Shown here one piece after another: positions 1 to 62,259 of a DNA stretch of 62,259 nt. Within the stretch, counting starts at the first letter, position 1. The number at the start of each line of letters is the position of its first letter. Below the pieces are notes generated by a model that searched no databases, had not been told where the DNA came from, and was given only the letters and a program-made list of their open reading frames with translations. The position numbers and the translations under genes are program-made. The DNA is from a virus. Lineage: Duplodnaviria > Caudoviricetes. The DNA lies in the IMG/VR virus record IMGVR_UViG_3300026068_000006, positions 1-62,259 of that record. One strand, given 5' to 3'.

Positions 1-7
1 TCCGATC

Positions 8-133
8 TTTTGTTCAGCGCATCAGGGTAAATCGGATTGGCAATTTTGGGGCCATTACCGAATTGGAATTGTCACAGGAAAATTTGAGTGGAGGGTCTTA
101 TTCCTGACGAAAAATTTATCACCGAAATAGAGA
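8..133. repeat. 126-bp terminal direct repeat (left copy); circular contig overlap
   Basis: 8-133 is identical to 62134-62259 (offset 62126). The gene ending at 62233 overlaps the start of the 88..1431 gene across the join. Confidence 0.97.
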
Positions 134-1431
134 CCATTTTTAGGGATATAGTAGAGTTGGGGGCCAAACGAGAATATACTCGTTTAGCGCCTAATCTGTT
201 GGTTCGGAATCCGTCACCGGCCGGGCAGCCTAATTTTATCTTGGTCAAGGATGACCGGGACGGGGATAACATTTTGGCGCTTAAAGTACCTGGTATCGTT
301 TATAATACTAACGATTTGGTCAATGTGTTATTTTATCGGGGTGGTGAGGCCATTGCGTTCCAGCAGGGTAGCGGGTCGTCGTCCAGTGGGATATGGGGTA
401 TTATACCGGCTACAACTACCGATATTTTTTATAATGCGGGTGATGTCTCTATTGGCAAAGCGAGCGCGCCGGATGCTCGTCTGGAATTGGTTGATAGTGC
501 CCAAGTACAATTGAGACTGACGCACACTGACGCCACAAAATTTGCCGATCTGTCTGTAGACACCAATCACGATTTTACCATTAACCCGTCCTCAACTGGT
601 CAAATTGTTTTGGCGGCGGTTGATGTTACCATGGAGGAGGATTTAATCCACGCTGGTGATACTGACACCAAGATAACATTTACCGATGATGATGTGGAGA
701 TTGCAGTCGGAGGATTATCTCTATTAAAGTTGACTGAGACCGCGCAGGATTTAATAACGCTTGGTCCGGGCAGTGGCGATGTTGATATCAATTTTAATGG
801 GGATATGTTTCTGAGAGGGAGCGACGGGTATTTCGGAATCGGCAACGCAGCGCCAACAACGACGCTAGACGTGACGGGAACGGTGACCATAACGGATGAT
901 CTGGTTCACGCCGGCGATACTGATACCAAACTATCATTTACTGATGATGATGTGGAGATTACGGTTGGCGGGTTATCTCTATTAAAGCTGACCGAGACTG
1001 CACAAGATTTGATAACACTTGGTCCTGGTAGTGGCGATGTCGATATCAATTTTAATGGGGATATGTTTCTGAGAGGGAGCGACGGGTATTTCGGAATCGG
1101 TACGGCCGCACCTCTAGCCAGACTACACGGTTATGATACTATCGGGGGATTTATTCAGGGTTGGGTATACGACCTTGATGCTACGACCGTGACGATTGTG
1201 CCAAACGGTACAGGAGATTGTCTGTATAGATTGCACGCCGAGTATGTATTTAGAGCTAGTGGGGCGGCTACAGCCAGTGGCACGACCGATGTCAGCAATT
1301 CCGCCTTCGTCGATCTGGTTGTCGGTGGCAATACGGTCAGACTCAATGTCAATGCGGATGGGTCAATAGATGTGGCTCGTACCACGGGTGTGGCTACGAT
1401 TAAAGTAATTTTTAATTTATTATGGTTATAG
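88..1431 (+). CDS. Tail fibre / receptor-binding protein with an internal 68-aa duplication
   Basis: Follows the tail-tip genes across the circular join. G-x-x-GIG-x-x-x-P-x-x-x-L fibre repeats; DLxHAGDTDTK...GYFGIG occurs twice. Confidence 0.7.
   Translation: MEGLIPDEKFITEIETIFRDIVELGAKREYTRLAPNLLVRNPSPAGQPNFILVKDDRDGDNILALKVPGIVYNTNDLVNVLFYRGGEAIAFQQGSGSSSSGIWGIIPATTTDIFYNAGDVSIGKASAPDARLELVDSAQVQLRLTHTDATKFADLSVDTNHDFTINPSSTGQIVLAAVDVTMEEDLIHAGDTDTKITFTDDDVEIAVGGLSLLKLTETAQDLITLGPGSGDVDINFNGDMFLRGSDGYFGIGNAAPTTTLDVTGTVTITDDLVHAGDTDTKLSFTDDDVEITVGGLSLLKLTETAQDLITLGPGSGDVDINFNGDMFLRGSDGYFGIGTAAPLARLHGYDTIGGFIQGWVYDLDATTVTIVPNGTGDCLYRLHAEYVFRASGAATASGTTDVSNSAFVDLVVGGNTVRLNVNADGSIDVARTTGVATIKVIFNLLWL
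640..1101 (+). repeat. Two ~204-bp coding repeats (640-843 and 898-1101), period 258 bp
   Basis: Near-identical DNA and protein by direct comparison. Confidence 0.9.
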
Positions 1432-1441
1432 AGGGGTTGTA

Positions 1442-1696
1442 ATGGCAAATTATGTAGACAGCGCAAATAAATATCGCCAGCGAATAGGGCAATTGCTGGA
1501 AGCTTATCAGGACCTGATTGGCATTAATGAGGAGTATGTGGCCATAGATGTCGGCTCAAACGTGATTGACACCGACTTTCCTGACATCACGGCGGCACAA
1601 TTTACGTCCGGGGTGGGAGCAGCGCAGACAGTGATGGCCGCTATTACGGCCAATCATACCAATTTATACACGGTCAGTGATGGCAGTCAGCGATGA
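1442..1696 (+). CDS. Hypothetical protein (84 aa)
   Basis: RBS GAGGGG; tightly packed after the fibre gene. Confidence 0.75.
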   Translation: MANYVDSANKYRQRIGQLLEAYQDLIGINEEYVAIDVGSNVIDTDFPDITAAQFTSGVGAAQTVMAAITANHTNLYTVSDGSQR

Positions 1697-1890
1697 ATGG
1701 TCAACAGGTGAATTTGGAGGAGATCGGCCAACGGTGGGGCGCGCTTTTGACACAGGCGTTCGCCCAGATCATCACGCTCGAAAAACAGTTGGCTCAGGAA
1801 CGGGCAGAAAAAGCAATGCTACTTAAGAAATTGGGGAAATCTGAAAGTAGACTATCGCCTGAGATAGCAGAAGTACCTATCGAGTGGTAA
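1693..1890 (+). CDS. Small coiled-coil protein
   Basis: ATGA overlap with the upstream gene; heptad-like pattern. Confidence 0.65.
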   Translation: MNGQQVNLEEIGQRWGALLTQAFAQIITLEKQLAQERAEKAMLLKKLGKSESRLSPEIAEVPIEW

Positions 1891-2224
1891 ATTGCTTAAT
1901 AATTGAGCGGATGAGTTTTGACTTGTTTAGATTTCTAAACTCGTCCAATTGGCGCAACCACAAAAAAGCTATGGCGTAAGTGTAGTCTACTCGATAGCTT
2001 TTTTGTTGCGCCAGTTGAATTTTATCCCAAAGTTTGATCGAGATAAAATCAGGCTTTTGCTGATAATCGCCCGGCTCAAAACCTTTGCCTTGAGCCACAG
2101 CCATGATAGCATCTCGGACAAATGCAGATTGTTTTTCCCGTAATCTGTATTCATCCAAAATTTCTCGAACACTATTTGAATAATTGAAAGCGCCTATGAT
2201 GGGTACGCTGAACATTTTGACCAT
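1877..2224 (-). CDS. Putative ribbon-helix-helix-like regulator
   Basis: RBS GGAGG and its own consensus promoter. Two RHH-helix-like segments (KQSAFVRDAI, NKSKLIRSII). Confidence 0.55.
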   Translation of the reverse strand: MVKMFSVPIIGAFNYSNSVREILDEYRLREKQSAFVRDAIMAVAQGKGFEPGDYQQKPDFISIKLWDKIQLAQQKSYRVDYTYAIAFLWLRQLDEFRNLNKSKLIRSIIKQFTTR

Positions 2225-2250
2225 AATTCCTCCATTTGTTTATATCCTCA

Positions 2251-2279
2251 ATTATAATATTATTTATCTACTATGTCAA
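2251..2279 (-). promoter_or_regulatory. Sigma-70 consensus promoter (leftward)
   Basis: TTGACA-17-TATAAT on the minus strand. Confidence 0.85.
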
Positions 2280-2297
2280 GTGCCTTAAAGTCGAACA

Positions 2298-2344
2298 TTG
2301 CGACTTGACAAATGTTATAAATGAGATTATAATTAGTATTATAG
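2298..2344 (+). promoter_or_regulatory. Sigma-70 consensus promoter, repeat family Q copy 1
   Basis: TTGACA 2305-2310, 17 bp, TATAAT 2328-2333. 44/47 identical to 5409-5455. Confidence 0.9.
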
Positions 2345-2375
2345 TTTAATATTTAATTTACCGAAAGGAATTGAT

Positions 2376-3215
2376 TTGATGGATAGTAAAGAGTTTTTAA
2401 GAAAAATGATTGAAGAAGGCAAAAAGCACAGCGCCGTGCAATCGGCGTTCGTGAATGTCGGCCGAATGACCATCCAGTTTGGTTACAGCGGTATGGTAAC
2501 CGGACATCGGATGATCAGTTTATTTAAGCCGTTTGACGAGCCGGGGAATTCGGCCTACGTGGCTGAAGAAGTCAACGGCAGGATTGCCAAGCTCGGTGGT
2601 AAGGGCGAGGCAGTGTTGTGCATGTTAGTAAAGGTCCCGGAGGAATTCGCCCTTAATTCCAAGTGGGGTTATGAACGATTGATCTCGATCTTTGAAGAAG
2701 AAGATTGGGACCTTATTTTGAAGACTATTGATGACTTAGGCGCTACGATTGTAACGCCTTTTTGGTGTAAGTACGAGCTAGTCGATAGTCCGACGGCAGT
2801 GGCCAAGGGCGACAAAGGAAAGTACGCCAAGAAGAAGGATGGCGTCTTGACCGGGAAAATGGTGTTTCCCAAGATCGCTATCCCTACGGTGGTGTTTGCC
2901 AACGAGATGGACGCTCGTTCAGCGGCAGATGAGGCGACTACCGTGGCCGCGTCTAGTCAATGGAGTCAAACCGTGCTAGATAAGCATGGGCCGGGCGGTA
3001 TCACCAAAGAGAATCAAGAGGAAATTGCCAACTGGTTCGCGTTGGCAATGAGCGGCGTGGCGTTTATGGAGGATGCTGCCTCTTATCCGTTGCCCATTCC
3101 GAGAACGCCGCCCGCCGTTAAGAAATACATTGCGGATATCTACCAGGCCGAGCCGGCCGACATAGATGTTGTAATTTCCTTAGAGGAGCAACGGACAACT
3201 ACTCCCCCATTTTAA
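2376..3215 (+). CDS. Hypothetical protein, possibly ssDNA-binding
   Basis: RBS AAAGGA; first gene of the recombination cluster; ends in ...PPF. Function is inferred from context only. Confidence 0.5.
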   Translation: MMDSKEFLRKMIEEGKKHSAVQSAFVNVGRMTIQFGYSGMVTGHRMISLFKPFDEPGNSAYVAEEVNGRIAKLGGKGEAVLCMLVKVPEEFALNSKWGYERLISIFEEEDWDLILKTIDDLGATIVTPFWCKYELVDSPTAVAKGDKGKYAKKKDGVLTGKMVFPKIAIPTVVFANEMDARSAADEATTVAASSQWSQTVLDKHGPGGITKENQEEIANWFALAMSGVAFMEDAASYPLPIPRTPPAVKKYIADIYQAEPADIDVVISLEEQRTTTPPF

Positions 3216-3224
3216 GGCCAGGTT

Positions 3225-4136
3225 ATGATATATATTGACCCGTCTGAATTACGAATAACGTCCAATTTGCTTAAGTGTATTGGCAAATTGCAATATGTAT
3301 CATTACCTGATTTAGAGGCCATAACCGGAGCTGATGTAATGATCAGTCCCGATTGTGGTCTCTCCTCTCCGGTTGTAAATCTACAATCGCACATAGACAG
3401 GGGGGCCAAATTGCTGCAATTAAAATTTGGTCACGACTTACCTTTGTCGATTGTGGACGGCCGGCTAAATGAGGCACTGTCAAGGATGTTGGCTACAGGC
3501 GCAATGTCTTGGCAGTGCCTTATGTTGCCTATTGGTCTATTTGGTTATGATGACATCAATGGTCGCGTTACCATCAACGGTCAATTAACCTATGGCGAAC
3601 AGCCAATGTCGTGGTCTCAGATAGATCAAGCATTGGGGTTTTGGACTGACAGAGGAGGCGCTTTGGAATTCCCTCTGTCGTCAGGCAAATTGATTCCCGA
3701 ACGTTTTAGCAATATCCAAAATAGGCTAAATCGCTATGCGGCCGGAGAGGATACACGGGTGCTGTGGCCTAAAGCACCTATATTTTTTGATGAGATCGAA
3801 CCTACCAATCCCCATTTGAGAAAATGGAAAGTGGCTCAAAAATTGATCAGAGTCTATGACTTGAGACCACTACTTTGCTCTATTCCCGATGTCAGGATAG
3901 GCGAGACCAAAGCCACCGCCATTTGGGACTATATGGCGGCCAACGAGATCAGACAGGATTTAGGCGGCTTTTTGTCGCTCGTCAATTCGGGCAAGCTGAT
4001 CAAAGTTCCGGGCATAGGCAAAAAGTTATTGGAGGATATCAGGTGGGGATTGTTTAAGACGCTCGATGAAAGGGGCGAACGTGGGAAAAAAGAACGCAGT
4101 ACAAAAAAGAAAGTGCATCAGAAAAAGATCGTTTAG
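3225..4136 (+). CDS. ERCC4-like nuclease with helix-hairpin-helix motifs
   Basis: N-terminal IYIDPSE...GAD pattern; HhH motifs IPDVRIGETKA and KVPGIGKK. Confidence 0.55.
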   Translation: MIYIDPSELRITSNLLKCIGKLQYVSLPDLEAITGADVMISPDCGLSSPVVNLQSHIDRGAKLLQLKFGHDLPLSIVDGRLNEALSRMLATGAMSWQCLMLPIGLFGYDDINGRVTINGQLTYGEQPMSWSQIDQALGFWTDRGGALEFPLSSGKLIPERFSNIQNRLNRYAAGEDTRVLWPKAPIFFDEIEPTNPHLRKWKVAQKLIRVYDLRPLLCSIPDVRIGETKATAIWDYMAANEIRQDLGGFLSLVNSGKLIKVPGIGKKLLEDIRWGLFKTLDERGERGKKERSTKKKVHQKKIV

Positions 4137-4275
4137 CAATCGTGAAGATGCAGTCAGGCAAATGAATTTTCACGTAGCAAAACATTTGCCGAACCGGAAA
4201 GTTAATGTCTATCTATGCGAATATTGTCATAGGTGGCATATTGGACACAGCCAAATGAACATGAGGACAAGATAA
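4066..4275 (+). CDS. Small Zn-finger protein
   Basis: VYLCEYCHRWHIGH, a common phage motif; start uncertain. Confidence 0.6.
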   Translation: MKGANVGKKNAVQKRKCIRKRSFSNREDAVRQMNFHVAKHLPNRKVNVYLCEYCHRWHIGHSQMNMRTR

Positions 4276-5351
4276 TGGATTCTATATTATTACCAGAGTT
4301 TAAGGGTGTTATGTTTTTCAGTGGCTATAGAGGTAAGGGTAAAACCTACTTGGCCGCTCATGCCGAATGGCCGAAAAATATCGCCTTTTTTGATTTCGAT
4401 GAGGGAAAAGGAGAGGGGCTGCATAAGCAGCTAAATTTTGGATACTATAAACCGGTTGAAGAAAATGAGCCACTGAAACGTGCCGACATGTTCTTTAGAG
4501 AAGTCGATGCGCTGAAATCTAATAAATATACTACAGCCATAATTGACAACATCCTGCCGTTGGAGAAAGCGCTCCAACTATCAGTATTTCGAGACGCCAA
4601 AAAATGGTCTCAGGTTTACGGTTATAGCGAGGCTGATATCTTAAAGGACAGTTATGGCAAAGCGCGCGGCATTGCCAATGATCTGATTGGCGACGCGATT
4701 ACCAAACCCTTACACGCCAAGGGGATTAAACTAATTATCGTCACCTCTCATATCAAGGACAAATTTAACACGCCCGGCAAAATGGTTATTGATGGCCGGG
4801 ATCGGTGGCAAACACTGTCAATCCTGACGTTGATTTTAATTGACGGCGATAACCCACCAGTGCCAAGTGCGATGGTACAGAAAGAACAACTGGGCAGTAT
4901 ATCGGTAAATGATACTGCCAATGTCGAAGCAATTATGCGCGGGGACGCGGCCAGTCATACAATTGTAAAACGTCTGCCACCACGCTTGCCAAAAGCTGAT
5001 TGGCAATCTATCAGACGGTATATGTTCAATCCGGCAAATTTGATTGATCTGCCGGAGGGCGAAAAGCTCAAGTTAGCCGAAGCCGAACCGTTTGACGAAC
5101 GTCTATCCAAAGAGCAAGTCGCCTATCAGCTTGAGGCGATCAAACGGGAAAACAGGGAGTTGGAGCAAACACGCGCACAGGAGATGATGATCAGGCAGGT
5201 ACAGGCGAATCAGATCAAAGAGTATTTGGCTCAGTTTAATGGATTGCCGATGCCTGCCAAGGTTAATAAAGTCAAAGCTGCCATTGAAGCCGGAGAGTTG
5301 GCCTATGACGGCGAAATCACCATGAGCGATATTGCAAAATGGAGCGGATAA
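4275..5351 (+). CDS. P-loop ATPase, AAA_24/Sak4-like recombination protein
   Basis: Walker A GYRGKGKT, DFDEG, IID, and IIVTSH. ATG 4275 follows GAGGA. Confidence 0.65.
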   Translation: MDSILLPEFKGVMFFSGYRGKGKTYLAAHAEWPKNIAFFDFDEGKGEGLHKQLNFGYYKPVEENEPLKRADMFFREVDALKSNKYTTAIIDNILPLEKALQLSVFRDAKKWSQVYGYSEADILKDSYGKARGIANDLIGDAITKPLHAKGIKLIIVTSHIKDKFNTPGKMVIDGRDRWQTLSILTLILIDGDNPPVPSAMVQKEQLGSISVNDTANVEAIMRGDAASHTIVKRLPPRLPKADWQSIRRYMFNPANLIDLPEGEKLKLAEAEPFDERLSKEQVAYQLEAIKRENRELEQTRAQEMMIRQVQANQIKEYLAQFNGLPMPAKVNKVKAAIEAGELAYDGEITMSDIAKWSG

Positions 5352-5369
5352 GATTGTCGTAAGCCTGGC

Positions 5370-5405
5370 AAAAAAGAGGGGCAAGAAATTGCCCCTCTTT
5401 TTTTT
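5370..5405. terminator. Bidirectional intrinsic terminator
   Basis: AAAAAAGAGGGGCAA-GAAA-TTGCCCCTCTTTTTTTT. Confidence 0.9.
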
Positions 5406-5408
5406 ATG

Positions 5409-5455
5409 TTGCGACTTGACAAATATTATAAATAGGATTATAATTAGTATTATAG
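5409..5455 (+). promoter_or_regulatory. Sigma-70 consensus promoter, repeat family Q copy 2
   Basis: TTGACA 5416-5421, 17 bp, TATAAT 5439-5444. Confidence 0.9.
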
Positions 5456-5490
5456 ATAAGTTAGTAATTAGTTAGTTAAAGGAGCAATGA

Positions 5491-6003
5491 ATGTCAAACT
5501 TAAGCAAGCGGGTAGAAAAAGCAAAAGGGTTGGTCTTTTCTCACAACCACTATGAGCCGGAAAGATATGGCACATGGGGGAGCAAGGGCGGTGATGGCTA
5601 TGGTGAGAAGTACTATCATGTCACGCTAAGGCATGGTAGAGAGACTGTAGCTACTCCTGATGGTCAAAAAACTATCAGTGTTTTTACGGTGGATTGCCAG
5701 AAGAATACGGGCAAGCACACATTATGCGCTTGTCCCGGTAACGAAAAAACTGTTTGCTACCATGGGCTGGGTGCGATATACCAGTCATTTGCTCAAGCAA
5801 AGGTAAAAAAGTTGGTCTCATTTTTCGAGACCTATGAAAGTGCCTCGCGCATGGCTTTTGGTGGCAAGATTGCCAAGGTCAAGAGCGCGAACGGCAACGG
5901 CGTGGTCTGGTGTGTAGTTAAGGACTGGCCCGCTCGGATATTGTCCGTGCAAGAAAATATCAATTTGATGCGCGGGCCAGCGGACGATGAGGGGATAGAT
6001 TGA
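5491..6003 (+). CDS. SWIM-like Zn-finger protein
   Basis: CACPG...CYH motif; RBS AAGGAG. Confidence 0.6.
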   Translation: MSNLSKRVEKAKGLVFSHNHYEPERYGTWGSKGGDGYGEKYYHVTLRHGRETVATPDGQKTISVFTVDCQKNTGKHTLCACPGNEKTVCYHGLGAIYQSFAQAKVKKLVSFFETYESASRMAFGGKIAKVKSANGNGVVWCVVKDWPARILSVQENINLMRGPADDEGID

Positions 6004-6016
6004 TGAAACGAACTAT

Positions 6017-6838
6017 ATGGCAAGAGATCGTCTTATTCTACCAATTTATGACCGGTCAGCATTACATTGTCCGAGAAAGAACAGTGCTGGTATGATACCT
6101 AATCAGTCCCAGAAGAAGGCCATAGAAGCGCAAATTAATACAGACTTGCGCGTATTGGCCGGGCCAGGGTCAGGCAAAACGTATGTGATTGAGCATCGTT
6201 TTGCTTATTTGGTTTCTCAGGGAATCAACCCTAATCAAATACTGGTCTGTACTTTCTCCAAAAATATGGCTGATGAAATGGGCAAGCGAATCCAAAGAAC
6301 TTGCCCCCGGGCCAACTTGGAGTATATCAGTACCATCCATGCCTTTTGCTATCGAGTGCTATGTAAATGGTATGTCGATAGCCGATGGTATAACTGGAAA
6401 GTACCAAAAGATTGGGAGATTAAAAAGGCGATTGAGGAAATAATTTCACTTGTTTGGCGAGTGGGAGAAAGACCAAGCGCCTCAGAAACTTTTGACTACA
6501 TCTGCCTGTCGAAGCATCATGGTTTGACCACGGATGACAGTTATCAGTTTTATATTGATTTACTAGGCCAGGAGCAGGGCGCTTGGCTATACGAGATCAG
6601 ATCAAGGTTTGATGCTTGGCTGAATCGCAGTCAATATCTGACATTTGCCGATATGCTATTTTTGGTGGAGCAACGGTTAAAAAAAGATGGCGCATGGCGT
6701 CGCTTGCTCCAAAGTCGATTTAGCCACGTCATCATTGACGAGAGTCAGGATACCAGCTATCAGGCCATGCGTATCCTGGTGACGGTCAGCTTAGAGCCGG
6801 GATTAAATACAGTTTATGATTACGAGGTAACGGAATGA
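6017..6838 (+). CDS. UvrD/PcrA-like SF1 helicase, N-terminal half
   Basis: LAGPGSGKT, TFSKNMA, STIHAF, LTFADML, IIDESQD. Start may be 6092. Confidence 0.9.
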   Translation: MARDRLILPIYDRSALHCPRKNSAGMIPNQSQKKAIEAQINTDLRVLAGPGSGKTYVIEHRFAYLVSQGINPNQILVCTFSKNMADEMGKRIQRTCPRANLEYISTIHAFCYRVLCKWYVDSRWYNWKVPKDWEIKKAIEEIISLVWRVGERPSASETFDYICLSKHHGLTTDDSYQFYIDLLGQEQGAWLYEIRSRFDAWLNRSQYLTFADMLFLVEQRLKKDGAWRRLLQSRFSHVIIDESQDTSYQAMRILVTVSLEPGLNTVYDYEVTE

Positions 6839-8193
6839 CTTTATTTTGCGTAGGTGATACTGATCAATTGCTATATCGGTTCTCAGGCGCGAATCCGGAA
6901 CTGTTGACCGGCGATATTGATCAATGGCTACCGGGGATTGAGACCATTAAACTTGAGGTTAATTATCGCTCTCAGGATGAAATTATAGCTGCCGGCCAAA
7001 AGCTGATCAGTTATAATTACTCTGATCAAGGAGGCCTTTACGCTCAAGAGTTCGCCAAAAATTTGAGCGGTGTTAAGGGGCCTGGTGGGGCGGTTACCTT
7101 TGCAATGCATGAGAGTGCAGACGACGAGGCGATAGCTGTCTGCACACAAGTCAACGAGTTGATTGCGGCAGATTACAAACCCGGTGACTTTTTTGTGGGG
7201 GCCAGAACCCGCGCACAGCTAGGGTACGTAGAGGGCCAGCTAGTCCGGGCCGGCATACCATTTATCAATATTGCCGGTGGAAGTTTTTGGCAAAGCAAGC
7301 ATGTGACTGATGTTATTGGCTATCTCAGACTTGCGGTTAACCCGTCTGACAAAGATGCGCTTGAGCAAGTTTATAACATCCCAAGCGCGAATCATAAATA
7401 CGCCTGGGATGACAAGAACGGCAAATTTAAGCGCGGTGATTATTGCGCCACTCGTTATCTTGGTAAAGAGTTTTTGGCCAAGATAAATTATAATTTTAAC
7501 AATATTGGCAAGCTGTTGTCAAGCGGTGATGGATGGCGCTATCAAACCAAGGCCAAAGATTACGGCACAATTGGACCAACCAAAGCCCAAGATTTACAAG
7601 AGTTTGTCAGGCGATTACAAGACGCGATTATCAAAACCGATAGTGCCAGACAAGTTGTCAGGTTAATTATAGATAATTGCTATGAGAAATATTTAAGGCA
7701 CTCGGATAATGTTGGAGATGAAGGTCTGGTTGACGCCAAGTTAGACGACTTGGCGACGGTGGAAGATTTGGCCGGTCGCTATACTGATGTCAACGAATTT
7801 TTGGCTTACGTGGCCGAGATGATTACGGCGGCTAAAAATGCTAAAGATAAGCAATGGGATGAATATCTGGTGTTGTCCACCTATCATCGGCTCAAGGGAT
7901 TGGAGCGTCCTATTGTTTTTGGCCTGGGATGGTGTGAGGGGGAGAACTTGGTAACAGGCGATCCGGTTGGTCTGCTACCTCACACGTTCAGCCTTGTGCC
8001 GCCTCCAAATTTTGGCGTCTTGCCGGCCGGTGATCAAAATCCGGTAGAGGACGAACGGTGTATAGGCTTTGTCTGTATCAGTCGGGCTATCGAAAGATGC
8101 TACTTGAGTGGCGTAAAAACATATCGGACTTGGGCCTTACAACCAAGTCGATTTATCAATGAGATAGGATTAGAGATTGATGACAAAGAATAA
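6835..8193 (+). CDS. UvrD/PcrA-like SF1 helicase, C-terminal half
   Basis: VGDTDQLLYRFSGA, LEVNYRS, LSTYHRLKGLE, EDERCIGFVCISRA, PSRFINEI. ATGA overlap plus RBS GAGGT. Confidence 0.9.
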   Translation: MTLFCVGDTDQLLYRFSGANPELLTGDIDQWLPGIETIKLEVNYRSQDEIIAAGQKLISYNYSDQGGLYAQEFAKNLSGVKGPGGAVTFAMHESADDEAIAVCTQVNELIAADYKPGDFFVGARTRAQLGYVEGQLVRAGIPFINIAGGSFWQSKHVTDVIGYLRLAVNPSDKDALEQVYNIPSANHKYAWDDKNGKFKRGDYCATRYLGKEFLAKINYNFNNIGKLLSSGDGWRYQTKAKDYGTIGPTKAQDLQEFVRRLQDAIIKTDSARQVVRLIIDNCYEKYLRHSDNVGDEGLVDAKLDDLATVEDLAGRYTDVNEFLAYVAEMITAAKNAKDKQWDEYLVLSTYHRLKGLERPIVFGLGWCEGENLVTGDPVGLLPHTFSLVPPPNFGVLPAGDQNPVEDERCIGFVCISRAIERCYLSGVKTYRTWALQPSRFINEIGLEIDDKE

Positions 8194-9691
8194 AAATAAA
8201 CCCTACCAATTGCCTCATCTGCTTGATCGTGCCCACCAGCAAGACGTAATGGATTGGATACTAAATAGCGACAAACAATATCTGATTTTATGCGCTCCAA
8301 CCGGATTTGGCAAGAGTCCGTTGGCGGCGGCAGCGTCAATAGATTTTAGAGTATTGACTCTTGTTCTTCACAAGAGTTTGCAGTCCGCCAATTATCAAGA
8401 CGCCTATAGCTTCGACATCCTATATGGCAAAGGGTCATATCCCTGTATTGATCGTAACAAAAAGAAATCTAAACTTTTGCCTCAATACACCGCCTTTGAC
8501 TGCGGCAATCCTGAGTGTGATTGCCCCTATCAAACCCAGTTGTTACATTGTCTGGGTAGCAATCGGGTTTGTCTGAACTATGCGAAATTCTTGATGACAA
8601 ATGATTTCGCGGAAATTCACAAGCCCGATTATTTGTTTTTGGACGAAGCACACAATATGCCAGATGTTACATTAGATTTTGTGGGCTGTACGTTGGATTG
8701 GGATAACGAATTTGCTCAGACGATTGGCAAAATTAAGCCTGAGCCGAGCAGATTAAATTATGCGGAAGCCATAAATATCTTCCGCCAATACGCCAGGGCT
8801 GTGGAGCGCAACAAGCCTGATCAATCGCCAGACCTTAAGCGGTGGCGCAAGTGGAAGCGATTACATCAAAAGTTGATGGTTACCAATCAGATCATCAGCA
8901 AAGGTAATCTGGAAGATTGGTATTATGAGGCCAATGATAAAACCTTGGTCATCAAACCACTGACTGCCAAATATGATTTCAAACGATTGTTTGGTAAGGC
9001 CGATAAAATCATTTTGATGTCGGCCACGATCAAACCAACCATTGCGGAGCGGTTGGGTATCGAGCCTGATGAATATGAGTATATGACCGTGCCTGGCGCA
9101 TGGCCTATTCCGACGCGTCTGATCTATGATCTAAAAGCGCCGGCAATAAACTGGAAATCGAGCGAGGCGGACAAACAAAGACAGGCAGAATTGATAGCTC
9201 AGGTATTGAGGCCCGACAAGAGCGGCGTCATCCATACGATGAGTAAATACCAGGCTATCGAACTAGAACAGCGTCTAAAATCATGGCAGGATCGTACAGG
9301 TCAATTGCAATTTTTGACCTATATTCCCGCCATTGGTGTAGGGACCGAAAAACAACTTGAGCAATGGTATCAGATCAGACGACCGGGCACTTATTGTATT
9401 AGCTGGTCATTTCATGAGGGTGTCGATTTGGGGTTAGACGATATCAACATAATGGCCAAGACGCCTTACACCTCAATCGCGCCGGGCTATGAGGAGGCCA
9501 AGAAGGATTATGACCCGGCCTGGTATCTGGAAAAAACCGCTATGACGATGGAGCAGTTGTTCGGCCGACATCAGCGAGGGCAAGCGGAACATTATCGCAG
9601 TGGTAAAATGGCTTATATTGCTGATAGTAGTTGGCACAGGATAAAGACACATTTAAGTGCCGATTTTTTAGGGAGAATTAGAAACTTATGA
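8177..9691 (+). CDS. DinG/Rad3-like SF2 helicase
   Basis: APTGFGKS, LDEAH, MSAT, EGVDL, QLFGRHQR; Cys cluster after motif Ia. Confidence 0.85.
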   Translation: MMTKNKNKPYQLPHLLDRAHQQDVMDWILNSDKQYLILCAPTGFGKSPLAAAASIDFRVLTLVLHKSLQSANYQDAYSFDILYGKGSYPCIDRNKKKSKLLPQYTAFDCGNPECDCPYQTQLLHCLGSNRVCLNYAKFLMTNDFAEIHKPDYLFLDEAHNMPDVTLDFVGCTLDWDNEFAQTIGKIKPEPSRLNYAEAINIFRQYARAVERNKPDQSPDLKRWRKWKRLHQKLMVTNQIISKGNLEDWYYEANDKTLVIKPLTAKYDFKRLFGKADKIILMSATIKPTIAERLGIEPDEYEYMTVPGAWPIPTRLIYDLKAPAINWKSSEADKQRQAELIAQVLRPDKSGVIHTMSKYQAIELEQRLKSWQDRTGQLQFLTYIPAIGVGTEKQLEQWYQIRRPGTYCISWSFHEGVDLGLDDINIMAKTPYTSIAPGYEEAKKDYDPAWYLEKTAMTMEQLFGRHQRGQAEHYRSGKMAYIADSSWHRIKTHLSADFLGRIRNL

Positions 9692-9888
9692 CCAGAGATC
9701 AAGCCATCAAAATTTTGGATAGGGCGCTGGAAGATTATCGGCAACGCCTGTCCTGGGATGCGAACCTTTATCGTAAGGGGGTTGATACGGCTCAGGGCAA
9801 GCGAGCGGCTGATAAGCTGGACGAATTAAACAGGGCATTAGAGTTGTTGATTGGCCCAATACAATTGAGTTTATTGGAGGATGGATGA
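9688..9888 (+). CDS. Hypothetical protein
   Basis: ATGA overlaps on both sides. Confidence 0.7.
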   Translation: MTRDQAIKILDRALEDYRQRLSWDANLYRKGVDTAQGKRAADKLDELNRALELLIGPIQLSLLEDG

Positions 9889-10304
9889 TTTGTCTGATAT
9901 GTGGAAAAGCGAAAGCTCGTGTCAAGGGGCGCTGTGGCACTTGTTATATTTATCTGAGACGCCGAGGTGAGGATCGCCCCAAACACTTGTTTGATTTTTC
10001 GTCAAGCAAAAAAATTGTCTGCTCAAATTGCGGGCAATTGATCGAACACTATCGGCCCCGACTGGGCTTATGTTGGGCCTGTTACAATTACCAGCAGAGG
10101 ACTGGTAACGCCAGGCCAAAGCGAAAATCTATTATACCGCGTAAGCCAATTATACCGATTGGCGAACGTCATTGCGCTTGCGGAAAAGTGGCCGTAAAAT
10201 CTATCTGTGTTAGCGACAATTGGCGGCGGCGATATGTCTGTAGTGATTGTTTTGAGCAATATCGCCATCAGGCTGATTTAGGTGACATTGAGATATTATC
10301 ATGA
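9885..10304 (+). CDS. Multi-Zn-finger protein
   Basis: Two CxxC...GxCxxCYxYxxRxGxxRP units and a third CxC/CxxC; RBS GGAGG. Confidence 0.7.
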   Translation: MICLICGKAKARVKGRCGTCYIYLRRRGEDRPKHLFDFSSSKKIVCSNCGQLIEHYRPRLGLCWACYNYQQRTGNARPKRKSIIPRKPIIPIGERHCACGKVAVKSICVSDNWRRRYVCSDCFEQYRHQADLGDIEILS

Positions 10305-10861
10305 AAATAGATTTTGATGATAATGGTCATCCTCGCGCATTGCTAGTTTCAGTCAGTATACCCGACCAGGCGGATAGCGGCGGGAAATTTAACTGTGTTT
10401 TTATTCCGATCGAGCAGCTTATTGCATTGCGCCATGTTGACCGGTTGCTGGTTGGACATCCATGGCTGGATGTGCCGGCAGACCAGATAATAAACTATAA
10501 GTTGCCTCGATCTGATGTTAGACGCTTGCGGCGATATGTAGCCAACGGAAAATATATTGCTATGAGCGCGGCAGGTGATAGAGGTAAATTGTCAAGGGGG
10601 GTCAGACTGGACAGAGGCGGGGAGGTGATAGTTAGTTATATGTTTAGCTGGCGCGATCCGGTTAAATATATATCACCGGAAGATATAGCATGGCTCAGGA
10701 TAATTGAGGAAGAGAGTCATCGCTATGCGGAAATGTTCTGGGCGGCTGTCGCTATGGGGGAGCTTTTCAAAAGTTTACACGCAAAAATCAAAAAACCTAA
10801 AAAATTGTTAGCCAAAAAGAAACGGCGACAATCATTAATTAATAAGGAGCATTATGTATAG
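10301..10861 (+). CDS. Hypothetical protein
   Basis: Coupled ORF of 186 aa. Confidence 0.7.
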   Translation: MKIDFDDNGHPRALLVSVSIPDQADSGGKFNCVFIPIEQLIALRHVDRLLVGHPWLDVPADQIINYKLPRSDVRRLRRYVANGKYIAMSAAGDRGKLSRGVRLDRGGEVIVSYMFSWRDPVKYISPEDIAWLRIIEEESHRYAEMFWAAVAMGELFKSLHAKIKKPKKLLAKKKRRQSLINKEHYV

Positions 10862-11393
10862 TAACACTGATATACTGGCAGCAATGGCAGCCGGGCATAT
10901 TACCATCGACAAATTCGACCTTGACCAACTGGGCACTAACAGCTATGATGTTCGGTTGGGCAATACATTTTTTGAGGTGTTTTGGGATAATGATGGGCCT
11001 TATTTTGTAGGGCCATACGTCTATCTCGAGGGAGAGCGGGTTAATATCCCTGTGGCCGGGACGTTGCTTGCGGTCACCCAGGAGCGTGTAGGCACTGGTG
11101 GCAAAGTGGTGGCCGAGCTGCGTAGTCGATCAACGACCAGACGCATAGACATTACGACCAACTGTGACGCCGGGCTAGGAGATATTGGCTACAACGATAT
11201 GTGGACGATGGAACTAACATCGTTTGCGTCTCAGGGTCAACCGTTTTTGATCGTTGGTCAAATAGTTGCACAGATGGTATTTTACGAGTGCAAGAGCGAG
11301 CCAACACGGAGTTATAGCGGTCAGTATCAAGCGGACTGGCCGCTGAATATGATCCCAAGGCAGTACAGGCATAGAGTGAGATCACCCAAATGA
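10854..11393 (+). CDS. dcd: dCTP deaminase / trimeric dUTPase family
   Basis: NSYDVRLG, RSTTRR, AGLGDIGY, TMEL, AQMVF, Y-x-GQY. Confidence 0.85.
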   Translation: MYSNTDILAAMAAGHITIDKFDLDQLGTNSYDVRLGNTFFEVFWDNDGPYFVGPYVYLEGERVNIPVAGTLLAVTQERVGTGGKVVAELRSRSTTRRIDITTNCDAGLGDIGYNDMWTMELTSFASQGQPFLIVGQIVAQMVFYECKSEPTRSYSGQYQADWPLNMIPRQYRHRVRSPK

Positions 11394-11671
11394 ACGAATT
11401 AAAGTTGAGAGCTAAAGCGATCAAATTGAGGAATAAAGGCCAACTGTTTGGCGAGATAGCCAAGGAGCTTGGAGTTAGCAAGACCATAGCGCGAAACTAT
11501 GCGCTTGGATTACAGAGTGTCAGGCCAGATGCTGAGAGTCGGGAAAATGCCCCATTTGTTTGCGGGCAAGCATCTCCCAAACACGATGGCCTTTGTGACA
11601 GGGAAAGAGATCATCCCGGCATGCATTTGGCCAATGATCGACGTGGCAGATTAATTTGGTGGAGGAACTAA
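11390..11671 (+). CDS. HTH protein with a C-terminal Cys/His motif
   Basis: LRNKGQLFGEIAKELGVSKTIARNY. Confidence 0.7.
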   Translation: MNELKLRAKAIKLRNKGQLFGEIAKELGVSKTIARNYALGLQSVRPDAESRENAPFVCGQASPKHDGLCDRERDHPGMHLANDRRGRLIWWRN

Positions 11672-11943
11672 TGCCAGCATGGAGAGAGGGCCGTATGGCC
11701 GGTCAGCGGGCCAGAAATAATGAGCAGGCCAATCGAGCCAGCTCAGGCGGGAAAAATGTCACCTTGCCGCAAGCCAAGGAGCGGTGGGCTAAACAGGTCT
11801 GTGTATATTGCGGCGAGTCCACCGGGCGCAGGGTTGGTTACCTGGCTCTTACTGGCCCGGTAGTGTTTTGTCGGCGACATACCAAACAATATGCTGCCGA
11901 CAAAAAATGGGAGGCGATCAGGAAGGTGGAATTGGGATTATAA
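11671..11943 (+). CDS. Hypothetical Zn-binding protein
   Basis: RBS GGAGG; CVYC...FCRRH. Confidence 0.65.
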   Translation: MPAWREGRMAGQRARNNEQANRASSGGKNVTLPQAKERWAKQVCVYCGESTGRRVGYLALTGPVVFCRRHTKQYAADKKWEAIRKVELGL

Positions 11944-11952
11944 AATTGCCTC

Positions 11953-11981
11953 TTGACACTAAGGAGATAATATGATATAAT
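11953..11981 (+). promoter_or_regulatory. Sigma-70 consensus promoter
   Basis: TTGACA-17-TATAAT with TGn extension. Confidence 0.85.
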
Positions 11982-12026
11982 AATTACAAGTTAGTAAGCA
12001 ATAAAATATTTAACAGGGAGAATAAG

Positions 12027-12560
12027 ATGTATAACAAAAGTGAAGTAACGATAACTGAAATGAAAAGTGGGGATTTAGGAATTAAGACCCCCTTTAACCG
12101 GCGATTTACTAACGAGCTGAAGGCGCTAGTTCCTTCGGCAAAGTGGCAAAATCCTTATTGGATTATCAAGCAATCCGGCCGAGAGCAAACTGAAGAGCTT
12201 TTGAGTAAGTATTATCCAGCTCAAGAAGCTCTTGAGCGGGTCAGGATTGAATGGAATTTAGATCGTGATGACCCCCAAATTGATGGGGTGTCACTGGCTA
12301 ACATCGAACGGGACAATTGGGGCTGGAAGCGTAATTGCCCCTTTGATTTCAAAGTGATCGAACAAACTTTGGAAAGCGGCGGAAGTCGCAATAATCCGGG
12401 GTTATTTGGTCGTTTGATCATTGAGGTCTCTGTTCGGCCCGGCGCGATAGTCAGCCCGGCGGCAACGGTTACGGTGTTGGAAGCGGGCGAGCAGGTCAAC
12501 CCGTTGGCCGGTTTTACGAACGAAGAGCTAATCGCTGAATTAGCTCGGCGCGGACTATAA
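12027..12560 (+). CDS. Hypothetical phage protein
   Basis: RBS GGGAG directly downstream of a promoter. Confidence 0.75.
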   Translation: MYNKSEVTITEMKSGDLGIKTPFNRRFTNELKALVPSAKWQNPYWIIKQSGREQTEELLSKYYPAQEALERVRIEWNLDRDDPQIDGVSLANIERDNWGWKRNCPFDFKVIEQTLESGGSRNNPGLFGRLIIEVSVRPGAIVSPAATVTVLEAGEQVNPLAGFTNEELIAELARRGL

Positions 12561-12582
12561 AAATAATAAATTGGGAGGTGCA

Positions 12583-12702
12583 ATGCTGGTACGACATAGG
12601 TCACTTGATCAAAATGGTGAATGGAGGATTTCATACCGGTTTAGCGGGCCGGAGTGCTGGTTCGTGTCTCCAGTGAGATCGAGCGCGGTCAATCCTGATT
12701 AA
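12583..12702 (+). CDS. Small ORF (39 aa), not in the ORF track
   Basis: GGAGG RBS; MLVRHRSLDQ...VNPD. Confidence 0.35.
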   Translation: MLVRHRSLDQNGEWRISYRFSGPECWFVSPVRSSAVNPD

Positions 12703-12720
12703 CAAATAGCCCCATTACCC

Positions 12721-12755
12721 GACAGGCGTATATTTTATTATACGCCTGTTATTTT
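12721..12755 (+). terminator. Intrinsic terminator-like hairpin
   Basis: ACAGGCGTATA / TATACGCCTGT followed by TATTTT. Confidence 0.6.
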
Positions 12756-12770
12756 ATTAAGGAGTTTATT

Positions 12771-13007
12771 ATGATCGTAAAAACAAAACTAAGTATAAAG
12801 GCAACCAAATCCACTCGCCCGTTCCCCTTGGGCTATATTGACCGCCAGATTATTTGTATTGGGTCAATGGCTCTTGGCGTTGACGGATCAGGAGGACGAA
12901 TAAGCCAAGAGCAAGCCATTGATTTGTTGATAGAGGCGGTCAAAAGTGGGGCCGCCAAGATCACGATTGAATTTAGAGATGTGTCAATCGAGTTAAAGGA
13001 GGAGTAA
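12771..13007 (+). CDS. Hypothetical protein
   Basis: RBS AAGGAG. Confidence 0.7.
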   Translation: MIVKTKLSIKATKSTRPFPLGYIDRQIICIGSMALGVDGSGGRISQEQAIDLLIEAVKSGAAKITIEFRDVSIELKEE

Positions 13008-13008
13008 A

Positions 13009-13716
13009 ATGGCAATTAACAGTAGTATCGAATGGACAAACGACACTTGGAATCCCTGGCAAGGGTGTACCAAGGTGTCGGCAGGTTGTAAAAATTGCTA
13101 TATGTATCGGGACAAGCGGCGCTATGGCCAAAACCCGACCATAGTAGTACGCTCCAAGCCCGCCACGTTTAACGCCCCTCTCAAAAAACTAAAGGGACCA
13201 TTGGTATTTACCTGTAGCTGGTCCGACTTCTTTATCGCTCAAGCTGATCCCTGGCGCGGCGAGGCTTGGGATATAATTCGCCAGACGCCACATCTGACCT
13301 ATCAGATTTTGACCAAGCGACCGGAGAGGATTGTGTCTCACTTGCCCGCCGACTGGGGCAACGGTTGGCCCAACGTCTGGCTGGGGGTCAGCGTGGAGGA
13401 CAACGAACAAATATTGAGGATGGATACTCTGAGACATATTCCCGCAGCATTACGATTCGTAAGTGCGGAACCGTTGTTAGAGATGGTTCGTCTTAACCTT
13501 GATGGATTTGGCTGGGTGATAAGTGGCGGGGAAAGTGGGCCAGATTATCGGCCGGCAAATACAAGTTGGTTTCTCCACCTCGCGTCTCAGTGTCAAAAAG
13601 CCAATGTGTCATTTTTCCACAAGCAGCACGGCGGCAGTAAAAAGCTTGGCAGCACCTGGGGCGGCCGGCTATTGAATGGTCAAATTTGGGACGAGATACC
13701 AAGCCATGGAGGATGA
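13009..13716 (+). CDS. DUF5131 (phage Gp37/Gp68) radical-SAM-like protein
   Basis: SIEWT..TWNPWQGCTKVSAGCKNCY, LTKRPER, SAEPLL, WVISGGESG, FFHKQ. Confidence 0.92.
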   Translation: MAINSSIEWTNDTWNPWQGCTKVSAGCKNCYMYRDKRRYGQNPTIVVRSKPATFNAPLKKLKGPLVFTCSWSDFFIAQADPWRGEAWDIIRQTPHLTYQILTKRPERIVSHLPADWGNGWPNVWLGVSVEDNEQILRMDTLRHIPAALRFVSAEPLLEMVRLNLDGFGWVISGGESGPDYRPANTSWFLHLASQCQKANVSFFHKQHGGSKKLGSTWGGRLLNGQIWDEIPSHGG

Positions 13717-13909
13717 GATCAAAAAGTTTTGGCAGACCCTGACTGATTGCGGCCTCCTGATTGACCCACAAGAGGCTGAGATTTTAGCCCGCACCAATCG
13801 CGGTCGATATGGTAAATATGATCTTGGTGCGGTAGTAGCTATAGCTGCTACCAGAGCGGCCCACAAAAGAGACATTAGATACAGACTAAACGGACTGCGG
13901 TCCGCTTAG
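13706..13909 (+). CDS. Hypothetical protein
   Basis: Overlaps the DUF5131 stop; start uncertain. Confidence 0.5.
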   Translation: MEDEIKKFWQTLTDCGLLIDPQEAEILARTNRGRYGKYDLGAVVAIAATRAAHKRDIRYRLNGLRSA

Positions 13910-13932
13910 GTAAATACAGGAGATGTGATAAA

Positions 13933-14130
13933 ATGAACTACATGGAGTATTTGCAGCGCATTAACTCAAAGTTTGAGAGGGGTCTGATAGATGGTCAGCG
14001 GGCGAATTACAAGCCTGGCTTGACTTATGGTAAGATCAGGTCGGCCTACGATGCCGGCTATCGAGAGGGGTTAAAGATCAGATCACTAAAAAAAATAGAC
14101 GACTATCGTAGTCGTCCAACAGGAGAATAA
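13933..14130 (+). CDS. Hypothetical protein
   Basis: RBS AGGAG; AYDAGYREG motif. Confidence 0.65.
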   Translation: MNYMEYLQRINSKFERGLIDGQRANYKPGLTYGKIRSAYDAGYREGLKIRSLKKIDDYRSRPTGE

Positions 14131-14167
14131 AAAAAAGGAGAACCAGAGATTCTTGGCTGGTTCTCCT
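14128..14167 (-). terminator. Hairpin with A-tract on its left side (terminator on the minus strand)
   Basis: AGGAGAACCAG / CTGGTTCTCCT stem preceded by an A run. Confidence 0.55.
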
Positions 14168-14199
14168 CATCTTAAGCCAATTTGATTTGATTGTCAAGT

Positions 14200-14246
14200 A
14201 TAAGATTATTTTATAGATAACGGCATTTGGTATAAGATAATCTTAT
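14200..14246. repeat. 47-bp double-palindrome element, copy 1
   Basis: 16-bp inverted arms around a 15-bp core. 44/47 identical to the reverse complement of 34458-34504. Confidence 0.9.
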
Positions 14247-14247
14247 T

Positions 14248-14276
14248 TTGAGGAGTACGGACTGATGTGGTATAAT
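14248..14276 (+). promoter_or_regulatory. Extended -10 promoter for the putative rep gene
   Basis: TTGAGG-17-TATAAT with TGn. Confidence 0.65.
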
Positions 14277-14295
14277 TATCTCAACAGTTTAGTCC

Positions 14296-14432
14296 GTTTG
14301 GCAGCGGCAAATAGAAGTGAATCGGGAAGCAAGCTCCTTTACTATGGGGGTTGCTGGTTGTTTATCTACAATTACCCGGTTGATTGCAGAACAACTGCCA
14401 AACCAGCAATGCCCATAGCATAGGAGTTTTTT
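14296..14432 (+). promoter_or_regulatory. Structured leader / attenuator candidate
   Basis: Long stem CTCCT..CTATGGG..TTGCTGGTT / AACCAGCAA..CCCATAG..AGGAG plus T6. Alternative pairing of 14296-14304 with 14395-14403. Confidence 0.55.
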
Positions 14433-14454
14433 ATTGCCTGTAAAGGACAAGTAG

Positions 14455-15537
14455 ATGACAACAGTAAAGACAATGTTAGAGTGGATTAGTGCCGGCAAAC
14501 TTCCGGGAACGCCGGGATATCCGGGATACAAAGCACCGGAAGCAAGTAGCATCGAACCAGAACAAGAGCAAGAACAAGAACCAACAAAACCATTTAGCAA
14601 TAATATACAGGCGATGGTTAACGCCGGTGAGATTTGGGGCGGTTATCGACACCGGCAATCGGTCTGGAAGTTCCTGACCGCTGAAGAAAAAATGCAGTAT
14701 TGCACTCATCAAAGCGGCTATACGCAGATAGCCAAAATGCCGGATGGTTCGATAGCTTACTATCCGCAATATTGCAATATATGTCCCAAGTGCCTGGCGG
14801 CAAACGTCAGACAGCTTAGGGAAAAAGTGGAAGGCAAGGTTAATCATATTGAAAACAAGATAGATGATGGCCAGTGGCGTAAGAAAACGCTGGCGGCCGG
14901 CGCTGAGGCAGACAGTTTCAAAAAGCGCGTCAATCGGAATCAAGACAAACGGCACATGGAATATGCCTTGCCCGGTAGCGATGACGCTTATGAGATATGG
15001 ACTTACGTAGAAGACGAGCCTGGCAAGGATTTAGACGAGATTTATGGGCCAGTATCCGATCCGGGTGAAATCGACTTTGAGGCTGTCTACAATAACAATC
15101 GTCAGACTGGTAAAAAGTTTTCGTTTGGCAGTGGCTTGAGCAATAGCTCAGACGCTCCCAAAGATGAGGACACAATTCGCATTTTGATTCCCGGTATAAT
15201 TGTGGCGGCCAAGGATGAGGATAAGGCCACAGACATTATAGACCAGACAAATTATTTGGAGCTGGCTGAGACGCCTGAGCATGCGGCGCTACTCTACCAA
15301 TTCCAGATCAAATATATTGAGCAACACCTAAAAGCGGCCGGCATAGAGATCAAGGCGATCTATGCCAATTTTTACAACATAGCTCGTCAAAAACTGCTTG
15401 ACGGCTGGAACGGCAATGTAAAATATTGGATGTCCGTAAAAGCCTCTATTAAAATAGGAGTAGAGGCATTTACGGACACGGTGGAGTATTTAATTGAGCC
15501 TGTGCGCATGATACACGAAGAATTGTCCGCAGCTTGA
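14455..15537 (+). CDS. Hypothetical protein, candidate replication initiator
   Basis: RBS AAAGGA; EQEQEQE linker; CNICPKC. Function is inferred from the leader and the internal hairpin only. Confidence 0.4.
   Translation: MTTVKTMLEWISAGKLPGTPGYPGYKAPEASSIEPEQEQEQEPTKPFSNNIQAMVNAGEIWGGYRHRQSVWKFLTAEEKMQYCTHQSGYTQIAKMPDGSIAYYPQYCNICPKCLAANVRQLREKVEGKVNHIENKIDDGQWRKKTLAAGAEADSFKKRVNRNQDKRHMEYALPGSDDAYEIWTYVEDEPGKDLDEIYGPVSDPGEIDFEAVYNNNRQTGKKFSFGSGLSNSSDAPKDEDTIRILIPGIIVAAKDEDKATDIIDQTNYLELAETPEHAALLYQFQIKYIEQHLKAAGIEIKAIYANFYNIARQKLLDGWNGNVKYWMSVKASIKIGVEAFTDTVEYLIEPVRMIHEELSAA
15431..15478. repeat. 19-bp-arm inverted repeat in the 3' end of the putative rep gene (candidate origin)
   Basis: TGTCCGTAAAAGCCTCTAT ... 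GTAGAGGCATTTACGGACA, 10-nt loop. Confidence 0.6.
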
Positions 15538-15622
15538 CAATAAAGTCCGTTAGATTACAAAGCTTGGCTTTTGTGGTACAATAGCTCCATGTCTGTTGGT
15601 TAAGTTTGCACTTGGAGCGGTA

Positions 15623-16069
15623 ATGGATGAGATATTAAAAAAATTATATGAGCAAGGACCGGAAGTGGCTTTACTGGCCATAATCCTGATAAAGCTGTTT
15701 GAATCTCAATTGGCCATTTTTGTACCTCAAGCTGTTAAAGATTATTTCGCTGAACGCGCCAAACTCAAAGCTGACCAGCAGGAGCATGAGCAATCTATTA
15801 GACAGTCCAAAGCCAATCTGGACCGCCTGAAAGAGATGTCCCAGTTATCCAGTCTGTCATTCACAGAAGAACAACTGACCCAAATGGCCTCGGAAACACA
15901 GACCCAGCTCGTAGAGGCAAATACTTTTATCAGGCAGCTTGTTAATGATAAGCTGGACATAATCTTGGAAAAACAAAACCGAATTCTGGAAAAACTCAGC
16001 TTACTGTTAATCGAGTTACGTAAGCGCAAATGTCAGGCTGACAGTGAGGATACACAGGTGATCAAATGA
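15623..16069 (+). CDS. Membrane-anchored coiled-coil protein (holin-like?)
   Basis: RBS GGAG; N-terminal hydrophobic segment VALLAIILIKLF followed by coiled coil. Confidence 0.5.
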   Translation: MDEILKKLYEQGPEVALLAIILIKLFESQLAIFVPQAVKDYFAERAKLKADQQEHEQSIRQSKANLDRLKEMSQLSSLSFTEEQLTQMASETQTQLVEANTFIRQLVNDKLDIILEKQNRILEKLSLLLIELRKRKCQADSEDTQVIK

Positions 16070-16272
16070 TAAAATGGATATTGCGTCATCTAATGTGGCT
16101 GATCATCAGATTTATGTCTGCACTCCATGTTGATATAGATCATCTGGCCCACCACCTGATGACACTATCTAATAGGATTGACACCGCCAATCTGAGCGTC
16201 TGGAAACGGAATCTGATTAAAGCGCTTGAGTACTTACAGACCCTCAATGGTTGGCACAAAGACGAAAAATAG
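16066..16272 (+). CDS. Hypothetical protein
   Basis: ATGA overlap. Confidence 0.6.
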   Translation: MIKWILRHLMWLIIRFMSALHVDIDHLAHHLMTLSNRIDTANLSVWKRNLIKALEYLQTLNGWHKDEK

Positions 16273-16342
16273 ACTATAATATTTTTAGTGGTGTCGATCT
16301 TTTGATAGGAGATTGAGCTAACGAGCGATGCCACTCCCTCGG

Positions 16343-16380
16343 AGAGACTGCTTTATACGGCAAAGCAGTCTCTTTTTTTT
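16343..16380 (+). terminator. Intrinsic terminator
   Basis: AGAGACTGCTTT / AAAGCAGTCTCT followed by a T run. Confidence 0.9.
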
Positions 16381-16403
16381 GTTCTATTTCATTAGAACAC
16401 TAC

Positions 16404-16466
16404 ATTAAAGTATCGTAAATATTGTTTTTGCCCTATTGACATTATTTACAGACTGGTTTATAATAG
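16404..16466 (+). promoter_or_regulatory. Repeated promoter P copy 1 (palindrome overlapping -35)
   Basis: TTGACA 16436-16441, 17 bp, TATAAT 16459-16464. Confidence 0.9.
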
Positions 16467-16508
16467 AGATAGAAATTGATTGATTGACTAAAAAATAGGA
16501 GAGTAAAA

Positions 16509-16742
16509 ATGACTATAGATCAAGCAACAAAACTGATCAAAGAAAATAAAGAAGCCAGGCAATTGTTCGAAAAGGCTCTGTACTGGGAGCAAGAAGCGGC
16601 CAAGATTGATTACGTCAATAATGAAAACTGCACACAGCAAGACATAGATGATTTTAATACTGTCTGGTCAAACTTCCGGCATTATTTTGATCAGATTGGT
16701 TTTAACGGGGCAATCTACGAAGAGCTGAAAATTCGTCAATAA
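16509..16742 (+). CDS. Hypothetical cassette protein
   Basis: RBS AGGAGAGTAAAA-ATG. Confidence 0.8.
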   Translation: MTIDQATKLIKENKEARQLFEKALYWEQEAAKIDYVNNENCTQQDIDDFNTVWSNFRHYFDQIGFNGAIYEELKIRQ

Positions 16743-16749
16743 CTTATCA

Positions 16750-16778
16750 GTCCTGAGCCAAGACATAAAACTGGCTCA
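16750..16778 (+). ncRNA. H-type pseudoknot candidate
   Basis: GTC/GAC stem and TGAGCCA/TGGCTCA stem. A related sequence lies at 24556-24582. Confidence 0.4.
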
Positions 16779-16800
16779 TTACTCAAACAGGAGAGTAAAA

Positions 16801-16995
16801 ATGAAACAAAATAAATTACAAGAAACCATAGAGGGAGTTTATAAACTGGAAGTTTGGCGGGAAGACGGTAACGTATGGGTATCGTTTGACACGCATACAT
16901 TTCCTCTGGAAATCGCTCTGGATTTTTGGAGCGATTTTGATAGAGTTATTTTTACGATCCAATGTCTGGTCCAGATGTTGGACGAAATTGATTGA
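16801..16995 (+). CDS. Hypothetical cassette protein
   Basis: Same RBS motif as 16509. Confidence 0.75.
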   Translation: MKQNKLQETIEGVYKLEVWREDGNVWVSFDTHTFPLEIALDFWSDFDRVIFTIQCLVQMLDEID

Positions 16996-17023
16996 TTGAC
17001 TTAACGAAACAGGAGAGTGAAAA

Positions 17024-17308
17024 ATGAACGCAAGAATGAGAACAGAAATGACATACGGAGAGAAACTTTTGTTTGAGCTTAGAGAAAAGCAAGCAAAGGA
17101 AACTTTGGCTAAATTCGAGAAAGCAGAAAAGACAGGATTTCTGGCGGTCGGCAATGGCAAGGTTGTTCATCTTGCCACAGCGGACCAGAGTCATACATTG
17201 TGTGGAGCGGAAGGTGTAGGTTCCGCTCAGGTTCGCACGCAAATTTTGAATTTGCGGATTGTAACAGGTCCTGCGACCTGTAAACGTTGTATCGCAAATT
17301 GCAAATAG
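17024..17308 (+). CDS. Hypothetical Zn-binding cassette protein
   Basis: VH...TLCG...ATCKRC. Confidence 0.8.
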   Translation: MNARMRTEMTYGEKLLFELREKQAKETLAKFEKAEKTGFLAVGNGKVVHLATADQSHTLCGAEGVGSAQVRTQILNLRIVTGPATCKRCIANCK

Positions 17309-17362
17309 TTTGGTTCCAAATTTTAGTCGCTCAGAGATGGGCGACTGAGATGTGTGACTAAA
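17309..17362 (+). repeat. 54-nt hairpin repeat A copy 1
   Basis: TTTGGTTCCA-AA-TTTTAGTCGCTCA-GAGA-TGGGCGACTGAGA-TG-TGTGACTAAA. Confidence 0.92.
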
Positions 17363-17384
17363 GATAGTAAACAGGAGAGACTAA

Positions 17385-17611
17385 AATGGTTTGAATAACT
17401 CGGCCTGAGACTGTACGCGGCAAGTAAGGGGGAACCCTATTGCAATTACGGTTGCATAATGACTTGCTGAACGATACTAGGATTGGGCAGATAAAAGAGG
17501 GGTAAACGGTGGTTAGCCCTACCATCGAGAGGCGATAGCATAGGGGGAGCGGATGGTCTACATGGTATACCAAGACGCTCAAAGATTTGTCGGAGTTAAA
17601 TTAAAACCATT
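17385..17611 (+). ncRNA. Structured ncRNA candidate (~227 nt)
   Basis: No long plus-strand ORF. Closing stem AATGGTTT/AAACCATT and TAACTC/GAGTTA; at least five internal helices. Confidence 0.45.
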
Positions 17612-17632
17612 AGCAGTTAGTTAGGGAAAAGA

Positions 17633-18058
17633 ATGAAAGCGATAAGATGGCTGGGAGCGTTCAGAAAAAGCAGTAAGTCTCTTAACGAGAGTTTGGTATA
17701 CGAACTCTCCCGGCCGGCTACTGATGAAGTAGCCGCCGAGCCACTTGATGACGAGCCGTCAGTAGTAGCCGCCAAAGTAGGGTTATTGATCGAGAAGGGC
17801 GCTATTAAAAAAGTTTTCAATGGTGACTGCTGGTCGGAATATGGAGATGATGGCCGTCTCTACAAGACCAGGAATCCCCGACGGGCCTGGTCAAACCATA
17901 GAGAGGTGTGGGCCTCTCCGCAGTATACGGGTATTGTTCTCAAGGGCAAGGACTTGCCCAAGAGGACAACAAAAACCATTATATGGGTAAGCGAACAGTA
18001 TGGCTTGCCCATATATAAACTGGACAAAAAAGGCGAGATGAAGCAGATCGTCCTTTAG
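17633..18058 (+). CDS. Hypothetical cassette protein
   Basis: 141 aa; the stop lies inside repeat A copy 2. Confidence 0.8.
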   Translation: MKAIRWLGAFRKSSKSLNESLVYELSRPATDEVAAEPLDDEPSVVAAKVGLLIEKGAIKKVFNGDCWSEYGDDGRLYKTRNPRRAWSNHREVWASPQYTGIVLKGKDLPKRTTKTIIWVSEQYGLPIYKLDKKGEMKQIVL

Positions 18059-18094
18059 TCGCTCAGAGATGGGCGATTGGGATGTGAGATTAAA
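18054..18094 (+). repeat. Hairpin repeat A copy 2 (left outer arm missing)
   Basis: TTTAGTCGCTCA-GAGA-TGGGCGATTGGGA-TG-TGAGATTAAA. Confidence 0.9.
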
Positions 18095-18129
18095 CAATTT
18101 ATGGCTCGTAAGGGCCAAAGGAGAACAAT

Positions 18130-18531
18130 ATGGAAAAAATTCATAAAAGTGATTTCCCGGCCGAATTTCGGTTGGATACAGATCATCCCGTGTTTGTCGC
18201 CCGCTTTGACAAATATATCAAGGTAAGCACTATCGCCCTCGTTGTAGCAGAATTACAAACTGGCATAAGACTGGTTTCATTACTTCTCCAAAACGTAAAA
18301 CCAGCCACTCCGGACCAGTTTGACGATCTAGTTAGACGCAGAGTTTGTCTTTTGGAGGCTATAAACAATGTGGATACATCTTGTTACAGGATGTATATAG
18401 ACCAGTTTACCAACGTGGAAGCTGCTCTAAACGCTTGCGAGTTCCCCGATGCGCAAGTGATCAGTTTTGTCAAAACCGGAGGGGGACATGACGAAGACCC
18501 TGTTCGTAGTGTACTTGTCATAAAGGTGTAG
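18130..18531 (+). CDS. Hypothetical cassette protein
   Basis: Bounded by repeat B and repeat A. Confidence 0.85.
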   Translation: MEKIHKSDFPAEFRLDTDHPVFVARFDKYIKVSTIALVVAELQTGIRLVSLLLQNVKPATPDQFDDLVRRRVCLLEAINNVDTSCYRMYIDQFTNVEAALNACEFPDAQVISFVKTGGGHDEDPVRSVLVIKV

Positions 18532-18533
18532 CG

Positions 18534-18588
18534 TTTAATCACAAATTTTAGTCGCTCATCCCCTGAGCGACTGAGATATGTGGTTAAA
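18534..18588 (+). repeat. Hairpin repeat A copy 3
   Basis: Loop TCCCC; compensatory changes in both stems. Confidence 0.92.
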
Positions 18589-18623
18589 TTATTAGTGCCC
18601 CGTAAGGGCCAAAGGAAAACAAG

Positions 18624-19460
18624 ATGAATGATGAACATTTGAAGATTTTGAAATCAGGCGTCACCACTTGGAACGCCTGGCGGAAAGCGAACCCGGATAT
18701 TATTCCGGATTTGAGTATGGCCAATCTGGAAGGGGCCGATCTGGGCAACGTCAATTTGACTAGAGTCTGTCTGGCCTGGGCCAATCTACGCGGGGCCAAT
18801 CTACGCGGCGCCAAATTGAATGGGGCCATTTTGGTCGGGGCTAATTTGCACGGCGCCAATTTGAGTGAGGCCAATTTGAGCGAGACCAATTTGGAAGGGG
18901 CCAATCTGAGGGAGGTTAATCTGGCCGAGGCCAAACTATATAGGGTCAATCTACGCAGGGCCAATTTAAGTGGGGCCAATTTAAGTGGGGCCAAGCTGAC
19001 CGATGCTGATTTGTGCGAGGCCAATTTGAGCGATACTGATTTGAGATCGGCCTATCTGTATAGGGCCGATCTGGGCGAGGCCGATCTTGGCCGGGCCGAC
19101 TTGACCAGAGCCAACTTGGGTAGGGCCAATTTGGTTGGGGCCAAGCTACACAGGGCCAAGCTACACAGGGCCAATCTGCGCAGGGCCAGCTTGAGCGAGG
19201 CCAATCTGCGCGAGGCCAACTTGAGCGAGGCCGATTTGAGTTGGGCCGATCTGGGCCAGGTTGACTTTAGTGCGGCCAAGTTAAGCGAGGTCAATTTGTA
19301 CAAGGCCGATTTGAGCGGGGCCAACTTGAGTAATGCCGATTTAAGCGGAGCCGATTTGAGTGTAGTCAATTTTGTCGGGACAAACTTAAGCGGGGCTAAT
19401 TTGACCGGCGTAAATTACTCTAATCAGACAATTTGGCCGGACGGGTTTACGTTAGTTTAG
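18624..19460 (+). CDS. Pentapeptide-repeat protein 1
   Basis: A(N/D)Lxx repeats; N-cap GVTTWNAWR; C-cap TIWPDGFTLV. Confidence 0.95.
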   Translation: MNDEHLKILKSGVTTWNAWRKANPDIIPDLSMANLEGADLGNVNLTRVCLAWANLRGANLRGAKLNGAILVGANLHGANLSEANLSETNLEGANLREVNLAEAKLYRVNLRRANLSGANLSGAKLTDADLCEANLSDTDLRSAYLYRADLGEADLGRADLTRANLGRANLVGAKLHRAKLHRANLRRASLSEANLREANLSEADLSWADLGQVDFSAAKLSEVNLYKADLSGANLSNADLSGADLSVVNFVGTNLSGANLTGVNYSNQTIWPDGFTLV

Positions 19461-19502
19461 TGGCAAAATTATTTATGGCCCACAAGGGCCGAAGGGGAAG
19501 AA

Positions 19503-19934
19503 ATGAACGTTGAACATTTGGAAAAATTGGAAGCGGGCATCACTACTTGGAACGCCTGGCGGCTAGAAAATTCGGGCGTTATCCCGGATTTGGCCGGGGC
19601 TGATCTGCGCGAGGTCGATCTGAGCGAGGTCGATCTGGAAGGGACTGATCTGATTGGGGCTAATCTACACAGGGCCAATCTGCGCAGGGCCGATCTGCGC
19701 GGGGCCAATTTGAATAAAGCCAATTTAACCTGGGCCAAATTGGAAGGAGCGGACCTGAGCTGGGCCAACCTTAGCAACGCTGATTTAAGTGGAGCCAATT
19801 TGGACGGTGCCAATTTGTACAGGGCTGATCTGCGCGGGGCCAATCTGCGTAGAGCCGACTTAAACGGGGCCAATTTGACCGGCGTAAATCATTCTACTCG
19901 GACAATTTGGCCAGATGGGTTCACGTTAGTTTAG
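19503..19934 (+). CDS. Pentapeptide-repeat protein 2
   Basis: Same caps as protein 1, fewer repeats. Confidence 0.95.
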   Translation: MNVEHLEKLEAGITTWNAWRLENSGVIPDLAGADLREVDLSEVDLEGTDLIGANLHRANLRRADLRGANLNKANLTWAKLEGADLSWANLSNADLSGANLDGANLYRADLRGANLRRADLNGANLTGVNHSTRTIWPDGFTLV

Positions 19935-19980
19935 CCTTAAAATTATTTATGGCCCATTAGGGTCAAAGGAATAAAGAATA

Positions 19981-20301
19981 ATGAAAAAAATAGATAGGGC
20001 GCGCAAAGAGACTGAAAGTCTGGCCCGCTTTTTGGAAAAGCGAGAATGGATTAACGCAGACAAATTGCCTCTTGTCTTCGAGGAGGCAGCCGATACAATA
20101 GCGAAAATTGAATTTTTCGCTATTACTAATACGATAGCAAAACTGGAGAAATATTTAGCGGAGGCCCGTGGCTGGGCCGAAAATAAACAGACTGGCATGA
20201 ATGGTCAACCACTCAGGATAAATAAAAAAGAACAGGAAAAAGCCAGAGCAGAAGCGAATAGGATTGAAAGAACTATCGCTAAACTCAGGGAGCTTATATG
20301 A
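19981..20301 (+). CDS. Hypothetical helical protein
   Basis: Starts behind repeat B. Confidence 0.8.
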   Translation: MKKIDRARKETESLARFLEKREWINADKLPLVFEEAADTIAKIEFFAITNTIAKLEKYLAEARGWAENKQTGMNGQPLRINKKEQEKARAEANRIERTIAKLRELI

Positions 20302-20525
20302 TATGGCAGCACAACCGTGAAAGAGGGCGTGGGCGTATACATCTAGTCACATCGGACGGCCGGTTGTTTTGTACTAATCGACAAATTGCCCAGCCTCTTT
20401 TGTGGTCTAAAATAGATCATGTCAATAGCATTTTTTTTAGAAATTGGGCTTGTAGAAAATGCTTGTCCAAGTATTTAATAGGTCCACAAGGGCCGAAGGA
20501 GCAAAATGAACACCGAACATTATAA
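20298..20525 (+). CDS. Hypothetical Zn-binding protein
   Basis: IH...LFC...ACRKC, same pattern as 17024; ATGA overlap. Confidence 0.65.
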   Translation: MIWQHNRERGRGRIHLVTSDGRLFCTNRQIAQPLLWSKIDHVNSIFFRNWACRKCLSKYLIGPQGPKEQNEHRTL

Positions 20526-21465
20526 CGTTTTAAGGTCTGGCATAGGAGTTTGGAACGCCTGGCGACGGGCCAATCCACATATAGCCCCGGATTTGAGCGA
20601 GGCGGATTTGAGCGAGGTTGATCTGACCAGGGCTGATTTGCGTTGGGCCAAGTTGCACGGGGCCAATCTGAGCGAGGCCAATCTAGCTGACGCCAATCTG
20701 AGCGACACCGATCTTAGCTTCGCCAATCTTGATTTGGCCAAGCTACACAGGGCCAATCTGCGTAAGGCCGATTTGTTCAGGGCCAATCTACGCAGAGCCG
20801 ATTTGAGCGAGGCCAATTTGTTCAGAGCCAACTTACACGGGGCCGATCTGCATGAAGCCATTTTACACAGGGCCATTTTGCACGAATCCAACCTTAGTGA
20901 GGCAGATTTGACCGGAGTTGATTTAAGCGAGGCTGGTATCAGGGCCAACTTAAAAAGGGCCGATTTGTACAAAGCTGATTTAAGCGAGGCTGACCTGAGT
21001 GGGGCTATTCTTATCGAGACCGATATAATTGAGACCAATTTGTACAAGGCAAATTTGAGTAAAGCGGAATTGTGTGGGGCTGATTTACGCAGAGCCGGAT
21101 TGTCTGGCGCCGACTTGCACAAAGCCAACTTGTTTCAAGTCAACCTGACCGAGGCTGATTTGGGCGGGGCCAATCTAAGTGATGTTGACTTGGGCGGGGC
21201 CAACTTGAGTAATGCCAATCTAAACAGGGCCAATTTAAGCAGGGCCAATCTAACCGGGACGAACTTAAGCGGGGTTAAAGGTATCGTTGTCTCTCTTGAT
21301 CAGCACGGGCATACACTGGTCAGTTGGCAGCATGGCGAGGCTGTAGGTTTTACGGCCGGCTGTCACTCTTTTGCTACCGCCAGAGAAGCGATAATTTACT
21401 GGGAAGTGGCCGACTGTTCGTATTTAGAATTCATAGATTTCCACCTTAAATGTTGGCTAGATTAA
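20506..21465 (+). CDS. Pentapeptide-repeat protein 3 with an alternative C-terminal domain (DUF5758-like)
   Basis: Repeats followed by GHTLVSWQHGEAVGFTAGCHSF. Confidence 0.93.
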   Translation: MNTEHYNVLRSGIGVWNAWRRANPHIAPDLSEADLSEVDLTRADLRWAKLHGANLSEANLADANLSDTDLSFANLDLAKLHRANLRKADLFRANLRRADLSEANLFRANLHGADLHEAILHRAILHESNLSEADLTGVDLSEAGIRANLKRADLYKADLSEADLSGAILIETDIIETNLYKANLSKAELCGADLRRAGLSGADLHKANLFQVNLTEADLGGANLSDVDLGGANLSNANLNRANLSRANLTGTNLSGVKGIVVSLDQHGHTLVSWQHGEAVGFTAGCHSFATAREAIIYWEVADCSYLEFIDFHLKCWLD

Positions 21466-21523
21466 AATATCGTAAATAATGTCCTTGCCCTATTGACATT
21501 ATTTACGATATGGTATATAATAG
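21461..21523 (+). promoter_or_regulatory. Repeated promoter P copy 2
   Basis: Perfect 17-bp inverted repeat 21467-21483 / 21495-21511; TTGACA 21493, TATAAT 21516. Confidence 0.92.
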
Positions 21524-21558
21524 AACTAGAAGTTAATTATTATTAAACAGGTCACAAA

Positions 21559-21792
21559 ATGAAACTTACCCCAAGTCAACTGAAGGCAATAGACGAGCAG
21601 AAACGGATTATTAAGCTGGTTCATCCAGATGCGGAATTCACGATCTGGAAACCAGCAAAAACAGATTTGACCAGACTGATTGCTGTCTGGCGGGCGAAAA
21701 ACCCGTTAGGCAGAACCATAAGCCAGTCGCAGGCTTGGACAGTAGGAAAAAGGGGTAAACTGAGCGACATTGCGACAGCGGTGACGCGATGA
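21559..21792 (+). CDS. Hypothetical protein
   Basis: First ORF after promoter P2. Confidence 0.7.
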   Translation: MKLTPSQLKAIDEQKRIIKLVHPDAEFTIWKPAKTDLTRLIAVWRAKNPLGRTISQSQAWTVGKRGKLSDIATAVTR

Positions 21793-21936
21793 ATATTGAT
21801 ACAAAGGTGCGTTTTTTGCGATTCTGAGCATTGCCGCTTCGTTCGCCGTCATAACCCGCCTATTGGGATTATACGGCGCGGTTGGATTTATTTTGTTCGC
21901 AACCGTTTTGTTATTGGGCGTTTTTAGGGAGATACT

Positions 21937-22815
21937 GTGATCAAAAAGGGGGACATTCGCATAATAGCTCCCCGATTGGCCAGTCAATCAGTGAACTGTA
22001 TCGTGACCAGCCCCCCATATTGGGGATTGCGCGATTATGGACATGCTGACCAAATTGGGCTTGAGCCAACGCCGGAAGCATACGTGCAAACAATGGTCGG
22101 CGTCTTTGGGGAATTGCATCGCGTACTGAGAGATGACGGCACGCTGTGGCTAAATCTGGGAGATACGTTTGTCGCCAAAAACCTTGTTGGCATCCCCTGG
22201 CGGGTGGCCCTGGCCTTGCAAGCGGATGGGTGGTATCTGCGGAGCGATATTATATGGAGTAAGCCCAATTGTATGCCGGAGAGCGTAACAGACCGCCCTA
22301 CAAAAGCTCACGAATATTTATTTCTATTGAGCAAGACAGAATCGTATTACTACGACCAGGATGCGATCAGAGAGCCTAATTCAATGAATCGGCCCCGCAA
22401 AAATCGAAACAATTCGACTACCTTTAAGCGCAACGGCTCAAAGCGCGAACAAACAATACCGGGGCAAGGTTACGGCACCCATCGGCCGGATAGAAGCGAT
22501 ACGGACTACAATCCACTTGGCCGAAATAAACGGTCCGTATGGGAAGTCAGTCTGAGAGCCTATGGCGGTGCGCATTTCGCAGTCTTTCCGCCTGATTTAA
22601 TCGAGCCGTGTATCCTGGCCGGTTGTCCTCCTGGGGGGATCGTGCTTGATCCATTTTTTGGCAGTGGCACAGTAGGACAGGTGGCCATAAAAACCGGTCG
22701 CAATTGGCTTGGAATTGAAATAAACTCGGATTATATCAAGCTGGCAGAGGAACGGATAAACGGTACCCAATTGCCTTTAATAGTACCCGGTTCTGAGGCG
22801 AACAAGCTGTGCTAA
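21937..22815 (+). CDS. DNA N4-C/N6-A methyltransferase (beta class)
   Basis: VTSPPYW, IIWSKPNCMP, HFAVFP, LDPFFGSGT. Confidence 0.93.
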   Translation: MIKKGDIRIIAPRLASQSVNCIVTSPPYWGLRDYGHADQIGLEPTPEAYVQTMVGVFGELHRVLRDDGTLWLNLGDTFVAKNLVGIPWRVALALQADGWYLRSDIIWSKPNCMPESVTDRPTKAHEYLFLLSKTESYYYDQDAIREPNSMNRPRKNRNNSTTFKRNGSKREQTIPGQGYGTHRPDRSDTDYNPLGRNKRSVWEVSLRAYGGAHFAVFPPDLIEPCILAGCPPGGIVLDPFFGSGTVGQVAIKTGRNWLGIEINSDYIKLAEERINGTQLPLIVPGSEANKLC

Positions 22816-22831
22816 ATCTGTAGAACGCCAG

Positions 22832-22892
22832 ATTAAAATATCGTAAATATTGTCTTTTCCCTATTGACAATATTTACGAACTGGTATATAAT
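22832..22892 (+). promoter_or_regulatory. Repeated promoter P copy 3
   Basis: 14-bp inverted repeat 22841-22854 / 22866-22879; TTGACA 22864, TATAAT 22887. Confidence 0.92.
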
Positions 22893-22944
22893 ATATTTAT
22901 AAATAGATTGATTAACTGGCTCTAATGGGCCAAAGGAGAACAAG

Positions 22945-23178
22945 ATGGATAACATAAGAAAAGAACAAGAAAAATTTATGGTTCGGCTGGAAAAAATCCT
23001 CACCCGAATGGGAGAGGATGACTTATTAGATTACCGGGCGAACGAGGCCGTTTGGATCGCCCAGTATGGGCCAGATGATCATCTGGCGATCCGGGCGAAC
23101 GAGGCCGAAACCCGAGGCACGGGCCACTTCCATCATCTAAAATGGCGGAAGGACCGAGAAGAGCTACCGAAGGTTTAG
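22945..23178 (+). CDS. Hypothetical cassette protein (starts MDNIR)
   Basis: Repeat B start; stop supplied by repeat A. Confidence 0.8.
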   Translation: MDNIRKEQEKFMVRLEKILTRMGEDDLLDYRANEAVWIAQYGPDDHLAIRANEAETRGTGHFHHLKWRKDREELPKV

Positions 23179-23227
23179 CCCCAAGTTTTAGCCGCCCAGT
23201 CTTGGGCGGCTAAGATGTGAGACTAAA
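23174..23227 (+). repeat. Hairpin repeat A copy 4
   Basis: Loop GTCT. Confidence 0.93.
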
Positions 23228-23264
23228 TTATTAGCTGGCCCGTGATGGGCCAAAGGAGAACAAG

Positions 23265-23516
23265 ATGGATAACATAAGATTAACAATGGTTTACAATCGG
23301 CAGATAAGCGATATGCCGGGATCGACCGGCACCATCCGTATTGTTTGCGGGCACTGTATTGACCAAGATCCAATTGCGACTCTTGGGTTCGATGTTGAAT
23401 GTGAGCTTTTAGATGGTAGACCTTGGCGAGAAGTTGTTGCCAAGAAGTTGGGGGAAGACCCCAGGTGGCGGTATCGGCCCCATACAAACTGTCGGCACAC
23501 CAAAGGGTTCGTTTAG
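23265..23516 (+). CDS. Hypothetical cassette protein (starts MDNIR)
   Basis: Repeat B start; stop supplied by repeat A. Confidence 0.8.
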   Translation: MDNIRLTMVYNRQISDMPGSTGTIRIVCGHCIDQDPIATLGFDVECELLDGRPWREVVAKKLGEDPRWRYRPHTNCRHTKGFV

Positions 23517-23565
23517 CCCCAAGTTTTAGCCGCCCAAGACTGGGCGGCTAAGATGTGAGACTAAA
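23512..23565 (+). repeat. Hairpin repeat A copy 5
   Basis: Identical to copy 4 except the loop, AGAC. Confidence 0.93.
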
Positions 23566-23601
23566 CAATTATCAGGCCCAAGCGGGCAGAAGGAGAATAA
23601 A

Positions 23602-23796
23602 ATGAAAGTCGAAGAATGTATCAAGAATTTAATTGCCGACACAAGCGCCGGGGGGAAAGGGTACGCCAATGCGTGCCAATTGTGGAGGGGTTTTGGTGAT
23701 ATGGGCCAGCGACCCTACGGCTGGTGGCTAAAGCCGTTTGGAGAAACAGCCCGTTTTATTGGGCGAAGCTGGAAAGAGATCAAGGCCGATTGGTAA
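23602..23796 (+). CDS. Hypothetical cassette protein
   Basis: Repeat B start. Confidence 0.8.
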   Translation: MKVEECIKNLIADTSAGGKGYANACQLWRGFGDMGQRPYGWWLKPFGETARFIGRSWKEIKADW

Positions 23797-23801
23797 TTTT
23801 G

Positions 23802-23866
23802 TGAGGGGGTTAATCTCCCCTCCTGCCCGGTAGCCTCAGAGCCAGGCAGAAGCGGGGATTACAACC
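23802..23866 (+). ncRNA. Structured intergenic RNA candidate with a possible pseudoknot
   Basis: Bulged stem GGTT-AATC-CCC-CTGCC / GGCAG-GGGG-ATT-AACC. Loop CCTCA is complementary to upstream TGAGG. Confidence 0.4.
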
Positions 23867-23904
23867 GCTAATTAACAGGTCCATAAGGGCCGAAGGAAAT
23901 AAAA

Positions 23905-24210
23905 ATGGCAACGCAAAAACTAACTCGAAGGTCACGTAAATTTGGATGGGGATATTCATTTACTCCTATCCGAAACACCTGTGACATTACCCGGCCATCG
24001 AAGCCGGATTATGAAGGGACGGTTAGACAGGTATTAAATTGCATCTCGTCTGACCGTACATGGAACGCCAATCGGTCAGCGTTCTCAAGTGCGCAATTTT
24101 TCTTGGACGGAAAGCCTATTTATTTTATAAGCGAATTTGATCTTGACGATCTTTTGGACGGAAGGACTGACGAGATCGAAGTGGCCTATATAAAGGCCGA
24201 AGGAGAATAA
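23905..24210 (+). CDS. Hypothetical cassette protein
   Basis: Repeat B start. Confidence 0.8.
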   Translation: MATQKLTRRSRKFGWGYSFTPIRNTCDITRPSKPDYEGTVRQVLNCISSDRTWNANRSAFSSAQFFLDGKPIYFISEFDLDDLLDGRTDEIEVAYIKAEGE

Positions 24211-24211
24211 G

Positions 24212-24487
24212 ATGAACAAATTTGTAAAAATGAGTAGAGAAGAACGCCGTTCCACTCGTTTTAATGGGGACGAAATCCTGATCGGAGAGGTCGATGGTAA
24301 CATTGTTACTGTCGGTCCAGACGCTGACGGGACAGGGACGGCGGTGTTTATTCAGATCGGATCATTGCCGGCCGTGAATTGTTTTGGGAACGAAACTGGT
24401 CGCTCCCTCTTGGAAGAATGGAGAGCCGGAAATCTGTGGGTAGAACAAGAGGGCTACCATAGAGGTAGTACGTTTGCGGGCATATAA
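24212..24487 (+). CDS. Hypothetical cassette protein
   Basis: Repeat B-like start. Confidence 0.8.
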   Translation: MNKFVKMSREERRSTRFNGDEILIGEVDGNIVTVGPDADGTGTAVFIQIGSLPAVNCFGNETGRSLLEEWRAGNLWVEQEGYHRGSTFAGI

Positions 24488-24581
24488 GCCCAATTTCTAG
24501 GGGCATGCCATAGCAGCATGCTCCCCGCCGGCGCAGCGGGGACGTAAGCCATAGCCGTCCTGAGCAAGACGTTAAAAGGCT

Positions 24582-24637
24582 TCTCTAAACCACTGATACC
24601 CGGTCCCAAGTCCGGGATGTGAGAAGTGCGAGGGGAT
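24582..24637 (+). ncRNA. Twister ribozyme-like motif (type P1, imperfect)
   Basis: UAA..CACU..CCGGUCCCAAGUCCGG..AGUG.GAGGG follows the order of twister core elements. P1 and the T2 pseudoknot are weak. Confidence 0.45.
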
Positions 24638-24675
24638 AAATTTAACTGGCCTGTGATGGGCCGAAGGAGAATGAA

Positions 24676-24948
24676 ATGAACAGTGAACAGAAAAGACATG
24701 CGGAAGCGGTCGTGGCCCGCATAGATGGGGCCAACATTCTGCTGGTCGTCAGCGCGATCACAGATCAGTCGCCGGCTGGCGTCGTCGCAGCCCGCATAGT
24801 TGAGGCCGACATTCTGCTAGATCGACTGTTTTTACAGTCGATCAGAAGTATGTCTGGATCAGCAGACGGGACTCATCTGCGCTATGCTGATCTGAGCGGG
24901 GCCAGCAATTCCGGGAAATCTCGGATGGGCCGAAGGAGAATAAAATGA
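24676..24948 (+). CDS. Hypothetical protein, degenerate pentapeptide-repeat relic
   Basis: Internal 29-nt duplication; LRYADLSGA fragment. Confidence 0.55.
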   Translation: MNSEQKRHAEAVVARIDGANILLVVSAITDQSPAGVVAARIVEADILLDRLFLQSIRSMSGSADGTHLRYADLSGASNSGKSRMGRRRIK

Positions 24949-25355
24949 CCGAGATGATTATTACAAGAAGCAAATCGGGATTACCCACCGTCACGGAATG
25001 TGGCGGGGGGATGAAAAACACCGGGTACGCTACGATTGTTTGTGGCGCAACCGGTAAGCGGTTAAAACCCCTTTTCGTCCCAAAAGGGCGCTCCAACGGA
25101 GATCACGCGATCTTCGTTGTGATACCCGGCGTCACCCACCTCGTAGGCGCTTCTGTCTCTCGCCAAAAAGAGATCGCTACTATAGAAAAGATTGTCGCCA
25201 TAGATGAGGACGACAATCTTCTCACGGAGATTGTCGGCGAATATGAAAATGGGGATTATGGTAATGTCCCCAATAAATTCAAAGCGGCTGTTCAGGCCGC
25301 AATAAAGAAGGGGCAGTGTTACCACTGCCGAGAAGCGCATTACTTACAAGATTAA
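24945..25355 (+). CDS. Hypothetical phage protein with C-terminal CYHCREAHY
   Basis: Repeat B-type RBS; followed by repeat A. Confidence 0.85.
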   Translation: MTEMIITRSKSGLPTVTECGGGMKNTGYATIVCGATGKRLKPLFVPKGRSNGDHAIFVVIPGVTHLVGASVSRQKEIATIEKIVAIDEDDNLLTEIVGEYENGDYGNVPNKFKAAVQAAIKKGQCYHCREAHYLQD

Positions 25356-25362
25356 GTTTCGA

Positions 25363-25416
25363 TTTAGTCCCAAGTTTCAGTCGCTCAACCCTGGGCGGCT
25401 GAGATGTGTGACTAAA
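25363..25416 (+). repeat. Hairpin repeat A copy 6
   Basis: Loop ACCC. Confidence 0.92.
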
Positions 25417-25435
25417 TCAATTGAAAGGATAAAAA

Positions 25436-25837
25436 ATGCCGAGAATAGCGGGCAGTCCCAAAGGGTTTCTTTCCTCAAAAGAAACCCAAAAAATATTAAA
25501 GATGGGCCGGCAGGCGTTTTGGCAAGCTGGCCTAAGTGAGTTTTTGCAGTATTACAAAATTGGCCAAGTCCGCCTGTATGTCCAGGAGGACGTAATCAAT
25601 ATGCGTCATTATCTCATGATCCAACGGGGTCTGGCGGCGCTTGGTTTGATTACACCATCACCGCCTGCCCCGTTATTGCCGCCGGGAGAGACGGCAAAAG
25701 AGAAGCGCAACTATTTTGATGGTTGGCTAGTAGAGGACTTGTATAGCGTACCATGTCCTCAGTGTGATGGTATGGCGGTCACGAGTCCAGATGAAAACGG
25801 GCCAGTCTGGTGTGAGAAGTGCGGGATAAAAAAATGA
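25436..25837 (+). CDS. MerR/Xis-like HTH protein with C-terminal Zn ribbon
   Basis: FLSSKETQKIL...KIGQVRLYVQEDV; CPQC...CEKC. Confidence 0.6.
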   Translation: MPRIAGSPKGFLSSKETQKILKMGRQAFWQAGLSEFLQYYKIGQVRLYVQEDVINMRHYLMIQRGLAALGLITPSPPAPLLPPGETAKEKRNYFDGWLVEDLYSVPCPQCDGMAVTSPDENGPVWCEKCGIKK

Positions 25838-26682
25838 ATTATGAAATTTTATTAAAATCAGGCGCCGAAAATTGGAACGCCTGGCGGAAGAAAAATTATC
25901 AGATTATTCCTGACCTACGTGGGGCCAATTTGGTTGGGGCCAATCTGGAAGGGACTTATCTGATTGGGGTCAATCTGAGCGAGGCCAACTTGATTGAAGC
26001 TAATTTGTGTAGGTCTTATCTGGCTGAAGTGAATCTAAAAAAAGCCAGCTTGAAAAGAGCCGATTTGGCCGGAGCTTATTTGTATGGGGCCGATCTGAGC
26101 GAGGCCGACCTACGTGGGGCCAATTTGGTCGGGGCCGATCTGTATGGGGCCAACTTGAGTAAAACCGATCTGATTAGGGCCAATTTGCATGAGGCCGATC
26201 TGCATGGGTCCAATTTGCATGAGGCCAACCTGTACAAAGCCGATTTGGGCGAGGCTGATCTAACCGGGTCTAATCTAACAAATGCCAATCTATACGGGGC
26301 CAATCTGGAAAGGGCCAATTTGCATCTGACCAATTTGCCCATGGCCAATCTGATCGGGACCAATCTGGCCATGGCTGATCTGAGTAGTGCCAATCTGACC
26401 GCGGCCAAGCTGCACGAGGCCGATCTGTCCGGGGCTAACTTGAGCGGGGCCAAGATGGTCAGGGTTAAAGGCATTTTTTATACCTCCTTTGATTTACGGG
26501 GATGGACTTTGGTCAGTTGGCGACACAATGAAGTGGTGGGTTTTACGGCCGGTTGCTATTCTTTTACCACCCCGGATGAGGCAAGAGCCCATTGGGGAGC
26601 GCCCGGATATCCAGACAAGAATCGTGGCCAAATGTATCTGGAATGCATCGAATTCCACCTGGCTCGTTGGCAAGAGATTTAA
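25834..26682 (+). CDS. Pentapeptide-repeat protein 4 with the alternative C-terminal domain
   Basis: ATGA overlap; C-terminal GWTLVSWRHNEVVGFTAGCYSF is shared with protein 3. Confidence 0.93.
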   Translation: MNYEILLKSGAENWNAWRKKNYQIIPDLRGANLVGANLEGTYLIGVNLSEANLIEANLCRSYLAEVNLKKASLKRADLAGAYLYGADLSEADLRGANLVGADLYGANLSKTDLIRANLHEADLHGSNLHEANLYKADLGEADLTGSNLTNANLYGANLERANLHLTNLPMANLIGTNLAMADLSSANLTAAKLHEADLSGANLSGAKMVRVKGIFYTSFDLRGWTLVSWRHNEVVGFTAGCYSFTTPDEARAHWGAPGYPDKNRGQMYLECIEFHLARWQEI

Positions 26683-26732
26683 TCCCGGCTTTCAGTCGCT
26701 CATCCTCTGGGCGATTGAGATGTGAGATTAAA
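26678..26732 (+). repeat. Hairpin repeat A copy 7
   Basis: Loop TCCTC; supplies the TAA stop. Confidence 0.92.
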
Positions 26733-26743
26733 TAGAACAAAAC

Positions 26744-26806
26744 ATTAAAATATCGTAAATAATTGTCTTATCCTATTGACAATATTTACGAACTGGTATA
26801 CAATAG
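26744..26806 (+). promoter_or_regulatory. Repeated promoter P copy 4
   Basis: TTGACA 26776-26781, 17 bp, TACAAT 26799-26804. Confidence 0.88.
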
Positions 26807-26845
26807 ACTTATAAATAGATTATATTAGATTGAGGAGAGTAAAAG

Positions 26846-27283
26846 ATGAAGATAAAAGAATTTACAAAAATGATAGAGAAGGCAATCGAGAAGCACAGGA
26901 TCAACCAACAGTCGTCAGATGAATACGCTGAATATAGCTATTACGGTCTGAGATTTGAAAACAAAGACCGGGAAGTTGGCGAGATGTGCGGTAATTCTCA
27001 TCACAATTTCGAGCGGGAAGATGAGAGGGAGTTTCCCGAATACGGAACTGATGAGTACGAAGAGATGATTGAGCTGGATGGCACATCAGCTTGGTACATC
27101 TCAGACGCTGGAAAATTTGACCGAAAGGTCTATACCGGCGAATGGCAAGAAGAAGATAGCACTCTGATGGTTGTCACAGACCATTGTTACATTATCGGTG
27201 GCCAAACGGAAGGCTCACACGACAGTCCTGATGCCGGGGAAATTCTAATTCAGGATGCAGTAGTAGTTGAAAAGTTATTCTAA
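26846..27283 (+). CDS. Acidic hypothetical protein
   Basis: RBS GAGGAG; D/E-rich. Confidence 0.85.
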   Translation: MKIKEFTKMIEKAIEKHRINQQSSDEYAEYSYYGLRFENKDREVGEMCGNSHHNFEREDEREFPEYGTDEYEEMIELDGTSAWYISDAGKFDRKVYTGEWQEEDSTLMVVTDHCYIIGGQTEGSHDSPDAGEILIQDAVVVEKLF

Positions 27284-27345
27284 TCTCGAAACCGCCTTCG
27301 GGCGGTCAGCCGGAATTGGCCCACTGGCTCTGATGAGAGAGGCCA
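27284..27345 (+). ncRNA. Hammerhead ribozyme, type II
   Basis: TCTC-GAAA-CCGCC(TTCG)GGCGG-TC^-AGCCGG(loop)CTGGCT-CTGATGA-GAGA. Loop TGGCC pairs with the 3' GGCCA. Confidence 0.95.
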
Positions 27346-27380
27346 TATAAACAAGGTCCGTAAGGGCCGAAGGAGATAGA

Positions 27381-27521
27381 ATGAATAATTTTGATATGGA
27401 AATCTGGCTTGATGACTCGGATTTGGAAGAGCAATTGCGTCAACTTCAAGAGATCGAAGATGGCGCAGAGGATGTAGAGCATCCGGATACTCAATATTCG
27501 GATTATCCTTGGGCAGTTTAA
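27381..27521 (+). CDS. Very acidic small protein (46 aa), not in the ORF track
   Basis: Repeat B start; stop in repeat A; MNNFDMEIWLDDSDLEEQ... Confidence 0.75.
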   Translation: MNNFDMEIWLDDSDLEEQLRQLQEIEDGAEDVEHPDTQYSDYPWAV

Positions 27522-27570
27522 TTCCAGCTTTTAGTCGCTCAGGGATGGGCGACTGAGATGTGTGATTAAA
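27517..27570 (+). repeat. Hairpin repeat A copy 8
   Basis: Loop GGGA. Confidence 0.92.
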
Positions 27571-27604
27571 TTATTAAGGTCCGCAAGGGCCGAAGGAGAA
27601 CAAG

Positions 27605-27781
27605 ATGAAATATCAAATCGAAGTATCGAAAGTCCTTAAAGGACGAAAGACCAATACAGTCCGGCTCAAGCCAAGGCTGTCCATTGAAGATGTGGCTTAT
27701 TGGCAGGAGCGAATCGCCTGGTTGCTTGACAAATCAGACGTGGTAACTTGCCGCGTCGCCAAGAATGAGGTGGTTAAATGA
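27605..27781 (+). CDS. Small hypothetical protein (58 aa)
   Basis: Repeat B start. Confidence 0.7.
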   Translation: MKYQIEVSKVLKGRKTNTVRLKPRLSIEDVAYWQERIAWLLDKSDVVTCRVAKNEVVK

Positions 27782-27935
27782 CAATCACTATAGGCATTGC
27801 AATCAATCAAAAGACTTTTATTCTGTCTTATCGGCGCATCAAGAGTGCCAAGCCCTCTATTTTGGCGAGGCTTAAAAGTGCTATATCCGACTTGCTTGCA
27901 ATGCCTATAGTACCATTACGTAGTTATGGAGTAGC

Positions 27936-28895
27936 TTGATGGCATTATTAATACCAGCCGGGTTAGACCTCGGCAATCGCAGTACTCAGATTCATCTACT
28001 CGGCAAAAGCGCGTCGATTCCGAGCGTGATTGGTTTTGACGCGCCAATCATTATCGGCGCCAAAGGCACCGAGGTTAAAGCTCAGGCCTTTAGTTTACTC
28101 TTTCGGGTAGATGACAAGGACCATCAACTTTGGTTTGGGCGTGACGTTCTGGCGTCTCAATCTATTTTACAAGAGATCGACGCCACCAAATATTCCAAGG
28201 TTACAATCCAGCGACTGTTTCAGGCTGTCTTATTCGAGTGGGCCAGCATACACAAGCAAGATTTAAGTACGCTTGGCAAACTCAACATAGTGGCTTCCAT
28301 GCCGCCTGGGTTGTATCAAAAACCAGCCATTTTAAAGTTGGCCGAAAGCGCTTATCGGTCAGCGTTTAACACTGGCCAAAGCCATCAGAAAATACGACCC
28401 GTCAGCGGTGAAGCCATCCAAATTGTGACAAAGTTTGGTGGTCTGGTGCGCGAGGCGGTCCTATTTGGCCAAGACATTCCGCGCAAAAATGAACTAGTCT
28501 TAATAGTCGATCTTGGCGGTGGCACTACCGATTTCGCTCTATTCAACGGGTCTGACAAGCCACTGGATACCAAAACAGTCAACAACGGGTTACTCCACGT
28601 CTATCAGGATGTGGATTTTGTCAACCCGCAAAAAGTCGAACTTCGCATAATGAGCGATAGAAGCTATTTTCCAAATCAGCTTTTAGCTTATTATAACGGA
28701 ATTAAGTTGATGATCAGTGCGGTTATCCGCAAGTTACCGCGCACACCCGATAAAATTTATCTGATCGGTGGCGGTGCTGCACTAATGCCCAAGCCAATTA
28801 GAGCCAGTTTTAAGCAGTTGGCGCGAGAAGTGATCATCAAAGATCAGTATGTTAATGCCATTTCAAACTGGAAGGAGGCGGGCAAAGGCGTATGA
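27936..28895 (+). CDS. parM: ParM/StbA-like actin-family ATPase
   Basis: Phosphate-1 GLDLGNRSTQ, E-A connect motif, phosphate-2 IVDLGGGTTD, adenosine YLIGGGA. Confidence 0.85.
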   Translation: MMALLIPAGLDLGNRSTQIHLLGKSASIPSVIGFDAPIIIGAKGTEVKAQAFSLLFRVDDKDHQLWFGRDVLASQSILQEIDATKYSKVTIQRLFQAVLFEWASIHKQDLSTLGKLNIVASMPPGLYQKPAILKLAESAYRSAFNTGQSHQKIRPVSGEAIQIVTKFGGLVREAVLFGQDIPRKNELVLIVDLGGGTTDFALFNGSDKPLDTKTVNNGLLHVYQDVDFVNPQKVELRIMSDRSYFPNQLLAYYNGIKLMISAVIRKLPRTPDKIYLIGGGAALMPKPIRASFKQLAREVIIKDQYVNAISNWKEAGKGV

Positions 28896-29149
28896 AACAG
28901 TTGAAATTTAGCTTGGACAATGAGGGAATAGACGCCGGGTTGTGGCAAAAAATTGAGGCCATTGCCGGCAACGGAAGTCTCAATGAAGCGGCTAAATTTT
29001 ATCTGCGCCATTTGCATTACTGGTCCGAATCCGACCATGATCGGTCCGTAGATGGTCCAGATATGACCATAATCGGACCAGATTCCGGCAAAAATGAGCG
29101 CTTCGATTTGAGCGCTTTAGATAGTTTTAACTTAGATTCAGGAGAATAA
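28892..29149 (+). CDS. ParR-like adaptor (RHH N-terminus, acidic tail)
   Basis: ATGA-coupled to parM; strand-helix-helix pattern; low-complexity C-terminus. Confidence 0.6.
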   Translation: MKQLKFSLDNEGIDAGLWQKIEAIAGNGSLNEAAKFYLRHLHYWSESDHDRSVDGPDMTIIGPDSGKNERFDLSALDSFNLDSGE

Positions 29150-29150
29150 A

Positions 29151-29309
29151 ATGAAAGTTTCCTTGTGGTTATTGGCCTTAGTTTTGGCCTCTATTGTAAT
29201 ACCGATCTGGGCGCTGGTCCTTAATCCCGTGGGCCTGATCTTGATGGGCGTCCTTATCATCGTGGTCCTTATGTCTCACGGTTGGGGGAGGCAAACAGGG
29301 CAAAACTAA
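29151..29309 (+). CDS. Small membrane protein (52 aa)
   Basis: RBS AGGAG; long hydrophobic stretch. Confidence 0.65.
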   Translation: MKVSLWLLALVLASIVIPIWALVLNPVGLILMGVLIIVVLMSHGWGRQTGQN

Positions 29310-29340
29310 CCTACCCCCTCCCCTCTTGCCCTGGCTGTCT

Positions 29341-29420
29341 TGTGACAAAGCGTAAAATTACGTAGTCACAGACAGTCACAGACAGTCACAACCAGACACA
29401 TCGTGTCACAAACGGTCAGA
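29341..29420. repeat. Six phased 10-bp repeats (GTCACA core) plus one inverted copy; parC-like
   Basis: cgtaGTCACA gacaGTCACA gacaGTCACA accaGACACA tcgtGTCACA aacgGTCAGA at 29361-29420; TGTGAC at 29341. Confidence 0.7.
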
Positions 29421-29451
29421 TAATTTTTCTATTATTTTTTAAGGAGAAGCT

Positions 29452-29814
29452 GTGAATATTATAAATTTATTGCTGCACGATATTACGATCACCGACGAGG
29501 GTGGTCACGTTGTAAAAGTGGTCCCGCGCTCGATGTTGGTAGCGCGATTGGATACGGATCGTCAACTGGCAAAGCCGTCAATTGGCGGTATCCTATTTTG
29601 GCACACCAAATATAGCATACCTTACTGCGCCAGGATAGACGCTAACGGCAAAGAGGCCGAGCGAGTGAACTTCCCGGAGCAAAGACCTGACACGATTTAT
29701 ATTGTCTCGGGTCTGTTTCGGACGAGCTATGAGCGGTCTGATCTCTGGCAACCCGGCGAATTGATCCGGGACGCTAATGGGAAACCTATTGGGTGCGTGG
29801 GGTTGAGTCAATGA
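29452..29814 (+). CDS. Conserved-looking hypothetical phage protein
   Basis: IINL..HDI, YIVS, R.DL..PGELIRD..G..IGC pattern; RBS AAGGAG. Confidence 0.8.
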   Translation: MNIINLLLHDITITDEGGHVVKVVPRSMLVARLDTDRQLAKPSIGGILFWHTKYSIPYCARIDANGKEAERVNFPEQRPDTIYIVSGLFRTSYERSDLWQPGELIRDANGKPIGCVGLSQ

Positions 29815-30030
29815 AAGACATTTGGTCCGTTGAACCACCCGCTGCCAAATGGGGAACTTGTTCGGAAAAGATGTTGGTAGTTCGGCAATGTCATTATGCT
29901 GGCGCTGATTATGATCTTGCCTGGTACGATCACGAAACCGAGCAGTGGCGTAATAACTATGGACCTATCAAGGACGTTATTTCGTGGATGGTTCCGCCGA
30001 GTCATCCAAAAGTAGTGAGGTGAGAAAACT

Positions 30031-30312
30031 ATGGAAGATTTTCATAGCTGTCCCAATTGCGAAAAATCAATTGAACTGGTTGAAGGTACAGCGACCTTTT
30101 GCCCTCATTGTAGTGTCAGACTTTATGATATGGACAAATTGCATACGGTGAAATTGATCAATCTGCCGGAAACAGAACTGTGTAGTTTGCTCTGTACAAT
30201 TTGCGGGAACCCAATAGGTAGCGTAAGGCCAATAGGTCTTGCATGGGTGGATATCCGACCGGTCAGGATGTGCAATCGGTGTATCAATAAGTATGCTGGG
30301 GAGGAGGAATAA
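30031..30312 (+). CDS. Zn-ribbon protein
   Basis: Four CxxC motifs. Confidence 0.7.
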   Translation: MEDFHSCPNCEKSIELVEGTATFCPHCSVRLYDMDKLHTVKLINLPETELCSLLCTICGNPIGSVRPIGLAWVDIRPVRMCNRCINKYAGEEE

Positions 30313-30314
30313 CT

Positions 30315-30599
30315 TTGAAAGAAATTTATTACCCTTATGGGGTAATAGGGAAATCGGGGACTTTTTACGCTTGCGAGTACGGCGAGCATGTGTCCACGAT
30401 GCTTGATTATAAAGAGGATGGCCCATTTGCCGAATGTAAACGGAATTATATCGCATTTGACAATTGGTATACAGTCGCTAGAGGCATACCTACTCGGCAA
30501 CAGTTTGAGACTGCAATGGACTGGTGTACGTCTCAGGGTCTTAAGTTCGAGTGTGTCATTGACGGTCATGATGGGCCCTGGCAGTCATACCGAGCGTAA
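30315..30599 (+). CDS. Hypothetical protein
   Basis: RBS GGAGGA; TTG start. Confidence 0.65.
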   Translation: MKEIYYPYGVIGKSGTFYACEYGEHVSTMLDYKEDGPFAECKRNYIAFDNWYTVARGIPTRQQFETAMDWCTSQGLKFECVIDGHDGPWQSYRA

Positions 30600-30619
30600 C
30601 TATTAAAAGGATTAAACTG

Positions 30620-30820
30620 ATGAAACCAAGTAGAATTGACAAGGATTTTTACGGCTGTCCCAAGTGTGGCTTTCCGCTCAATGTCCAAAATGACAATGAG
30701 CTGGAGTACACGGGCGGCTTAACCTGCGCTTGTGGAGTTTTTGTATCGTTACCTGACATCCCGGTTCCACCGAAGTCAAAATACAGAAAGTTTTACGAAA
30801 CCAAATCTAAGGAGAGTTAA
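30620..30820 (+). CDS. Zn-ribbon protein
   Basis: CPKCG...CACG. Confidence 0.65.
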   Translation: MKPSRIDKDFYGCPKCGFPLNVQNDNELEYTGGLTCACGVFVSLPDIPVPPKSKYRKFYETKSKES

Positions 30821-30822
30821 CC

Positions 30823-31554
30823 GTGACAGAACAACAGCCGCAGTCTAAAAACCCAATACCGAAACCAGTCTATCAGGCCATTGCTGCGGCTGTTGTTGCT
30901 GGTGGTAGTTCGTTTGTTTTTGGCGTCCCTATCGAGTACGTTCCCCGTGTCGCTGTGGCCGGGATCGTCTACAGCGTCTTCCAATCTTACTCGGACATCC
31001 GCTATCAAGTATCGCCCAGAGTCAGACGGCCACGAGGCCGGCAAATCGCTGTCAACACCGTCAACGGTAGCCGCAAAATCGATATGGAGTATAGTGTTTC
31101 TCAAGGTGGTTATATAGTCCGGGAAACCTACGCTCAAGCCATTAAACGCTTTGTTTTCGGTAAGCCCCAGGCTGACAAGCGTCAACCTGAAATTAAAGTC
31201 AATAGACCAGAGGCACTTGATGATTTCATCTTTCGCTCTCACTATCAAGGCCAGGTGGTCGAATTGGCCGAGACACACGTTAGACTATTCTTGCAATCTG
31301 CCTGGCGCAACCGAGCGAACGGTAAGGGGCTAAGTCAAAGACGGTGGGTTAGGGAGCGATCACAGCGGCCGGCATGGTACCAAGAGTTGTCGCCTGTCTG
31401 GTACTACGGCATGAGTATGTTACTGTGGGATGCACAGAAGGCTTTGAAACGCCAACTGGTGATCGAAACGGGCTATCAGTGGTACGCCCTTAACGTTGAG
31501 CCAAGGCAGGCGATGGGATTGTTAAAGTGGTATGAGTCAATCAAGCGGCAATGA
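30823..31554 (+). CDS. Membrane-associated hypothetical protein
   Basis: RBS AAGGAG; two N-terminal hydrophobic segments. Confidence 0.7.
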
Positions 31555-32360
31555 AAAACGATAGTGATACGCTACAGATATATTTTGCAGACATGAGGCA
31601 GATAGGAGGCGCTCTTTTATCGCTTGATGAGGAAATCCAACTGGCCAAACTAATAGAGGTGGGCGGTCTGGAAGGTGATCGGGCCAGAGCCAGTCTTATA
31701 GAAGCGAATCTACGTCTTGTGGTTAGTATCGCCAATAAATATTGGACGCCCGACATTCCCTTTGGTGACTTGATACAGGAGGGGAATATCGGGTTAATGA
31801 TAGCTGTTGACAAATACGATTGGCGGCGGGGTGTATATTTTAGCACCTATGCCACCTGGTGGATTAGACAGGCTATCAGACAGGCTATTGCGATGCGATT
31901 CATGATACGCATCCCAACTCATATATGGGACAACACGATCAAGATAAAGCGGGCGATAGATTGTTATACCGGCGAATTACCATCAGTGATTGCAGCAAAG
32001 GCGGGTCTTAGTGAGGCCGAAGTTATTAAAGGGTTGGAATGTCTGAGACTGATGAGTGTATCATCTATAGATAATAACAATCTACATGCGCTTTTATCTG
32101 ATGAGAGCCAAGAGGTTTACATTGAGGCGAATGAATTGAACAAGTTTATTTTGGACATCTTGGAGACTTTGGGCGAAAGGGAGGCCAAGATAGTAGAAAT
32201 GCGTTATGGACTTAGGGACGGAATCCCCCATACCCTGGGAGAAATTGGAAAGGTGATGAGCCTGACTCTGGAACGTGTCAGACAAATTGAGAAAAAGGCG
32301 TTAGAAGAACTTCGACTTGACGTAAAATTAAAAAACTATTTAGGAGACAAAAATGACTAA
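31551..32360 (+). CDS. RNA polymerase sigma-70 family factor (RpoD/RpoS-like)
   Basis: [42 protein letters not shown]...[11 protein letters not shown]. Confidence 0.95.
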
Positions 32361-32547
32361 TAAGATCGTAGTGTACGTACCGAAAGAATTGGCAAACCGT
32401 ACTACCCAAGAGAAGGCGGTTCAGGCGCTTGAACTGCTTTGCGGGAAGCAGATATCTGACGATATTTATGAAACGGGTAGAGTAGACTGGTTTATCAAAA
32501 CAGAATTATATCGTCTTGGTTTAAGACGAAAGGGCGGAAACGAATGA
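32353..32547 (+). CDS. Small hypothetical protein
   Basis: RBS AGGAG; coupled to neighbours. Confidence 0.65.
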
Positions 32548-33089
32548 GTGCTTTTGTGAGAGTTGCAGACAAGTTACGCGATAGTAAATTTATTATCCCG
32601 ATTACCCTGGCAGTTATGTTGGGGATAATTATCAGTGCTTTTGCCTTTTACGAGGATTATCAATCTTCATTACATGGTTATGAGATGTTGCCTACTCGGA
32701 AATCAGGCGAGGAAGTGATACAGATGATTGCCTTGCTCCCTCAAGTGGGCCAGATTATCTTCTTCTACCTGTTCGGGAATAGCGTGGAGGTGTTGCCAAA
32801 TGGCAGACGGCGCATCAATTACATCTACTTTATTGTCGCTTCTTTTTTGCTCTTTTTTGATTTGGGGACTGACATGTATTACAAAGCTTCGGGCGCTTTT
32901 TGGCCTGTCTGGATTATTGCTTTCGTAGAGTCTATCACCGTCTTTACCATTGGCAGCGAGATGCTCCTAACCGCCTCACTGGGTCTTTTCTTTGAGTTGG
33001 CCCCGGAAGCGATCAAGCAACTGGGCCAGTTTTTTGGAGCGTTTTTGGGTGAGGATGAGGACGCTCCGACCATTGCGTCACGGAGGTAA
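32544..33089 (+). CDS. Multi-pass membrane protein
   Basis: About four hydrophobic segments. Confidence 0.75.
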   Translation: MSAFVRVADKLRDSKFIIPITLAVMLGIIISAFAFYEDYQSSLHGYEMLPTRKSGEEVIQMIALLPQVGQIIFFYLFGNSVEVLPNGRRRINYIYFIVASFLLFFDLGTDMYYKASGAFWPVWIIAFVESITVFTIGSEMLLTASLGLFFELAPEAIKQLGQFFGAFLGEDEDAPTIASRR

Positions 33090-33090
33090 A

Positions 33091-33750
33091 ATGAACACCG
33101 AACATTTGGAAACCTTAAAAGCGGGCGTCGCTACTTGGAACAATTGGCGGATGAAACACCGAGAAGTTATCCCGGACTTGGCCGGGGCCAATCTGGTTGG
33201 GGCCAATCTGGACGGGGCCGACTTGTGTGCGGCCGACTTGTGTGCGGCCGACTTGCGCGGGGCTAACCTGACCAGGGCCAAGCTGGTTGGGGCCAAGCTG
33301 CACGAGGCCGATCTGTCCGGGGCCGACTTGAGCGTGGCCAATCTACACAGGGCCTATCTGCGCGGGGCTAATTTGAGTGGGGCTAACCTGAACCAAGCCG
33401 ATCTGCGTGGGGCCAATCTGGTCAGGGCCAATTTGGCCCAAGCCAATCTGATCAGGGCCAAGTTTGGTGGGGCCAACCTGAACGGGGCCAAGCTGCGCCA
33501 GGCCGATTTGAGCGGGACCGACTTGACCAAGGCCGATTTACATCAAGCCGACCTAAGCAGCGCTAACCTGCGCGGGGCCAATCTAATTGCGGCCGGCTTG
33601 ACCGGTGCTAACCTGCACGAGGCCAAGCTGAATGGGGCCAATTTGAGTGACGCCAATTTGGACTGGGCCAAGCTGGACGGGGCCGACTTGACCGGGGCCA
33701 GTCACGATGACCAAACAATTTGGCCGGACGGGTTCACGCCCGCCGTTTAA
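33091..33750 (+). CDS. Pentapeptide-repeat protein 5
   Basis: RBS GGAGG; MNTEHLETLKAGVATWNNWR; C-cap TIWPDGFTPAV. Confidence 0.95.
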   Translation: MNTEHLETLKAGVATWNNWRMKHREVIPDLAGANLVGANLDGADLCAADLCAADLRGANLTRAKLVGAKLHEADLSGADLSVANLHRAYLRGANLSGANLNQADLRGANLVRANLAQANLIRAKFGGANLNGAKLRQADLSGTDLTKADLHQADLSSANLRGANLIAAGLTGANLHEAKLNGANLSDANLDWAKLDGADLTGASHDDQTIWPDGFTPAV

Positions 33751-33799
33751 TCTCAAGTTTCAGCCGTTCAGGGATGGGCGGCTGAGATGTGTGACGGGG
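33746..33799 (+). repeat. Hairpin repeat A copy 9
   Basis: Loop GGGA; right end degenerate; supplies the TAA stop. Confidence 0.88.
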
Positions 33800-33836
33800 A
33801 GGGCCGACTAAATAAAAAAATGAAAGTGAGGCTGAT

Positions 33837-34172
33837 ATGAGCATAAGTATAAGGGCAAGTCGGATACAGCGGAAGCGAACAAGAGGATGGAGGATGCCAG
33901 AGGGGGCGATCTATGTTGGACGCCCTGGCAAGTGGGGCAATCCTTTTGCGGCTAAAGATGTTGGCGGTCGCGCCGCGGCAGTCGAATTGTATGAGGACTG
34001 GCTGCTAAATGAAATTGAAATTGTTCCCGGAAACTTGGAGGAGATCAGGGCCGAATTGAGAGGCAAAACTCTGGCTTGCTGGTGTCCATTGGACCAGCCA
34101 TGCCACGCAGATGTGTTGCTCAGAATAGCCAATGCCGAGGCCGATTTGACCGAGGAGGAGAGTAATGTCTGA
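33837..34172 (+). CDS. DUF4326 domain protein
   Basis: IYVGRPGKWGNPF, ELRGKTLACWC, PCHADVL. Confidence 0.9.
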   Translation: MSISIRASRIQRKRTRGWRMPEGAIYVGRPGKWGNPFAAKDVGGRAAAVELYEDWLLNEIEIVPGNLEEIRAELRGKTLACWCPLDQPCHADVLLRIANAEADLTEEESNV

Positions 34173-34443
34173 TTTATTAGATCAAAGAGTGCAGAAAGTC
34201 AGGCGGATTCTGGAATTACAGAGTCAGATTGCGACTCTGCAAGAAATTATCAAAGAGAAGCAGGCCGAGGTTGAAAGAATCGAGGCCGAGATAAAGGCCA
34301 ATAATTTAATCCCGCCATTATCCGATCAGGAGGATGATGAGAGTTTTATTTTGTACGGGATGGAGTGCCCGGCTTGCGGCGAGTGGGATTGCACAAACCG
34401 GGATTGTATTGATAGTTTGACTGACTTGGCTCAGGCTAGATGA
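34165..34443 (+). CDS. Coiled-coil plus Cys-rich hypothetical protein
   Basis: RBS GAGGAG; CPACGEWDC. Confidence 0.7.
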   Translation: MSDLLDQRVQKVRRILELQSQIATLQEIIKEKQAEVERIEAEIKANNLIPPLSDQEDDESFILYGMECPACGEWDCTNRDCIDSLTDLAQAR

Positions 34444-34457
34444 AGCGAACCGGATCA

Positions 34458-34504
34458 ATAAGATTATCTTATATCAAATGTCGTTATCTATAAGATAATC
34501 TTAT
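34458..34504. repeat. 47-bp double-palindrome element, copy 2 (core inverted relative to copy 1)
   Basis: ATAAGATTATCTTATA-TCAAATGTCGTTATC-TATAAGATAATCTTAT. Confidence 0.9.
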
Positions 34505-34505
34505 T

Positions 34506-34673
34506 TTAAGGCTTATCGTTATTGATAAGCCATTCGATATATGCCGCCAGGCTCAGACTACGCCTGGCGGCATTTTTTTGCATTTTCAATATTGCTTCTT
34601 GGTCCAATCGAGTGGCCCATTGCTTTTTAACCCGATCCTTGGCCGCGTTTCTATTCCCTTTCGGTGCCGCCAT
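34506..34673 (-). CDS. Small RHH-like DNA-binding protein (55 aa), not in the ORF track
   Basis: RBS AAAGGA; MAAPKGNRNA...TRLDQEAILKMQKNAARRSLSLAAYIEWLI. Confidence 0.7.
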   Translation of the reverse strand: MAAPKGNRNAAKDRVKKQWATRLDQEAILKMQKNAARRSLSLAAYIEWLINNDKP

Positions 34674-34719
34674 CGTTTGTCCTTTCGAGCAGTTTTGTGA
34701 CTTGCTCAGGTCTGACGAA

Positions 34720-35229
34720 TTAGACTAATGCTTTTTGATCACCCTTTGCTTTTTGGTCACCTTGGTTATCGTATGATTTAGTTCCATAAGCTGATCTGAT
34801 ATCCTCGTAATTATACTTGCTGCGTCGCCGATACTTTGGGCCATTGTGCCAGGCCCAGCGCTGATGTTTTCGCGAAAATTGCATCTTTAGGATTTTGCCA
34901 AGCACATCTTTGTGCTGGTAGGTCTCGCCCCCAACCCATATCCAAGTACCGACCAATTCCAGTTCAATACCATCCAGGTGATGGCTCAGGATTTCGGCTA
35001 TCTTGTCTATAATGGCCTGTTCAACTTCTTGGTTGTAGACATAAGTGTGATCTTTTCCATCGCTACCTTTGCTGGTTTGACCGTTACACTGGGCCAAGGC
35101 TTCTTGGTATTCTGTATTAATTACTTGCATCGTGGCCGTCTCTCCGCCGATGTCAGGGTGATGGAGTTTGGCCAATCTATGATACTCTACTTTGATTTGT
35201 GCTACGGTATTAAATCTGTTAAAATACAT
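34720..35229 (-). CDS. J-domain (DnaJ-like) protein
   Basis: IKVEYHRLAKLHHPDIGG...MQVINTEY; C-terminal ELVGTWIWVGG domain. Confidence 0.85.
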   Translation of the reverse strand: MYFNRFNTVAQIKVEYHRLAKLHHPDIGGETATMQVINTEYQEALAQCNGQTSKGSDGKDHTYVYNQEVEQAIIDKIAEILSHHLDGIELELVGTWIWVGGETYQHKDVLGKILKMQFSRKHQRWAWHNGPKYRRRSKYNYEDIRSAYGTKSYDNQGDQKAKGDQKALV

Positions 35230-35293
35230 TATATCCTCTTTTTGTTTTGGATGATTGGCCCCCCTGCTTGGCGGTTTGGGGGGCCATCTTCAT

Positions 35294-35515
35294 TTAGATT
35301 TTGGTTTGTATGGCGATCTGCTTGTTTAGCCAGTTTATAGCGCCTTGGAAAGTTTTATACTCCTTGTTGCTATACGTGGTCAACTTGTGGCCTTTGCGTT
35401 CTGGGCGCTTGTGAAGATCGTGTTCGATCTGGCCTTTGAAGCCATTTTCGCTTTTCACTACTGCATAGGTCATCGTTCCGTATCTTGTTTCTAAAGTCTT
35501 GTGAATGTTAGTCAT
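35294..35515 (-). CDS. Hypothetical protein
   Basis: GAGAACAAG-ATG start context, as in the cassette genes. Confidence 0.7.
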   Translation of the reverse strand: MTNIHKTLETRYGTMTYAVVKSENGFKGQIEHDLHKRPERKGHKLTTYSNKEYKTFQGAINWLNKQIAIQTKI

Positions 35516-35538
35516 CTTGTTCTCGTGTTATAGATTAA

Positions 35539-35733
35539 CTACTTAACTTCTTTTCCATTTCTTCTCGTCCAAGCCGGGCAATTTTCTTGTCCGGGGTTGG
35601 TCGCTTGCCAGTTACAGTTCCAACAAAATCTTCCAAAAACTTCAGCCGCTTGCTTGGCCGCTTGCTGGGAGTTAAATGTTCGTGTTTCCCATTTTCCGTT
35701 CTTGGTTCTCTGAAAATTCGCTTCAAATTTCAT
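35539..35733 (-). CDS. Hypothetical protein
   Basis: AGGAGAACAAG-ATG downstream of a promoter. Confidence 0.7.
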   Translation of the reverse strand: MKFEANFQRTKNGKWETRTFNSQQAAKQAAEVFGRFCWNCNWQATNPGQENCPAWTRRNGKEVK

Positions 35734-35781
35734 CTTGTTCTCCTAAAGTCAATTTACTAAAATCAATTTATTCTTATAAGT

Positions 35782-35810
35782 ATTATAACTCATCTCTATT
35801 GTTTTGTCAA
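35782..35810 (-). promoter_or_regulatory. Sigma-70 consensus promoter (leftward)
   Basis: TTGACA-17-TATAAT on the minus strand. Confidence 0.85.
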
Positions 35811-35865
35811 TACAATTTAATATATTTAAGGTAATTCTAATATGGCGTTCTAAAATTAGAACGTA

Positions 35866-35894
35866 TTGACATATTATCCTGACGCGTTTATAAT
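35866..35894 (+). promoter_or_regulatory. Sigma-70 consensus promoter for the modification/packaging operon
   Basis: TTGACA-17-TATAAT. Palindrome CGTTCTAA-AA-TTAGAACG lies just upstream (35846-35863). Confidence 0.85.
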
Positions 35895-35934
35895 ATCAGT
35901 GAGGTAGTCGCATTAGTATAGGAGGATAGCGGCA

Positions 35935-36543
35935 ATGAACCTGAAGAACGTTGATCTTGATGAATTAAAGGATCATCCTGGCAATCCCAACAAGCACCCG
36001 CAGAACCAAATTGAAGAACTGATCAATAGTCTTGATAGGTTCGACCAAGTGAGAAATGTTGTGGTTTGGCAAGGTTTTATCTTGGCCGGGCACGGGTTGG
36101 TAATGGCCGCTCGTAACGCCGGCAGGCAATCATTACAGGCAGTTGACGTATCGGAGTGGGATGAGGAAAAAGCCGTCTCGTTTATGCTGGCCGATAACCA
36201 ATTGACTAATATGTCGTTTATCGATGATGAGATAATGCTTGAGACACTTAGGATGATTAACGAGCCACTTGATATACCGGGATTCGACGAAGACTTTTTA
36301 GCAGGACTGGGAGCGATTGAGGTGGACAATCCCCATGACGAGTGGAAAGGGATGCCTGAATTTAAACAAGAAGATTCCTTTGGAGCAATATTATCTATCA
36401 AAGTCCATTTTGCCACGGAAGAAGATATAGAAAACTTCGCGGCACTCATCGATCAGACTGTGACTACCAGCACGAAGTTTTTGTGGTATCCAAAACAGGA
36501 GAGAATGAAATTGAAGGAGTTGGGTTACATAAATGAACCCTGA
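35935..36543 (+). CDS. ParB/Srx-like N-terminal domain protein
   Basis: HPGNPNKH, ILAGHG, MLADN; C-terminal EWKGMPEF...WYP. Confidence 0.85.
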   Translation: MNLKNVDLDELKDHPGNPNKHPQNQIEELINSLDRFDQVRNVVVWQGFILAGHGLVMAARNAGRQSLQAVDVSEWDEEKAVSFMLADNQLTNMSFIDDEIMLETLRMINEPLDIPGFDEDFLAGLGAIEVDNPHDEWKGMPEFKQEDSFGAILSIKVHFATEEDIENFAALIDQTVTTSTKFLWYPKQERMKLKELGYINEP

Positions 36544-37357
36544 TTATCCGATATTCATCCCATCGAAGGGGCGCTTTGAAAATCCGTTAACTATAAAAGC
36601 ACTACAGAGGATGAATGTATCCTTTAAGGTTGTCATAGAGGAAAAGGAATTTTCAGATTACGCACAAGTGGTAAATTGTAACGATTTACTCATTTTGCCA
36701 TTTTCGGATGCGGGATTAGTGCCTGCGAGGAATTGGATATGGGACTATGCTGCATCTATGGGTACACCGTACTTTTGGACCTTTGACGATAATATTCGGG
36801 ATTTTTACAGGCTAAATAAAAATATAAAAGCCCGCGTCAAAGATGGGACAATCCTCAAAATCATAGAAGATTTTGTATCTCGTTATACCAATCTTTACAT
36901 TGCCGGGATGCATTACGAATTGTTCGTGCCGAGAAAGTCAAAACATCCTCCCTTTAACCTGAATTCCAGGGTCTATTCTAACATGCTTATACGCACCAAC
37001 ATTCCCTATCGGAATCGTGGCGTGTATAACGATGATACTGATTTGTGCTTACGTATCCTCAAGGATGGGTTTTGCACTGTACTTTTTAACGCATTTCTTG
37101 TCGACAAAATAGAGACCATGCAAATTAAAGGCGGTAATACCCCCATTTATCAGGGTGACGGGCGTCTTAAAATGGCTCAGTCATTACAGAGACAGCACCC
37201 GGACGTTGTTAAAATAACTTGGAAGTTCGGGAAATGGCAACACCAAGTGGACTATAGACCATTCAAAAATAACAGGCTGAAGCGCAAAAGGGATGTGGTA
37301 ATACCAGATCAGCCTGATGAGTACGGGCTGAAATTGGTTAAGGTTGATAATCATTAG
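36533..37357 (+). CDS. TET-associated (GREB1-like) glycosyltransferase
   Basis: YPIFIPSKGR, ARNWIWD, FWTFDDNI, YNDDTDLCL, KGGNT. Confidence 0.75.
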   Translation: MNPDYPIFIPSKGRFENPLTIKALQRMNVSFKVVIEEKEFSDYAQVVNCNDLLILPFSDAGLVPARNWIWDYAASMGTPYFWTFDDNIRDFYRLNKNIKARVKDGTILKIIEDFVSRYTNLYIAGMHYELFVPRKSKHPPFNLNSRVYSNMLIRTNIPYRNRGVYNDDTDLCLRILKDGFCTVLFNAFLVDKIETMQIKGGNTPIYQGDGRLKMAQSLQRQHPDVVKITWKFGKWQHQVDYRPFKNNRLKRKRDVVIPDQPDEYGLKLVKVDNH

Positions 37358-37378
37358 ATCGGGCTTGGGAGATAATAC

Positions 37379-38689
37379 ATGACAGACGCAAAAATCAAAA
37401 TTGGCAAACTCAGTATATTTCGATCCCAGGCTGCCAATGCCAATGGACACACCGAACGCGGCTTAGGCGAGCTATCCAAAGCGTTCAGCGAGGTTGGTTA
37501 TGTCGCTCCAATGACATCGGCTGCCAATGGAGAGATGCTGGACGGTAGTGCCCGATTGGAGACCGCCAGTACTCAATTTGCGGATGAGGCGTTAGTTATT
37601 CATCACGACGGCAAGCGGCCAATTGTGATGGTCAGGGATGATATTCCCGATGCTGACAGTCCGATTGCCAAGCGTATCAGTTACGGCGCTAATAGGATAT
37701 TCGAGCTTGATCTAAATTGGACTCCCGAACAGGTGGCGGCTGATCTGGCGGCCGGCGTAAATTTTGATGGATTATTTACGGCTGACGAACAGGCTGAGAT
37801 ATTAGGCAAAATTGAACAGCCAAAGCAAGAGGATGTCGAACCGCAGATTGATCGAGTGGAGGAGTTGCGCCAAGAGTGGGGCACGGAGTTAGGTCAACTA
37901 TGGGCCTTGGGTGATCATCGGTTAATCTGTGGCGATTGTACGGACAAGGCAGTGGCCGAAAGGGTGATGGGGGGAGAGTTGGCAGATTTAGGAGTAACAT
38001 CTCCACCCTATGCCATTGGGAAAGAATACGAGATTGGAGTTTCGTTTGACGATCATTTGAAGTTATTAAGAGGCATGGCAGATAGATCGTTAGATACTAT
38101 TAAGCCTGGTGGATTTTTCTTTGTAAATTTCGATGAGATTGCGCCACAATCTCACACTAAACCATTGACGGGTAGCAATAGACAATGTATATATCCTATT
38201 TCCAGAGACTATTGGCAGATTTTTCACGTAGAGCGAAAAATGGATTTATACGCTCAAAGAATTTGGTACAAACCATTCAACAGATTAAGACAGCCATTTT
38301 GGACTTATCATACCAGTATCCCGCATCATCAAGAATGGGAACATATTTGGACGTGGAGGTTACCCGGTGGCGATTCGGACAAAGTTTGTGATTGGGATAT
38401 TAGCGTAAGAGCCGTATGGGATACTAGGGACGAATCTACTGATGACAAACCGCTAACAAGGCATATTGCCGCTTTTCCGGTAGGCATACCGGAAAGGGCT
38501 ATAAAGGCTCATTCTCAATTGACTGATATAGTGTGGGACCCCTTTCTCGGCTCAGGGACGACTCTAATCGCTTGTCAACAGTTAGGCCGTCGTTGCCGGG
38601 GGATCGAGATAGACCCAAGCTATGTAGCGGTCACGTTGCAACGCTATTTTGATATGACCGGCGATAGGCCGCAGTTAAGTAACTTGTAA
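37379..38689 (+). CDS. ParB-like domain fused to an N4/N6 DNA methyltransferase
   Basis: LDGSARL; WALGDHRLICGD; TSPPY; DPFLGSGTT. Confidence 0.88.
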   Translation: MTDAKIKIGKLSIFRSQAANANGHTERGLGELSKAFSEVGYVAPMTSAANGEMLDGSARLETASTQFADEALVIHHDGKRPIVMVRDDIPDADSPIAKRISYGANRIFELDLNWTPEQVAADLAAGVNFDGLFTADEQAEILGKIEQPKQEDVEPQIDRVEELRQEWGTELGQLWALGDHRLICGDCTDKAVAERVMGGELADLGVTSPPYAIGKEYEIGVSFDDHLKLLRGMADRSLDTIKPGGFFFVNFDEIAPQSHTKPLTGSNRQCIYPISRDYWQIFHVERKMDLYAQRIWYKPFNRLRQPFWTYHTSIPHHQEWEHIWTWRLPGGDSDKVCDWDISVRAVWDTRDESTDDKPLTRHIAAFPVGIPERAIKAHSQLTDIVWDPFLGSGTTLIACQQLGRRCRGIEIDPSYVAVTLQRYFDMTGDRPQLSNL

Positions 38690-38701
38690 CATAGGATTTG
38701 T

Positions 38702-39241
38702 ATGAGCAAAACAGGCGGCCCTACCCGCACCAAAATCCAAAGAGAATATGATCTTGAAGAAGTATCCGCACTCTACCTGCAAGGTTGGGTACAGGTCCGC
38801 ATTGCCGAACATATCAATAAAATCCGTAACTACGATATTACCCAACAGACTGTTAGCCGCGACCTTAAGACTATCCAAGAGCGTTGGTTTGCCTCATCGC
38901 TCCGAAACTTTGACGAGGCCAAAGCCCAAGAGATTGCTAAAGTGGACCATCTCGAACTGGTGGCCTGGGAAGCGTATCAGTCATCCATTAAGCCGATTAT
39001 CAAACAAAAAATATCCAAAAAAGTAGACGGTCAAACTACCGAGGCCACTCAGGAGGCGTATCGCGGTTACGGTGATGTCCGCTTTTTGGAGATGGTCTAC
39101 AAGTGTATTGACCGACGTTGTAAGCTGCTTGGACTGGACGCTCCGGTACGGCAGGACGTAGACATAACCAGCGGCGGTAACACACTGGGCGAATCGCTCG
39201 AAAGGTTGATTGCCAAATCTTATGGCCATAACTCAAATTGA
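38702..39241 (+). CDS. terS: Terminase small subunit
   Basis: HTH N-terminus; IDRRCKLLGLDAP; VDITSGG; directly upstream of terL. Confidence 0.75.
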   Translation: MSKTGGPTRTKIQREYDLEEVSALYLQGWVQVRIAEHINKIRNYDITQQTVSRDLKTIQERWFASSLRNFDEAKAQEIAKVDHLELVAWEAYQSSIKPIIKQKISKKVDGQTTEATQEAYRGYGDVRFLEMVYKCIDRRCKLLGLDAPVRQDVDITSGGNTLGESLERLIAKSYGHNSN

Positions 39242-40607
39242 CGCCTATCAAAATTGCATAAATCTGGCTGTCAAAATCGGTATAGAAGAAGATCAGCTAA
39301 GGCGCTTCTTGATGGCCGGCTATGTTCCTCAGCCAAGGCAAATGGAATTTCACGCCTTGGCCCGGCAAGCCGATAATCTTGATGGGCCAGATCGAATTGG
39401 CTATGGCGGCACGCGTGGACAAGCTAAATCGCATGCTGTTTTGGCGCAGGCAATTATAGATGATATGCAAAGGCGTGATGGGCTAAAAGGTCTCTACCTT
39501 CGCAAAATTCAAAAGCGGGCCAGAGAATCCTTTGAGGATTTACGGCGCAAGATTCTGGCCTATACATCACATAGGATGACGCAAGGATTGCTTAAACTTC
39601 CTAATGGCTCATTCATCGTGTTGGGCGGTTTCCACAGCGAGGCCGAGATTGATAGCTATCTGGGCCTTGAGTATGATTTTGCCATATTGGAGGACGCCAC
39701 GGTTTTAAGCAGGACAAAATATGATGCTATCCGTGGCAGTGTGCGTTCTTCCAGAGACGATTGGCGGCCTCGTCTTTATGCTCCGGCTAACCCTGGTGGT
39801 GTTGGGCACGGCTGGTACACTGACGAGTTTACCAAAGACAAGTCAGACCAAACCGCTTTTGTCCACACTCAAATGGGCGACAATGTTTTTATCAATCCAG
39901 AATATGAGGATTACCTTAATGGGTTGACCGGCTTTTTGCGCAAAGCCTGGCGTGATGGAGATTTTTCAATCTCGGCCGGCCAGTTCTTTACCTCGTTCTC
40001 GGAGGACACACACGTTATCGAACCGTTCCCCATCCCGGCTGACTGGGAACTAATAGGCGCGCTAGATCATGGTAACGCTCACCCCACAGCCGCTTACATT
40101 ATGGCCAAATCCAATGATGGGACAATTTACATTATAGCCGAACACGTAGCCGGTAGAACACCTATCGCAGTCCATGCTCAAGCGATTAAACAGATGTTGA
40201 CCAGTATGCCGGGCGGTCCATTTGCCGTCTCTCATCTACGCTCGTTTGTAGCCGGCGGTGATGTATTTGCCGAAACGCGCAAAGACGGCGGGACGGTGGC
40301 CAAGGATTATCAACACGAGGGGATTAACTTGAGAATGGCTAACAGTGCCAGAGTACAAGGTGCGCAAGAGTGGCAAAAACGCTTGGGCGATTCGAGATTT
40401 GACATTGAGCCAACGTTATTTATTTTTAACACTTGCGCCAGACTGGTAGAATGTATACCAGATATGCAGCACGATCCAAGACGGCAAGAGGATGTGCTTA
40501 AGGTAGATGCTGACATAAATGGCGATGGTGGCGATGACTGTTATGACGCTACACGCTATGGACTAATGGAATTTGCCAAACCGATGGGATGGGTAAGGGG
40601 TAGATGA
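39222..40607 (+). CDS. terL: Terminase large subunit
   Basis: GYGGTRGQAKS, ILEDAT, ANPGGVGHGW, ALDHGNAHPT, DDCYDATRY. Confidence 0.9.
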   Translation: MAITQIDAYQNCINLAVKIGIEEDQLRRFLMAGYVPQPRQMEFHALARQADNLDGPDRIGYGGTRGQAKSHAVLAQAIIDDMQRRDGLKGLYLRKIQKRARESFEDLRRKILAYTSHRMTQGLLKLPNGSFIVLGGFHSEAEIDSYLGLEYDFAILEDATVLSRTKYDAIRGSVRSSRDDWRPRLYAPANPGGVGHGWYTDEFTKDKSDQTAFVHTQMGDNVFINPEYEDYLNGLTGFLRKAWRDGDFSISAGQFFTSFSEDTHVIEPFPIPADWELIGALDHGNAHPTAAYIMAKSNDGTIYIIAEHVAGRTPIAVHAQAIKQMLTSMPGGPFAVSHLRSFVAGGDVFAETRKDGGTVAKDYQHEGINLRMANSARVQGAQEWQKRLGDSRFDIEPTLFIFNTCARLVECIPDMQHDPRRQEDVLKVDADINGDGGDDCYDATRYGLMEFAKPMGWVRGR

Positions 40608-42199
40608 TGAGACAAGTAAAATCACTTGAGACGGCGGAGCAGGAGATTGAACGTCAAAATGGTGTTATCCAATCCAAGCAACCGCGGCTTAATGATACAT
40701 CACCAGATCAATTTTATATGTCCGTGATGCGATTCGCAAAACTCAGTTATATGGATCAGCCAGAGTACAAAAGTGATAGCCGAACTCGTGATAGGTGGCT
40801 AAGTAACATTTGGCGGCAAGAGCCAAACTTGGCCGGGGTGTTAAACAGTGTGGTAGCGATTGATAAAAATCGAGGCTGGTCATTGATTGGCGGCCGAAAT
40901 ATGGTCAGACGCTATACCGATGTTTTGCACAACGCAGAGGATGGTGCGGGCTATCGAGCATTTACGTCTCTGGAAGCGCAATCGTTTTATAGTACCGATA
41001 TAGGAGGCATAGCCGAGGTAGGCAGGGAAGGTATTGATGGTCCGATGCAAGCGCTGTGGTATGTTGACCCAACGCGCTGTGTCCTATCGGGTAATTCCGA
41101 ATATCCGCTTACCTATTACCCAAATCGCGGCAAGCGGCAAAAATGGCAAGCGAGTGATTACTTTCGCACATCGTCCTTACGCTCTATAGATGAGGCTTAT
41201 AACCAACTTGGTTTTTGTGCGATCAGTCGGGCAGTGGCGTTAGTACAGACATTGATTGCCGTCTATGAGTACGACCAGGAGCAATTGGGGGCCAGAGCGC
41301 CACAGGGGTTGTTGCTCTTGCATGGCATACAACAAGAGCAATGGGATCAGGCAATGCGGTCGCGTGAAGCTGACCTTACCGCCAAGGAGCGACTATACTA
41401 TGGCGGCGTAGAGGTATTGGCCTCGATGGGGACCGAAAAAGTGGAGGCCAATCTCGTGGCGCTATCCAGTTTGCCGGCAAATTTTAACCGGCGTGAGTTT
41501 GTTGATCTGATAATGTTTGGCTATGCCCTCTGTTTCGGTTATGACCCCACCGAATTTTGGCCGGTACAATTTGGCGCGCTGGGACGCGGACGCGAGTCTG
41601 AAGTGCAGCACGATAAAGCTACCGGCAAAGGCGGCAAAGATTTTAGCCTGGCGTATCAGGAGAACTTACAAAAGGAATTACCGGCTACAATCCATTTTGA
41701 ATTTGACGAACGCGATGACGTTGCAGAACTAACCGCGGCTGAGGTGGCATTAGCTAAAGAGACCGTTATTACCGGGATGTATGAGAGCGGGCTGCAATAC
41801 GGTCAGCCTCTCATCAGCCGAGATGAGGCGCGGTCATTATTGGCCGAGGCGAATTTAATCCCCCGTGAATGGACATTGGTCGAAGAGGAGAGCGAGGCCA
41901 CTGATATGGAGGCGGTCAGGGAACGAGCCAGGGGATTATTGGAAATCCAACGACTGGCCTATAAACATCCAAGAGAGTCTATTGTTATTTACGACTGGCC
42001 CAAATGCCAGCAAAGGGTTTTGTGGCATCGGGCGGAGGATATGCTTATGCGTAGTGTATGGCCCGTCAAGCGACAGGCAAAGGTATTATACGAAGATGAG
42101 GACAGTGACATTATCATTACCGAAGAGGATGTTGACGCCGCCATAGAAAACGCAGACGAGGAACTTAAGCCGTTTCTCGATGCGAAAGAAATTGAATGA
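40604..42199 (+). CDS. Portal protein
   Basis: 531 aa, directly after terL; PQGLL, FGYDPTEF, ISRDEARSLL. Confidence 0.75.
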   Translation: MMRQVKSLETAEQEIERQNGVIQSKQPRLNDTSPDQFYMSVMRFAKLSYMDQPEYKSDSRTRDRWLSNIWRQEPNLAGVLNSVVAIDKNRGWSLIGGRNMVRRYTDVLHNAEDGAGYRAFTSLEAQSFYSTDIGGIAEVGREGIDGPMQALWYVDPTRCVLSGNSEYPLTYYPNRGKRQKWQASDYFRTSSLRSIDEAYNQLGFCAISRAVALVQTLIAVYEYDQEQLGARAPQGLLLLHGIQQEQWDQAMRSREADLTAKERLYYGGVEVLASMGTEKVEANLVALSSLPANFNRREFVDLIMFGYALCFGYDPTEFWPVQFGALGRGRESEVQHDKATGKGGKDFSLAYQENLQKELPATIHFEFDERDDVAELTAAEVALAKETVITGMYESGLQYGQPLISRDEARSLLAEANLIPREWTLVEEESEATDMEAVRERARGLLEIQRLAYKHPRESIVIYDWPKCQQRVLWHRAEDMLMRSVWPVKRQAKVLYEDEDSDIIITEEDVDAAIENADEELKPFLDAKEIE

Positions 42200-42341
42200 T
42201 AATTACCAAGAAAATTTACAACGATGAAGGCCGGCTTATCTCCGAAGTGGCCGCCTGTGATTGTGGGCCAATTTGGACTTGGACAGATTTAATTGTAGGC
42301 GTACTGGGAGCGTTTATATTTTTCGCTCTGACGGCAAACTG

Positions 42342-42959
42342 ATGAATCATAGATTACAAGTGGGCGGTTTATGGGACGAGATTGGCAAACTCCAATTTGA
42401 TTTTATGATCAAGCAAGGTCTTAAGCCGCACCATAAATTACTTGACATAGGTTGTGGTTGCTTGCGAGGCGGCATACGTTTTATCGAATACCTTGACGAA
42501 GGCAATTATTACGGTATCGACAAAGATGCTGATTTACTCAAGGCCGGCAAGATGGAGGCGAAAGCGGCCAACATAGGACACAAGTTGTTTTACCTTGAGC
42601 TGGATAGCGGCTTTGAGTTCGATAGACTTGGGGTCACTTTTGACTTTGCTATAGCGCAATCGGTTTTTACGCATCTCAGCCTAAACGAAATATTGTTATG
42701 TTTAATCAATCTGGAAAGAGTTTTAGACGGTGTATTATATGCCACTTTTTTTAATTGCCGTGATCTTGCGGCTTATGGCACGACCGTAAGTCATCTCTCA
42801 AGTGATAATCAAACTGTAAATACACAGGCGTTCGGGCGGTCAACGCACTACACGTTTGAGATGTTGGATCAGGTGGCGCGGTGGGCAAATATGAAAGTTA
42901 AATATATAGGCGGTTGGGGTCATCCTCGCAGGCAAGAGATGGTAGCATTTTACAAATGA
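42342..42959 (+). CDS. Class I SAM-dependent methyltransferase
   Basis: LLDIGCGCLRGG, YYGID, FDFAIAQSVFTHL. Confidence 0.88.
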   Translation: MNHRLQVGGLWDEIGKLQFDFMIKQGLKPHHKLLDIGCGCLRGGIRFIEYLDEGNYYGIDKDADLLKAGKMEAKAANIGHKLFYLELDSGFEFDRLGVTFDFAIAQSVFTHLSLNEILLCLINLERVLDGVLYATFFNCRDLAAYGTTVSHLSSDNQTVNTQAFGRSTHYTFEMLDQVARWANMKVKYIGGWGHPRRQEMVAFYK

Positions 42960-43591
42960 TTGTTATTATCCTTGGTATGCATCGCTCCGGCACGTCTATG
43001 CTATCCTCTATTATACATACGTTTGGTATCAGCATGGGGCCTGCCATTGATCTTAAGCGCAATAATCCGCAGTCACAACCATTGGGCTATTGGGAAGATC
43101 AGGGCTTTGTGTCGCTCAACACTCAGATTATTAAGGCGGCCGGTGGTGATTGGTATAACCCGCCAGGCCGCATAAAAATACTAACAGCCTCTATAGGCTA
43201 CCGCGATCAAATCAGTGAGCTTATCGAGCGGCGCAACGAGGCAAGCAATTGGGGGTGGAAAGACCCGCGCAATTGTCTATGTATCGAGTGTTATCAATAC
43301 GCGCTTAATCCGTTGCCCGATGTACGTTATGTCCAGATTGTCAGACGCAAAGAATCAATTATCGATTCTCTCATCAGGCGCGGGGATAGGGCCAGGAATT
43401 GGCCCAAGATAATTGATGAGTATGAGCGCAGAGTAAGGGATTTTTTTAATCGCTATCAGGTCGGTCGATACATTGTCAGCTACGAGGACGTGCTAAAACA
43501 TCCTGATTATGAGATGCGGCGACTTGGTATATTTTTGGATATACACGATCCGGATTTGATAAATGCGGCAATCAGGAGGATTAAACCTTAA
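42956..43591 (+). CDS. Sulfotransferase family protein
   Basis: PAPS-loop ILGMHRSGTS; GYWED; WGWKDPR; VSYEDVL. Confidence 0.88.
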   Translation: MIVIILGMHRSGTSMLSSIIHTFGISMGPAIDLKRNNPQSQPLGYWEDQGFVSLNTQIIKAAGGDWYNPPGRIKILTASIGYRDQISELIERRNEASNWGWKDPRNCLCIECYQYALNPLPDVRYVQIVRRKESIIDSLIRRGDRARNWPKIIDEYERRVRDFFNRYQVGRYIVSYEDVLKHPDYEMRRLGIFLDIHDPDLINAAIRRIKP

Positions 43592-44220
43592 TGCCTTGGT
43601 TTTGGAACAAGACGGCTAAACGCTATTATAATTCTGACAATGGTCAATTCCTGTCATTCGGCCGGGCGCTCGATCTGGTTGATCAATCATTGGCGGCTAG
43701 TGGTAATCGGTCAACGCGATTGGCGGAACTGGTAGGCAATAATGAGATAGCGCCTATCGACTGGCGCAATCGATTCCGGCAAGAGCTAAAAGAAGAATAT
43801 ATTAGACAATCAATCTTTGGGCGCGGTGGACGCGACAGGATGACGCAATCCGATTGGGGGCGGGTTGGCCGACAACTAAAAGATCAATATGCGCTATTAG
43901 ATAATATTGCCGCCCGAATAGCCGAGGGAGAATTTAGCGAGGCTCAGATTGCGGTTATCCAGCGGGATTTTATCAACAGCGCCCGACAAAGCTACGAGCA
44001 ATCCAAGGCGGTTAGTCAGGATGTGCCATACGGACAATTGCCGGCAATGCCCGGAGATGGAACGACGGAATGTGTGTCCGGATGCAAGTGTTCGTGGCGA
44101 TTTGAGTTTACTACAACCGAGGTGTTGGCCTACTGGGGTTTGGAGAGCGGTGCCAAACATTGCAATACATGTCTTGAGCGAGCCAGAGAATGGAATCCAT
44201 ACAGGATATTACGAGGGTGA
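43591..44220 (+). CDS. Head morphogenesis / minor capsid-like protein
   Basis: PAMPGDGTTECVSGCKC and AKHCNTC; position in the head module. Confidence 0.55.
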   Translation: MPWFWNKTAKRYYNSDNGQFLSFGRALDLVDQSLAASGNRSTRLAELVGNNEIAPIDWRNRFRQELKEEYIRQSIFGRGGRDRMTQSDWGRVGRQLKDQYALLDNIAARIAEGEFSEAQIAVIQRDFINSARQSYEQSKAVSQDVPYGQLPAMPGDGTTECVSGCKCSWRFEFTTTEVLAYWGLESGAKHCNTCLERAREWNPYRILRG

Positions 44221-44386
44221 AAATGGTAGTCAAAGAGACCGTTAAACAACCGATGTTGTTGACCAAAGAGGAGATAAAACTTATCGAGCGACTTAGGCAA
44301 TTGTGTCGTCGCTCAAAGGGTTGCTTGGTTATCGTAGAGCCAAGTCATCATCTATCCTGGTATGTGACAAACGACAAAGAATCTAG

Positions 44387-44415
44387 TTGACTATTGTTTT
44401 ATTATTATGTATAAT
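44387..44415 (+). promoter_or_regulatory. Promoter upstream of the capsid genes
   Basis: TTGACT-17-TATAAT. Confidence 0.75.
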
Positions 44416-44445
44416 TGTTATTAAATATATCCGGTGAAACATTTG

Positions 44446-44485
44446 AAACACTGGCCTTTTTAGATAAAGGCCAGTGTTTTTTATT
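44446..44485 (+). terminator. Terminator-like hairpin between the promoter and the first capsid gene
   Basis: AAACACTGGCCTTT / AAAGGCCAGTGTTT followed by TTTATT. Confidence 0.75.
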
Positions 44486-44498
44486 CGGGGAGACACAG

Positions 44499-46160
44499 AT
44501 GAAAGATCAAGAAAAGCGAACACTGTTAAACAAGATAGCCGACTGGCTTGGTCTTGGCGCTACTCATCGGGCAATTAAGGACGTTGAGGCGTGGGATGGG
44601 GCGGCGAGTAACTATAGTAGCACCGAGGCATACTGCAACGCTTGTCTGATCAATGTCAATGCCGGCGATCCTGAAGATTGGACACAGGCCAATTGCAAAC
44701 TCCCAATTCGGGAGGAGGGCGACGGCGAAGGCACGTATGTGCGTCAGGCGGTTTTTGCAGCGGTGGGCGGGCGTGGAATTACTGCGGTGGAAAAACCGGC
44801 TGATGTATCGCAGGAGGATTGGGACAGTGCGGTCATGTCGGCAGCGTCCAAACTAGTGCAAGCCTATGACGAAATGGAGGAGGACGCGCCCGAATCTGTA
44901 ACAGAGATTGCGCGGGCACTATCATCTTCCCAGCTTTGGACAATAGTCTCCGAGCAACTTGAGGAGATGTATGAATATGACTATTGGCCAATGGATATCT
45001 ATTTTGACGATATGGGTATGCCGTTTGTGGTGGTTGCGGTGGACGGCAAACTTTACCGGCACTCTATTATATTAGATGAGGATATGACTACCGTCAGTGA
45101 GGCTATCCCCGTGATGCAAGAGTTTATTCCTACTGCGCGGACCACGACCACTATCAAGCGTATGGATAGCGGCCGGTGGCGCTGGTTTAGCGTCTCGGCC
45201 TCGTCTGTCCTTAATCGAGTGGGAGAGATAGATAGCCGGGATTTATTTGACAGTTTTGTAACGCACGCCGAAGAAACGGGCGAGTATCCAATCAGGCAAT
45301 TTTATCATGCGGGTGATGCGTTCAGGGTCGGTCAGGCGGATTTTTTGGCGCGTGATGATAACCTCTATATTACAAGCGGACTATATGATCAGTCTGAGAT
45401 TGCGGAGCGCGAGATCAGAGCGCGATTGAAAGAGCCTGAGTATTGGGGGGATAGTATCGGGTATATCCCGACTGACAGGCCGGAGATGCTTGAGATAGCC
45501 AAAGGTGTAAAAATTCCCGTCTATCGGGCGGGGGTCAACAAAGAGATTTCGACACTGCCGGAAAGGGATGCAGCGAATCTTTTTACGGCAAATACAAATT
45601 TAGTGAGGCGGACAATGACATTAGTAGGTAAATCTAAAGAGGCGTTTATAAAATTGTTTGACGGGAATGAGGATGAGGCCGACCGGTGGCTTGAAGAACA
45701 TGCCGAAACGCGAAACCGGGCAATTGAGGATGATGATCTGATCACGCGAGCCGGCAAGGAAGTTACGGAAGTGAAGGAAATTGAGCAGGAGATTGTCGAA
45801 CAGGAGATTGTCAACGAATTGTCCGACGAGGACATTGCGCGGGCATTAGGACAATCCGAGTCGATGAGACAATTGGTAGCGACGATTGATAGTTTAGTCA
45901 CGCAGCTTGAGGCCAACGAGCAAGCCGGTTTACAGCGACAAAAACAACTGACCGACCAATTGCAAAAAATGGCTGACCGTCTTGAGGCACTTGAGGCCGA
46001 TGACGAGGTTAAGCAGCGCGAGTGGCTGGACAATCGGCCCCGACAATCCGGTAATAATGTAAAATATATCATCAGACCGCGCATTGAGCGGGCGGCTGAA
46101 GATGAACAAAAAATGTCAGTGGCCGACGTTATGGCGGCTAAGGGCGTTCCGAACTATTAA
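44499..46160 (+). CDS. Prohead protease / scaffold protein
   Basis: Directly upstream of the capsid gene; NRVGEID, FYH, DSIGY, EISTL; coiled-coil C-terminus; RBS GGGGAG before ATG 44499. Confidence 0.6.
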   Translation: MKDQEKRTLLNKIADWLGLGATHRAIKDVEAWDGAASNYSSTEAYCNACLINVNAGDPEDWTQANCKLPIREEGDGEGTYVRQAVFAAVGGRGITAVEKPADVSQEDWDSAVMSAASKLVQAYDEMEEDAPESVTEIARALSSSQLWTIVSEQLEEMYEYDYWPMDIYFDDMGMPFVVVAVDGKLYRHSIILDEDMTTVSEAIPVMQEFIPTARTTTTIKRMDSGRWRWFSVSASSVLNRVGEIDSRDLFDSFVTHAEETGEYPIRQFYHAGDAFRVGQADFLARDDNLYITSGLYDQSEIAEREIRARLKEPEYWGDSIGYIPTDRPEMLEIAKGVKIPVYRAGVNKEISTLPERDAANLFTANTNLVRRTMTLVGKSKEAFIKLFDGNEDEADRWLEEHAETRNRAIEDDDLITRAGKEVTEVKEIEQEIVEQEIVNELSDEDIARALGQSESMRQLVATIDSLVTQLEANEQAGLQRQKQLTDQLQKMADRLEALEADDEVKQREWLDNRPRQSGNNVKYIIRPRIERAAEDEQKMSVADVMAAKGVPNY

Positions 46161-46193
46161 ATTTTTTAGAGTGTATGTAAGCGAGGTATTGGG

Positions 46194-47573
46194 ATGACAA
46201 CAAGATTGGCAAAAGATGCGATACGCCTTAATCCTAACGGCGTGCCCGCTCCGGCGGTGAGGGGGTATACTCCCCAGATCATTCAACGGCAAAGCTCGGT
46301 CAGCACCCTGGCGTCACCGTTTGGATGTTGTAATTTTTTTGATCAGTGTAATGACGAGATTCTGACCCTTTCTTTTGGCGGCGCTTTGGGCCTGCTGGAC
46401 TGGATGGGCTTTAACTCGTCTGAGGATTGCTATCGGTCGATTGAGTTTATTGATTACGTTGGGCCAAGCGGCACTGCCGCCCGCAGTGCTACAGGTGGCG
46501 CAATTAGTGCCCCTTGTGATGATCCCAATGGGATCGAGTTTGGGTCTTGTAAATTGACCGTTGAGGATTTTGGTCTTTACGGGCGCGAGGGACCAACGCG
46601 CCAAATTTTCAAGCCAAAAAAATATTGCAAAACCTATCCGACCTACCGGCTTGATGGGACACCCGTTGAAACAGAAAACGAGTGGGACATGGTGTTTACA
46701 ATGAACACCATGCTTGATGACATCAGACGCGATCTGGTCAGCGGCAACGACGCCAACGCCGGCGAGTTTGACGGGTTGGAGAATTGGGTCAAAACCGGTT
46801 ACGATTGTAGTGCAATTAACTCCACGGTCATCAACTGGAACGGGAATCCAATGAGTGGTGGCGCAGGTATTACGGTTAATGGTGTAGCGGCCCCGGCCGG
46901 CTTTGACATTGTGGATTTTTTACGTGACGCCAAAAACCAAATAAAGCAGCGTATCAGTTGGTCGCCGCTATTACGCAATCAACAAATGCAAGTCGGCGAT
47001 ATGATCTTGGTGATGCCCTGGCACTGGGCCTTGTGTCTGCTGGACTTTTACACTTGTTGGTCCGTATGCGCCGATGGTGATCCGCAGGTATTTCTTAACT
47101 CCCTGGATGGTCGCTCCTTCCGCGATCAGCTTAACGGTGGTCTATTTGGAGCTGGTTACATTATGCTTGATGGTGATGTTATCCCGATCTTGGCCTATGA
47201 CTGGGATTTGATCAAAGGACCCAAAACGGCAGACATGTATTTACTAACCGGCGCGGTTGGTAGCTTCCGCATCTGGGAGGGGGAATATCTTAGCGCTGAC
47301 GCCTCATTAACTTCATTTTTCAGCGATCCGAGCGCGGGTGCTGACGCCTATTTTTCTACCGATGGCGGTCGTGTTCTGGGTCGTGTCGATACCAACAACC
47401 TGTGTCGATCAATGAAACTATGGATGTCGCTCAGACTGTTTTGCCGAGCGCCCTGGGCGCAAGTCCGCTTCCAGAACGTACAATGTGAGCGGGCGCTTTC
47501 GCCGCTATCACCTGATCCTCTGGAAAGCTCGTTCTATCCTGACAGTTCATTTAGCGTCGCCGACTGTCCATAA
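46194..47573 (+). CDS. Major capsid protein
   Basis: Position and size; GEFDGL motif; followed by a hairpin. Confidence 0.7.
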   Translation: MTTRLAKDAIRLNPNGVPAPAVRGYTPQIIQRQSSVSTLASPFGCCNFFDQCNDEILTLSFGGALGLLDWMGFNSSEDCYRSIEFIDYVGPSGTAARSATGGAISAPCDDPNGIEFGSCKLTVEDFGLYGREGPTRQIFKPKKYCKTYPTYRLDGTPVETENEWDMVFTMNTMLDDIRRDLVSGNDANAGEFDGLENWVKTGYDCSAINSTVINWNGNPMSGGAGITVNGVAAPAGFDIVDFLRDAKNQIKQRISWSPLLRNQQMQVGDMILVMPWHWALCLLDFYTCWSVCADGDPQVFLNSLDGRSFRDQLNGGLFGAGYIMLDGDVIPILAYDWDLIKGPKTADMYLLTGAVGSFRIWEGEYLSADASLTSFFSDPSAGADAYFSTDGGRVLGRVDTNNLCRSMKLWMSLRLFCRAPWAQVRFQNVQCERALSPLSPDPLESSFYPDSSFSVADCP

Positions 47574-47582
47574 TTTTACATA

Positions 47583-47610
47583 AGTAGGGGAGCGTTAAAA
47601 CTCCCCTACT
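47583..47610 (+). terminator. Hairpin after the capsid gene (no U-tract)
   Basis: AGTAGGGGAG / CTCCCCTACT. Confidence 0.55.
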
Positions 47611-47619
47611 GCAACCAAA

Positions 47620-47829
47620 ATGATTTATACCAAGTCGCTCCTAAAACAGTTAGAGATAATAATGCCGCCCGGTAACGGCCAACGACATAACATAACTATT
47701 AACGAGTGGGGTGATCTGGTAGTTACGCTGATGTTGGGGCGACGGCACGAATCTCTTATAATTGAGGAAGGTGACATTATGCCTGTAGATAAATTGGCTA
47801 ATGAGATCAAGCGAGTAGCGACGAGATGA
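47620..47829 (+). CDS. Hypothetical protein
   Basis: Coupled to the GT gene by ATGA. Confidence 0.6.
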   Translation: MIYTKSLLKQLEIIMPPGNGQRHNITINEWGDLVVTLMLGRRHESLIIEEGDIMPVDKLANEIKRVATR

Positions 47830-49670
47830 ATCTAACGGTAGTCATCCCTTTTTTTAACGGTCACAAAACAATCCACCGGCTTTTGGTTTCGCTACCGCCT
47901 CGTCTGTCTGTTATCATAGTAGATGATCTAAGCGACAATCCGTTAGAGGATATTACCGGCGTGGAGATTGTCAGGCCAAAAACAAAGGGCTATTTCACCG
48001 GCGCAGTCAATCGGGGAATCGAAGCGTGTGATACCGATGTCCTGATCTTGAATCAGGACATTTGGTTTAACGGGGAGGATTGGCTCAAGGAGTTAGAGGC
48101 ACTGAGCGAATCCTATGATGTTATAGGTGATCCGGTAGCCGGTCATCCTGCCTGGGCCGAAGGTTATATACAAGGCACGTTTATGTATATCAGCCGGGCG
48201 TGTATCAATAGGACGGGATTATTAAACGAGCGTGACTATCCGCTGTGGGGTAGTACCTGCGAGTATCAGCTTAGAGCTTGCCGAAAAAATTTTAAGGCGC
48301 ATCCCTGGCCCGGAATCAAAGGGTGGATGGGCCATGAGGAACGCAGACGCAGTCAGTTTGGAGCGGCCATTACCGAGATGCTGCAACGCGAGCCGGAGAG
48401 CAAAGCGCAATTTATTCGCACACCTCCGGCTATTAGTGTTATAGTACCTTGCTACAATTATGGTAAATATCTACCTGATTGTATCAACAGTTTGATAGGC
48501 GGCCCCACCTGCCTGGGAGAAATGGAAGGCCAGACATTCCAGTCGTTTGAGATTATTATCGTTGATGATTGCAGTTCTGATGATACGCCCCAAATCGCTC
48601 AGGGGATTGCAGACGCTTGGAAGGGCATCCATTATATCAGACTGCCTAAAAACGTGGGGACGCCCGGCGCAATCAATGCGGGTATAGCCAAAGCCAAAGG
48701 TAAATTTATCACAATTCTTTCTGCCGATGATATGCGCGAACCGTGGGGGTTGGAGAATCTTTATCGAGCGGTGGAGAAAGATAAGACTCTGGTACCTTAT
48801 GATGATATGACTATCATCAAAGGTGGGGAGCGAGTCCACTATCAGCGATTGAAAGAGTACGATTTTGATAGACTCATTTACAAAAATCAGATGCCGGCCG
48901 GGATTATGTTTGATCGAGGCGCCTGGGAAAAGGTGGGCGGTTATCCTGAAGAGATGAGTTTTGGGCGCGAGGATTGGGGATTCGCAGTGGCGCTGGGAGT
49001 TAACGGCTATTGTGGTATCAGGTTAGACTCGCCTCCCGGCTATCTATATCGGCGCGAGAAACAAAATAGAAGCATGCGTAATCAGGGAAGCACCTGGTAT
49101 CAGCGATTTTTGAGACAGATTCAAAATCGCTTCCCGGAGATTTATAAGGGGAATAAACCTATGTCGTGTTGTGGTGATAGAAATAAGGGGGGGCAGCCGG
49201 TGAAAGCTAATGTGAAAAAGGCAATGGGCGGTACAAAATCCGCATTGCCAGGGTCAAGCGGTTTTGTGCTAATTGAGTATGTTGGTAGTAATGCCGGTGA
49301 CATGAAATGGCGACCGCCTAACACTACGACCAAGTATGTTTTTGGCGGCGCGAAACAGTTGGGCAATATAGCCAAAGAACATCTTAACTGGTTTCTTGGC
49401 TTACGCGAGAATCAGAAGCCGCTTTTTAGAATCGCTTTAGCTGAACCGGTAACGATCACTATCAAGCAGGCGGCAACTGTCAATCAGACCAAACCACCAA
49501 AATACGATCATCTGGTAGAGTACTACACGTATAGTTTGGCCAAGTTAAAGACATTGACTTTACAACCTGACGAATGGCAACATTTGCTAGACATCGAATC
49601 GGGTAAGACCAGTCAACGAACAACGGTTATCAATTGGCTAAATGCTCAAGTAGAGGTGATGATTGCCTGA
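47826..49670 (+). CDS. Two-domain GT2 glycosyltransferase with an extra C-terminal domain
   Basis: VVIPFFN/IIVDDLS and VIVPCYN/IIVDDCS/SADD/EDW. Confidence 0.9.
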   Translation: MNLTVVIPFFNGHKTIHRLLVSLPPRLSVIIVDDLSDNPLEDITGVEIVRPKTKGYFTGAVNRGIEACDTDVLILNQDIWFNGEDWLKELEALSESYDVIGDPVAGHPAWAEGYIQGTFMYISRACINRTGLLNERDYPLWGSTCEYQLRACRKNFKAHPWPGIKGWMGHEERRRSQFGAAITEMLQREPESKAQFIRTPPAISVIVPCYNYGKYLPDCINSLIGGPTCLGEMEGQTFQSFEIIIVDDCSSDDTPQIAQGIADAWKGIHYIRLPKNVGTPGAINAGIAKAKGKFITILSADDMREPWGLENLYRAVEKDKTLVPYDDMTIIKGGERVHYQRLKEYDFDRLIYKNQMPAGIMFDRGAWEKVGGYPEEMSFGREDWGFAVALGVNGYCGIRLDSPPGYLYRREKQNRSMRNQGSTWYQRFLRQIQNRFPEIYKGNKPMSCCGDRNKGGQPVKANVKKAMGGTKSALPGSSGFVLIEYVGSNAGDMKWRPPNTTTKYVFGGAKQLGNIAKEHLNWFLGLRENQKPLFRIALAEPVTITIKQAATVNQTKPPKYDHLVEYYTYSLAKLKTLTLQPDEWQHLLDIESGKTSQRTTVINWLNAQVEVMIA

Positions 49671-49974
49671 TTGGTTTTTGTTCGCGCTGCTAACTCTGGT
49701 AGTCTATAGAGCATCTCAATTGCTTGTTTATGATGATGGCCCATTCGATTTGATTTTTAGATTTCGCGCAAGGGTAGGCGTTTATACCCTTGATCAAAAT
49801 GGAGAGCCAACATCAGCGGTCGGCAAACTGTTTGCTTGCCCTTACTGTGTAGGATTTTGGTTGGCGGCATTGGCGGCTTTGACGGTAGCCGGTAGTGGTA
49901 AAAGTTTTATCATCCTGTGGTTGGCCATTGCGGGCGGTCAAACATTTTTGGAGGCATATCATGGCAAGAGGTGA
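49663..49974 (+). CDS. DUF1360-like membrane protein
   Basis: YRASQLLVYDDGPF; LFACPYCVGFW. Confidence 0.7.
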   Translation: MPDWFLFALLTLVVYRASQLLVYDDGPFDLIFRFRARVGVYTLDQNGEPTSAVGKLFACPYCVGFWLAALAALTVAGSGKSFIILWLAIAGGQTFLEAYHGKR

Positions 49975-51301
49975 CCCAGTTGAATTTGTCAGGGAGATAA
50001 ATGGCGGCGCAAAATATCAGCGTGTCGGGAATCGTGTCCAGCTTGAGGACGCCTATGGAGCATCTATTTCTATCCCGTCACTTGACGCTTTTGGCAGAAG
50101 TCGAATAAGCCAACCTTATACACTGTTTGATAGTAAGCAAGTCTGGAACGATCCGGGTTTGGCAGACAATGTTGAAAACTACCCGTTGTTTTGGGACAAC
50201 CAGCAGACGGCTGGTGGCGGCACGACTACGACATTTAACGTTAACCGGGCCAGTACTACACTGTCAGTCTCGGCCAGTACGGCCGGCACACGAGTACGAC
50301 AAACCAAACAGCGATTTAACTATCAGCCCGGCAAGTCACAGCTTGTTATCCTGACTGGTATATTTGGGAGTACGCCCAGTGGCGTGACCAAACGATACGG
50401 GTATTTTGACAGTAGTAATGGTTTCTTCTTCCAGAATATCGGCGGCACATGGTCTGTGGTTATCAGATCGTTTGTAACAGGTGCGGCAATTGACCGTACT
50501 GCCAATCAAGCCGACTGGAATATTGACACCCTGGACGGCAATGGGCCAAGCGGAATTAACATTAACCAGTTAACTGCTCAGATATTTTTTGTTGACTTCG
50601 AGTGGCTGGGAGTTGGTGATATGGCGTTCGGGTTTTTTGTTGACCGGCAACCGATCTATTGCCACGTTTTCAGGAACGCAAACATATTAACATCTGTCTA
50701 TATGTCAACGCCTAATCTGCCGATCAGAGCCGAGATTATCAATAGTGGTGCCGGCGCGGCGAGTCAATTGGAGCTTGTGTGTACCACGGTCGTCAGCGAG
50801 GGAGGTGTACAGCCAAACGGAACGATGCGTTTTGCGGACATTGGTGACACGCCAGCGGAAGACATATCTGCGCCAACGGCAGGGCAGGCTTATGCCCTTT
50901 GTGGTATACGGTTAAAGACGGCCTATCTATCAGCCGATGTCAAGGAGAGTTTCATCTCGGTCATCGAGAACTCCGGGGCTAACAATGCGTTCATTTGGCG
51001 ATTGCATTTTAACCCGACGATTGCAGTGGCATTAACCTATGCAGATGTGGCAAATAGTGCTGTCCAATTCGGATCGGGCAATAAGGCTACTCCGGCCAAT
51101 AATGAGATAAGTGCCTTTGGGACTGTGGTAGCCGGTGGTTATCAGGCCAGAACAGACGCCAGCGCATTGGCGTCGCTGCAATCCGCATTGAGGCTGGGCA
51201 GTCTGATAGACGGCACGCGAGATGAGCTTGTACTATCGGCGGCCGGCATTACAAGCAACAATCTATTTTACGCAGGTATACAATGGGGGGAGGCGTGGTA
51301 A
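49961..51301 (+). CDS. Putative virion structural protein (beta-rich)
   Basis: DAFGRSR..PYTLFDSK, YQPGKSQ, EWLGVG; RBS GGAGG before ATG 49961. Confidence 0.6.
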   Translation: MARGDPVEFVREINGGAKYQRVGNRVQLEDAYGASISIPSLDAFGRSRISQPYTLFDSKQVWNDPGLADNVENYPLFWDNQQTAGGGTTTTFNVNRASTTLSVSASTAGTRVRQTKQRFNYQPGKSQLVILTGIFGSTPSGVTKRYGYFDSSNGFFFQNIGGTWSVVIRSFVTGAAIDRTANQADWNIDTLDGNGPSGININQLTAQIFFVDFEWLGVGDMAFGFFVDRQPIYCHVFRNANILTSVYMSTPNLPIRAEIINSGAGAASQLELVCTTVVSEGGVQPNGTMRFADIGDTPAEDISAPTAGQAYALCGIRLKTAYLSADVKESFISVIENSGANNAFIWRLHFNPTIAVALTYADVANSAVQFGSGNKATPANNEISAFGTVVAGGYQARTDASALASLQSALRLGSLIDGTRDELVLSAAGITSNNLFYAGIQWGEAW

Positions 51302-51302
51302 T

Positions 51303-52376
51303 ATGCCTATAGTTGCAAGCGATTCGACTCTCTTGGCCGAGAACAGTATCGTCACTTTGGCGCTTTACCAAAAGATTATCAATTATCCTGAGTGTGCTTT
51401 TTTTGGGGTCAACCGTACAGGAGAGGTTACGCGAGGCCGATGCCGTATTGTACTCAAGCCTGACCGGGATACCATCCAGGACGCCTTGGCCGAAGCGCAG
51501 CAAGAGATCGAACAGGTAACCGGTTATCCGTTGCAACCAAAATGGTTTGCATCCGAGCAGCATCAGTATGGTCCTGTAGCGCCCGGCTTGCGCTACCGAA
51601 AGTGGCAAGTCGCACCAACGGTTTTGGCCAAGAAATCAAAGATAATTGAGATAGGCGTAAGAGCCGAAACAACTATCAGTGCCGGGGAAGCGGTAGACAA
51701 TACGGCTGATCCGGCCGTCATTGGACCGGTAGCGACTACAGTCACAGATGAGAGCGAGATACATATTTATCATCCCGGCACAGATATAGAGATAGACCCG
51801 TCGTCTATTACCATCGCCGGGGGTAATGTCACGATTACAGTCCCTCGCTGTAGACTGGTGTTGGCGTCTCTGGCTGACAATCCAAGTCAGGGATTGGACT
51901 ATACCGATTTAGGTAATTTTGAGACCACGGTTGATGTCAAACGTGTTTACAACGATAGTTCGCAAGAGGTGACATTTGTCTATCCCAAGATGTGTGACTG
52001 TACCGAGGATACTCAGGCGGGACATATTTGCGTCGATGACTACGAGATAGGCGTTATAAGGGTGTCACTTGGCAGTAGTTACAATTGTAATTACACACCT
52101 GAGTTTGTACGGATTAACTATCGAGCGGGATTGATCAACACGGGCGATGCGGTGGAGCAACAAGTCAGGGATATGGTTATCAGGCTGGCCCATTCCAAGA
52201 TGCCTTACGAGCCTTGCGGTTGTGATCTTGGCGCTAACATGTGGCGGCGTGATAGAGAGACGCCGCAGTCGTTAACAAGGGAGCGAGTCAATTGTCCGTT
52301 TGGCCTAAGTAATGGAGCTTGGTTTGCATGGCAACAGGCCAATGCAATTAAAGTTTGGAGAGCGAGTGCAATATGA
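51303..52376 (+). CDS. Putative head-tail adaptor
   Basis: AEAQQEIEQVTGY and VRINYRAG patterns; position. Confidence 0.55.
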   Translation: MPIVASDSTLLAENSIVTLALYQKIINYPECAFFGVNRTGEVTRGRCRIVLKPDRDTIQDALAEAQQEIEQVTGYPLQPKWFASEQHQYGPVAPGLRYRKWQVAPTVLAKKSKIIEIGVRAETTISAGEAVDNTADPAVIGPVATTVTDESEIHIYHPGTDIEIDPSSITIAGGNVTITVPRCRLVLASLADNPSQGLDYTDLGNFETTVDVKRVYNDSSQEVTFVYPKMCDCTEDTQAGHICVDDYEIGVIRVSLGSSYNCNYTPEFVRINYRAGLINTGDAVEQQVRDMVIRLAHSKMPYEPCGCDLGANMWRRDRETPQSLTRERVNCPFGLSNGAWFAWQQANAIKVWRASAI

Positions 52377-52717
52377 TAAAAGTCAAACTGGTAGCAACCG
52401 ACGGCCAGGCCGCCATTGTGGAGTATCAAGAGGCCGGCAAAATTAAGCGAGCGATAGTGCCAAATGGCGATGTGATAAAGGGGCGTGTATCCAAACGGAC
52501 ACTTGATATGAGTATACCGTATGGAGGTGTCGAGTTAACTAATTTGCCTGAGTGGTTAACTATCAGTACGGCCGATTTACAGGACACACTTAGACAACGG
52601 GGATTGTGGACAAAAGAGGATTATCTCAAAAGTCCAGAAGTAATTTTGGGGGTGTTGCAAAAACTTTACGGGGTTGACGTGACCCGCATATTAAATTTAA
52701 TTAGCGAGGCGGAATAA
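52373..52717 (+). CDS. Hypothetical structural-region protein
   Basis: Coupled ORF. Confidence 0.65.
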   Translation: MIKVKLVATDGQAAIVEYQEAGKIKRAIVPNGDVIKGRVSKRTLDMSIPYGGVELTNLPEWLTISTADLQDTLRQRGLWTKEDYLKSPEVILGVLQKLYGVDVTRILNLISEAE

Positions 52718-54180
52718 TGACAACGATTTACAAGAGCGATTATACGGCGGCATGGTTACAGCGGGGATGTTTCGACCCTCTGGAATTCTTGGGGTGTGTA
52801 GACATAACCGACTTAGACTTAACGCCACGGGGCAATCTAAGTGCCAGTCGTCAGCGATTTGGTAAGGGGCAATTTGGGATTGAGTCGGTAAAGCGTAGTG
52901 CGGCCGAATTCGGCAATGTAACGTTTGGTTTTTACCGGGGTATTGTCAATCTACTTAACGACATCCCTTGTCCTTACAATATTATGATTATGTATAGCAA
53001 TTGTGGCGCGGATGATGATCCTGAGAATTACGATTTTATAGACGTACTGCAAAATATCTATCCCGGCACAGCTACTCAAGCGGCCGTGGTCAATGCAATT
53101 GGACCTGATGATGCTACAGATGTTGGCGCTGATAGCACGGTGGAATTACCGGCACAGTTCTTGAGTAGCTATACACTTAAGCCGTTGATTGATACTGCCA
53201 TCACTATCGGTGCTTTATCAACTCACGACATTGTAGGCGTCTCAATCTGTGATCTGAGTCCGGATTGTGGCGACTGTGACGATCCGACAATTGGCGGTCA
53301 GACGATTTGGATTATCACCAATGGCGTCACGGGATCGGCGGCTGATGTTAGTGAGATTTACAAATCGACCAATGGCGGTAGTACGTGGGCGCAGATCACC
53401 AATAACATGACTGACAATACAGATGATCTATCGGACATCGAGTGTAGTGGCAATACGGTTATCGTTACTAACGGCACTACCTCCGAATATCTTTGGGCCA
53501 CTGACGGCACTACATTTAATCTGGTAACCACGCCAACACAGGTTATAGCTGATGTATTTATGTTAGGGCCGACCAAGATTTGGATGGCGGCGGCCGGCGG
53601 ATACATCTATTATTCCAGCGACAGAGGCGCGAGTGTCACCACTCAAGACGCCGGGGTCGCTACGTCCGAGAATCTAAACAGCATCTCATTTGCCAACAGT
53701 TTATTAGGCTATGCGGTTGGGGCGGCTAATGCGTTTGTGTATACAGAGGATGGGGGCCAGAATTGGCAAGCAGGTACGGGACCCTCTCCGGCTGTGGTAT
53801 TGAACAAGATCATTGCCGTACCAGGCACAGATGCTCTTTTCGTAGGCGATGCGTCCGGTAACGTTTTTAGATCAGAGGATAAGGGCGCTACTTGGGTCAC
53901 GGCCTATGCCGCTACTACAGCATCGGCAGGTGGAATAGCTGATATGGCACTCTGCGCATGTAATGTGCCGGTAGCGATAGCCAACAACGCCGGTGATGCG
54001 GCCGGTATAGTTATCCGCTCTATCGACGGTGGCAACAACTGGGAGACGCCTACAATCCCCAGCGGTAATAGCGGATTGGCGTCTATCGCCTGCTATGATG
54101 TTAACACGTATTGGGTTGTCGGTGACGCAGGTGAGGTATTTAAGTTAGCCGGCGCGTCGTTCCGCGACAGTGCTACCTAA
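52717..54180 (+). CDS. Major tail protein with C-terminal Asp-box/BNR beta-propeller
   Basis: Upstream of the chaperone gene; repeated S/T-x-D/N-G-G-x-x-W motifs. Confidence 0.65.
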   Translation: MTTIYKSDYTAAWLQRGCFDPLEFLGCVDITDLDLTPRGNLSASRQRFGKGQFGIESVKRSAAEFGNVTFGFYRGIVNLLNDIPCPYNIMIMYSNCGADDDPENYDFIDVLQNIYPGTATQAAVVNAIGPDDATDVGADSTVELPAQFLSSYTLKPLIDTAITIGALSTHDIVGVSICDLSPDCGDCDDPTIGGQTIWIITNGVTGSAADVSEIYKSTNGGSTWAQITNNMTDNTDDLSDIECSGNTVIVTNGTTSEYLWATDGTTFNLVTTPTQVIADVFMLGPTKIWMAAAGGYIYYSSDRGASVTTQDAGVATSENLNSISFANSLLGYAVGAANAFVYTEDGGQNWQAGTGPSPAVVLNKIIAVPGTDALFVGDASGNVFRSEDKGATWVTAYAATTASAGGIADMALCACNVPVAIANNAGDAAGIVIRSIDGGNNWETPTIPSGNSGLASIACYDVNTYWVVGDAGEVFKLAGASFRDSAT

Positions 54181-54194
54181 AGGATTTACACAAT

Positions 54195-54782
54195 ATGATT
54201 GATTTACTGGCTTTGGCGAAACAGGCCGAAACAACCTATGTCGATGTAGACACATCATTTGGCAAACTGCGCGTCTATCACGTTCCTGACGCAATGCTCT
54301 TGAGTGTCAGTCCCGATTGGCCCGAACCAGAACTACCGATGGTGAGGATGAAAACGGCGGCCGGTTATCAGAATCGACCGGCCAAGGCGGGGGACAAAGA
54401 GTATCAAGTGTATTTGGAGAGTAAAGCAGCGCATGAAAAAGAATCGTATCAATTGCGGGTGGCTATTGGCGCGGTCTCTGCTTTTAAAGACATCGACTGG
54501 TCCAAGTACGATCTATCCAAGCCGCCTCCTATTGACGCCGCTCAAGAGATGTATAGAGACAATTGGCCTGATCACGAGCTGCTAAGAAAAAAGGCTTGGT
54601 TAGATTGGACTGTATTATTTAAGCGGTCAGATCAAAAGGTCATCCTAAACGCAATGAATCAGATGAGCGGTGAAGGCGAACCGACTGATGAAATGGTAGA
54701 GGCTGTTAAAAAAAATTCGGCCTCGTCGTCCGCGCCAAACCGGGACGGGCAAGTGATAGCGCCGCTAGTAGCTACTCAATAG
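54195..54782 (+). CDS. Tail assembly chaperone (G); a -1 frameshift would extend it to 54934 (G-T)
   Basis: A8 run at 54708-54715 (A-AAA-AAT). The -1 frame is open to TAG 54932-54934. Confidence 0.75.
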   Translation: MIDLLALAKQAETTYVDVDTSFGKLRVYHVPDAMLLSVSPDWPEPELPMVRMKTAAGYQNRPAKAGDKEYQVYLESKAAHEKESYQLRVAIGAVSAFKDIDWSKYDLSKPPPIDAAQEMYRDNWPDHELLRKKAWLDWTVLFKRSDQKVILNAMNQMSGEGEPTDEMVEAVKKNSASSSAPNRDGQVIAPLVATQ

Positions 54783-54937
54783 AGTCTATCAACCCCATGT
54801 GGTGGCGGGGTTGGATTGCAGCCTACAAAGGCAATCTACTATTACAATGGCCTTATCTCCCGTCGTGGCATAAGGCTATTGTGATAGCGGTAGTGGAAGA
54901 GGACGTAACAATCAACAATCTGCTAAATGGGTAGATA

Positions 54938-55432
54938 ATGGTAGCCGAGCTATACAAAAGCATCAGACCAAAAAGTAAACTATCCTCCAAAAAGGTTAGA
55001 GCGCAATTGCTTAATGCTCTGAGAACCGAAGGAAAAGTAATTGTCGCAGAACTGGATAAAACGACCAGAACGTGGAAGGGGGATAAGCCTACGTTCAAAT
55101 TCGAGCTATCATTTGCGGGAGGGGATGTTACACTTTTGATTGGGCCGGGTGGAAATACTCACGGGGCGCAGAAATGGGTTTGGCTGAACGAAGGAACCAA
55201 GCCTCATATTATCCGGGCCAGAAATGCGCCACTGCTTAGATTCCGAACCACGTTTGTCCCAAAAACCAAGGTTGGCGTTTTTGCATCTGGACCGGGACGT
55301 ATCGCTCCCCCATGGCGGTCAACGTTTTCGGTCAACCATCCCGGCAATGCGGCGCGAGAATGGTCATCCAAGATCGTACAGCGTCGCAAAAAGAAATTTA
55401 GAGTAACCATATTGCAAGCGGCAAAGGTATAG
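54938..55432 (+). CDS. HK97 gp10-like tail/neck protein
   Basis: WLNEGTKPHII...VNHPG; basic. Confidence 0.65.
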   Translation: MVAELYKSIRPKSKLSSKKVRAQLLNALRTEGKVIVAELDKTTRTWKGDKPTFKFELSFAGGDVTLLIGPGGNTHGAQKWVWLNEGTKPHIIRARNAPLLRFRTTFVPKTKVGVFASGPGRIAPPWRSTFSVNHPGNAAREWSSKIVQRRKKKFRVTILQAAKV

Positions 55433-55434
55433 AG

Positions 55435-58400
55435 ATGGCATTAGAACAGGCCGGCATATCGTTAGAGGCTCAAGGTTTTAGCGATTACATAAAAAAACTT
55501 GATGCTATCGACAAACGACAAAGAGCGGTTTTTGAGACGCAATTTAAAGACACCGGCAAAAGTTACGATCAGGTTACGGCGGCGGCCAAAAAATATGAAG
55601 CCGAATTAAAACGCCTGACAACGACTGAGGAGAAAGCTGCCAAACAAGCCGAAGCTTTAGCGGCCGCACAGCAAAGACAGGCCGGAAAAGCTCAAGTTGG
55701 TAGCGGTGTAAAAAGTGTTTTCTCCGGCGACGTTACGGGGGGTGTCAGTGATATTGCCGGTGGTCTAAAAGCGATTGGACCGACGGCCGCAGTAGCGACG
55801 GCCGGCATTGCCGCTTTGACGGTTGGCGCAGTAGCTGCCGGTGCAGCAATAGTGGCAATAGGAGCAGGCGCGGTCAGTCTGGCCAATCAAACTGATCAAG
55901 CGACAAAGCAGATTTCAGCCAGTCTTGGAATTACAGCGGTCCAGGCAGCGGATAGATATGGCGAGGCGTTACGGAATATTTATGCCGACAATCCCAAAGC
56001 CCAGTTTGAGCAAATTGCGGAAGCTATCGCCCTGACCGAGCGGGCACTTGATCTTGACACGGCAGGAATAGAACAAGTGGCAAGCGATGCGCTTAAAATA
56101 AGTCAAGTGTTTGGCAAAGATGTTCAAAAGACAATTGGGGCAACTGAACAGTTAGTCGAACAATTTGGTCTGACCGGACAACAAGCTACAGACCTATTAA
56201 CGTTTGGTCTGCAAAATATTCCGGCCGAGGATTTGATTGACAGTATCAGCGAATACTCCAATCAATTTGCTCAAGCTGGTTTTTCGGCTGATGAGTTTTT
56301 TAGCATTTTATCAACTGGCGCGGCTGGGGGAGTTTTAGGGACTGACAAGGCAGGTGATGCGGTCAAGGAATTCCAGATCAGATTTTTAGAAGGCAACAAA
56401 ACACTTAAAGATAGTTTTGCGACACTAGGTCTATCGTTTGATGACTTGACCACTCAAGTGTCAAGTGGCCAATTAAATGTAGCTGATGTTTTCGGCCAAG
56501 TCATTGATAGGATTAAAGAGGTTGATTTAAGCGTTGCTTCCAATAGGGCCGCAGTAGCCGGGTTGGGGACGCAATTTGAGGATTTGGGCGCAGCGGCTTT
56601 TGCGGCCCTTGATCTTGACGCTATTGGATTTGCAGATGTGGCCGGATCAGCAGATAAACTGGACGAACAGTTTAACAATTTAGGTGATGCGTTTACCAGC
56701 ATCAAGAGGAGTTTCCTACTCGCTTTTGAGCCTATTGGAAAACTGCTTTTGGATTTGGCGTCTTCCGCTGTGCCACTGATAAAGTCAGCTTTTGAATCTA
56801 TCAGGCCGGGATTGGAATCGTTTTCTCAAGGCACTGTGGGGTTGGTCAATACGTTACAGGAGCGATTTGGGCCGGCCGTAGAAAGTGTCAGGGAATCAAT
56901 AGGTCAAATATTTACCTCGCTCAGTGCGGTTAGTAAGGCGTTCGACACGGGTGGCGCATCAGTTGATGTGTTTGGCGCAATACTGAGCGGCGTGGTAGCG
57001 GTTATTGATTTGGTGGCTAATGGAATTAGTGAGATAGCTGACGTAGTACAATTCCTACAGCCATATTTAACCAGTGCCGGTCAGACGTTCCAACAAGTAT
57101 TCGCTCTGGCCAAGGCAGGGGCAGCCGCTTTTGGTTCTATATTTGGCGATGTAGTTACGACAGCGATTGCAAGTTTGGGGACGCTAGGTAAGGCGTTCTT
57201 GAAATTTATCGAGCTTGACTTTAAGGGCGCATTATCGGAGTTAGGCGACATAGAAATATTTGATATTGGCGCATCATTGGACAAGGCAGGCCAGGCAGCA
57301 ACGGATAGTCTCAGGAATTCATTAGCAGCCGGCGAGCCGGTGGAAATACCTATTGAGGTTGACACTACGGCATTACCGTCTCCACCAGAGATGACCGCGC
57401 CGTTTGATGCGCAATCGGGAGCTATAGGCGATTCTATTGGCAGTCTGGAAGCGTATAAAGGGGCGCTTGCCCAAGCCGCAGATTTACAACGCTCATTCGC
57501 TCAGCAGGCGGAAGATGACGCCTTAAAATTAGCCAGAGCCAATGAGGATATAGCGCGCAATCAGGCCAGAGATGTAGCTAAATTACAAGAGTCTCAGGCC
57601 AGGGATAGGGATAAACTATTAAAAGATCAAGCCAAACAGCTTGATGATTTTGAGGCTGATCGGCGCAAGCAGATTACAGACGCCGAGAATGAGATTAGAG
57701 AAGCCAAGAGGCAGGCGGCCGAACAGCAAAAACGAGATCAGGATAAGCTGAATCGGGAATTGGCTCAGGCTCAGGAGAGATTTAATCTATCTCAATTGCA
57801 ATCAAGACGGCGATTCGATCTTCAGGAATCGAGATTGAGGGCCGAGGGCGACATCCTTGGGCTGAAGGAACTACGCGAAGATTTTGCACTATCGCAGCAA
57901 GAAGAAAAAGAGAATTTTGATCTGAGCAAAAAAGAGCAAATTGACAACGCTCAAGAGACGCAAAAAGAGCAGACTAAAGACCTTGAGAACAAACTGTCTG
58001 AATTAAAATCTAATCTTGAGACACAGCGGGCAGAGTTATTGGCCTCGTTTGATGAGCAGCTAATAGCGCAACAACAGGCGCAGGCGGAAGCGCAGGCGGA
58101 GCAGCAACGAGGTTTTGAAGAAGCGGCGGCGGAAAGAGCAATACAGTTAGCTCGTGAAGAAGAAGACCGGCGTATATCACAAGCACAACAACTTGAGGAT
58201 TTGGGACGCAGTTTGTCCGAGCAAAAAGGTGTGACTGCGGAGGGCGCGGCTGGTATTGCAGGCGAACTCGAAAAAGTCTTTGGGATTGAGGGCGTGGCCG
58301 ATAGCATTATGACCGGCTTTGAGGATAAAACCGAGGCCGACTTTAAGAACTTGTTTAAGAATTTGCAAGAACAGTTTAATACTTTAGTGCTTAAAACACC

Positions 58401-58755
58401 CAAAGTGGAAACGCCGAGTCTGCCATCAAGCGCCACACCGGGACCGGGTGTCGGAACGCAACCAGGCAGACTTGGCGGCGAACAGGAATTTGCGGAGGGC
58501 GGTATCGTTCAGGGGCCGTTGGGCAGTCCACAAAGAATCATTGCCCACGCCGGAGAGACTGTATTACCTACTCATAAATCGTCTTTCCAGATGGCCGCCC
58601 CAATAATCCCCAGCCAGAATCTAAACGTGAAAATGGCGGGTGGTTTTAATGTCTCAGGAGATGGGGCAGCCAACGATCAGATTTTGCAGGCGGCAATGAC
58701 CGAGATGACAGATAGCTTTAGGATTGCGATCCAACGATTAGCGAGGCGAAACTAA
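55435..58755 (+). CDS. Tape measure protein
   Basis: 1106 aa, Ala/Gly-rich and helical; EYSNQF, DKAGDAVKEF, FAEGG...AHAGETVLP. Confidence 0.92.
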   Translation: MALEQAGISLEAQGFSDYIKKLDAIDKRQRAVFETQFKDTGKSYDQVTAAAKKYEAELKRLTTTEEKAAKQAEALAAAQQRQAGKAQVGSGVKSVFSGDVTGGVSDIAGGLKAIGPTAAVATAGIAALTVGAVAAGAAIVAIGAGAVSLANQTDQATKQISASLGITAVQAADRYGEALRNIYADNPKAQFEQIAEAIALTERALDLDTAGIEQVASDALKISQVFGKDVQKTIGATEQLVEQFGLTGQQATDLLTFGLQNIPAEDLIDSISEYSNQFAQAGFSADEFFSILSTGAAGGVLGTDKAGDAVKEFQIRFLEGNKTLKDSFATLGLSFDDLTTQVSSGQLNVADVFGQVIDRIKEVDLSVASNRAAVAGLGTQFEDLGAAAFAALDLDAIGFADVAGSADKLDEQFNNLGDAFTSIKRSFLLAFEPIGKLLLDLASSAVPLIKSAFESIRPGLESFSQGTVGLVNTLQERFGPAVESVRESIGQIFTSLSAVSKAFDTGGASVDVFGAILSGVVAVIDLVANGISEIADVVQFLQPYLTSAGQTFQQVFALAKAGAAAFGSIFGDVVTTAIASLGTLGKAFLKFIELDFKGALSELGDIEIFDIGASLDKAGQAATDSLRNSLAAGEPVEIPIEVDTTALPSPPEMTAPFDAQSGAIGDSIGSLEAYKGALAQAADLQRSFAQQAEDDALKLARANEDIARNQARDVAKLQESQARDRDKLLKDQAKQLDDFEADRRKQITDAENEIREAKRQAAEQQKRDQDKLNRELAQAQERFNLSQLQSRRRFDLQESRLRAEGDILGLKELREDFALSQQEEKENFDLSKKEQIDNAQETQKEQTKDLENKLSELKSNLETQRAELLASFDEQLIAQQQAQAEAQAEQQRGFEEAAAERAIQLAREEEDRRISQAQQLEDLGRSLSEQKGVTAEGAAGIAGELEKVFGIEGVADSIMTGFEDKTEADFKNLFKNLQEQFNTLVLKTPKVETPSLPSSATPGPGVGTQPGRLGGEQEFAEGGIVQGPLGSPQRIIAHAGETVLPTHKSSFQMAAPIIPSQNLNVKMAGGFNVSGDGAANDQILQAAMTEMTDSFRIAIQRLARRN

Positions 58756-59138
58756 TGGCGATAGGCGGAACTTACAGGATTGAATCGACCACGTTGAATA
58801 AAGAATTCCCGGCGCCACCTACGACGGGTTGGGATGAACAGCCAATAGCGGGGGGTCTAAACGGAATCCCGATTAATACCGGTTACAAAATCCACACCTG
58901 GACGTTTGAAAATATGTTGGGCTCAGACTACGCTGATCTTGCCGGCCTGTTCGACGAGCAGCAAAGCGGTAATGCTCAATTGGTGACGCTTGAGACTGAT
59001 CCGTATGAGGCCGATCTAAGCTGTGAACAATATGGGACATTTGAATATACGGATTTTATCATGCAAAACATCGCGCCAAGGACACGAGGATTGCCACTTT
59101 ATGAATCTGTAACAGTTACGTTTGAGGTTTTTGCCTGA
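58755..59138 (+). CDS. Putative distal tail protein
   Basis: Directly after the tape measure gene. Confidence 0.55.
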   Translation: MAIGGTYRIESTTLNKEFPAPPTTGWDEQPIAGGLNGIPINTGYKIHTWTFENMLGSDYADLAGLFDEQQSGNAQLVTLETDPYEADLSCEQYGTFEYTDFIMQNIAPRTRGLPLYESVTVTFEVFA

Positions 59139-59614
59139 TGGCTACACCGCCTTTGCCGGCCGCGACTGTCAACAGGATAACCGCCCGCTCTCAATCAGTA
59201 CGCTGGACCGCAGTCCTACGTGAAGTGAGGGAATACAGGGCCTATATCTGTGACATCGATTCGGATACGATCATGGGTATCGCCTATCCGCCTATACCTA
59301 TTGTCGATCTTGACCCCAATCCGATCTGCCTGGGGTCAACGATGGATTGGGATTTGTCGGCCAGTTACGCACCGGGTGATACGATTGCCAGTTACGCCAT
59401 TGATTTTGGGGATACCAATAGTGATACCGGACAGTCGGGTAGCCACACTTATGGAGCGGCCGGCAGTTATACGGTGACTGTAACAATTACCTCTACGGCC
59501 GGTCTGGTTATGGTAGCCACTGAGGAGGTTAACGTGATCGACTGTACTGATACGTTGTTGTTGGATTATATATACGCCAGCACTGACGGGTCTGGCGTAT
59601 TTTACTGGGAGTAA
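59138..59614 (+). CDS. PKD-domain tail protein
   Basis: YAIDFGD...SHTYGAAGSYTVTVTIT. Confidence 0.8.
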   Translation: MATPPLPAATVNRITARSQSVRWTAVLREVREYRAYICDIDSDTIMGIAYPPIPIVDLDPNPICLGSTMDWDLSASYAPGDTIASYAIDFGDTNSDTGQSGSHTYGAAGSYTVTVTITSTAGLVMVATEEVNVIDCTDTLLLDYIYASTDGSGVFYWE

Positions 59615-59616
59615 TT

Positions 59617-59994
59617 ATGACTTGGGTTGCGCGAAATAATGGCTTGACCGGCACAGCGCTAAATGTTAATTACATTATCCAGTTTCCCGGCAGCAGGAAT
59701 TTGGCAAGTCAAAATCACGAGCTATTTATCGCTACTGATGCTGGTATTTATCAGTCGCTCGATGGAGGTCGTAGTTGGGCTAAATTGACATTACCCGATC
59801 CGAGCAATGCGGAATTTGGCGATGCGCCAGCGGCCACGGTAGACGAACTAACATTCCACTGGCTGGCGTTTAGCCCAATAGGATATAACACTATGTTTGC
59901 TCTGGCCGCTAAAGATAGCGTATCGCGATTGTGGATTTATAAAACTGTTGATATCGGCTTGACTTGGACCAGCCGGGGAGTGATGACCGTCTAA
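59617..59994 (+). CDS. BNR/Asp-box tail protein
   Basis: SLDGGRSW; TVDIGLTW. Confidence 0.75.
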   Translation: MTWVARNNGLTGTALNVNYIIQFPGSRNLASQNHELFIATDAGIYQSLDGGRSWAKLTLPDPSNAEFGDAPAATVDELTFHWLAFSPIGYNTMFALAAKDSVSRLWIYKTVDIGLTWTSRGVMTV

Positions 59995-61121
59995 TGGCGC
60001 TACTGACATGGACGTTTGATGGTGGATTTGAGGGCTGGAATCTTATGCCTGTGGTCAATAATGGGGGAGTAGCTACCAGAACGCATGTGACCGGAGCGAT
60101 CAGGAATGATCTGGTAATTGTCACAGGGGCATTTTCCGAAGCCACTTGTTTTGAAATAAAATCATCTATCAATGCTCAGATAACCAATGGTGATACGATT
60201 GCTGTTGATTTTGGAGCATCGTTTGACGGGACTATTATTGGTATTGGTATTGAGGCTACATACACCGATACCACTAGCGAGATCAATACTACCGTTAGTG
60301 CTATAGCAGGTACGTTGACATTAACACTGACGCAAAATAAAATCTTGGATGAGATAAGTATTTATTTTAGTATTGGTACTGGTCCGTCCGGGCCTGGCCG
60401 CACAACTTACATGGACATGTTGGAGGTACGACTGACAACGGCCATAGCTGTTGGCGCCGAAGCAGGCAGATTACAATCGCCATTTAATTTTATTGGAGCG
60501 CAAGGAGCAGGCGCGGCCGGCGGCGCAGGGGGTGGCGCCGGAGGTAATACTGCATCTATATCGGCAGGAGGGACCTATATCTATATAGCTGCGTTTAACA
60601 ATCTTGGATTCCCGACAATGATCAGGATAGCGACGACACTGACATCAGATGGTACGGTCGTGTTCGAGCCTGGCGCAGGCGGTCGGATTGGAGTTCAGGC
60701 GGAAAAATTTACAGCGTCAAATGTCTGGGTAGCCGGTCAGTTTGATGGGACGAATACGCTAGAACGATCAGAGGATTTTGGCGCAAGCTGGACAGTCAAG
60801 GACGGGGGCGCTTTTGGCACTATCAGGACATTTGACATTGGCCCCGACAGTGATGAGAGAGTATTGATATTTGATGGTGATAATGGCGATCTGCTAGAAT
60901 CGGTAGATAGTGGAGATAATTGGTCTCTCGTAAATGGAACGGTTACGCCACTACTCAATGCAATAGGACGCAGCCCTATCGACACCAGGGAAATCGCTTT
61001 TGTCAATCAAGGAGATGTGTCCGATTCTGTCAGCTATACCGTTAATAGCGGCACAAATTTAGAGGATTATCAAACTGGTGTTTATCCCAATGCAGACGGC
61101 ACAAAGGTGATTGCCAAATAA
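59994..61121 (+). CDS. Tail protein with Gly-rich linker and Asp-box repeats
   Basis: GAGAAGGAGGGAGG; SEDFGASW; SVDSGDNW. Confidence 0.7.
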   Translation: MALLTWTFDGGFEGWNLMPVVNNGGVATRTHVTGAIRNDLVIVTGAFSEATCFEIKSSINAQITNGDTIAVDFGASFDGTIIGIGIEATYTDTTSEINTTVSAIAGTLTLTLTQNKILDEISIYFSIGTGPSGPGRTTYMDMLEVRLTTAIAVGAEAGRLQSPFNFIGAQGAGAAGGAGGGAGGNTASISAGGTYIYIAAFNNLGFPTMIRIATTLTSDGTVVFEPGAGGRIGVQAEKFTASNVWVAGQFDGTNTLERSEDFGASWTVKDGGAFGTIRTFDIGPDSDERVLIFDGDNGDLLESVDSGDNWSLVNGTVTPLLNAIGRSPIDTREIAFVNQGDVSDSVSYTVNSGTNLEDYQTGVYPNADGTKVIAK

Positions 61122-62233
61122 TGCCTATACTCAACAGTACGAATTTCATTCTCGAATCGATAGACGCCGATGGGGAGCGCGGGGGCTGGCAGGCTACCGG
61201 GTCATTTGCCAACGATCAGGCAGATGCGGTTTACGGCCGGCGCGTAGATATTTATTTTTGGCCGGAAGGGAATCGAATATGGGCCAACGATCCGTTGTTA
61301 GCGTTGTCGGGCAGCATTTTGCCGGAGGGTGTCAGATGGGACATCAGGCAAAGCGCGACCGCTTTTGGGGTGACAACGACCAATTATTTTTTGGACATCA
61401 GCGCCTTGAGAGGTATCTGGTTTACAAGCGCTGATCCTGTCACCAATCCTCATGAGTATGTCGATCTGCGATTGGGGACTATTATCAAACATATCATAGA
61501 GCAGCATAGCAATATCTCAAGCACCGGTGTGGTACAAAATGATGACGGCACATTTTCCGCGAATCCTATTGGCGGTTGGTCGGATACTACCAATATTGAC
61601 ACAACTAACAGCACGGTAGTAGATGCGTTTACAAGGCGACAAAGTAATAGCTTGTGGCAGGCGATAAAAGACATTGCTAGGAACGAGTTTTACGTGGCCT
61701 ATTTTAGTAAAGACGATGCGTTTAACTATGAGCCTCATCCTGTATTCAAGGTCGTGCTTGACCCATTTACACTGGACATAGACGCCACTATGATTGTCGG
61801 TCAGCCTGAGATAAAATTTAGAGACAAGACAGGTTTGGACCAGGCGGTTTTGGCGGCGCTGACCGATACCGGAGAGATATTAAACGCAGAGTATCCGGCC
61901 GTGACTGCAATCCAAGGCCGCAGCTTGAATATTACCAATCTCAGGTGTAATGACCAGAGTAGATTGGATGATCTGGCCCAGCGAGTTTATCTATTCGAGA
62001 GTCGGCCGTATGATTTGAGATTGCAATTGCCTGGCCCGGCTGGTCTTTATTTGGAGCTATTTGATCGAGTGTCATTGACCTATACCGGCACTGCCCGTAA
62101 TGGGGTCAGTCTCTCATTTGTTGATGAGCCATTTTTTGTTCAGCGCATCAGGGTAAATCGGATTGGCAATTTTGGGGCCATTACCGAATTGGAATTGTCA
62201 CAGGAAAATTTGAGTGGAGGGTCTTATTCCTGA
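61121..62233 (+). CDS. Putative tail tip / baseplate hub protein
   Basis: Position; LWQAIKDIA and LELFDRVSL patterns. Confidence 0.6.
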   Translation: MPILNSTNFILESIDADGERGGWQATGSFANDQADAVYGRRVDIYFWPEGNRIWANDPLLALSGSILPEGVRWDIRQSATAFGVTTTNYFLDISALRGIWFTSADPVTNPHEYVDLRLGTIIKHIIEQHSNISSTGVVQNDDGTFSANPIGGWSDTTNIDTTNSTVVDAFTRRQSNSLWQAIKDIARNEFYVAYFSKDDAFNYEPHPVFKVVLDPFTLDIDATMIVGQPEIKFRDKTGLDQAVLAALTDTGEILNAEYPAVTAIQGRSLNITNLRCNDQSRLDDLAQRVYLFESRPYDLRLQLPGPAGLYLELFDRVSLTYTGTARNGVSLSFVDEPFFVQRIRVNRIGNFGAITELELSQENLSGGSYS

Positions 62234-62259
62234 CGAAAAATTTATCACCGAAATAGAGA
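62134..62259. repeat. 126-bp terminal direct repeat (right copy)
   Basis: Identical to 8-133. Confidence 0.97.

What the first reader, a model, noticed from the sequence alone, without database searches (positions are those of the whole stretch)
16404..33799. Cassette-grammar accessory region: genes bracketed by a start hairpin+RBS and an interchangeable 3' RNA element
Seen: about 20 unrelated small genes follow the layout [repeat B hairpin + SD]-ATG...stop-[3' element]. The 3' slot holds the 54-nt repeat A (9 copies), a hammerhead (27284), a twister-like motif with pseudoknots (24488-24637), or other folds (16750, 23802). Established: T7 early mRNA is cut into units at RNase III hairpins, and repeated promoter/stem-loop elements shuffle modules in T4-type phages. 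Inference: this is a modular expression and shuffling platform in which polycistronic early RNA is cut into hairpin-capped monocistrons and the repeats act as recombination handles. I recognised no recombinase in the genome.
Basis: partly seen in the sequence, partly recalled or inferred. Interest (0 to 1): 0.92.

Follow-up and report, generated by a model that had tools for sequence, protein, structure and literature searches.

The report
Ribozyme-and-hairpin punctuated phage early operons
In an uncultured wetland phage, many small early genes are separated by reusable RNA modules (a long hairpin repeat, a hammerhead ribozyme or a twister-like motif after the stop codon, then a short hairpin plus ribosome-binding site), which most likely cut and stabilise long transcripts gene by gene.

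Summary
The window is one complete 62-kb virus record. Repeat A is a 55-nt irregular hairpin with exactly 9 copies, all on the + strand, and each starts within -5 to +7 nt of a stop codon. Repeat B has 14 copies: an AU-rich linker, a 5-bp GC hairpin, GAAGGAG and then ATG. A type II hammerhead at 27284-27347 scores above Rfam's gathering score. The twister-like motif at 24582-24638 scores below it.

I also found four copies of a near-consensus sigma-70 promoter repeat, with canonical terminators only at the two ends of the region (16341 and about 34540).

The "about 20 genes" count is too high. Of 25 genes between 16.5 and 27.8 kb, 14 have B, 12 have a structured 3' element, and 7-8 have both.

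My best reading, at confidence 0.5, is RNA-level punctuation of polycistronic early transcripts. Ribozymes and nuclease-targeted or protective hairpins would be interchangeable, with B acting as a 5' cap hairpin and RBS presenter.

I could not test the recombination-handle idea. No relatives could be fetched, and four metagenome runs showed only the identical genome. No recombinase, RNase III or RNA ligase family was detected in 94 translations. No RNA data exist.

The parts
16341..16375 (+). Canonical intrinsic terminator (14-bp stem plus T-run) closing the upstream unit, just before promoter repeat 1
   Evidence: sequence
16380..16489 (+). Promoter repeat copy 1: TTGACA-17-TATAAT at 16436-16464, flanked by an inverted repeat around the -35 element
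   Evidence: (family D7)
21437..21546 (+). Promoter repeat copy 2 (12 of 12 match to consensus, 21493-21521)
22808..22917 (+). Promoter repeat copy 3 (12 of 12, 22864-22892), followed directly by a B unit
26720..26829 (+). Promoter repeat copy 4 (11 of 12, 26776-26804), directly after A7
17308..17362 (+). Repeat A copy 1 (23-bp irregular hairpin; stop TAG ends at 17308)
18039..18094 (+). Repeat A copy 2 (the 5' arm lies in coding sequence and has diverged; stop TAG lies inside the upper stem)
18534..18589 (+). Repeat A copy 3
23173..23227 (+). Repeat A copy 4 (stop TAG is the last three bases of GTTTAG, the 5' strand of the basal stem)
23511..23565 (+). Repeat A copy 5
25362..25416 (+). Repeat A copy 6
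26678..26733 (+). Repeat A copy 7 (followed by promoter repeat 4)
27516..27570 (+). Repeat A copy 8
33745..33812 (+). Repeat A copy 9, with a 13-nt G-rich insertion in its 3' arm. It is the only copy beyond 27.6 kb
   Evidence: (46.8 bits, not in the seed)
18092..18132 (+). Repeat B copy 1 (AU-rich linker, 5-bp GC hairpin, AAGGAG, ATG)
18586..18626 (+). Repeat B copy 2
19466..19505 (+). Repeat B copy 3
19942..19983 (+). Repeat B copy 4 (diverged: GGGTC, AAGGAA)
20470..20508 (+). Repeat B copy 5 (inside the 3' end of the preceding ORF)
22907..22947 (+). Repeat B copy 6 (in the leader of promoter 3)
23227..23267 (+). Repeat B copy 7
23564..23604 (+). Repeat B copy 8
23867..23907 (+). Repeat B copy 9
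24172..24214 (+). Repeat B copy 10 (inside the preceding ORF's 3' end)
24638..24678 (+). Repeat B copy 11 (after the twister-like element)
24907..24947 (+). Repeat B copy 12 (inside coding sequence; weak hairpin)
27344..27383 (+). Repeat B copy 13 (directly after the hammerhead)
27567..27607 (+). Repeat B copy 14
27284..27347 (+). Type II hammerhead ribozyme, starting at the base after stop TAA 27281-27283. Predicted cut after the GUC triplet, between 27307 and 27308
   Evidence: 38.3 bits, gathering 37; alignment; the cut site is inferred from the alignment
24582..24638 (+). Twister-like core. It has UAA, a 4-bp P2 candidate, a P4 hairpin whose loop matches the family consensus, and a GAGGGG tract. 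It has no P1 and deviates at the L2/L4 pseudoknot pair
   Evidence: all below gathering score
24488..24581 (+). GC-rich hairpins between stop TAA (24485-24487) and the twister-like core
   Evidence: fold; z = -0.68, not significant
23797..23868 (+). Three-hairpin fold in the same slot, between a stop codon and B
   Evidence: z = -2.05; no Rfam match
16752..16776 (+). Simple 7-bp hairpin after stop 16742
   Evidence: sequence
34538..34580 (+). Canonical terminator (12-bp stem, T7 run) at the end of the region. The scan missed it because its loop is 9 nt
   Evidence: sequence

Best explanation
The region from 16.3 to 34.6 kb is the phage's early/accessory gene block. It is read from four nearly identical sigma-70-type promoters as long polycistronic RNAs, which end only at the canonical terminator near 34,540.

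Between many of the small genes sits a two-part RNA 'punctuation' module.

Part 1 starts at the stop codon and is a structured element. It defines and protects the 3' end of the upstream cistron.
- Usually this is repeat A, a 22-24 bp imperfect hairpin. That is the size of a double-strand-specific (RNase III-type) substrate, or of a barrier to 3' exonucleases.
- Once it is a hammerhead ribozyme, which cuts itself and leaves a hairpin on either side of the cut.
- Once it is a twister-like motif.
- Twice it is some other fold.

Part 2 is repeat B. It has an AU-rich single-stranded linker (a plausible RNase E-type entry site), then a 5-bp GC hairpin that would cap the new 5' end and hold the adjacent GAAGGAG Shine-Dalgarno in the open, then ATG 7-8 nt further on.

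The result would be gene-sized, hairpin-capped mRNAs whose stability and translation do not depend on their neighbours. The hammerhead-plus-B arrangement has the same architecture as the synthetic RiboJ insulator.

Because these modules are repeated DNA, they also offer homology for exchanging genes. That is a likely side effect, not a demonstrated function.

Shown: the presence, number, placement and strand-specific structure of the elements, and the hammerhead's family membership. Inferred: the transcription units, every cleavage event, the nuclease involved, and the stabilising and insulating effect.
For: - Repeat A: exactly 9 copies, all on the + strand, all starting -5 to +7 nt from a stop codon.
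- Repeat A structure: 96% of cells pair, against at most 40.5% in slid controls. Compensatory changes occur at 2 pairs (7 cells), the terminal loop is variable, and there are many G.U pairs.
- Strand specificity: the + strand RNA fold is -19 to -31 kcal/mol. In 7 of 9 copies it is 8-16 kcal/mol better than the reverse complement. This points to an RNA-level function on the + strand.
- None of the 9 A copies is flagged as a terminator (no T-run), whereas the region's two ends carry textbook terminators.
- Hammerhead_II scores above the gathering score with an intact core. It starts at the first base after a stop codon and ends where a B unit begins.
- The twister-like motif sits in the same slot.
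- Repeat B: 14 copies with a conserved AU-rich leader, hairpin and SD.
- Intergenic gaps have a median of 75.5 nt here, against -1.5 nt in 27.7-34.4 kb and 1 nt in the rest of the genome.
- There are four 11-12 of 12 consensus promoters.
- Literature, passages read: bacterial and phage ribozymes cluster together and near phage genes, and have been proposed to process polycistronic transcripts (PMC6765202). RiboJ is a ribozyme plus a hairpin upstream of the RBS, and the remaining hairpin is thought to stabilise the mRNA and expose the RBS (PMC6206723).
- RNase III cutting of T7 early mRNA at intercistronic hairpins is textbook knowledge. I recalled it and did not check it in a call.
Against: - There is no RNA evidence at all. 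No listed run is on record as RNA.
- No relatives were available, so structure conservation rests on paralogous copies within one genome, which are related by descent. On the measure 'pairs with a change on both sides', 357 of 500 shuffles reach the observed 2.
- B's helix shows no significant covariation (61-95 of 500 shuffles reach the observed values).
- Predicted SD accessibility of B genes is only weakly higher than that of other genes (median 0.72, n=14, against 0.55, n=55; one-sided Mann-Whitney p = 0.054).
- The twister-like motif fails every Rfam threshold and lacks P1. Its region folds no better than shuffled sequence.
- 11 of 25 genes have no 3' element and 11 of 25 have no B, so the 'grammar' is not obligatory.
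- No phage RNase III, RNA ligase or other RNA-processing family was found in 94 translations. Any nuclease would therefore have to come from an unknown host.
Confidence: 0.5

Rival explanations
1. The repeats are kept mainly as DNA-level recombination handles, like the PeSL promoter/stem-loop cassettes of T4-type phages. Homologous exchange between A, B or promoter repeats would move, delete or swap the genes between them, and any RNA structure would be secondary.
For: - A 35-nt block, 100% identical (22925-22959 and 23245-23279), spans a B unit and the first five codons of two otherwise unrelated genes, with diverged flanks (D11; one search shows no protein similarity between them).
- The A4-B and A5-B units are 88% identical over 69 nt (D9).
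- The genes between the repeats are unrelated to each other apart from five pentapeptide paralogues.
- PeSL-mediated indels are documented in T4-like phages (PMC4122927, abstract read; PMC2839356, search listing only).
Against: - Four runs holding this phage gave only identical contigs. There were no indels, and the only two joints are cross-matches between pentapeptide genes.
- The G.U-rich, strand-specific structure and the fixed register with stop and start codons are not needed for DNA homology.
- No recombinase family was found in 94 translations, although host or unrecognised phage recombination could do the job.
- No related genome could be obtained to look at breakpoints.
Confidence: 0.15
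2. Repeat A is a transcriptional punctuation signal: a factor-dependent or U-tract-less terminator, attenuator or pause site that grades expression along each operon. It is not an RNA-processing site.
For: - A is a stable hairpin placed directly after stop codons.
- A7 sits just upstream of promoter repeat 4, where a terminator would be expected.
Against: - None of the 9 A copies is followed by a T-run, while this genome does use canonical hairpin-plus-T-run terminators at 16341 and about 34540.
- Five A copies are followed within 34-37 nt by the start of the next gene, with no promoter in between. Efficient termination there would silence those genes.
Confidence: 0.1
3. Repeat A is a selfish or neutral miniature palindromic repeat (REP-, Correia- or MITE-like) that has spread in the phage's permissive intergenic spacers and has no benefit for the phage.
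For: - It has terminal inverted repeats (GTTTAR...YTAAAY).
- There are multiple similar copies within one genome.
- Exact-pattern scans of three public collections found no copy elsewhere.
Against: - All 9 copies lie in one orientation and in one register with stop codons.
- Compensatory changes keep the stem.
- No transposase was found.
- In 5 of 9 copies the element supplies the stop codon of the upstream gene.
Confidence: 0.1
4. Repeat A is itself catalytic (a new self-cleaving motif, perhaps derived from a twister-type RNA), or it is the recognition hairpin of a dedicated endoribonuclease, for example a Cas6-like enzyme of the host.
For: - It occupies the same slot as a hammerhead and a twister-like motif. 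Ribozyme classes have been discovered before precisely by their proximity to other ribozymes (PMC6765202).
- A and the twister-like element share the motifs CCCAAGT and GATGTGAGA and the same 3' flank into B.
- The 3' internal-loop strand GATGTG-GA is nearly invariant.
Against: - A folds as an almost continuous rod, with no junction or conserved loop available for a pseudoknot, and its terminal loop varies freely.
- No Rfam family matches it, even at E <= 10 in a 751-nt search.
- Sequence conservation among copies within one genome is weak evidence.
Confidence: 0.07

Closest known systems
RNase III processing sites between the early genes of phage T7 (textbook knowledge, recalled; not checked in a call)
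   Same: - About 50-60 nt irregular hairpins between cistrons of a long early transcript.
- No terminator function.
- After cutting, a hairpin is left at the 3' end of the upstream message.
- Repeat A has the right size (22-24 bp) and position.
   Different: - A's copies are near-identical repeats, not individually diverged sites.
- A overlaps the stop codon.
- The host and its RNase III are unknown, and cleavage is untested.
- In this phage the same slot is also filled by ribozymes.
Clusters of hammerhead, twister and related self-cleaving ribozymes near phage genes (review PMC6765202, passages read)
   Same: - A type II hammerhead and a twister-like motif lie 2.7 kb apart in a phage gene block.
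- Both are intergenic and in sense orientation, consistent with the proposed processing of polycistronic RNA.
   Different: - Here the ribozymes are embedded in a repeated module system (A and B) that puts them in a defined syntactic position.
- The twister-like motif does not reach family thresholds.
RiboJ and related synthetic ribozyme or Csy4 insulators (PMC6206723, passages read)
   Same: The order is a self-cleaving ribozyme, then a short hairpin, then RBS and gene. After cleavage the hairpin caps the 5' end and is thought to expose the RBS. The hammerhead plus B13 plus gene 27381 has this layout.
   Different: This one is natural rather than engineered. The ribozyme is a type II hammerhead, the B hairpin is only 5 bp, and the effect on expression is untested (accessibility trend p = 0.054).
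PeSL promoter-early/stem-loop cassettes of T4-type phages (PMC4122927 abstract; PMC2839356 search listing only)
   Same: Short repeated regulatory cassettes, combining a promoter with a stem-loop, flank small variable genes in a plastic region. The four 110-nt promoter repeats here carry an inverted repeat around the -35 element.
   Different: PeSLs were defined by indel breakpoints between close relatives, and no relatives are available here. A and B are not promoter elements.
Integron gene cassettes with attC sites
   Same: Promoterless small ORFs, all in one orientation, each followed by an imperfect palindromic element that begins at the stop codon.
   Different: - A's ends do not fit the attC core or inverse-core consensus in either orientation (inspection).
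- The copies are alike in sequence.
- No tyrosine recombinase was found in 94 translations.
- The G.U pairs make the structure specific to the + strand RNA.
REP/BIME, ERIC and Correia-type intergenic repeats of bacteria (recalled)
   Same: Repeated palindromic units lie just after stop codons. They stabilise upstream mRNA or are cut by RNase III or RNase E.
   Different: These are families of bacterial chromosomes and are found in both orientations. A lies in a phage, in one orientation only, and is paired with a dedicated downstream RBS module.

Membership tests
Hammerhead ribozyme, type II (Rfam RF02276) | Covariance-model score at or above the curated gathering score | tested here: met
   38.3 bits against 37; E = 3.2e-4 for the whole window against 4227 families. 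The margin is narrow.
Hammerhead ribozyme, type II (Rfam RF02276) | Conserved catalytic core (CUGAUGA, GAAA) and an NUH cleavage triplet, with stems I and III closed by loops | tested here: met
   The alignment shows CUGAUGA, CGAAAC and GUC before stem I, with both stems closed.
Hammerhead ribozyme, type II (Rfam RF02276) | Site-specific self-cleavage | not testable with these tools
   Needs in vitro transcription. Predicted cut between 27307 and 27308.
Twister ribozyme (Rfam RF03160, RF03154, RF02684) | Covariance-model score at or above the gathering score | tested here: not met
   - P1 type: 18.9 against 67.2.
- P3 type: 10.3 against 39.9.
- P5 type: 21.3-23.9 against 37.6.
- Weak hits at E <= 10 also occur in 8-10 of 14 control genomes.
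Twister ribozyme (Rfam RF03160, RF03154, RF02684) | P4 hairpin with the conserved terminal loop L4 | tested here: met
   24600-24615 matches the model consensus at 15 of 16 positions, at posterior probability '*'.
Twister ribozyme (Rfam RF03160, RF03154, RF02684) | Double pseudoknot (L4 with L1 and with L2) formed by highly conserved nucleotides | tested here: inconclusive
   - A CCC/GGG(G) pairing between L4 and the GAGGGG tract at 24631-24636 is possible.
- The second pseudoknot is weakened. The model's conserved GC after P2 reads GA here, and the L4 GC reads GU (alignment; inspection).
- The definition comes from PMC6154101.
Twister ribozyme (Rfam RF03160, RF03154, RF02684) | Stem P1 flanking the U-A cleavage site | tested here: not met
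   The sequence 5' of UAA (24587-24589) has no complement 3' of the G tract. PMC6154101 states that P1 is dispensable for cleavage, so this does not exclude activity.
RNase III-type intercistronic processing hairpin (T7 early sites) | About two helical turns (20 bp or more) of imperfect double-stranded RNA | tested here: met
   8 of 9 copies fold into 22-24 bp. A2 gives 15 bp.
RNase III-type intercistronic processing hairpin (T7 early sites) | Cleavage by RNase III in vivo or in vitro | not testable with these tools
   No RNA run is listed and the host is unknown.
Intrinsic (Rho-independent) terminator | GC-rich hairpin followed directly by a U-tract | tested here: not met
   None of the 9 A copies and none of the 14 B copies appears among the 23 terminator-like sites. 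The sequence after A's upper stem is GAGATGTG.
Integron attC site | Inverse-core and core consensus at the two ends, and a neighbouring integron integrase | tested here: not met
   - The ends GTTTAR and YTAAAY fail the consensus in both orientations (inspection; the consensus is recalled).
- No integrase or recombinase family was found in 94 translations.
PeSL (promoter-early stem-loop) cassettes | Indel or replacement breakpoints between related genomes fall at the repeats | not testable with these tools
   No relative could be fetched. Identical contigs only in four runs.

The most novel reading that the evidence does not exclude
In this phage, self-cleaving ribozymes and repeat A are functionally interchangeable 'cut here' signals of one modular mRNA-punctuation system, and B is the matching 5' cap and RBS part. 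That would give hammerhead and twister-type ribozymes of phages a concrete biological job: drop-in, host-independent replacements for nuclease sites. It would also make repeat A a new RNA-processing motif. In the boldest version (about 0.07 on its own), A is itself a new self-cleaving class related to twister, with which it shares two short motifs and its flanks.
Probability: 0.3. Interest if true: 0.8.

Novelty: new variant of a known kind. Interest (0 to 1): 0.6.

Why it matters
What hammerhead, twister and related ribozymes do in bacteria and phages is still largely open (review PMC6765202). Here a bona fide hammerhead and a twister-like motif occupy the same defined position as nine copies of a plain hairpin repeat: after a stop codon and before a conserved hairpin plus RBS.

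That equivalence turns 'ribozymes process phage operons' into a testable statement. One can swap A, the hammerhead and the twister-like element in one construct and compare RNA ends, stability and translation.

The hammerhead-plus-hairpin-plus-RBS layout is also a natural counterpart of a widely used synthetic insulator. A and B are two new repeat motifs with no Rfam family.

Tried and rejected
SEARCHES FOR RELATIVES (all without a usable result)
- Exact IUPAC patterns of repeat A in viral, metagenome and genome contigs found nothing.
- Single-protein scans with the Alp/ParM-like protein, TerL, P0004 and P0038 found nothing.
- Alignment scans returned only relatives at 51% identity or less in short segments, none with this grammar.
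- GenBank phages: TerL matches at 29% or less, Alp has no match, and region DNA matches only pentapeptide genes and one coding patch.
- The B pattern gave 7 viral contigs with one match each, with no repeated use and no ribozymes.
- The promoter motif gave 9 contigs, all chance matches by their context.
So the 95 Alp homologues, many on 40-70 kb contigs and two named as Planctomycetota MAGs, could not be examined in context.

SEQUENCING RUNS
- No RNA holder is listed among the 18 wetland-metagenome runs.
- Laying four of those 18 runs gave identical low-depth contigs only. The two joints (19238>33246 and 19625>33468) are cross-matches between pentapeptide repeats.

RFAM
- Repeat A, the fold at 23797-23868 and the region 17350-17650 match no family at E <= 10.

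PHAGE-ENCODED ENZYMES
- No RNase, RNA ligase or recombinase was found.
- The only 'Rnase E' label (phrog_645, E = 3.6e-14) belongs to 38702-39241, directly upstream of the large terminase. It is more likely a small terminase subunit.

OTHER
- SD accessibility of B genes against other genes was not significant.
- I thought of a CRISPR-repeat-mimic reading of A only from memory of repeat shapes.

Full report
WHAT THE WINDOW IS

The 62,259 bases are one whole IMG/VR virus record, rated 100% complete by CheckV and classed as linear. It is a tailed phage. It has a large terminase, a tail tape-measure-like protein, helicases, two N6/N4 DNA methylases, a sigma-70-type sigma factor at 31551-32360 and an actin-like ParM/Alp protein at 27936-28895.

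It has no close relative in GenBank phages. TerL matches at 29% identity or less, Alp has no match, and megablast of the region finds nothing. The sequence is held by 18 wetland-metagenome DNA runs. Two homologues of its Alp protein are named as coming from Planctomycetota MAGs, which is the only hint about the host.

THE OBSERVATION

Repeat A is real.
- The repeat finder and an alignment give nine copies.
- A covariance model built from eight of them, run without filters over the whole genome, recovers those eight at 58-78 bits. It also recovers the ninth, which was left out of the seed, at 46.8 bits. Nothing else on the + strand scores above 14 bits.
- The consensus fold is one long imperfect hairpin. 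It has a basal stem GTTTAR/YTAAAY, a few pairs across small internal loops, and a 13-14 bp upper stem with a variable loop.
- On the alignment 96% of 198 cells pair, against 34-41% when the partners are slid by 1-3 columns. Two pairs show compensatory changes, in 7 cells.
- The shuffle control is exceeded for percentage paired, for doubly changed cells and for covariation score (0 of 500 each). It is not exceeded for the number of pairs with double changes (357 of 500). Because the copies are paralogues in one genome, this is moderate evidence and not strong.
- The stems are rich in G.U pairs. The + strand RNA folds at -19 to -31 kcal/mol, and in 7 of 9 copies this is 8-16 kcal/mol better than the reverse complement. 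The two all-Watson-Crick copies, A4 and A5, are the exceptions.
- Every copy begins -5 to +7 nt from the last base of a stop codon. In five copies the stop codon is the TAG or TAA inside the basal stem's 5' strand.

Repeat B is also real, with 14 copies. Each has an AU-rich stretch of about 10 nt, a 5-bp GGYCC/GGGCC hairpin with a 4-5 nt loop, GAAGGAG 1-2 nt later, and ATG 7-8 nt after that. The helix is 94% paired, but with so little variation that covariation is not significant.

The hammerhead is confirmed. Rfam Hammerhead_II at 27284-27347 scores 38.3 bits against a gathering score of 37, with the full model and an intact core. It starts at the base after stop codon 27281-27283, and its last bases run into B13.

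The twister-like element is weaker.
- The P5-type model gives 21.3-23.9 bits (gathering 37.6).
- The P1-type model gives 18.9 bits at 24582-24638 (gathering 67.2; E = 0.007 for this genome).
- The P3-type model gives 10.3 bits.
- What matches well is the P4 hairpin and its loop (15 of 16 consensus positions) and the UAA.
- By inspection there is also a 4-bp P2 candidate (24591-24594 with 24625-24628) and a GAGGGG tract that could pair with the loop's CCC.
- There is no P1. One of the two positions the model keeps as GC after P2, and its partner in the loop, are both changed.
- A review states that P1 is dispensable for cleavage and that the double pseudoknot is essential (PMC6154101, passages read).
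- I therefore treat this as a possible twister variant, about even odds of activity, and not as a member of the family.
- The 200-nt region around it folds no better than shuffled sequence (z = -0.68).

The layout count is overstated. From my reading of the sequence and the ORF list, 25 genes lie between 16,509 and 27,781.
- 14 have B.
- 4 use a second repeated RBS cassette (AAACAGGAGAG...ATG, families D17 and D19).
- 12 have a structured element right after the stop: 8 A, 1 hammerhead, 1 twister-like and 2 other folds.
- Only 7 have both B and a 3' element (8 if a promoter repeat counts as the 3' element).

Beyond 27.8 kb the genes overlap or abut (median gap -1.5 nt against 75.5 nt before), and only A9 is found there. 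Apart from five pentapeptide-repeat paralogues, the gene products are unrelated to each other at E <= 1e-3.

WHAT ELSE IS THERE

There are four copies of a 110-nt repeat that carries a TTGACA-17-TATAAT promoter matching the consensus at 11-12 of 12 positions. They lie at 16436, 21493, 22864 and 26776, with an inverted repeat around the -35 element.

Textbook hairpin-plus-T-run terminators occur only just before the first promoter (16341-16375) and after the last gene (about 34538-34580). None of the 9 A copies and none of the 14 B copies looks like such a terminator. So the block is most simply read as four overlapping, long, same-strand transcription units. This is inferred from sequence only.

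MECHANISM

The hammerhead fixes the logic of the slot. A cut after the GUC triplet, between 27307 and 27308, would leave the upstream message ending in the stem III hairpin. The downstream message would start with a 5'-OH, stem I, a short AU-rich stretch, the B hairpin and the SD. This is the architecture of the synthetic RiboJ insulator: a ribozyme, then a hairpin, then the RBS, where the remaining hairpin is thought to stabilise the mRNA and expose the RBS (PMC6206723, passages read).

Repeat A fills the same slot eight times in the same region. It offers 22-24 bp of imperfect double-stranded RNA in 8 of 9 copies. That is the size class of the RNase III sites that cut T7 early RNA between genes (textbook knowledge, recalled). 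It is followed by the AU-rich single-stranded linker of B, a plausible RNase E-type entry site between two hairpins.

In either case the products would be hairpin-capped single-gene messages. I cannot tell RNase III cutting inside A from linker cutting with A acting as a 3' barrier, and neither is shown. A weak trend towards more accessible SD sequences in B genes is not significant (median 0.72 against 0.55; p = 0.054).

No RNase III, RNA ligase, Cas6 or recombinase family appears in 94 translated ORFs. The single PHROG labelled 'Rnase E' belongs to the ORF just upstream of the large terminase and is probably the small terminase subunit.

RELATION BETWEEN A AND THE TWISTER-LIKE ELEMENT

Both contain CCCAAGT and GATGTGAGA and run into B through a similar TAAAT-rich flank. 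A9 carries a G-rich insertion at the place where the twister-like element has its G tract. This could mean common descent, or exchange at shared flanks.

It also keeps open, at low probability, the idea that A is more than a passive hairpin. Against that, A is a nearly continuous rod with a freely varying loop and matches no Rfam family.

THE RECOMBINATION IDEA

PeSL cassettes of T4-type phages are a documented precedent (PMC4122927, abstract). Within this genome the best hint is a 35-nt perfectly identical block that covers a B unit and the first five codons of two unrelated genes (D11). The A4-B and A5-B units are also 88% identical (D9).

The decisive comparison could not be made. The four runs laid on 16,000-35,000 held only the identical sequence with no indel, and their two joints are pentapeptide cross-matches. 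The idea is therefore untested rather than refuted. I regard recombination at the repeats as a likely by-product and not as their reason for being.

COMPARISON AND NOVELTY

The pieces each have precedents: intercistronic RNase III hairpins in T7, ribozyme clusters near phage genes, 5' stabilising hairpins, and promoter/stem-loop cassettes. What is unusual is their combination into one repeated module system, in which a confirmed ribozyme, a ribozyme-like motif and a plain hairpin repeat are positionally equivalent.

A and B are new motifs. They have no Rfam match and no exact-pattern match in three collections. I file the finding as a new variant of a known kind.

Its value is that it makes the proposed mRNA-processing role of phage ribozymes, which the review calls largely elusive (PMC6765202, passages read), testable by simple swaps. 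The limits are plain: one uncultured genome, no RNA data, no relatives and an unknown host.

I did not use the papers' supplementary files. None of the claims above depends on them.

Noticed in passing
window 17369-17632: After A1 comes a copy of the second RBS cassette with a two-codon mini-ORF (ATG GTT TGA at 17386-17394). This is followed by about 230 nt with no ORF. The stretch folds far better than shuffled sequence (283 nt, -77.1 kcal/mol, z = -3.64, 0 of 200 shuffles) and matches no Rfam family at E <= 10. It is a candidate structured non-coding RNA of unknown kind.
   Followed up: partly
window 29330-29420: An iteron-like array of GTCACA(G/A)ACA units lies in the 142-nt gap after the Alp/ParM-like operon (27936-29309). 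It may be the centromere site of that segregation system. One run shows loose ends at 29400 with a different repeat arrangement (table 7).
   Followed up: no
window 34457-34504: A 48-bp segment with 14-bp palindromic arms lies between the last gene and the terminator. In three runs it occurs in contigs whose sequence differs on both sides (table 7: loose ends at 34457 and 34504 in X12, X15 and X16). It could be a shared operator, an att-like site or an origin-like site in another replicon.
   Followed up: no
window 22925-22959 and 23245-23279: A 35-nt block, 100% identical, covers the 3' half of the B hairpin, the SD, ATG and four more codons of two genes that are otherwise unrelated (D11). 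It looks like a recombination or gene-conversion joint.
   Followed up: partly
window 18624-19460, 19503-19934, 20506-21465, 25834-26682, 33091-33750: Five paralogous pentapeptide-repeat proteins (41-54% identity) share an N-terminal segment. Two of them have an extra shared C-terminal domain. Pentapeptide proteins also occur in Caulobacter phages. They may be DNA-mimic anti-defence proteins, but that is my inference only.
   Followed up: partly
window 10854-11393, 13009-13716, 36533-37357, 21937-22815, 37379-38689, 35935-36543: This is a gene set suggesting modified DNA. It comprises a dCTP-deaminase-like protein, DUF5131, a TET-associated / HMC-type glycosyltransferase, two N6/N4 methylases and a ParB-like nuclease domain. 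The assignment of the Pfam hits to particular ORFs is inferred from the PHROG hits.
   Followed up: partly
window 16493, 16785, 17007, 17369 and 26833: A second repeated ribosome-binding cassette (AAACAGGAGAG, then 6-8 nt, then ATG) serves the first operon and the gene after promoter 4. So at least two families of start modules are in use (D17 and D19).
   Followed up: no
window 23797-23868: The three-hairpin fold in the A slot has loops of hairpins 1 and 3 that are complementary over 5 nt (TAATC and GATTA), so a kissing-loop tertiary contact is possible (inspection). It is a single copy, so covariation cannot be tested.
   Followed up: no
window 38702-39241: This ORF matches phrog_645, which is labelled 'Rnase E' (E = 3.6e-14). 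It sits directly upstream of the large terminase, so it is more likely the small terminase subunit and the label is probably misleading.
   Followed up: partly

Follow-up and report, generated by a model that had tools for sequence, protein, structure and literature searches.

A repeated intercistronic hairpin in an uncultivated phage

The window analyzed here is the complete 62-kb record of an uncultivated tailed phage (IMG/VR record IMGVR_UViG_3300026068_000006; 62,259 nt). Between 17.3 and 33.8 kb, it carries nine copies of a 54-base repeat, here called hairpin A, all on the + strand. Eight of these are full copies and one lacks the 5ʹ outer arm, and the rest of the record is empty of the element (Table 1). 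Across the whole window, a degenerate pattern for hairpin A gave nine matches on the + strand, none on the − strand, and none with a backwards control; the matches begin at the tabulated starts of the eight full copies and, for the truncated copy, at 18054. A covariance model with the eight full copies as input, run unfiltered across the whole window, regained its inputs at 64.9 to 81 bits and the truncated copy at 27.1 bits. It also scored weaker mirror images on the − strand, and all remaining matches had E values of at least 0.95. Both searches thus confirmed the nine positions of the original prediction. Its uniform 10-bp outer stem required amendment for the truncated copy, for the insertion-bearing copy at 33746, and for the two copies with C-A mismatches.

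No copy of hairpin A was present in 185,579 species genomes, and no relative was found in any collection searched. Within the phage, the truncated copy would fit a loss of 13 nt between two TTTAGTC direct repeats, one in the outer arm and one in the inner. Sequence comparison also identified a probable centre-deleted remnant at 19456, which lies after a pentapeptide-repeat gene and immediately 5ʹ of another small repeated hairpin, hairpin B.

Table 1 Hairpin A copies, remnants, and associated RNA elements in the window
Feature	Position	Strand	Score or basis	Energy (kcal/mol); z	Context
Hairpin A, full	17309..17362	+	76.9 bits	−26.8; −6.3	Adjoins stop of ORF 17024–17308; downstream dead RBS and 2-codon ORF, then ~270 nt non-coding
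Hairpin A, truncated (inner stem and 3ʹ outer arm only)	18043..18094	+	27.1 bits	−19; −2.9	Inner-arm TTTAG is stop of ORF 17633–18058
Hairpin A, full, 5-nt loop	18534..18587	+	72.1 bits	−31.9; −10.3	Sole copy with columns 12/52 paired
Hairpin A, full	23174..23227	+	81 bits		Outer stem with C-A mismatches; outer TTTAG is stop of ORF 22945–23178
Hairpin A, full, tandem paralogue of 23174	23512..23565	+	79.4 bits		Outer-stem C-A mismatches; outer TTTAG is stop of ORF 23265–23516
Hairpin A, full	25363..25416	+	79.8 bits	−34.7; −8.3	8 nt after upstream stop; next RBS directly downstream, no hairpin B
Hairpin A, full, 5-nt loop	26678..26731	+	68.9 bits		TTTAA is stop of pentapeptide-repeat ORF 25819–26682; only copy with near-consensus promoter downstream (26776–26804)
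Hairpin A, full	27517..27570	+	78.9 bits		TTTAA is stop of ORF 27381–27521; then hairpin B and RBS
Hairpin A, 13-nt insertion in 3ʹ outer arm	33746..33812	+	64.9 bits		TTTAA is stop of pentapeptide-repeat ORF ending 33750
Probable centre-deleted hairpin A remnant (GTTTAG..AAAATTATT)	19456..19476	+	Sequence comparison
Probable second centre-deleted remnant, paralogue of 19456 remnant	19930..19950	+	Sequence comparison
Hairpin B, 12 full copies	span 18103..27597	+			GGYCC-4/5 nt, mostly GNRA-GGGCC, then RAAGGAG and ATG; starts 18103, 18597, 19477, 19951, 20481, 22918, 23237, 23575, 23878, 24648, 27355, 27578
Type II hammerhead ribozyme	27284..27347	+	38.3 bits (Rfam gathering score 37)
Twister-like motif, sub-threshold	24582..24638	+	Twister-P5 21.3 bits (threshold 37.6); twister-P1 18.9 (threshold 67.2), E 0.007

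Fold and selected strand

Hairpin A folds into 23 pairs and two conserved mismatches, giving 25 stacked positions, or roughly two helical turns. In the eight-copy alignment, pairing at the 23 pairs was 96.7%, versus 33.7 to 42.4% when partners were slid by one to three columns. Compensatory changes on both sides occurred at three pairs (GC↔AU at 9/55, UA↔CG at 20/44 and 23/41), and eight double-change cells were observed versus 3.5 ± 1.7 in shuffles, with none of 500 shuffles reaching eight. Of the five covariation measures, two did not exceed shuffles: how many pairs changed on both sides (137/500) and how many further pair types occurred (429/500). As no relative of hairpin A was found, the covariation draws on few, related sequences, all paralogous copies from one genome. 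On that alignment, the hairpin covaries as had been proposed.

The non-Watson-Crick pairs first checked in the inner stem had been described as G-U on the + strand, and counting all 191 pair cells upheld this, with 154 Watson-Crick, 33 G-U, 2 A-C, and 2 other. G-U cells occupied twelve columns and A-C cells one (binomial p 0.003). This imbalance shows that it is the folded sense strand of hairpin A that is under selection. Folding energies of the nine copies on the + strand ranged from −19 to −34.7 kcal/mol, with z-scores of −2.9 to −10.3 versus shuffles. In seven of the nine, the + strand was favored over the − strand by 9–16 kcal/mol, and the − strand folded equally well or better in the other two (23174 and 23512).

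A conserved irregularity interrupts the helix, though not as the 2x2 internal loop first described. Columns 15/49 are unpaired in all eight aligned copies and columns 12/52 in seven of eight, making two 1x1 mismatches with 2 bp between them. Position 16/48 is G-U or A-U in six of eight copies, the U18-G46 wobble is present in all nine, and the mismatch zone, 13–17 positions from the loop, reads 5ʹ-CCAAG opposite 5ʹ-UGUGW. Conserved non-canonical positions inside an otherwise covarying helix could be read, together with the wobble, by a phage or host RNA-binding protein such as a translational repressor or a factor for antitermination or stability, and many of the early ORFs have no known function. 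We regard such a binding site as quite improbable, as no candidate protein was identified, the terminal loops vary among copies, and nine sites all at cistron ends suit processing better than operator control.

Gene ends and the composite unit

A stop codon lies no more than 10 nt from the start of all nine copies. In six copies, the upstream ORF stops within the TTTAG or TTTAA of the hairpin itself; this motif belongs to the outer arm in five and to the inner arm in one (18054), and four of these six ORFs end in GTT-stop (Val), as first described. The three other upstream ORFs stop no more than 10 nt before the hairpin. The donated stop codon is real, but shared 3ʹ ends of the genes explain it best, since paralogous pentapeptide-repeat genes end in GTT-TAG/TAA both with and without hairpin A.

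The overlap had been likened to that of integron attC sites, imperfect palindromes that lie at the 3ʹ end of a gene cassette and may run into its stop codon; G-T pairs are also possible in single-stranded DNA. Nevertheless, a folded single-stranded DNA recombination site of this kind, or the target of an HUH/REP-type enzyme, is largely refuted and has next to no probability. The defining attC features examined here were absent: the boxes come in the reverse order, the helix lacks bulged or extrahelical bases, and the better folder is the sense strand rather than the bottom strand. The phage, searched in all six frames, yielded neither a tyrosine recombinase nor an HUH (Y1) transposase, and no recombinase was found among 60 phage proteins scanned.

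Hairpins this stable at gene ends could also be terminators or attenuators lacking a U-tract, which we consider highly unlikely. A terminator scan classed none of the nine copies as terminator-like, the U-tract is absent from all, and in eight of nine the next ORF is reached without an intervening promoter-like site of at least 11/12. Because these eight precede genes without their own promoter and no copy has a U-tract, hairpin A is not a standard terminator, as originally stated. Operon ends in this genome instead have classic hairpin plus T-run terminators, at 16341–16375 and ~34535.

Hairpin A belongs to a repeated unit of ~125 nt found between unrelated small ORFs, in the order stop codon, hairpin A, AU-rich linker, small GNRA hairpin B, Shine-Dalgarno sequence, and ATG. 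Five copies of hairpin B sit 3ʹ of hairpin A across a linker of 8–14 nt (TAAATTATTAG and variants), and the linker-plus-B arrangement is absent at four of the nine hairpin A copies. The unit recalls the PeSLs of T4-type phages, which the available text describes as short composite regulatory cassettes between unrelated small ORFs (PMC4122927) and as likely sites at which plastic early regions recombine (PMC4122927, PMC2839356). A PeSL, however, combines a terminator stem-loop with an early promoter, whereas the hairpin A module combines a read-through hairpin with a hairpin-RBS and has no promoter. As a DNA-level module, A-linker-B-RBS would provide portable homology through which small accessory genes are swapped, duplicated, or lost, with any RNA role secondary. 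The tandem duplicates at 23174 and 23512, one with an inverted loop (AGAC at 23512 is the reverse complement of GTCT at 23174), the centre-deleted remnants, and the arm deletion between direct repeats would fit such exchange. Recombination homology needs no fold, though, and the 33:2 ratio of G-U to A-C with compensatory changes shows that a folded single strand is selected, making this an improbable account of the element. It is compatible with, rather than opposed to, the RNase III reading considered below.

REP/BIME elements of enterobacteria are imperfect palindromes without a U-tract that lie in operons near stop codons; in E. coli operons, REP elements stabilize upstream mRNA and affect translation if near a stop codon. 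Hairpin A shares the imperfect palindrome, the missing U-tract, and the position close to stop codons inside operons. REPs, however, are shorter, sit in chromosomes, and owe their spread to RAYT transposases, and hairpin A has a longer helix, no such transposase in the phage, and no chromosomal copies in the genome collection. Hairpin A could act similarly as a passive stabilizer, the uncut hairpin blocking 3ʹ-to-5ʹ exonucleases after an enzyme specific for single strands (RNase E, J, or Y) cuts the AU-rich linker between hairpins A and B, and its stop-codon site might tune translation termination of the upstream gene. The conserved linker between two stable hairpins suits this role in five of nine copies but not in the other four. 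Moreover, an exonuclease block requires neither a helix of 23–25 positions nor conserved mismatches, and a two-turn helix would by default be an expected RNase III substrate, according to the available text of PMC1540722. We therefore judge passive stabilization possible but unlikely.

A candidate RNase III-type processing site

Taking these sequence features together, we tentatively favor, with confidence a little short of even, an RNase III-type processing and 3ʹ-stabilizing site in polycistronic early mRNA. Hairpin A would be a cis-acting element of early polycistronic messages that folds in the sense transcript at the cistron end. We infer that transcription passes through the element and that the ~two-turn helix would be recognized and cleaved by an RNase III-class endoribonuclease specific for double strands; this enzyme would come from the host, as no RNase III gene is encoded by the phage. 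Within E. coli transcripts, intergenic regions are enriched for RNase III sites (PMC6212723). The mismatch zone would confine cutting to a single strand, the 3ʹ one being the most plausible; available accounts describe internal loops and mismatches that restrict RNase III to one strand, so that a protective 3ʹ hairpin remains (PMC1540722, PMC3867540). The upstream cistron would then retain the 13–14-bp inner hairpin as a 3ʹ block to exonucleases, and the downstream cistron would start a few nucleotides 5ʹ of hairpin B and the Shine-Dalgarno sequence. In this way, the module would convert one long transcript into units that are stable and translated separately. Mismatches as small as 1x1 might let RNase III cut both strands, destroying the protective hairpin, and the stable hairpin with its AU-rich linker would also be usable by a passive-barrier/RNase E scheme without RNase III. 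Of the two enzymes originally suggested, an RNase III type is supported by the sense-strand fold, two turns, mismatches, read-through position, and the hammerhead slot described below, and nothing specific points to Mini-III.

The T7 early region contains RNase III sites R0.3 to R1.3, of which R1.1 is the model substrate, and their internal loops are larger than 1x1. Both systems place several ~two-turn intercistronic hairpins on one early transcript, and in T7 the irregularity confines cleavage to a single strand, so that a 3ʹ hairpin survives as protection, as proposed for hairpin A. Hairpin A differs in having no sequence similarity to the T7 sites and, where those have a larger internal loop, two 1x1 mismatches; its copies are also much more alike in sequence, and six overlap the upstream stop codon. 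The RNase III sites of phage SP82 are mutually similar in sequence. They too are repeated hairpins in early mRNA, cut by host RNase III (PMC4838370), with sequences unrelated to hairpin A as far as the available text allows comparison.

The slot before hairpin B is held by hairpin A five times and elsewhere by the type II hammerhead or the twister-like motif, the hammerhead gap running stop, hammerhead, hairpin B, and RBS. Since hairpin A thus occupies a slot held elsewhere by a self-cleaving ribozyme, it most likely marks where long early mRNAs are cut and stabilized, and the outcome would equal that of the self-acting hammerhead in a neighboring gap. Bacterial and phage ribozymes have been proposed to process polycistronic RNAs, and several may flank genes within one transcript (PMC6765202, PMC3088659, available text). 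Intercistronic hammerhead and twister ribozymes of phages and prophages share with hairpin A their position and presumed polycistronic cutting, but hairpin A has no ribozyme core, and a protein enzyme would be needed.

Ribozyme clustering has been used, in the available text, for finding new ribozyme classes (PMC6765202), and hairpin A could itself be all or part of a new self-cleaving RNA, as were twister-sister, pistol, and hatchet beside hammerhead or twister. Besides the common slot, the P4 loop and following linker of the twister-like motif (TCCCAAGT..GATGTGAGA) resemble the outer arms of hairpin A. We nonetheless consider this very unlikely, given a nearly continuous helix broken only by two 1x1 mismatches, a variable loop, and no evident junction or pseudoknot; hairpin A also had no match among Rfam ribozyme families, twister-sister included. 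The phage has one hammerhead and one twister-like motif among its hairpin A copies. With the predicted hammerhead cleavage after GUC, the upstream RNA would likewise end in a 3ʹ stem-loop, CCGCC-UUCG-GGCGG.

Copies, fold and strand of hairpin A

Hairpin A, a 54-nt repeat, is present in nine copies on the + strand of the phage record (see table), and a degenerate pattern recovered all nine where the original prediction had placed them, with no match on the - strand and none for a backwards control. A covariance model made from eight copies and run unfiltered on both strands of the window scored those eight at 64.9-81 bits and the truncated copy at 18043-18094 at 27.1 bits; it also matched the - strand mirror images of the copies at weaker scores, and returned nothing further below E 0.95. 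Seven outer pairs open the consensus fold; two further pairs follow, flanked by mismatches at alignment columns 12/52 (outside) and 15/49 (inside), and then come an inner stem of 14 pairs and a terminal loop of 4-5 nt without conserved sequence. The first inner-stem pair, 16/48, is G-U or A-U in six of eight copies. The loop length is as originally described, but the 2x2 internal loop is better read as a pair of conserved 1x1 mismatches together with a wobble, with 15/49 unpaired in all eight copies and 12/52 in seven. In seven of the nine copies, 25 positions are stacked (23 pairs and 2 mismatches). Eight copies are full, among them 33746, which has a 13-nt insertion in the 3′ outer arm; 18054 is without the 5′ outer arm. 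In 18054, 13 nt appear to have been deleted between the TTTAGTC repeats that the outer and inner arms share. The outer stems of copies 23174 and 23512 contain C-A mismatches.

Features of the phage record, with coordinates in the window
Feature	Coordinates	Strand	Remarks
Hairpin A (n = 9)	17309, 18054, 18534, 23174, 23512, 25363, 26678, 27517, 33746	+	18054 is the truncated copy at 18043-18094
Hairpin B fused to RAAGGAG-N6-ATG (n = 12)	18103-27597	+	
Partial hairpin B copies	~24192, ~24927		within coding sequence
Type II hammerhead ribozyme (Rfam RF02276)	27284-27347	+	38.3 bits against a gathering score of 37
Twister-like motif, candidate	24582-24638	+	below both Rfam thresholds
Three-hairpin gap	23797-23876 (~80 nt)	+	between a stop codon and hairpin B
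Non-coding stretch (~270 nt)	17363-17632	+	3′ of the first hairpin A
Hairpins with T-runs at operon ends	16341-16375, ~34535		
Perfect or 11/12 sigma-70 consensus promoters (n = 6)	16436, 21493, 22864, 26776, 35866	+	perfect or near-perfect; drive the small-gene block
	35810	-	
Sigma-70 family factor	31551-32360	+	regions 1.2, 2 and 4 present
Pentapeptide-repeat paralogues (n = 5)	18624-21465, 25819-26682, 33091-33750		
Direct repeat at record ends	5-133, 62131-62259		129 nt, 99% identical

Pairing held in 96.7% of 184 cells, compared with 33.7-42.4% when partners were slid by 1-3 columns, and + strand folding energies ranged from -19 to -34.7 kcal/mol (z -2.9 to -10.3). Two-sided changes at pairs 9/55, 20/44, and 23/41 amounted to 8 cells against 3.5 ± 1.7 in shuffles, and the covariation score was 0.270 against 0.217 ± 0.019, values that none of 500 shuffles reached. 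These two measures bore out the expected covariation, but neither the number of pairs with double changes (137/500) nor the further pair types (429/500) rose above the shuffles, and across eight related sequences we take the evidence from compensatory change to be modest. The repeat and its fold are real.

We counted pair cells over all nine copies, leaving out columns 5-9 of 33746, where the insertion displaces the partner, and using only the inner stem of 18054. Watson-Crick pairs filled 154 of 191 cells, G-U 33, A-C 2, and other combinations 2; G-U was found in 12 columns versus one for A-C (p 0.003), and the U18-G46 wobble in all nine copies. The - strand fold was 9-16 kcal/mol weaker in seven copies, and equal or better in 23174 and 23512. 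Such asymmetry between G-U and A-C is not expected of a palindrome kept only as double-stranded DNA; therefore, the folded sense strand is what is conserved, as had been proposed from the inner-stem G-U pairs. Because all flanking genes lie on this strand, RNA is the economical reading. That hairpin A is a protein operator seems to us quite improbable.

Hairpin A was found nowhere else. Three patterns in IMG/VR, one in the JGI metagenomes, and blastn against the GenBank phage collection (INPHARED) gave no copy beyond the record, and two patterns in a species-genome collection (185,579 species, one genome each) gave 0 and 3 matches, the latter being chance occurrences and not hairpins. These patterns require conserved inner-stem letters, the one with the three chance matches covers 4-nt loops only, and the collections may omit the window's own record. 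The covariance model found no copy over 188 fetched loci and six whole virus records, with none in 31 loci carrying the pattern of hairpin B (the small hairpin described below) and none in the loci that encode a related capsid-like protein, 77 from IMG/VR and 80 from metagenomes. Two of the 31 loci, with four matches each, proved to be unrelated GC-rich repeats. The proposed Rfam search also came back negative: no family of Rfam 15, ribozymes and CRISPR direct repeats included, matched any copy, either at the gathering score or, across 16000-36500, at E up to 5, and the twister-sister model gave no match to hairpin A at E up to 10. As no further copies or close relatives were found, the covariation evidence cannot at present be widened. 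We rejected an RNA anti-CRISPR or CRISPR-repeat mimic (no Rfam CRISPR-DR match, and an atypical 13-bp stem), as well as a REP/RAYT system, there being no Y1 (HUH) transposase (PF01797) in the phage record and no chromosomal copies among the species genomes.

An intercistronic module and its ribozyme counterparts

Laying out the intergenic gaps with a simple gene call revealed a module in the order stop codon, hairpin A, AU-rich linker of 8-14 nt (TAAATTATTAG and variants), hairpin B, RAAGGAG, about 6 bases, and ATG. Hairpin B is GGYCC, a 4-5-nt loop that is mostly GNRA, and GGGCC, and its 12 copies lie on the + strand only, at 18.1-27.6 kb. Fused to its ribosome-binding site (RBS) and start codon, it looks like a standard translation-start cassette and is possibly a 5′ stabilizer. 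On the 3′ side of hairpin A we found hairpin B in five cases, an immediately adjoining RBS in two, a promoter in one, and other sequence in one. The non-coding stretch following the first hairpin A starts with an operon-type RBS and ATG-GTT-TGA, a 2-codon ORF; it has no Rfam match and may be what is left of a gene, or else a structured RNA.

All nine copies are on the coding strand, and eight are flanked by co-oriented ORFs that no strong promoter or terminator separates; in eight, the next ORF follows without an intervening promoter-like site scoring at least 11/12. None of the nine was listed in a terminator scan, their tails being ACTAAATTATTAG-like with no U-tract, which upholds the earlier view that this is not a standard terminator and makes a terminator that dispenses with the U-tract highly unlikely. 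Operon ends in the region are instead classic hairpins with T-runs, so transcription would have to run through hairpin A.

Its TTTAG/TTTAA holds the stop codon of six of the nine upstream ORFs, four of them ending GTT-stop, as the original prediction had it; the other three ORFs stop 10 nt or less before the hairpin. The analogy then drawn, with attC sites that overlap cassette stops, did not stand. Among the pentapeptide-repeat paralogues that end GTT-TAG/TAA, some have the hairpin (26678, 33746) and others lack it (19456, 19930); the Val-stop overlap can therefore be put down to gene ends that paralogues have in common rather than to an attC-like design. The two hairpin-less ends retain both outermost ends of hairpin A, GTTTAG..TAAAATTATT, a configuration that fits central deletion of the palindrome. 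A mobile element (MITE), considered on account of these two hairpin-less ends, was rejected, since the hairpin-less sites keep these outermost ends, unlike an empty transposon target, and the flanks are inverted, not direct, repeats.

Such deletion derivatives, together with tandem duplicates and an identical module separating unrelated ORFs, suggest a PeSL-like role in which hairpin A would be portable homology for gene shuffling, a role compatible with one as RNA. So does the inverted loop of copies 23174 and 23512: GTCT at 23199-23202 and AGAC at 23537-23540 are reverse complements between identical arms, the hallmark of a palindrome whose spacer has flipped. Homology by itself leaves the G-U asymmetry unaccounted for, however, and we consider this role unlikely.

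The place of hairpin A in the module is also taken by ribozymes. A type II hammerhead with both conserved cores present sits between the stop of ORF 26846-27283 and a hairpin B and RBS unit, just above the Rfam gathering score. Its loop I (UGGCC) and 3′ tail (GGCCA) may form a 5-bp pseudoknot, of a kind that PMC3088659 describes for type II hammerheads, and cleavage after GUC would leave a 3′ stem-loop, CCGCC-UUCG-GGCGG, on the upstream RNA. We detected a candidate twister-like motif in the gap separating ORF 24212-24487 from another hairpin B, at 21.3 bits with the Twister-P5 model (threshold 37.6; E 0.066 in 911 nt) and 18.9 bits with Twister-P1 (threshold 67.2; E 0.007 for the phage genome). 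In its P4 hairpin, CCGGUCCCAAGUCCGG, 15 of 16 positions agree with the family consensus. A further gap, of three hairpins, has no Rfam match at E up to 10, and the GUUAAU loop of its first hairpin may pair with AUUAAC near its 3′ end.

Hammerhead and twister ribozymes of bacteria are described as having common gene neighborhoods, near phage genes, and have been proposed to process polycistronic transcripts (PMC6765202); in a single prophage transcript, several hammerheads flanking genes were reported to cleave (PMC3088659). Our main argument is that, because ribozymes hold the same place, hairpin A would likewise cut or delimit RNA between cistrons. In this one phage, the same intergenic position has three kinds of occupant: a hammerhead, a twister-like motif, and a hairpin of the type that protein enzymes would cut. 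The role of bacterial and phage ribozymes of these classes is described as still largely open (PMC6765202), and their use alongside hairpin A offers a handle on the purpose of phage ribozymes. It makes testable the idea that these ribozymes are just one of several interchangeable means to cut and insulate cistrons in phage early mRNA.

RNase III-type processing and other readings

Our leading explanation, held tentatively, is that hairpin A is an intercistronic RNase III-type processing and 3′-stabilizing site in an early polycistronic mRNA. [quoted passage not shown] Internal loops or bulges can, according to PMC1540722 and PMC3867540, limit RNase III to one phosphodiester and so leave an exonuclease-protective 3′ hairpin. 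At the putative target, hairpin A keeps 1x1 mismatches at 12/52 and 15/49, along with the wobbles 16/48 and 18/46; the irregular zone, 13-17 positions from the loop, might restrict cutting to one strand. [quoted passage not shown] Given this fit (25 stacked positions, an irregular zone, kept mismatches, and a free loop), we propose that a host RNase III-class enzyme would make a single cut near columns 46-50. The inner hairpin would then cap the upstream cistron, and the downstream cistron would begin just before hairpin B and the RBS. The phage record has no RNase III gene, and none of 60 scanned phage proteins was a ribonuclease or recombinase.

Hairpin A could also be a passive, REP-like barrier, with a single-strand-specific RNase cutting the linker. 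This would account for the AU-rich linker but not for the helix length or the conserved mismatches, and we judge it a distinctly weaker possibility than RNase III-type processing.

The second proposal of the original prediction, a folded single-stranded DNA recombination site resembling attC, failed on box order, bulges, strand, and integrase. An attC site has inverse core sites in the order 5′-RYYYAAC (R″) ... GTTRRRY-3′ (R′); the copies reverse this, reading 5′-GTTTARY ... RAYTAAA-3′ with the GTT-like end 5′ and the AAC-like end 3′. The eight full copies have no bulges or other extrahelical bases, only symmetric 1x1 mismatches. The folded and selected strand of attC is the bottom one, antisense to the cassette ORFs, whereas the pair-cell counts and folding energies of hairpin A favor the sense strand. 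Tyrosine recombinase (PF00589) was absent from all six frames of the whole record, and the control was detected in 14 of 14 genomes. An attC-like site is thus the least probable of the readings considered.

Hairpin A has been kept alongside a hammerhead and a twister-like motif, and the latter shares TCCCAAGT..GATGTGAGA (P4 loop and linker) with the hairpin A outer arms. There is a slim chance that hairpin A, rather than serving RNase III, is a new and very small motif, self-cleaving or ribozyme-assisted, or else a target for an unrecognized phage-encoded endoribonuclease. It would then be an evolutionary derivative of, or a replacement for, a twister ribozyme within one phage genome. That it is itself a ribozyme of a new kind has a slimmer chance still.

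An ordinary RNase III site and nothing more would be a tidy, unsurprising addition to the T7/SP82 class. Synthetic insulator parts for genetic circuits combine a ribozyme or an RNase site with a downstream hairpin exposing the RBS, and the unit of hairpin A, linker, hairpin B, and RBS resembles a natural counterpart of them.

The phage and its early region

The 62,259-base virus record has a completeness rating of 100% in IMG/VR. It is classed as linear, and the direct repeat at its ends indicates terminal redundancy or a circular assembly. Almost all long ORFs are on the + strand. Helicases, a large terminase, a capsid-like virion protein, and a tape measure are encoded, and the phage is therefore a tailed phage of siphovirus type. 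It is nearly an orphan: its large terminase has no close relative (best identity 29%), nor does its sigma factor in IMG/VR, and relatives of the capsid-like protein were found at 73% identity only on ~2-kb contigs and at 69% on a 22-kb fragment, all without the early region. Three distant complete relatives contained no repeated long hairpins or comparable hairpin family, and Rfam ribozymes were absent from two of the three and from eight other loci.

The record further encodes a sigma-70 family factor, several DNA methylases, a TET-associated glycosyltransferase, a dCTP-deaminase-like protein, and DUF5131. Some restriction-type palindromes are avoided across the window (CGATCG, 1 found against 13 expected; GGATCC, CTGCAG, and TCTAGA, none found against 13-16 expected), and GGCC is over-represented (483 against 187). 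This avoidance and excess, together with the methylases, glycosyltransferase, dCTP-deaminase-like protein, and DUF5131, suggest modified DNA. Protein atlas comparison of the sigma factor gave mixed phyla; CGATCG avoidance and the pentapeptide-repeat genes are a hint, short of establishing it, of a cyanobacterial host.

The small-gene block spans 16.4-35.9 kb. Pentapeptide-repeat genes are uncommon cargo in a phage early region, and the five paralogues here have a common N-terminal segment of ~124 nt (repeat family D5). Two of the six consensus promoters form a divergent pair at 35.8 kb. Those at 21493, 22864, and 26776 lie within 14-17-nt perfect inverted repeats across the -35 box (e.g., 21467-21483 / 21495-21511), which may be operators.

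Follow-up and report, generated by a model that had tools for sequence, protein, structure and literature searches.

A type II hammerhead ribozyme in a modular gene junction of an uncultured tailed phage as a likely site of mRNA processing

The DNA analysed here (hereafter the window) is the complete record of an uncultured tailed phage. It spans 62,259 bases, carries almost all of its genes on the plus strand, and contains, directly behind the stop codon of one of them, an element (27284-27345) that, judged by its sequence, is very probably a true hammerhead ribozyme. The hammerhead probably cleaves in vivo, and it is likely that it cuts a polycistronic message into separate mRNAs and hence has a role in RNA processing. 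Hammerheads located between the genes of phages were already described in 2011 (PMC3088659). The ribozyme itself is a known kind of element and is not surprising on its own; its setting is unusually clean. A single junction design holds the hammerhead at one place and an RNase III-like hairpin (repeat A) at nine others, which offers a natural comparison, and the gene family next to the ribozyme attracts three further ribozyme classes in other phages. This design makes the idea that ribozymes act as self-contained mRNA-processing sites testable by a swap experiment, and repeat A and two structured spacers thereby become candidates for cleavage. If ribozymes and host-nuclease hairpins are indeed interchangeable, the phage would provide natural evidence for enzyme-independent cistron separation as a role of bacterial ribozymes.

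Identity and anatomy of the ribozyme

The type II hammerhead, including its pseudoknot tail, extends on the plus strand from position 27284 to 27345, and the Rfam match continues to 27347. Read from 5′ to 3′, UCUC and GAAA come first; a hairpin with a 6-bp stem and a UUCG cap is then joined through UC to a second 6-bp hairpin, whose loop has 10 nt, and CUGAUGA, GAGA, and GGCCA complete the element. Stem II is formed by UCUC (27284-27287) and GAGA (27337-27340) and has 4 bp; the GAAA part of the core occupies 27288-27291. Stem III comprises 6 bp (27291-27296 with 27301-27306) under a UUCG cap (27297-27300), and the cleavage triplet GUC is located at 27305-27307. Stem I also has 6 bp (27308-27313 with 27324-27329), one of which is G-U, and it closes the 10-nt loop AAUUGGCCCA; the core segment CUGAUGA follows at 27330-27336. 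Within loop I, UGGCC (27317-27321) pairs with GGCCA (27341-27345) to give a 5-bp pseudoknot at an offset of 0 from stem II. All of these parts lie on the plus strand. The predicted scissile bond is 27307/27308, with H17 placed between stem III and stem I.

The acceptance rules for hammerheads set out by Perreault et al. in 2011 concern the core positions, standard pairs adjacent to the core, and the absence of mispairs in short stems (PMC3088659). In the element at 27284-27345, all 13 of the core nucleotides defined in that report (C3, U4, G5, A6, N7, G8, A9, G12, A13, A14, A15.1, U16.1, and H17) are present and are provided by the CUGAUGA and GAAA segments together with U27306 and C27307. The pairs adjacent to the core are the standard ones, namely G27337-C27287 (10.1-11.1), A27308-U27329 (1.1-2.1), and A27291-U27306 (15.1-16.1). 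The stems, of 6, 4, and 6 bp in the order I, II, and III, contain one G-U pair and are free of multiple mispairs. The topology is that of type II, as loops close stems I and III and stem II is open. Moreover, in most type II members loop I is joined by a pseudoknot of 4 bp or more to the nucleotides just 3′ of stem II, and in the type II consensus of Perreault et al. this pairing begins directly after stem II (PMC3088659); in the phage element, 5 bp are found at this place. The initial annotation had described a canonical type II hammerhead with a full core, three stems, a UUCG cap, and a 5-bp pseudoknot, predicted to be cleaved after C27307. All of these parts are present, and the cleavage position is upheld, as far as sequence can tell, by the placement of GUC at 27305-27307. 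Its account of the spacing stood only in part: the start at 27284 on the plus strand is correct, but the ribozyme abuts the TAA with no spacer, and the gap to the next hairpin (repeat B) is 9 nt (27346-27354), not 10.

A search with the Rfam hammerhead models, which had been proposed as a check, returned a match of RF02276 (Hammerhead_II) to 27284-27347 on the plus strand, covering the full model (1-66); the score is 38.3 bits, the gathering score of the family is 37, and the E-value for both strands of the whole window is 3.2e-4. RF02276 is the only Rfam family that reaches its gathering score on either strand of the 62-kb window. The margin over the gathering score is only 1.3 bits; the low score is attributable to the model, which imposes a stem I of 9 bp, whereas the phage ribozyme has 6 bp and a bigger loop. 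Two other readings of the same stretch were discarded. Stem III was considered as a terminator, but no U-run lies 3′ of the stem and the terminator scan has no entry there; an antisense ORF at 27306-27494 was taken as a chance occurrence.

The junction in the phage genome

The gene upstream of the ribozyme (26846-27283, plus strand) encodes a protein of 145 aa that belongs to no Pfam or PHROG family, and it ends with a TAA at 27281-27283. The first base of the ribozyme is located directly 3′ of this stop codon, and the ribozyme lies on the same strand as the genes. A sigma-70-type promoter (TTGACA, 17 nt, TACAAT) with 11 of 12 consensus positions is found on the plus strand at 26776-26804; it is one of five near-identical copies (family D16) and, by its sequence, should drive the operon containing the ribozyme. 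On the 3′ side, the repeat B hairpin (27355-27368, plus strand; families D11, D12, D14, and D15) is composed of GGUCC, GUAA, and GGGCC and has a 5-bp stem. It is directly followed by the Shine-Dalgarno sequence GAAGGAG (27369-27375, plus strand), which is positioned 5 nt upstream of the ATG (27381) of a 46-aa gene of no known family (27381-27521, plus strand). The module formed by the repeat B hairpin and the Shine-Dalgarno sequence recurs ahead of many early genes; as it also occurs directly behind the promoter at 22864, repeat B is regarded as a general leader module. The order of stop codon, element, hairpin, and Shine-Dalgarno sequence is common to many unrelated genes in the window.

Chance expectation, folding, and natural variation

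A descriptor of our own, which requires the hammerhead core, the right topology, and stems of at least 4/3/4 bp, found exactly one site on the two strands of the window, namely the one with stems of 6/4/6 bp and the 5-bp pseudoknot. When the whole window was shuffled with preservation of dinucleotides and both strands were searched, any match to the descriptor was obtained in 1 of 300 shuffles, and stems of 6/4/6 bp in none of the 300. The same descriptor gave no match in 62 unrelated loci (439 kb), and 12 unrelated viral loci (142 kb) yielded no ribozymes and one tRNA. Relatives of the capsid protein were located at 27 loci, at identities of up to 47%; in the 16 of these records that were searched, no type II hammerhead was detected.

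Folding of the isolated 62-mer gives a more divided picture. The nested hammerhead fold has a free energy of -20.1 kcal/mol, compared with -22.4 kcal/mol for the minimum free energy (MFE) structure, a competing non-hammerhead fold in which CUGAUGA is buried. The folding program does not count the pseudoknot, which as a duplex would contribute approx. -7.5 kcal/mol. The order of transcription probably favours the formation of stems III and I first.

The stretch is contained in 18 sequencing runs, all of wetland metagenome DNA. Contigs from 4 of the 18 DNA runs are identical to the window at the ribozyme and nearby, with no variant among them. DNA similarity to known phages is confined to 150 nt of the 145-aa gene and is found in Paenibacillus phages. 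A search of viral contigs with the 145-aa protein as the only query returned no relatives, and repeat B, used as a DNA pattern, matched 35 viral contigs, 33 of them with a single match. Because the contigs from the four runs are identical and there is no close relative among the sequences compared, the site offers no compensatory change of its own to read.

This lack of orthologous conservation among the sequences compared, together with an Rfam score barely over the cut-off, could be taken to mean that the element has the form of a hammerhead with no catalytic relevance in vivo, being either a decaying relic or a purely structural element between cistrons that hinders 3′ exonucleases or prevents translational coupling. 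Some hammerhead-like RNAs were inactive in the assays reported by Perreault et al. (PMC3088659), and repeat A, which occupies the same slot, may itself be purely structural. A relic, however, should have lost core nucleotides or stem pairs, and here the 13 core positions, the core-adjacent pairs, and the 5-bp pseudoknot are all intact. A structural task would be served by a plain hairpin with none of the hammerhead features, and unrelated ribozyme classes are found in the same slot of other phages (see below). We therefore consider a non-catalytic element quite improbable and retain the reading of an active hammerhead.

Repeat A and other occupants of the slot

The proposal that the hammerhead sits in the slot of repeat A agrees with the arrangement of the nine repeat A copies, which are located at or just after the ends of upstream reading frames and most of which are then followed by the repeat B hairpin and a Shine-Dalgarno sequence. 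At least four of the nine hold the upstream stop codon within their outer stem. The copy next to the ribozyme (27517-27570, plus strand) has an outer stem of 27517-27523 with 27564-27570, a 5x5 internal loop, and an inner stem of 27529-27541 with 27546-27558; the stop codon at 27519-27521 lies inside the outer stem. The repeat A fold is thus a 20-bp irregular hairpin made up of a 7-bp outer stem, the 5x5 internal loop, and a 13-bp inner stem. In the alignment of the repeat, 93.9% of 180 cells are paired, compared with 32-49% after the partners have been shifted by 1-3 columns, and two pairs vary on both sides (AU/GC in a ratio of 4:4 and UA/CG in a ratio of 5:3).

This fold has the shape of the RNase III signals of the T7 early type, which lie between cistrons and consist of approximately two helical turns with an internal loop. 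No Rfam family matches repeat A at E ≤ 10, and its DNA pattern occurs in no viral contig of the viral collection outside this phage. The modelled fold resembles an RNase III processing hairpin more closely than a known ribozyme. A site for RNase III or another host nuclease, or a purely structural insulator, is a more likely identity for repeat A than a ribozyme. Nonetheless, since its nine copies stand in a slot that is held by ribozymes here and in other phages, repeat A is a legitimate ribozyme candidate. The same logic of position brought twister-sister, pistol, and hatchet to light, according to the review by Weinberg, Weinberg and Hammann (PMC6765202). By this analogy, it is conceivable, albeit rather unlikely, that repeat A represents a self-cleaving RNA of an undescribed class. 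In a weaker version of this proposal, the phage could use ribozymes and host-nuclease hairpins interchangeably. The initial annotation had taken the position of the hammerhead as evidence that the slot serves RNA cleavage; this view gains strength from ribozymes in the same stop-abutting slot of other phages, but for repeat A itself, which has no Rfam match at E ≤ 10 and an RNase III-like shape, it stays a conjecture.

Two other junctions carry unique structured spacers (23797-23870 and 24488-24641) which, by analogy with the hammerhead in the same slot, could be further self-cleaving candidates. For the one at 23797-23870, no Rfam match was obtained at E ≤ 10. In the spacer at 24488-24641, a 16-nt hairpin (24600-24615) resembles the conserved hairpin of twister ribozymes and is the only part that fits well. 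A twister at 24559-24638 was rejected after comparison with three Rfam models (RF03160, RF03154, and RF02684), as the scores were 21.3 bits against a gathering score of 37.6 for the P5 type, 18.9 against 67.2 for the P1 type, and 10.3 against 39.9 for the P3 type; the P1- and P3-type models also gave matches at E ≤ 10 in control genomes.

Ribozymes near relatives of the 145-aa protein

The 145-aa protein has 46 relatives; the named ones, as well as all 10 genome loci (from isolates or MAGs), belong to Bacillota and mostly to Paenibacillus. The loci examined with such relatives comprise 52 metagenome loci and 42 viral records, with several contigs common to both sets. Some of the 46 relatives (P0002-P0010) have 64-74% identity, and the metagenome loci represent relatives of at most 61% identity. 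On the strand of the gene, a ribozyme at or above its Rfam cut-off is present at 5 of the 52 metagenome loci: twister-sister at L072, L073, L074, and L076, and pistol at L071. A further locus, L082, has a clean type I hammerhead that was found by our own descriptor only, with no Rfam report at E ≤ 0.05. The Rfam model for type I hammerheads matched neither the 42 viral records nor the control genomes, and it also missed L082; its blank result is therefore uninformative. Among the 42 viral records, four have a type II hammerhead, one has two twister-sisters that flank the homologue, and two have pistols at or above the cut-off. No ribozyme was detected by Rfam at the remaining 47 of the 52 metagenome loci or, for the three classes with matches, in 35 of the 42 viral records, and the descriptor found no hammerhead at any of the 10 bacterial genome loci with relatives of the protein. 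As most of the homologous loci are devoid of a detected ribozyme, the ribozyme is not required by the 145-aa gene.

The placement of these ribozymes resembles that in the window. At L071, L073, L074, and L082, the ribozyme starts 0-2 nt after a stop codon, and at L071, L073, L082, and L158 it begins on the base next to the stop codon. A Shine-Dalgarno sequence and a start codon lie 3′ of the ribozyme at L071, L073, L074, L076, and L082. At both L074 and L163, a twister-sister is located 2 nt past the stop codon of the homologue itself and is followed by a Shine-Dalgarno sequence and a start codon. The hammerhead of L158 has its first base directly after a TAA, and its stem III is capped by UUCG. 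In the viral record G025, one strand carries two twister-sisters, one on each side of the homologue, with a likely type I hammerhead ahead of the first; the hammerhead in this record was read by eye, and its stem II has a bulged A.

An alignment of five type II hammerheads, including that of the window, has an invariant core. A script detected the pairing between loop and tail in four of the five, with 5 bp in the window, 5 bp in L160, 6 bp in L161, and 3 bp in L158. The pairing letters differ, being UGGCC/GGCCA in the window, AGCCU/AGGCU in L160, and UAGCCU/AGGCUG in L161. Hammerheads in distant relatives thus keep the core and the loop-tail pairing, but at non-orthologous sites; three of the four type II hammerheads in the viral records are located far from the homologue and on the opposite strand. 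The ribozyme-bearing phages may simply share a host group that is rich in ribozymes.

Across phages, members of the 145-aa family have ribozymes of four classes beside them, either upstream or downstream of the gene, and L074 and L163 agree over 60 nt at the end of the upstream gene yet differ in the twister-sister behind it. Such observations might suggest that the ribozyme marks the boundary of a mobile cassette that travels with the 145-aa family (by linkage or selfish spread), or that paired ribozymes give rise to circular or spliced RNA; according to the 2019 review, the reason for ribozyme-gene associations is unexplained (PMC6765202). In the window, however, only one confirmed ribozyme stands beside the gene, and excision or circle formation by two cuts would be impossible unless repeat A cleaves too. 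Perreault et al. report that spliced or circular products were sought and that none was found (PMC3088659). The logic of stop codon, element, hairpin, and Shine-Dalgarno sequence, moreover, is shared with genes that have nothing to do with this family. A cassette boundary or a source of circular RNA is thus a very improbable role for the hammerhead, and the processing of a polycistronic message is the reading that is developed below.

Proposed mechanism of message processing

In the proposed mechanism, the ribozyme would belong to an early polycistronic mRNA that is transcribed rightward from the promoter at 26776. Once folded, the RNA would cut itself after C27307, a position that follows from its fit to the hammerhead family. 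C27307 would then carry a 2′,3′-cyclic phosphate and A27308 a 5′-OH, the ends that are expected from hammerhead chemistry (PMC6765202). The cut would separate the cistrons of the 145-aa and 46-aa proteins. At its 3′ end, the upstream product would have the 6-bp, UUCG-capped stem III and the 2′,3′-cyclic phosphate. The downstream product would start with a 5′-OH flush with the stem I hairpin and its pseudoknot; the repeat B hairpin and the Shine-Dalgarno sequence would come next. The predicted fold of this 3′ product has A27308 base-paired within stem I and the loop held in place by the pseudoknot. As stem II has only 4 bp, the two products should separate. The purpose of such a cut is probably to give each cistron defined, hairpin-protected ends and to uncouple the stability and translation of the neighbouring genes; the ends would probably have a stabilising role. 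Host RNase III sites serve this purpose in the early transcript of T7, as does the engineered insulator RiboJ in synthetic operons.

The first base of the ribozyme directly follows the stop codon, and a terminating ribosome must therefore cover its 5′ part. It can be speculated that folding and cutting probably occur only after the ribosome has been released. In a Bacillota host, as is known from work on the glmS ribozyme, a 5′-OH end can instead invite RNase J1.

These considerations lead to an alternative in which the ribozyme is active but lowers or gates downstream expression, either because its 5′-OH is attacked by a host 5′ exonuclease, as with glmS in Bacillus, or because cleavage is gated by upstream translation. 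The 145-aa gene family comes from Bacillota, in which RNase J1 acts on 5′-OH ends. In addition, stem II begins right at the stop codon, and ribosomes must therefore interfere with folding; the nested hammerhead is also slightly less stable than the competing fold in which the core is hidden. The possibility of regulated hammerheads was also raised by Perreault et al. (PMC3088659). On the other hand, the new 5′ end would not be single-stranded, given the pairing of A27308 and the locked loop described above. The element contains no ligand-binding domain or additional sequence, and the dedicated module of hairpin and Shine-Dalgarno sequence downstream, which is the same as at promoter-proximal genes, looks made for expression rather than decay. 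A lowering or gating function is consequently judged unlikely, and separation of the message into individually expressed mRNAs remains the preferred interpretation.

Comparison with known systems

The closest counterparts are the type II hammerheads described by Perreault et al. (RF02276; PMC3088659). The core, the topology, the pseudoknot between loop I and the 3′ tail, and the place on the coding strand between phage genes are alike. Compared with the type II consensus, the ribozyme of the window has a shorter stem I (6 bp), a larger loop, and a modular junction with a hairpin and a Shine-Dalgarno sequence; nothing essential is different. In the same report, it was proposed that flanking hammerheads process polycistronic phage RNA into gene-length mRNAs, and cleavage was demonstrated in vitro (PMC3088659). 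The processing idea was repeated in the 2019 review by Weinberg, Weinberg and Hammann, where the gene associations are treated as real and the role of the ribozymes in bacteria and phages is described as largely elusive and unproven (PMC6765202).

In RiboJ, an insulator for synthetic operons, a 23-nt hairpin lies between a hammerhead and the ribosome binding site (PMC8794103). The likeness of RiboJ to the junction in the window lies in the order of the parts (hammerhead, short hairpin, Shine-Dalgarno sequence, and start codon) and in the outcome of cleavage, which gives a fixed, structured leader whatever lies upstream. The two differ in that the element of the window is natural, belongs to type II, and is located between two cistrons, whereas RiboJ is engineered and is placed behind a promoter. 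The satellite-RNA ribozyme in RiboJ is of type III. The resemblance is one of working principle and not one of descent.

The early RNA of phage T7 has five RNase III sites, at which single cuts leave stabilising 3′ hairpins, as summarised in the review by Nicholson (PMC3867540). The common points are intercistronic cuts in a long early transcript and an upstream mRNA that is left with a 3′ hairpin. Repeat A matches the shape of the T7 RNase III signal, with approximately 20 bp broken by an internal loop. Unlike the T7 sites, the hammerhead of the window has no need of a host enzyme. The ends also differ, as hammerheads leave a cyclic phosphate and a 5′-OH and RNase III leaves a 3′-OH and a 5′-phosphate.

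A last comparison concerns the ribozyme clusters and the ribozyme-associated genes described for twister, twister-sister, pistol, and hatchet; according to the 2019 review, one gene family can have ribozymes of different classes in its vicinity, and the classes also occur close to one another (PMC6765202). The family of the 145-aa protein, with hammerhead, twister-sister, and pistol ribozymes as its neighbours, resembles these ribozyme-associated genes.

Repeated RNA elements at gene junctions

The gene junctions of the early region carry two repeated RNA elements. Repeat A, an irregular hairpin of approx. 55 nt, is present in nine copies in the window (17305-17365, 18037-18095, 18530-18590, 23170-23230, 23508-23568, 25359-25419, 26675-26735, 27513-27571, and 33742-33815). 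It folds into 7 bp, a 5x5 internal loop, and a further 13 bp, with two covarying pairs, and the upstream stop codon often lies inside the element. The copy at 33742 contains an insertion ahead of the 3' strand of the outer stem. Repeat A matched no Rfam family, and no viral contig other than the window was matched for it. Its candidate identities are a processing site of the RNase III type and an unknown ribozyme.

Repeat B consists of a 5-bp tetraloop hairpin joined to a ribosome binding site of the GAAGGAG type plus a start codon; its listed copies are located at 18096-18130, 18590-18626, 19468-19500, 20472-20505, 22911-22947, 23231-23267, 23566-23604, 23869-23907, 24642-24678, 27346-27383, and 27569-27607. 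Because it is used both 3' of processing-type elements and immediately after a promoter (22864), repeat B serves as a standard leader module.

Two further spacers occupy slots of the repeat A type, i.e., the junction position between a gene end and repeat B or the next gene, one of which is held by the hammerhead ribozyme. The first is a structured spacer of 154 nt (24488-24641), the 3' part of which has a short motif in common with repeat A. Its hairpin at 24600-24615 is similar to the conserved twister hairpin; a twister assignment was rejected, as all three Rfam twister models scored far under their cut-offs. The second, a unique GC-rich spacer (23797-23870), shows three hairpins by eye, possibly with a loop-loop pairing of 5 bp, and had no Rfam match at E ≤ 10.

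Ribozymes beside relatives of the 145-aa gene

In other phages, some relatives of the 145-aa gene that directly precedes the hammerhead are also accompanied by ribozymes. At loci L124/L162/L163 (viral record G025), L074, and L076, twister-sister ribozymes are found on both sides of the relative, and a likely type I hammerhead, identified by eye and with a bulged stem II, lies approx. 25 nt upstream of the first of them. The printed ends of the upstream gene in L074 and L163 match perfectly across 60 nt, but each is followed by a different twister-sister, which suggests that ribozymes are swapped at a fixed junction.

Three CRISPR repeats (Rfam CRISPR-DR3) are present at 349-504 of L115, a contig fetched via a weak match of 30 residues; they are probably unrelated to the hammerhead finding.

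Promoters, genes, and host signals

Five perfect or near-perfect TTGACA-17-TATAAT promoters are present (16380-16489, 21437-21546, 22808-22917, 26720-26829, and 35864-35895). A conserved block of approx. 110 nt encloses four of them, suggesting that these are strong early promoters for the host polymerase that were duplicated along with their surroundings.

Several genes of the early region seem to code for pentapeptide-repeat proteins (18624-19460, about 19500-20300, 20506-21465, 25819-26682, and 32992-33750), and their 5' ends are related (repeat family D6). The assignment was checked against Pfam for 25819-26682 and is based on 15-nt DNA periodicity for the remaining genes. Pentapeptide-repeat proteins are often DNA mimics; thus, a role against gyrase or host defences is possible. 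Downstream of the ribozyme, in the same operon, a gene for a 319-aa protein (27936-28895) exhibits weak similarity to ParM/partition proteins (PHROG 691, E = 2e-12), with a Pfam ParM domain match under its cut-off.

A direct repeat of 129 nt (99% identical) is found at both ends of the record (5-133 and 62131-62259). Although the record is labelled linear, this pair resembles either a terminal repeat or the overlap of a circular assembly.

The nearest named relatives of a virion structural protein (49895-51301) belong to Synechococcus cyanophages (32-37% identity), whereas Paenibacillus-type hosts are instead suggested by the family to which the 145-aa gene belongs and by a DNA match of 150 nt.
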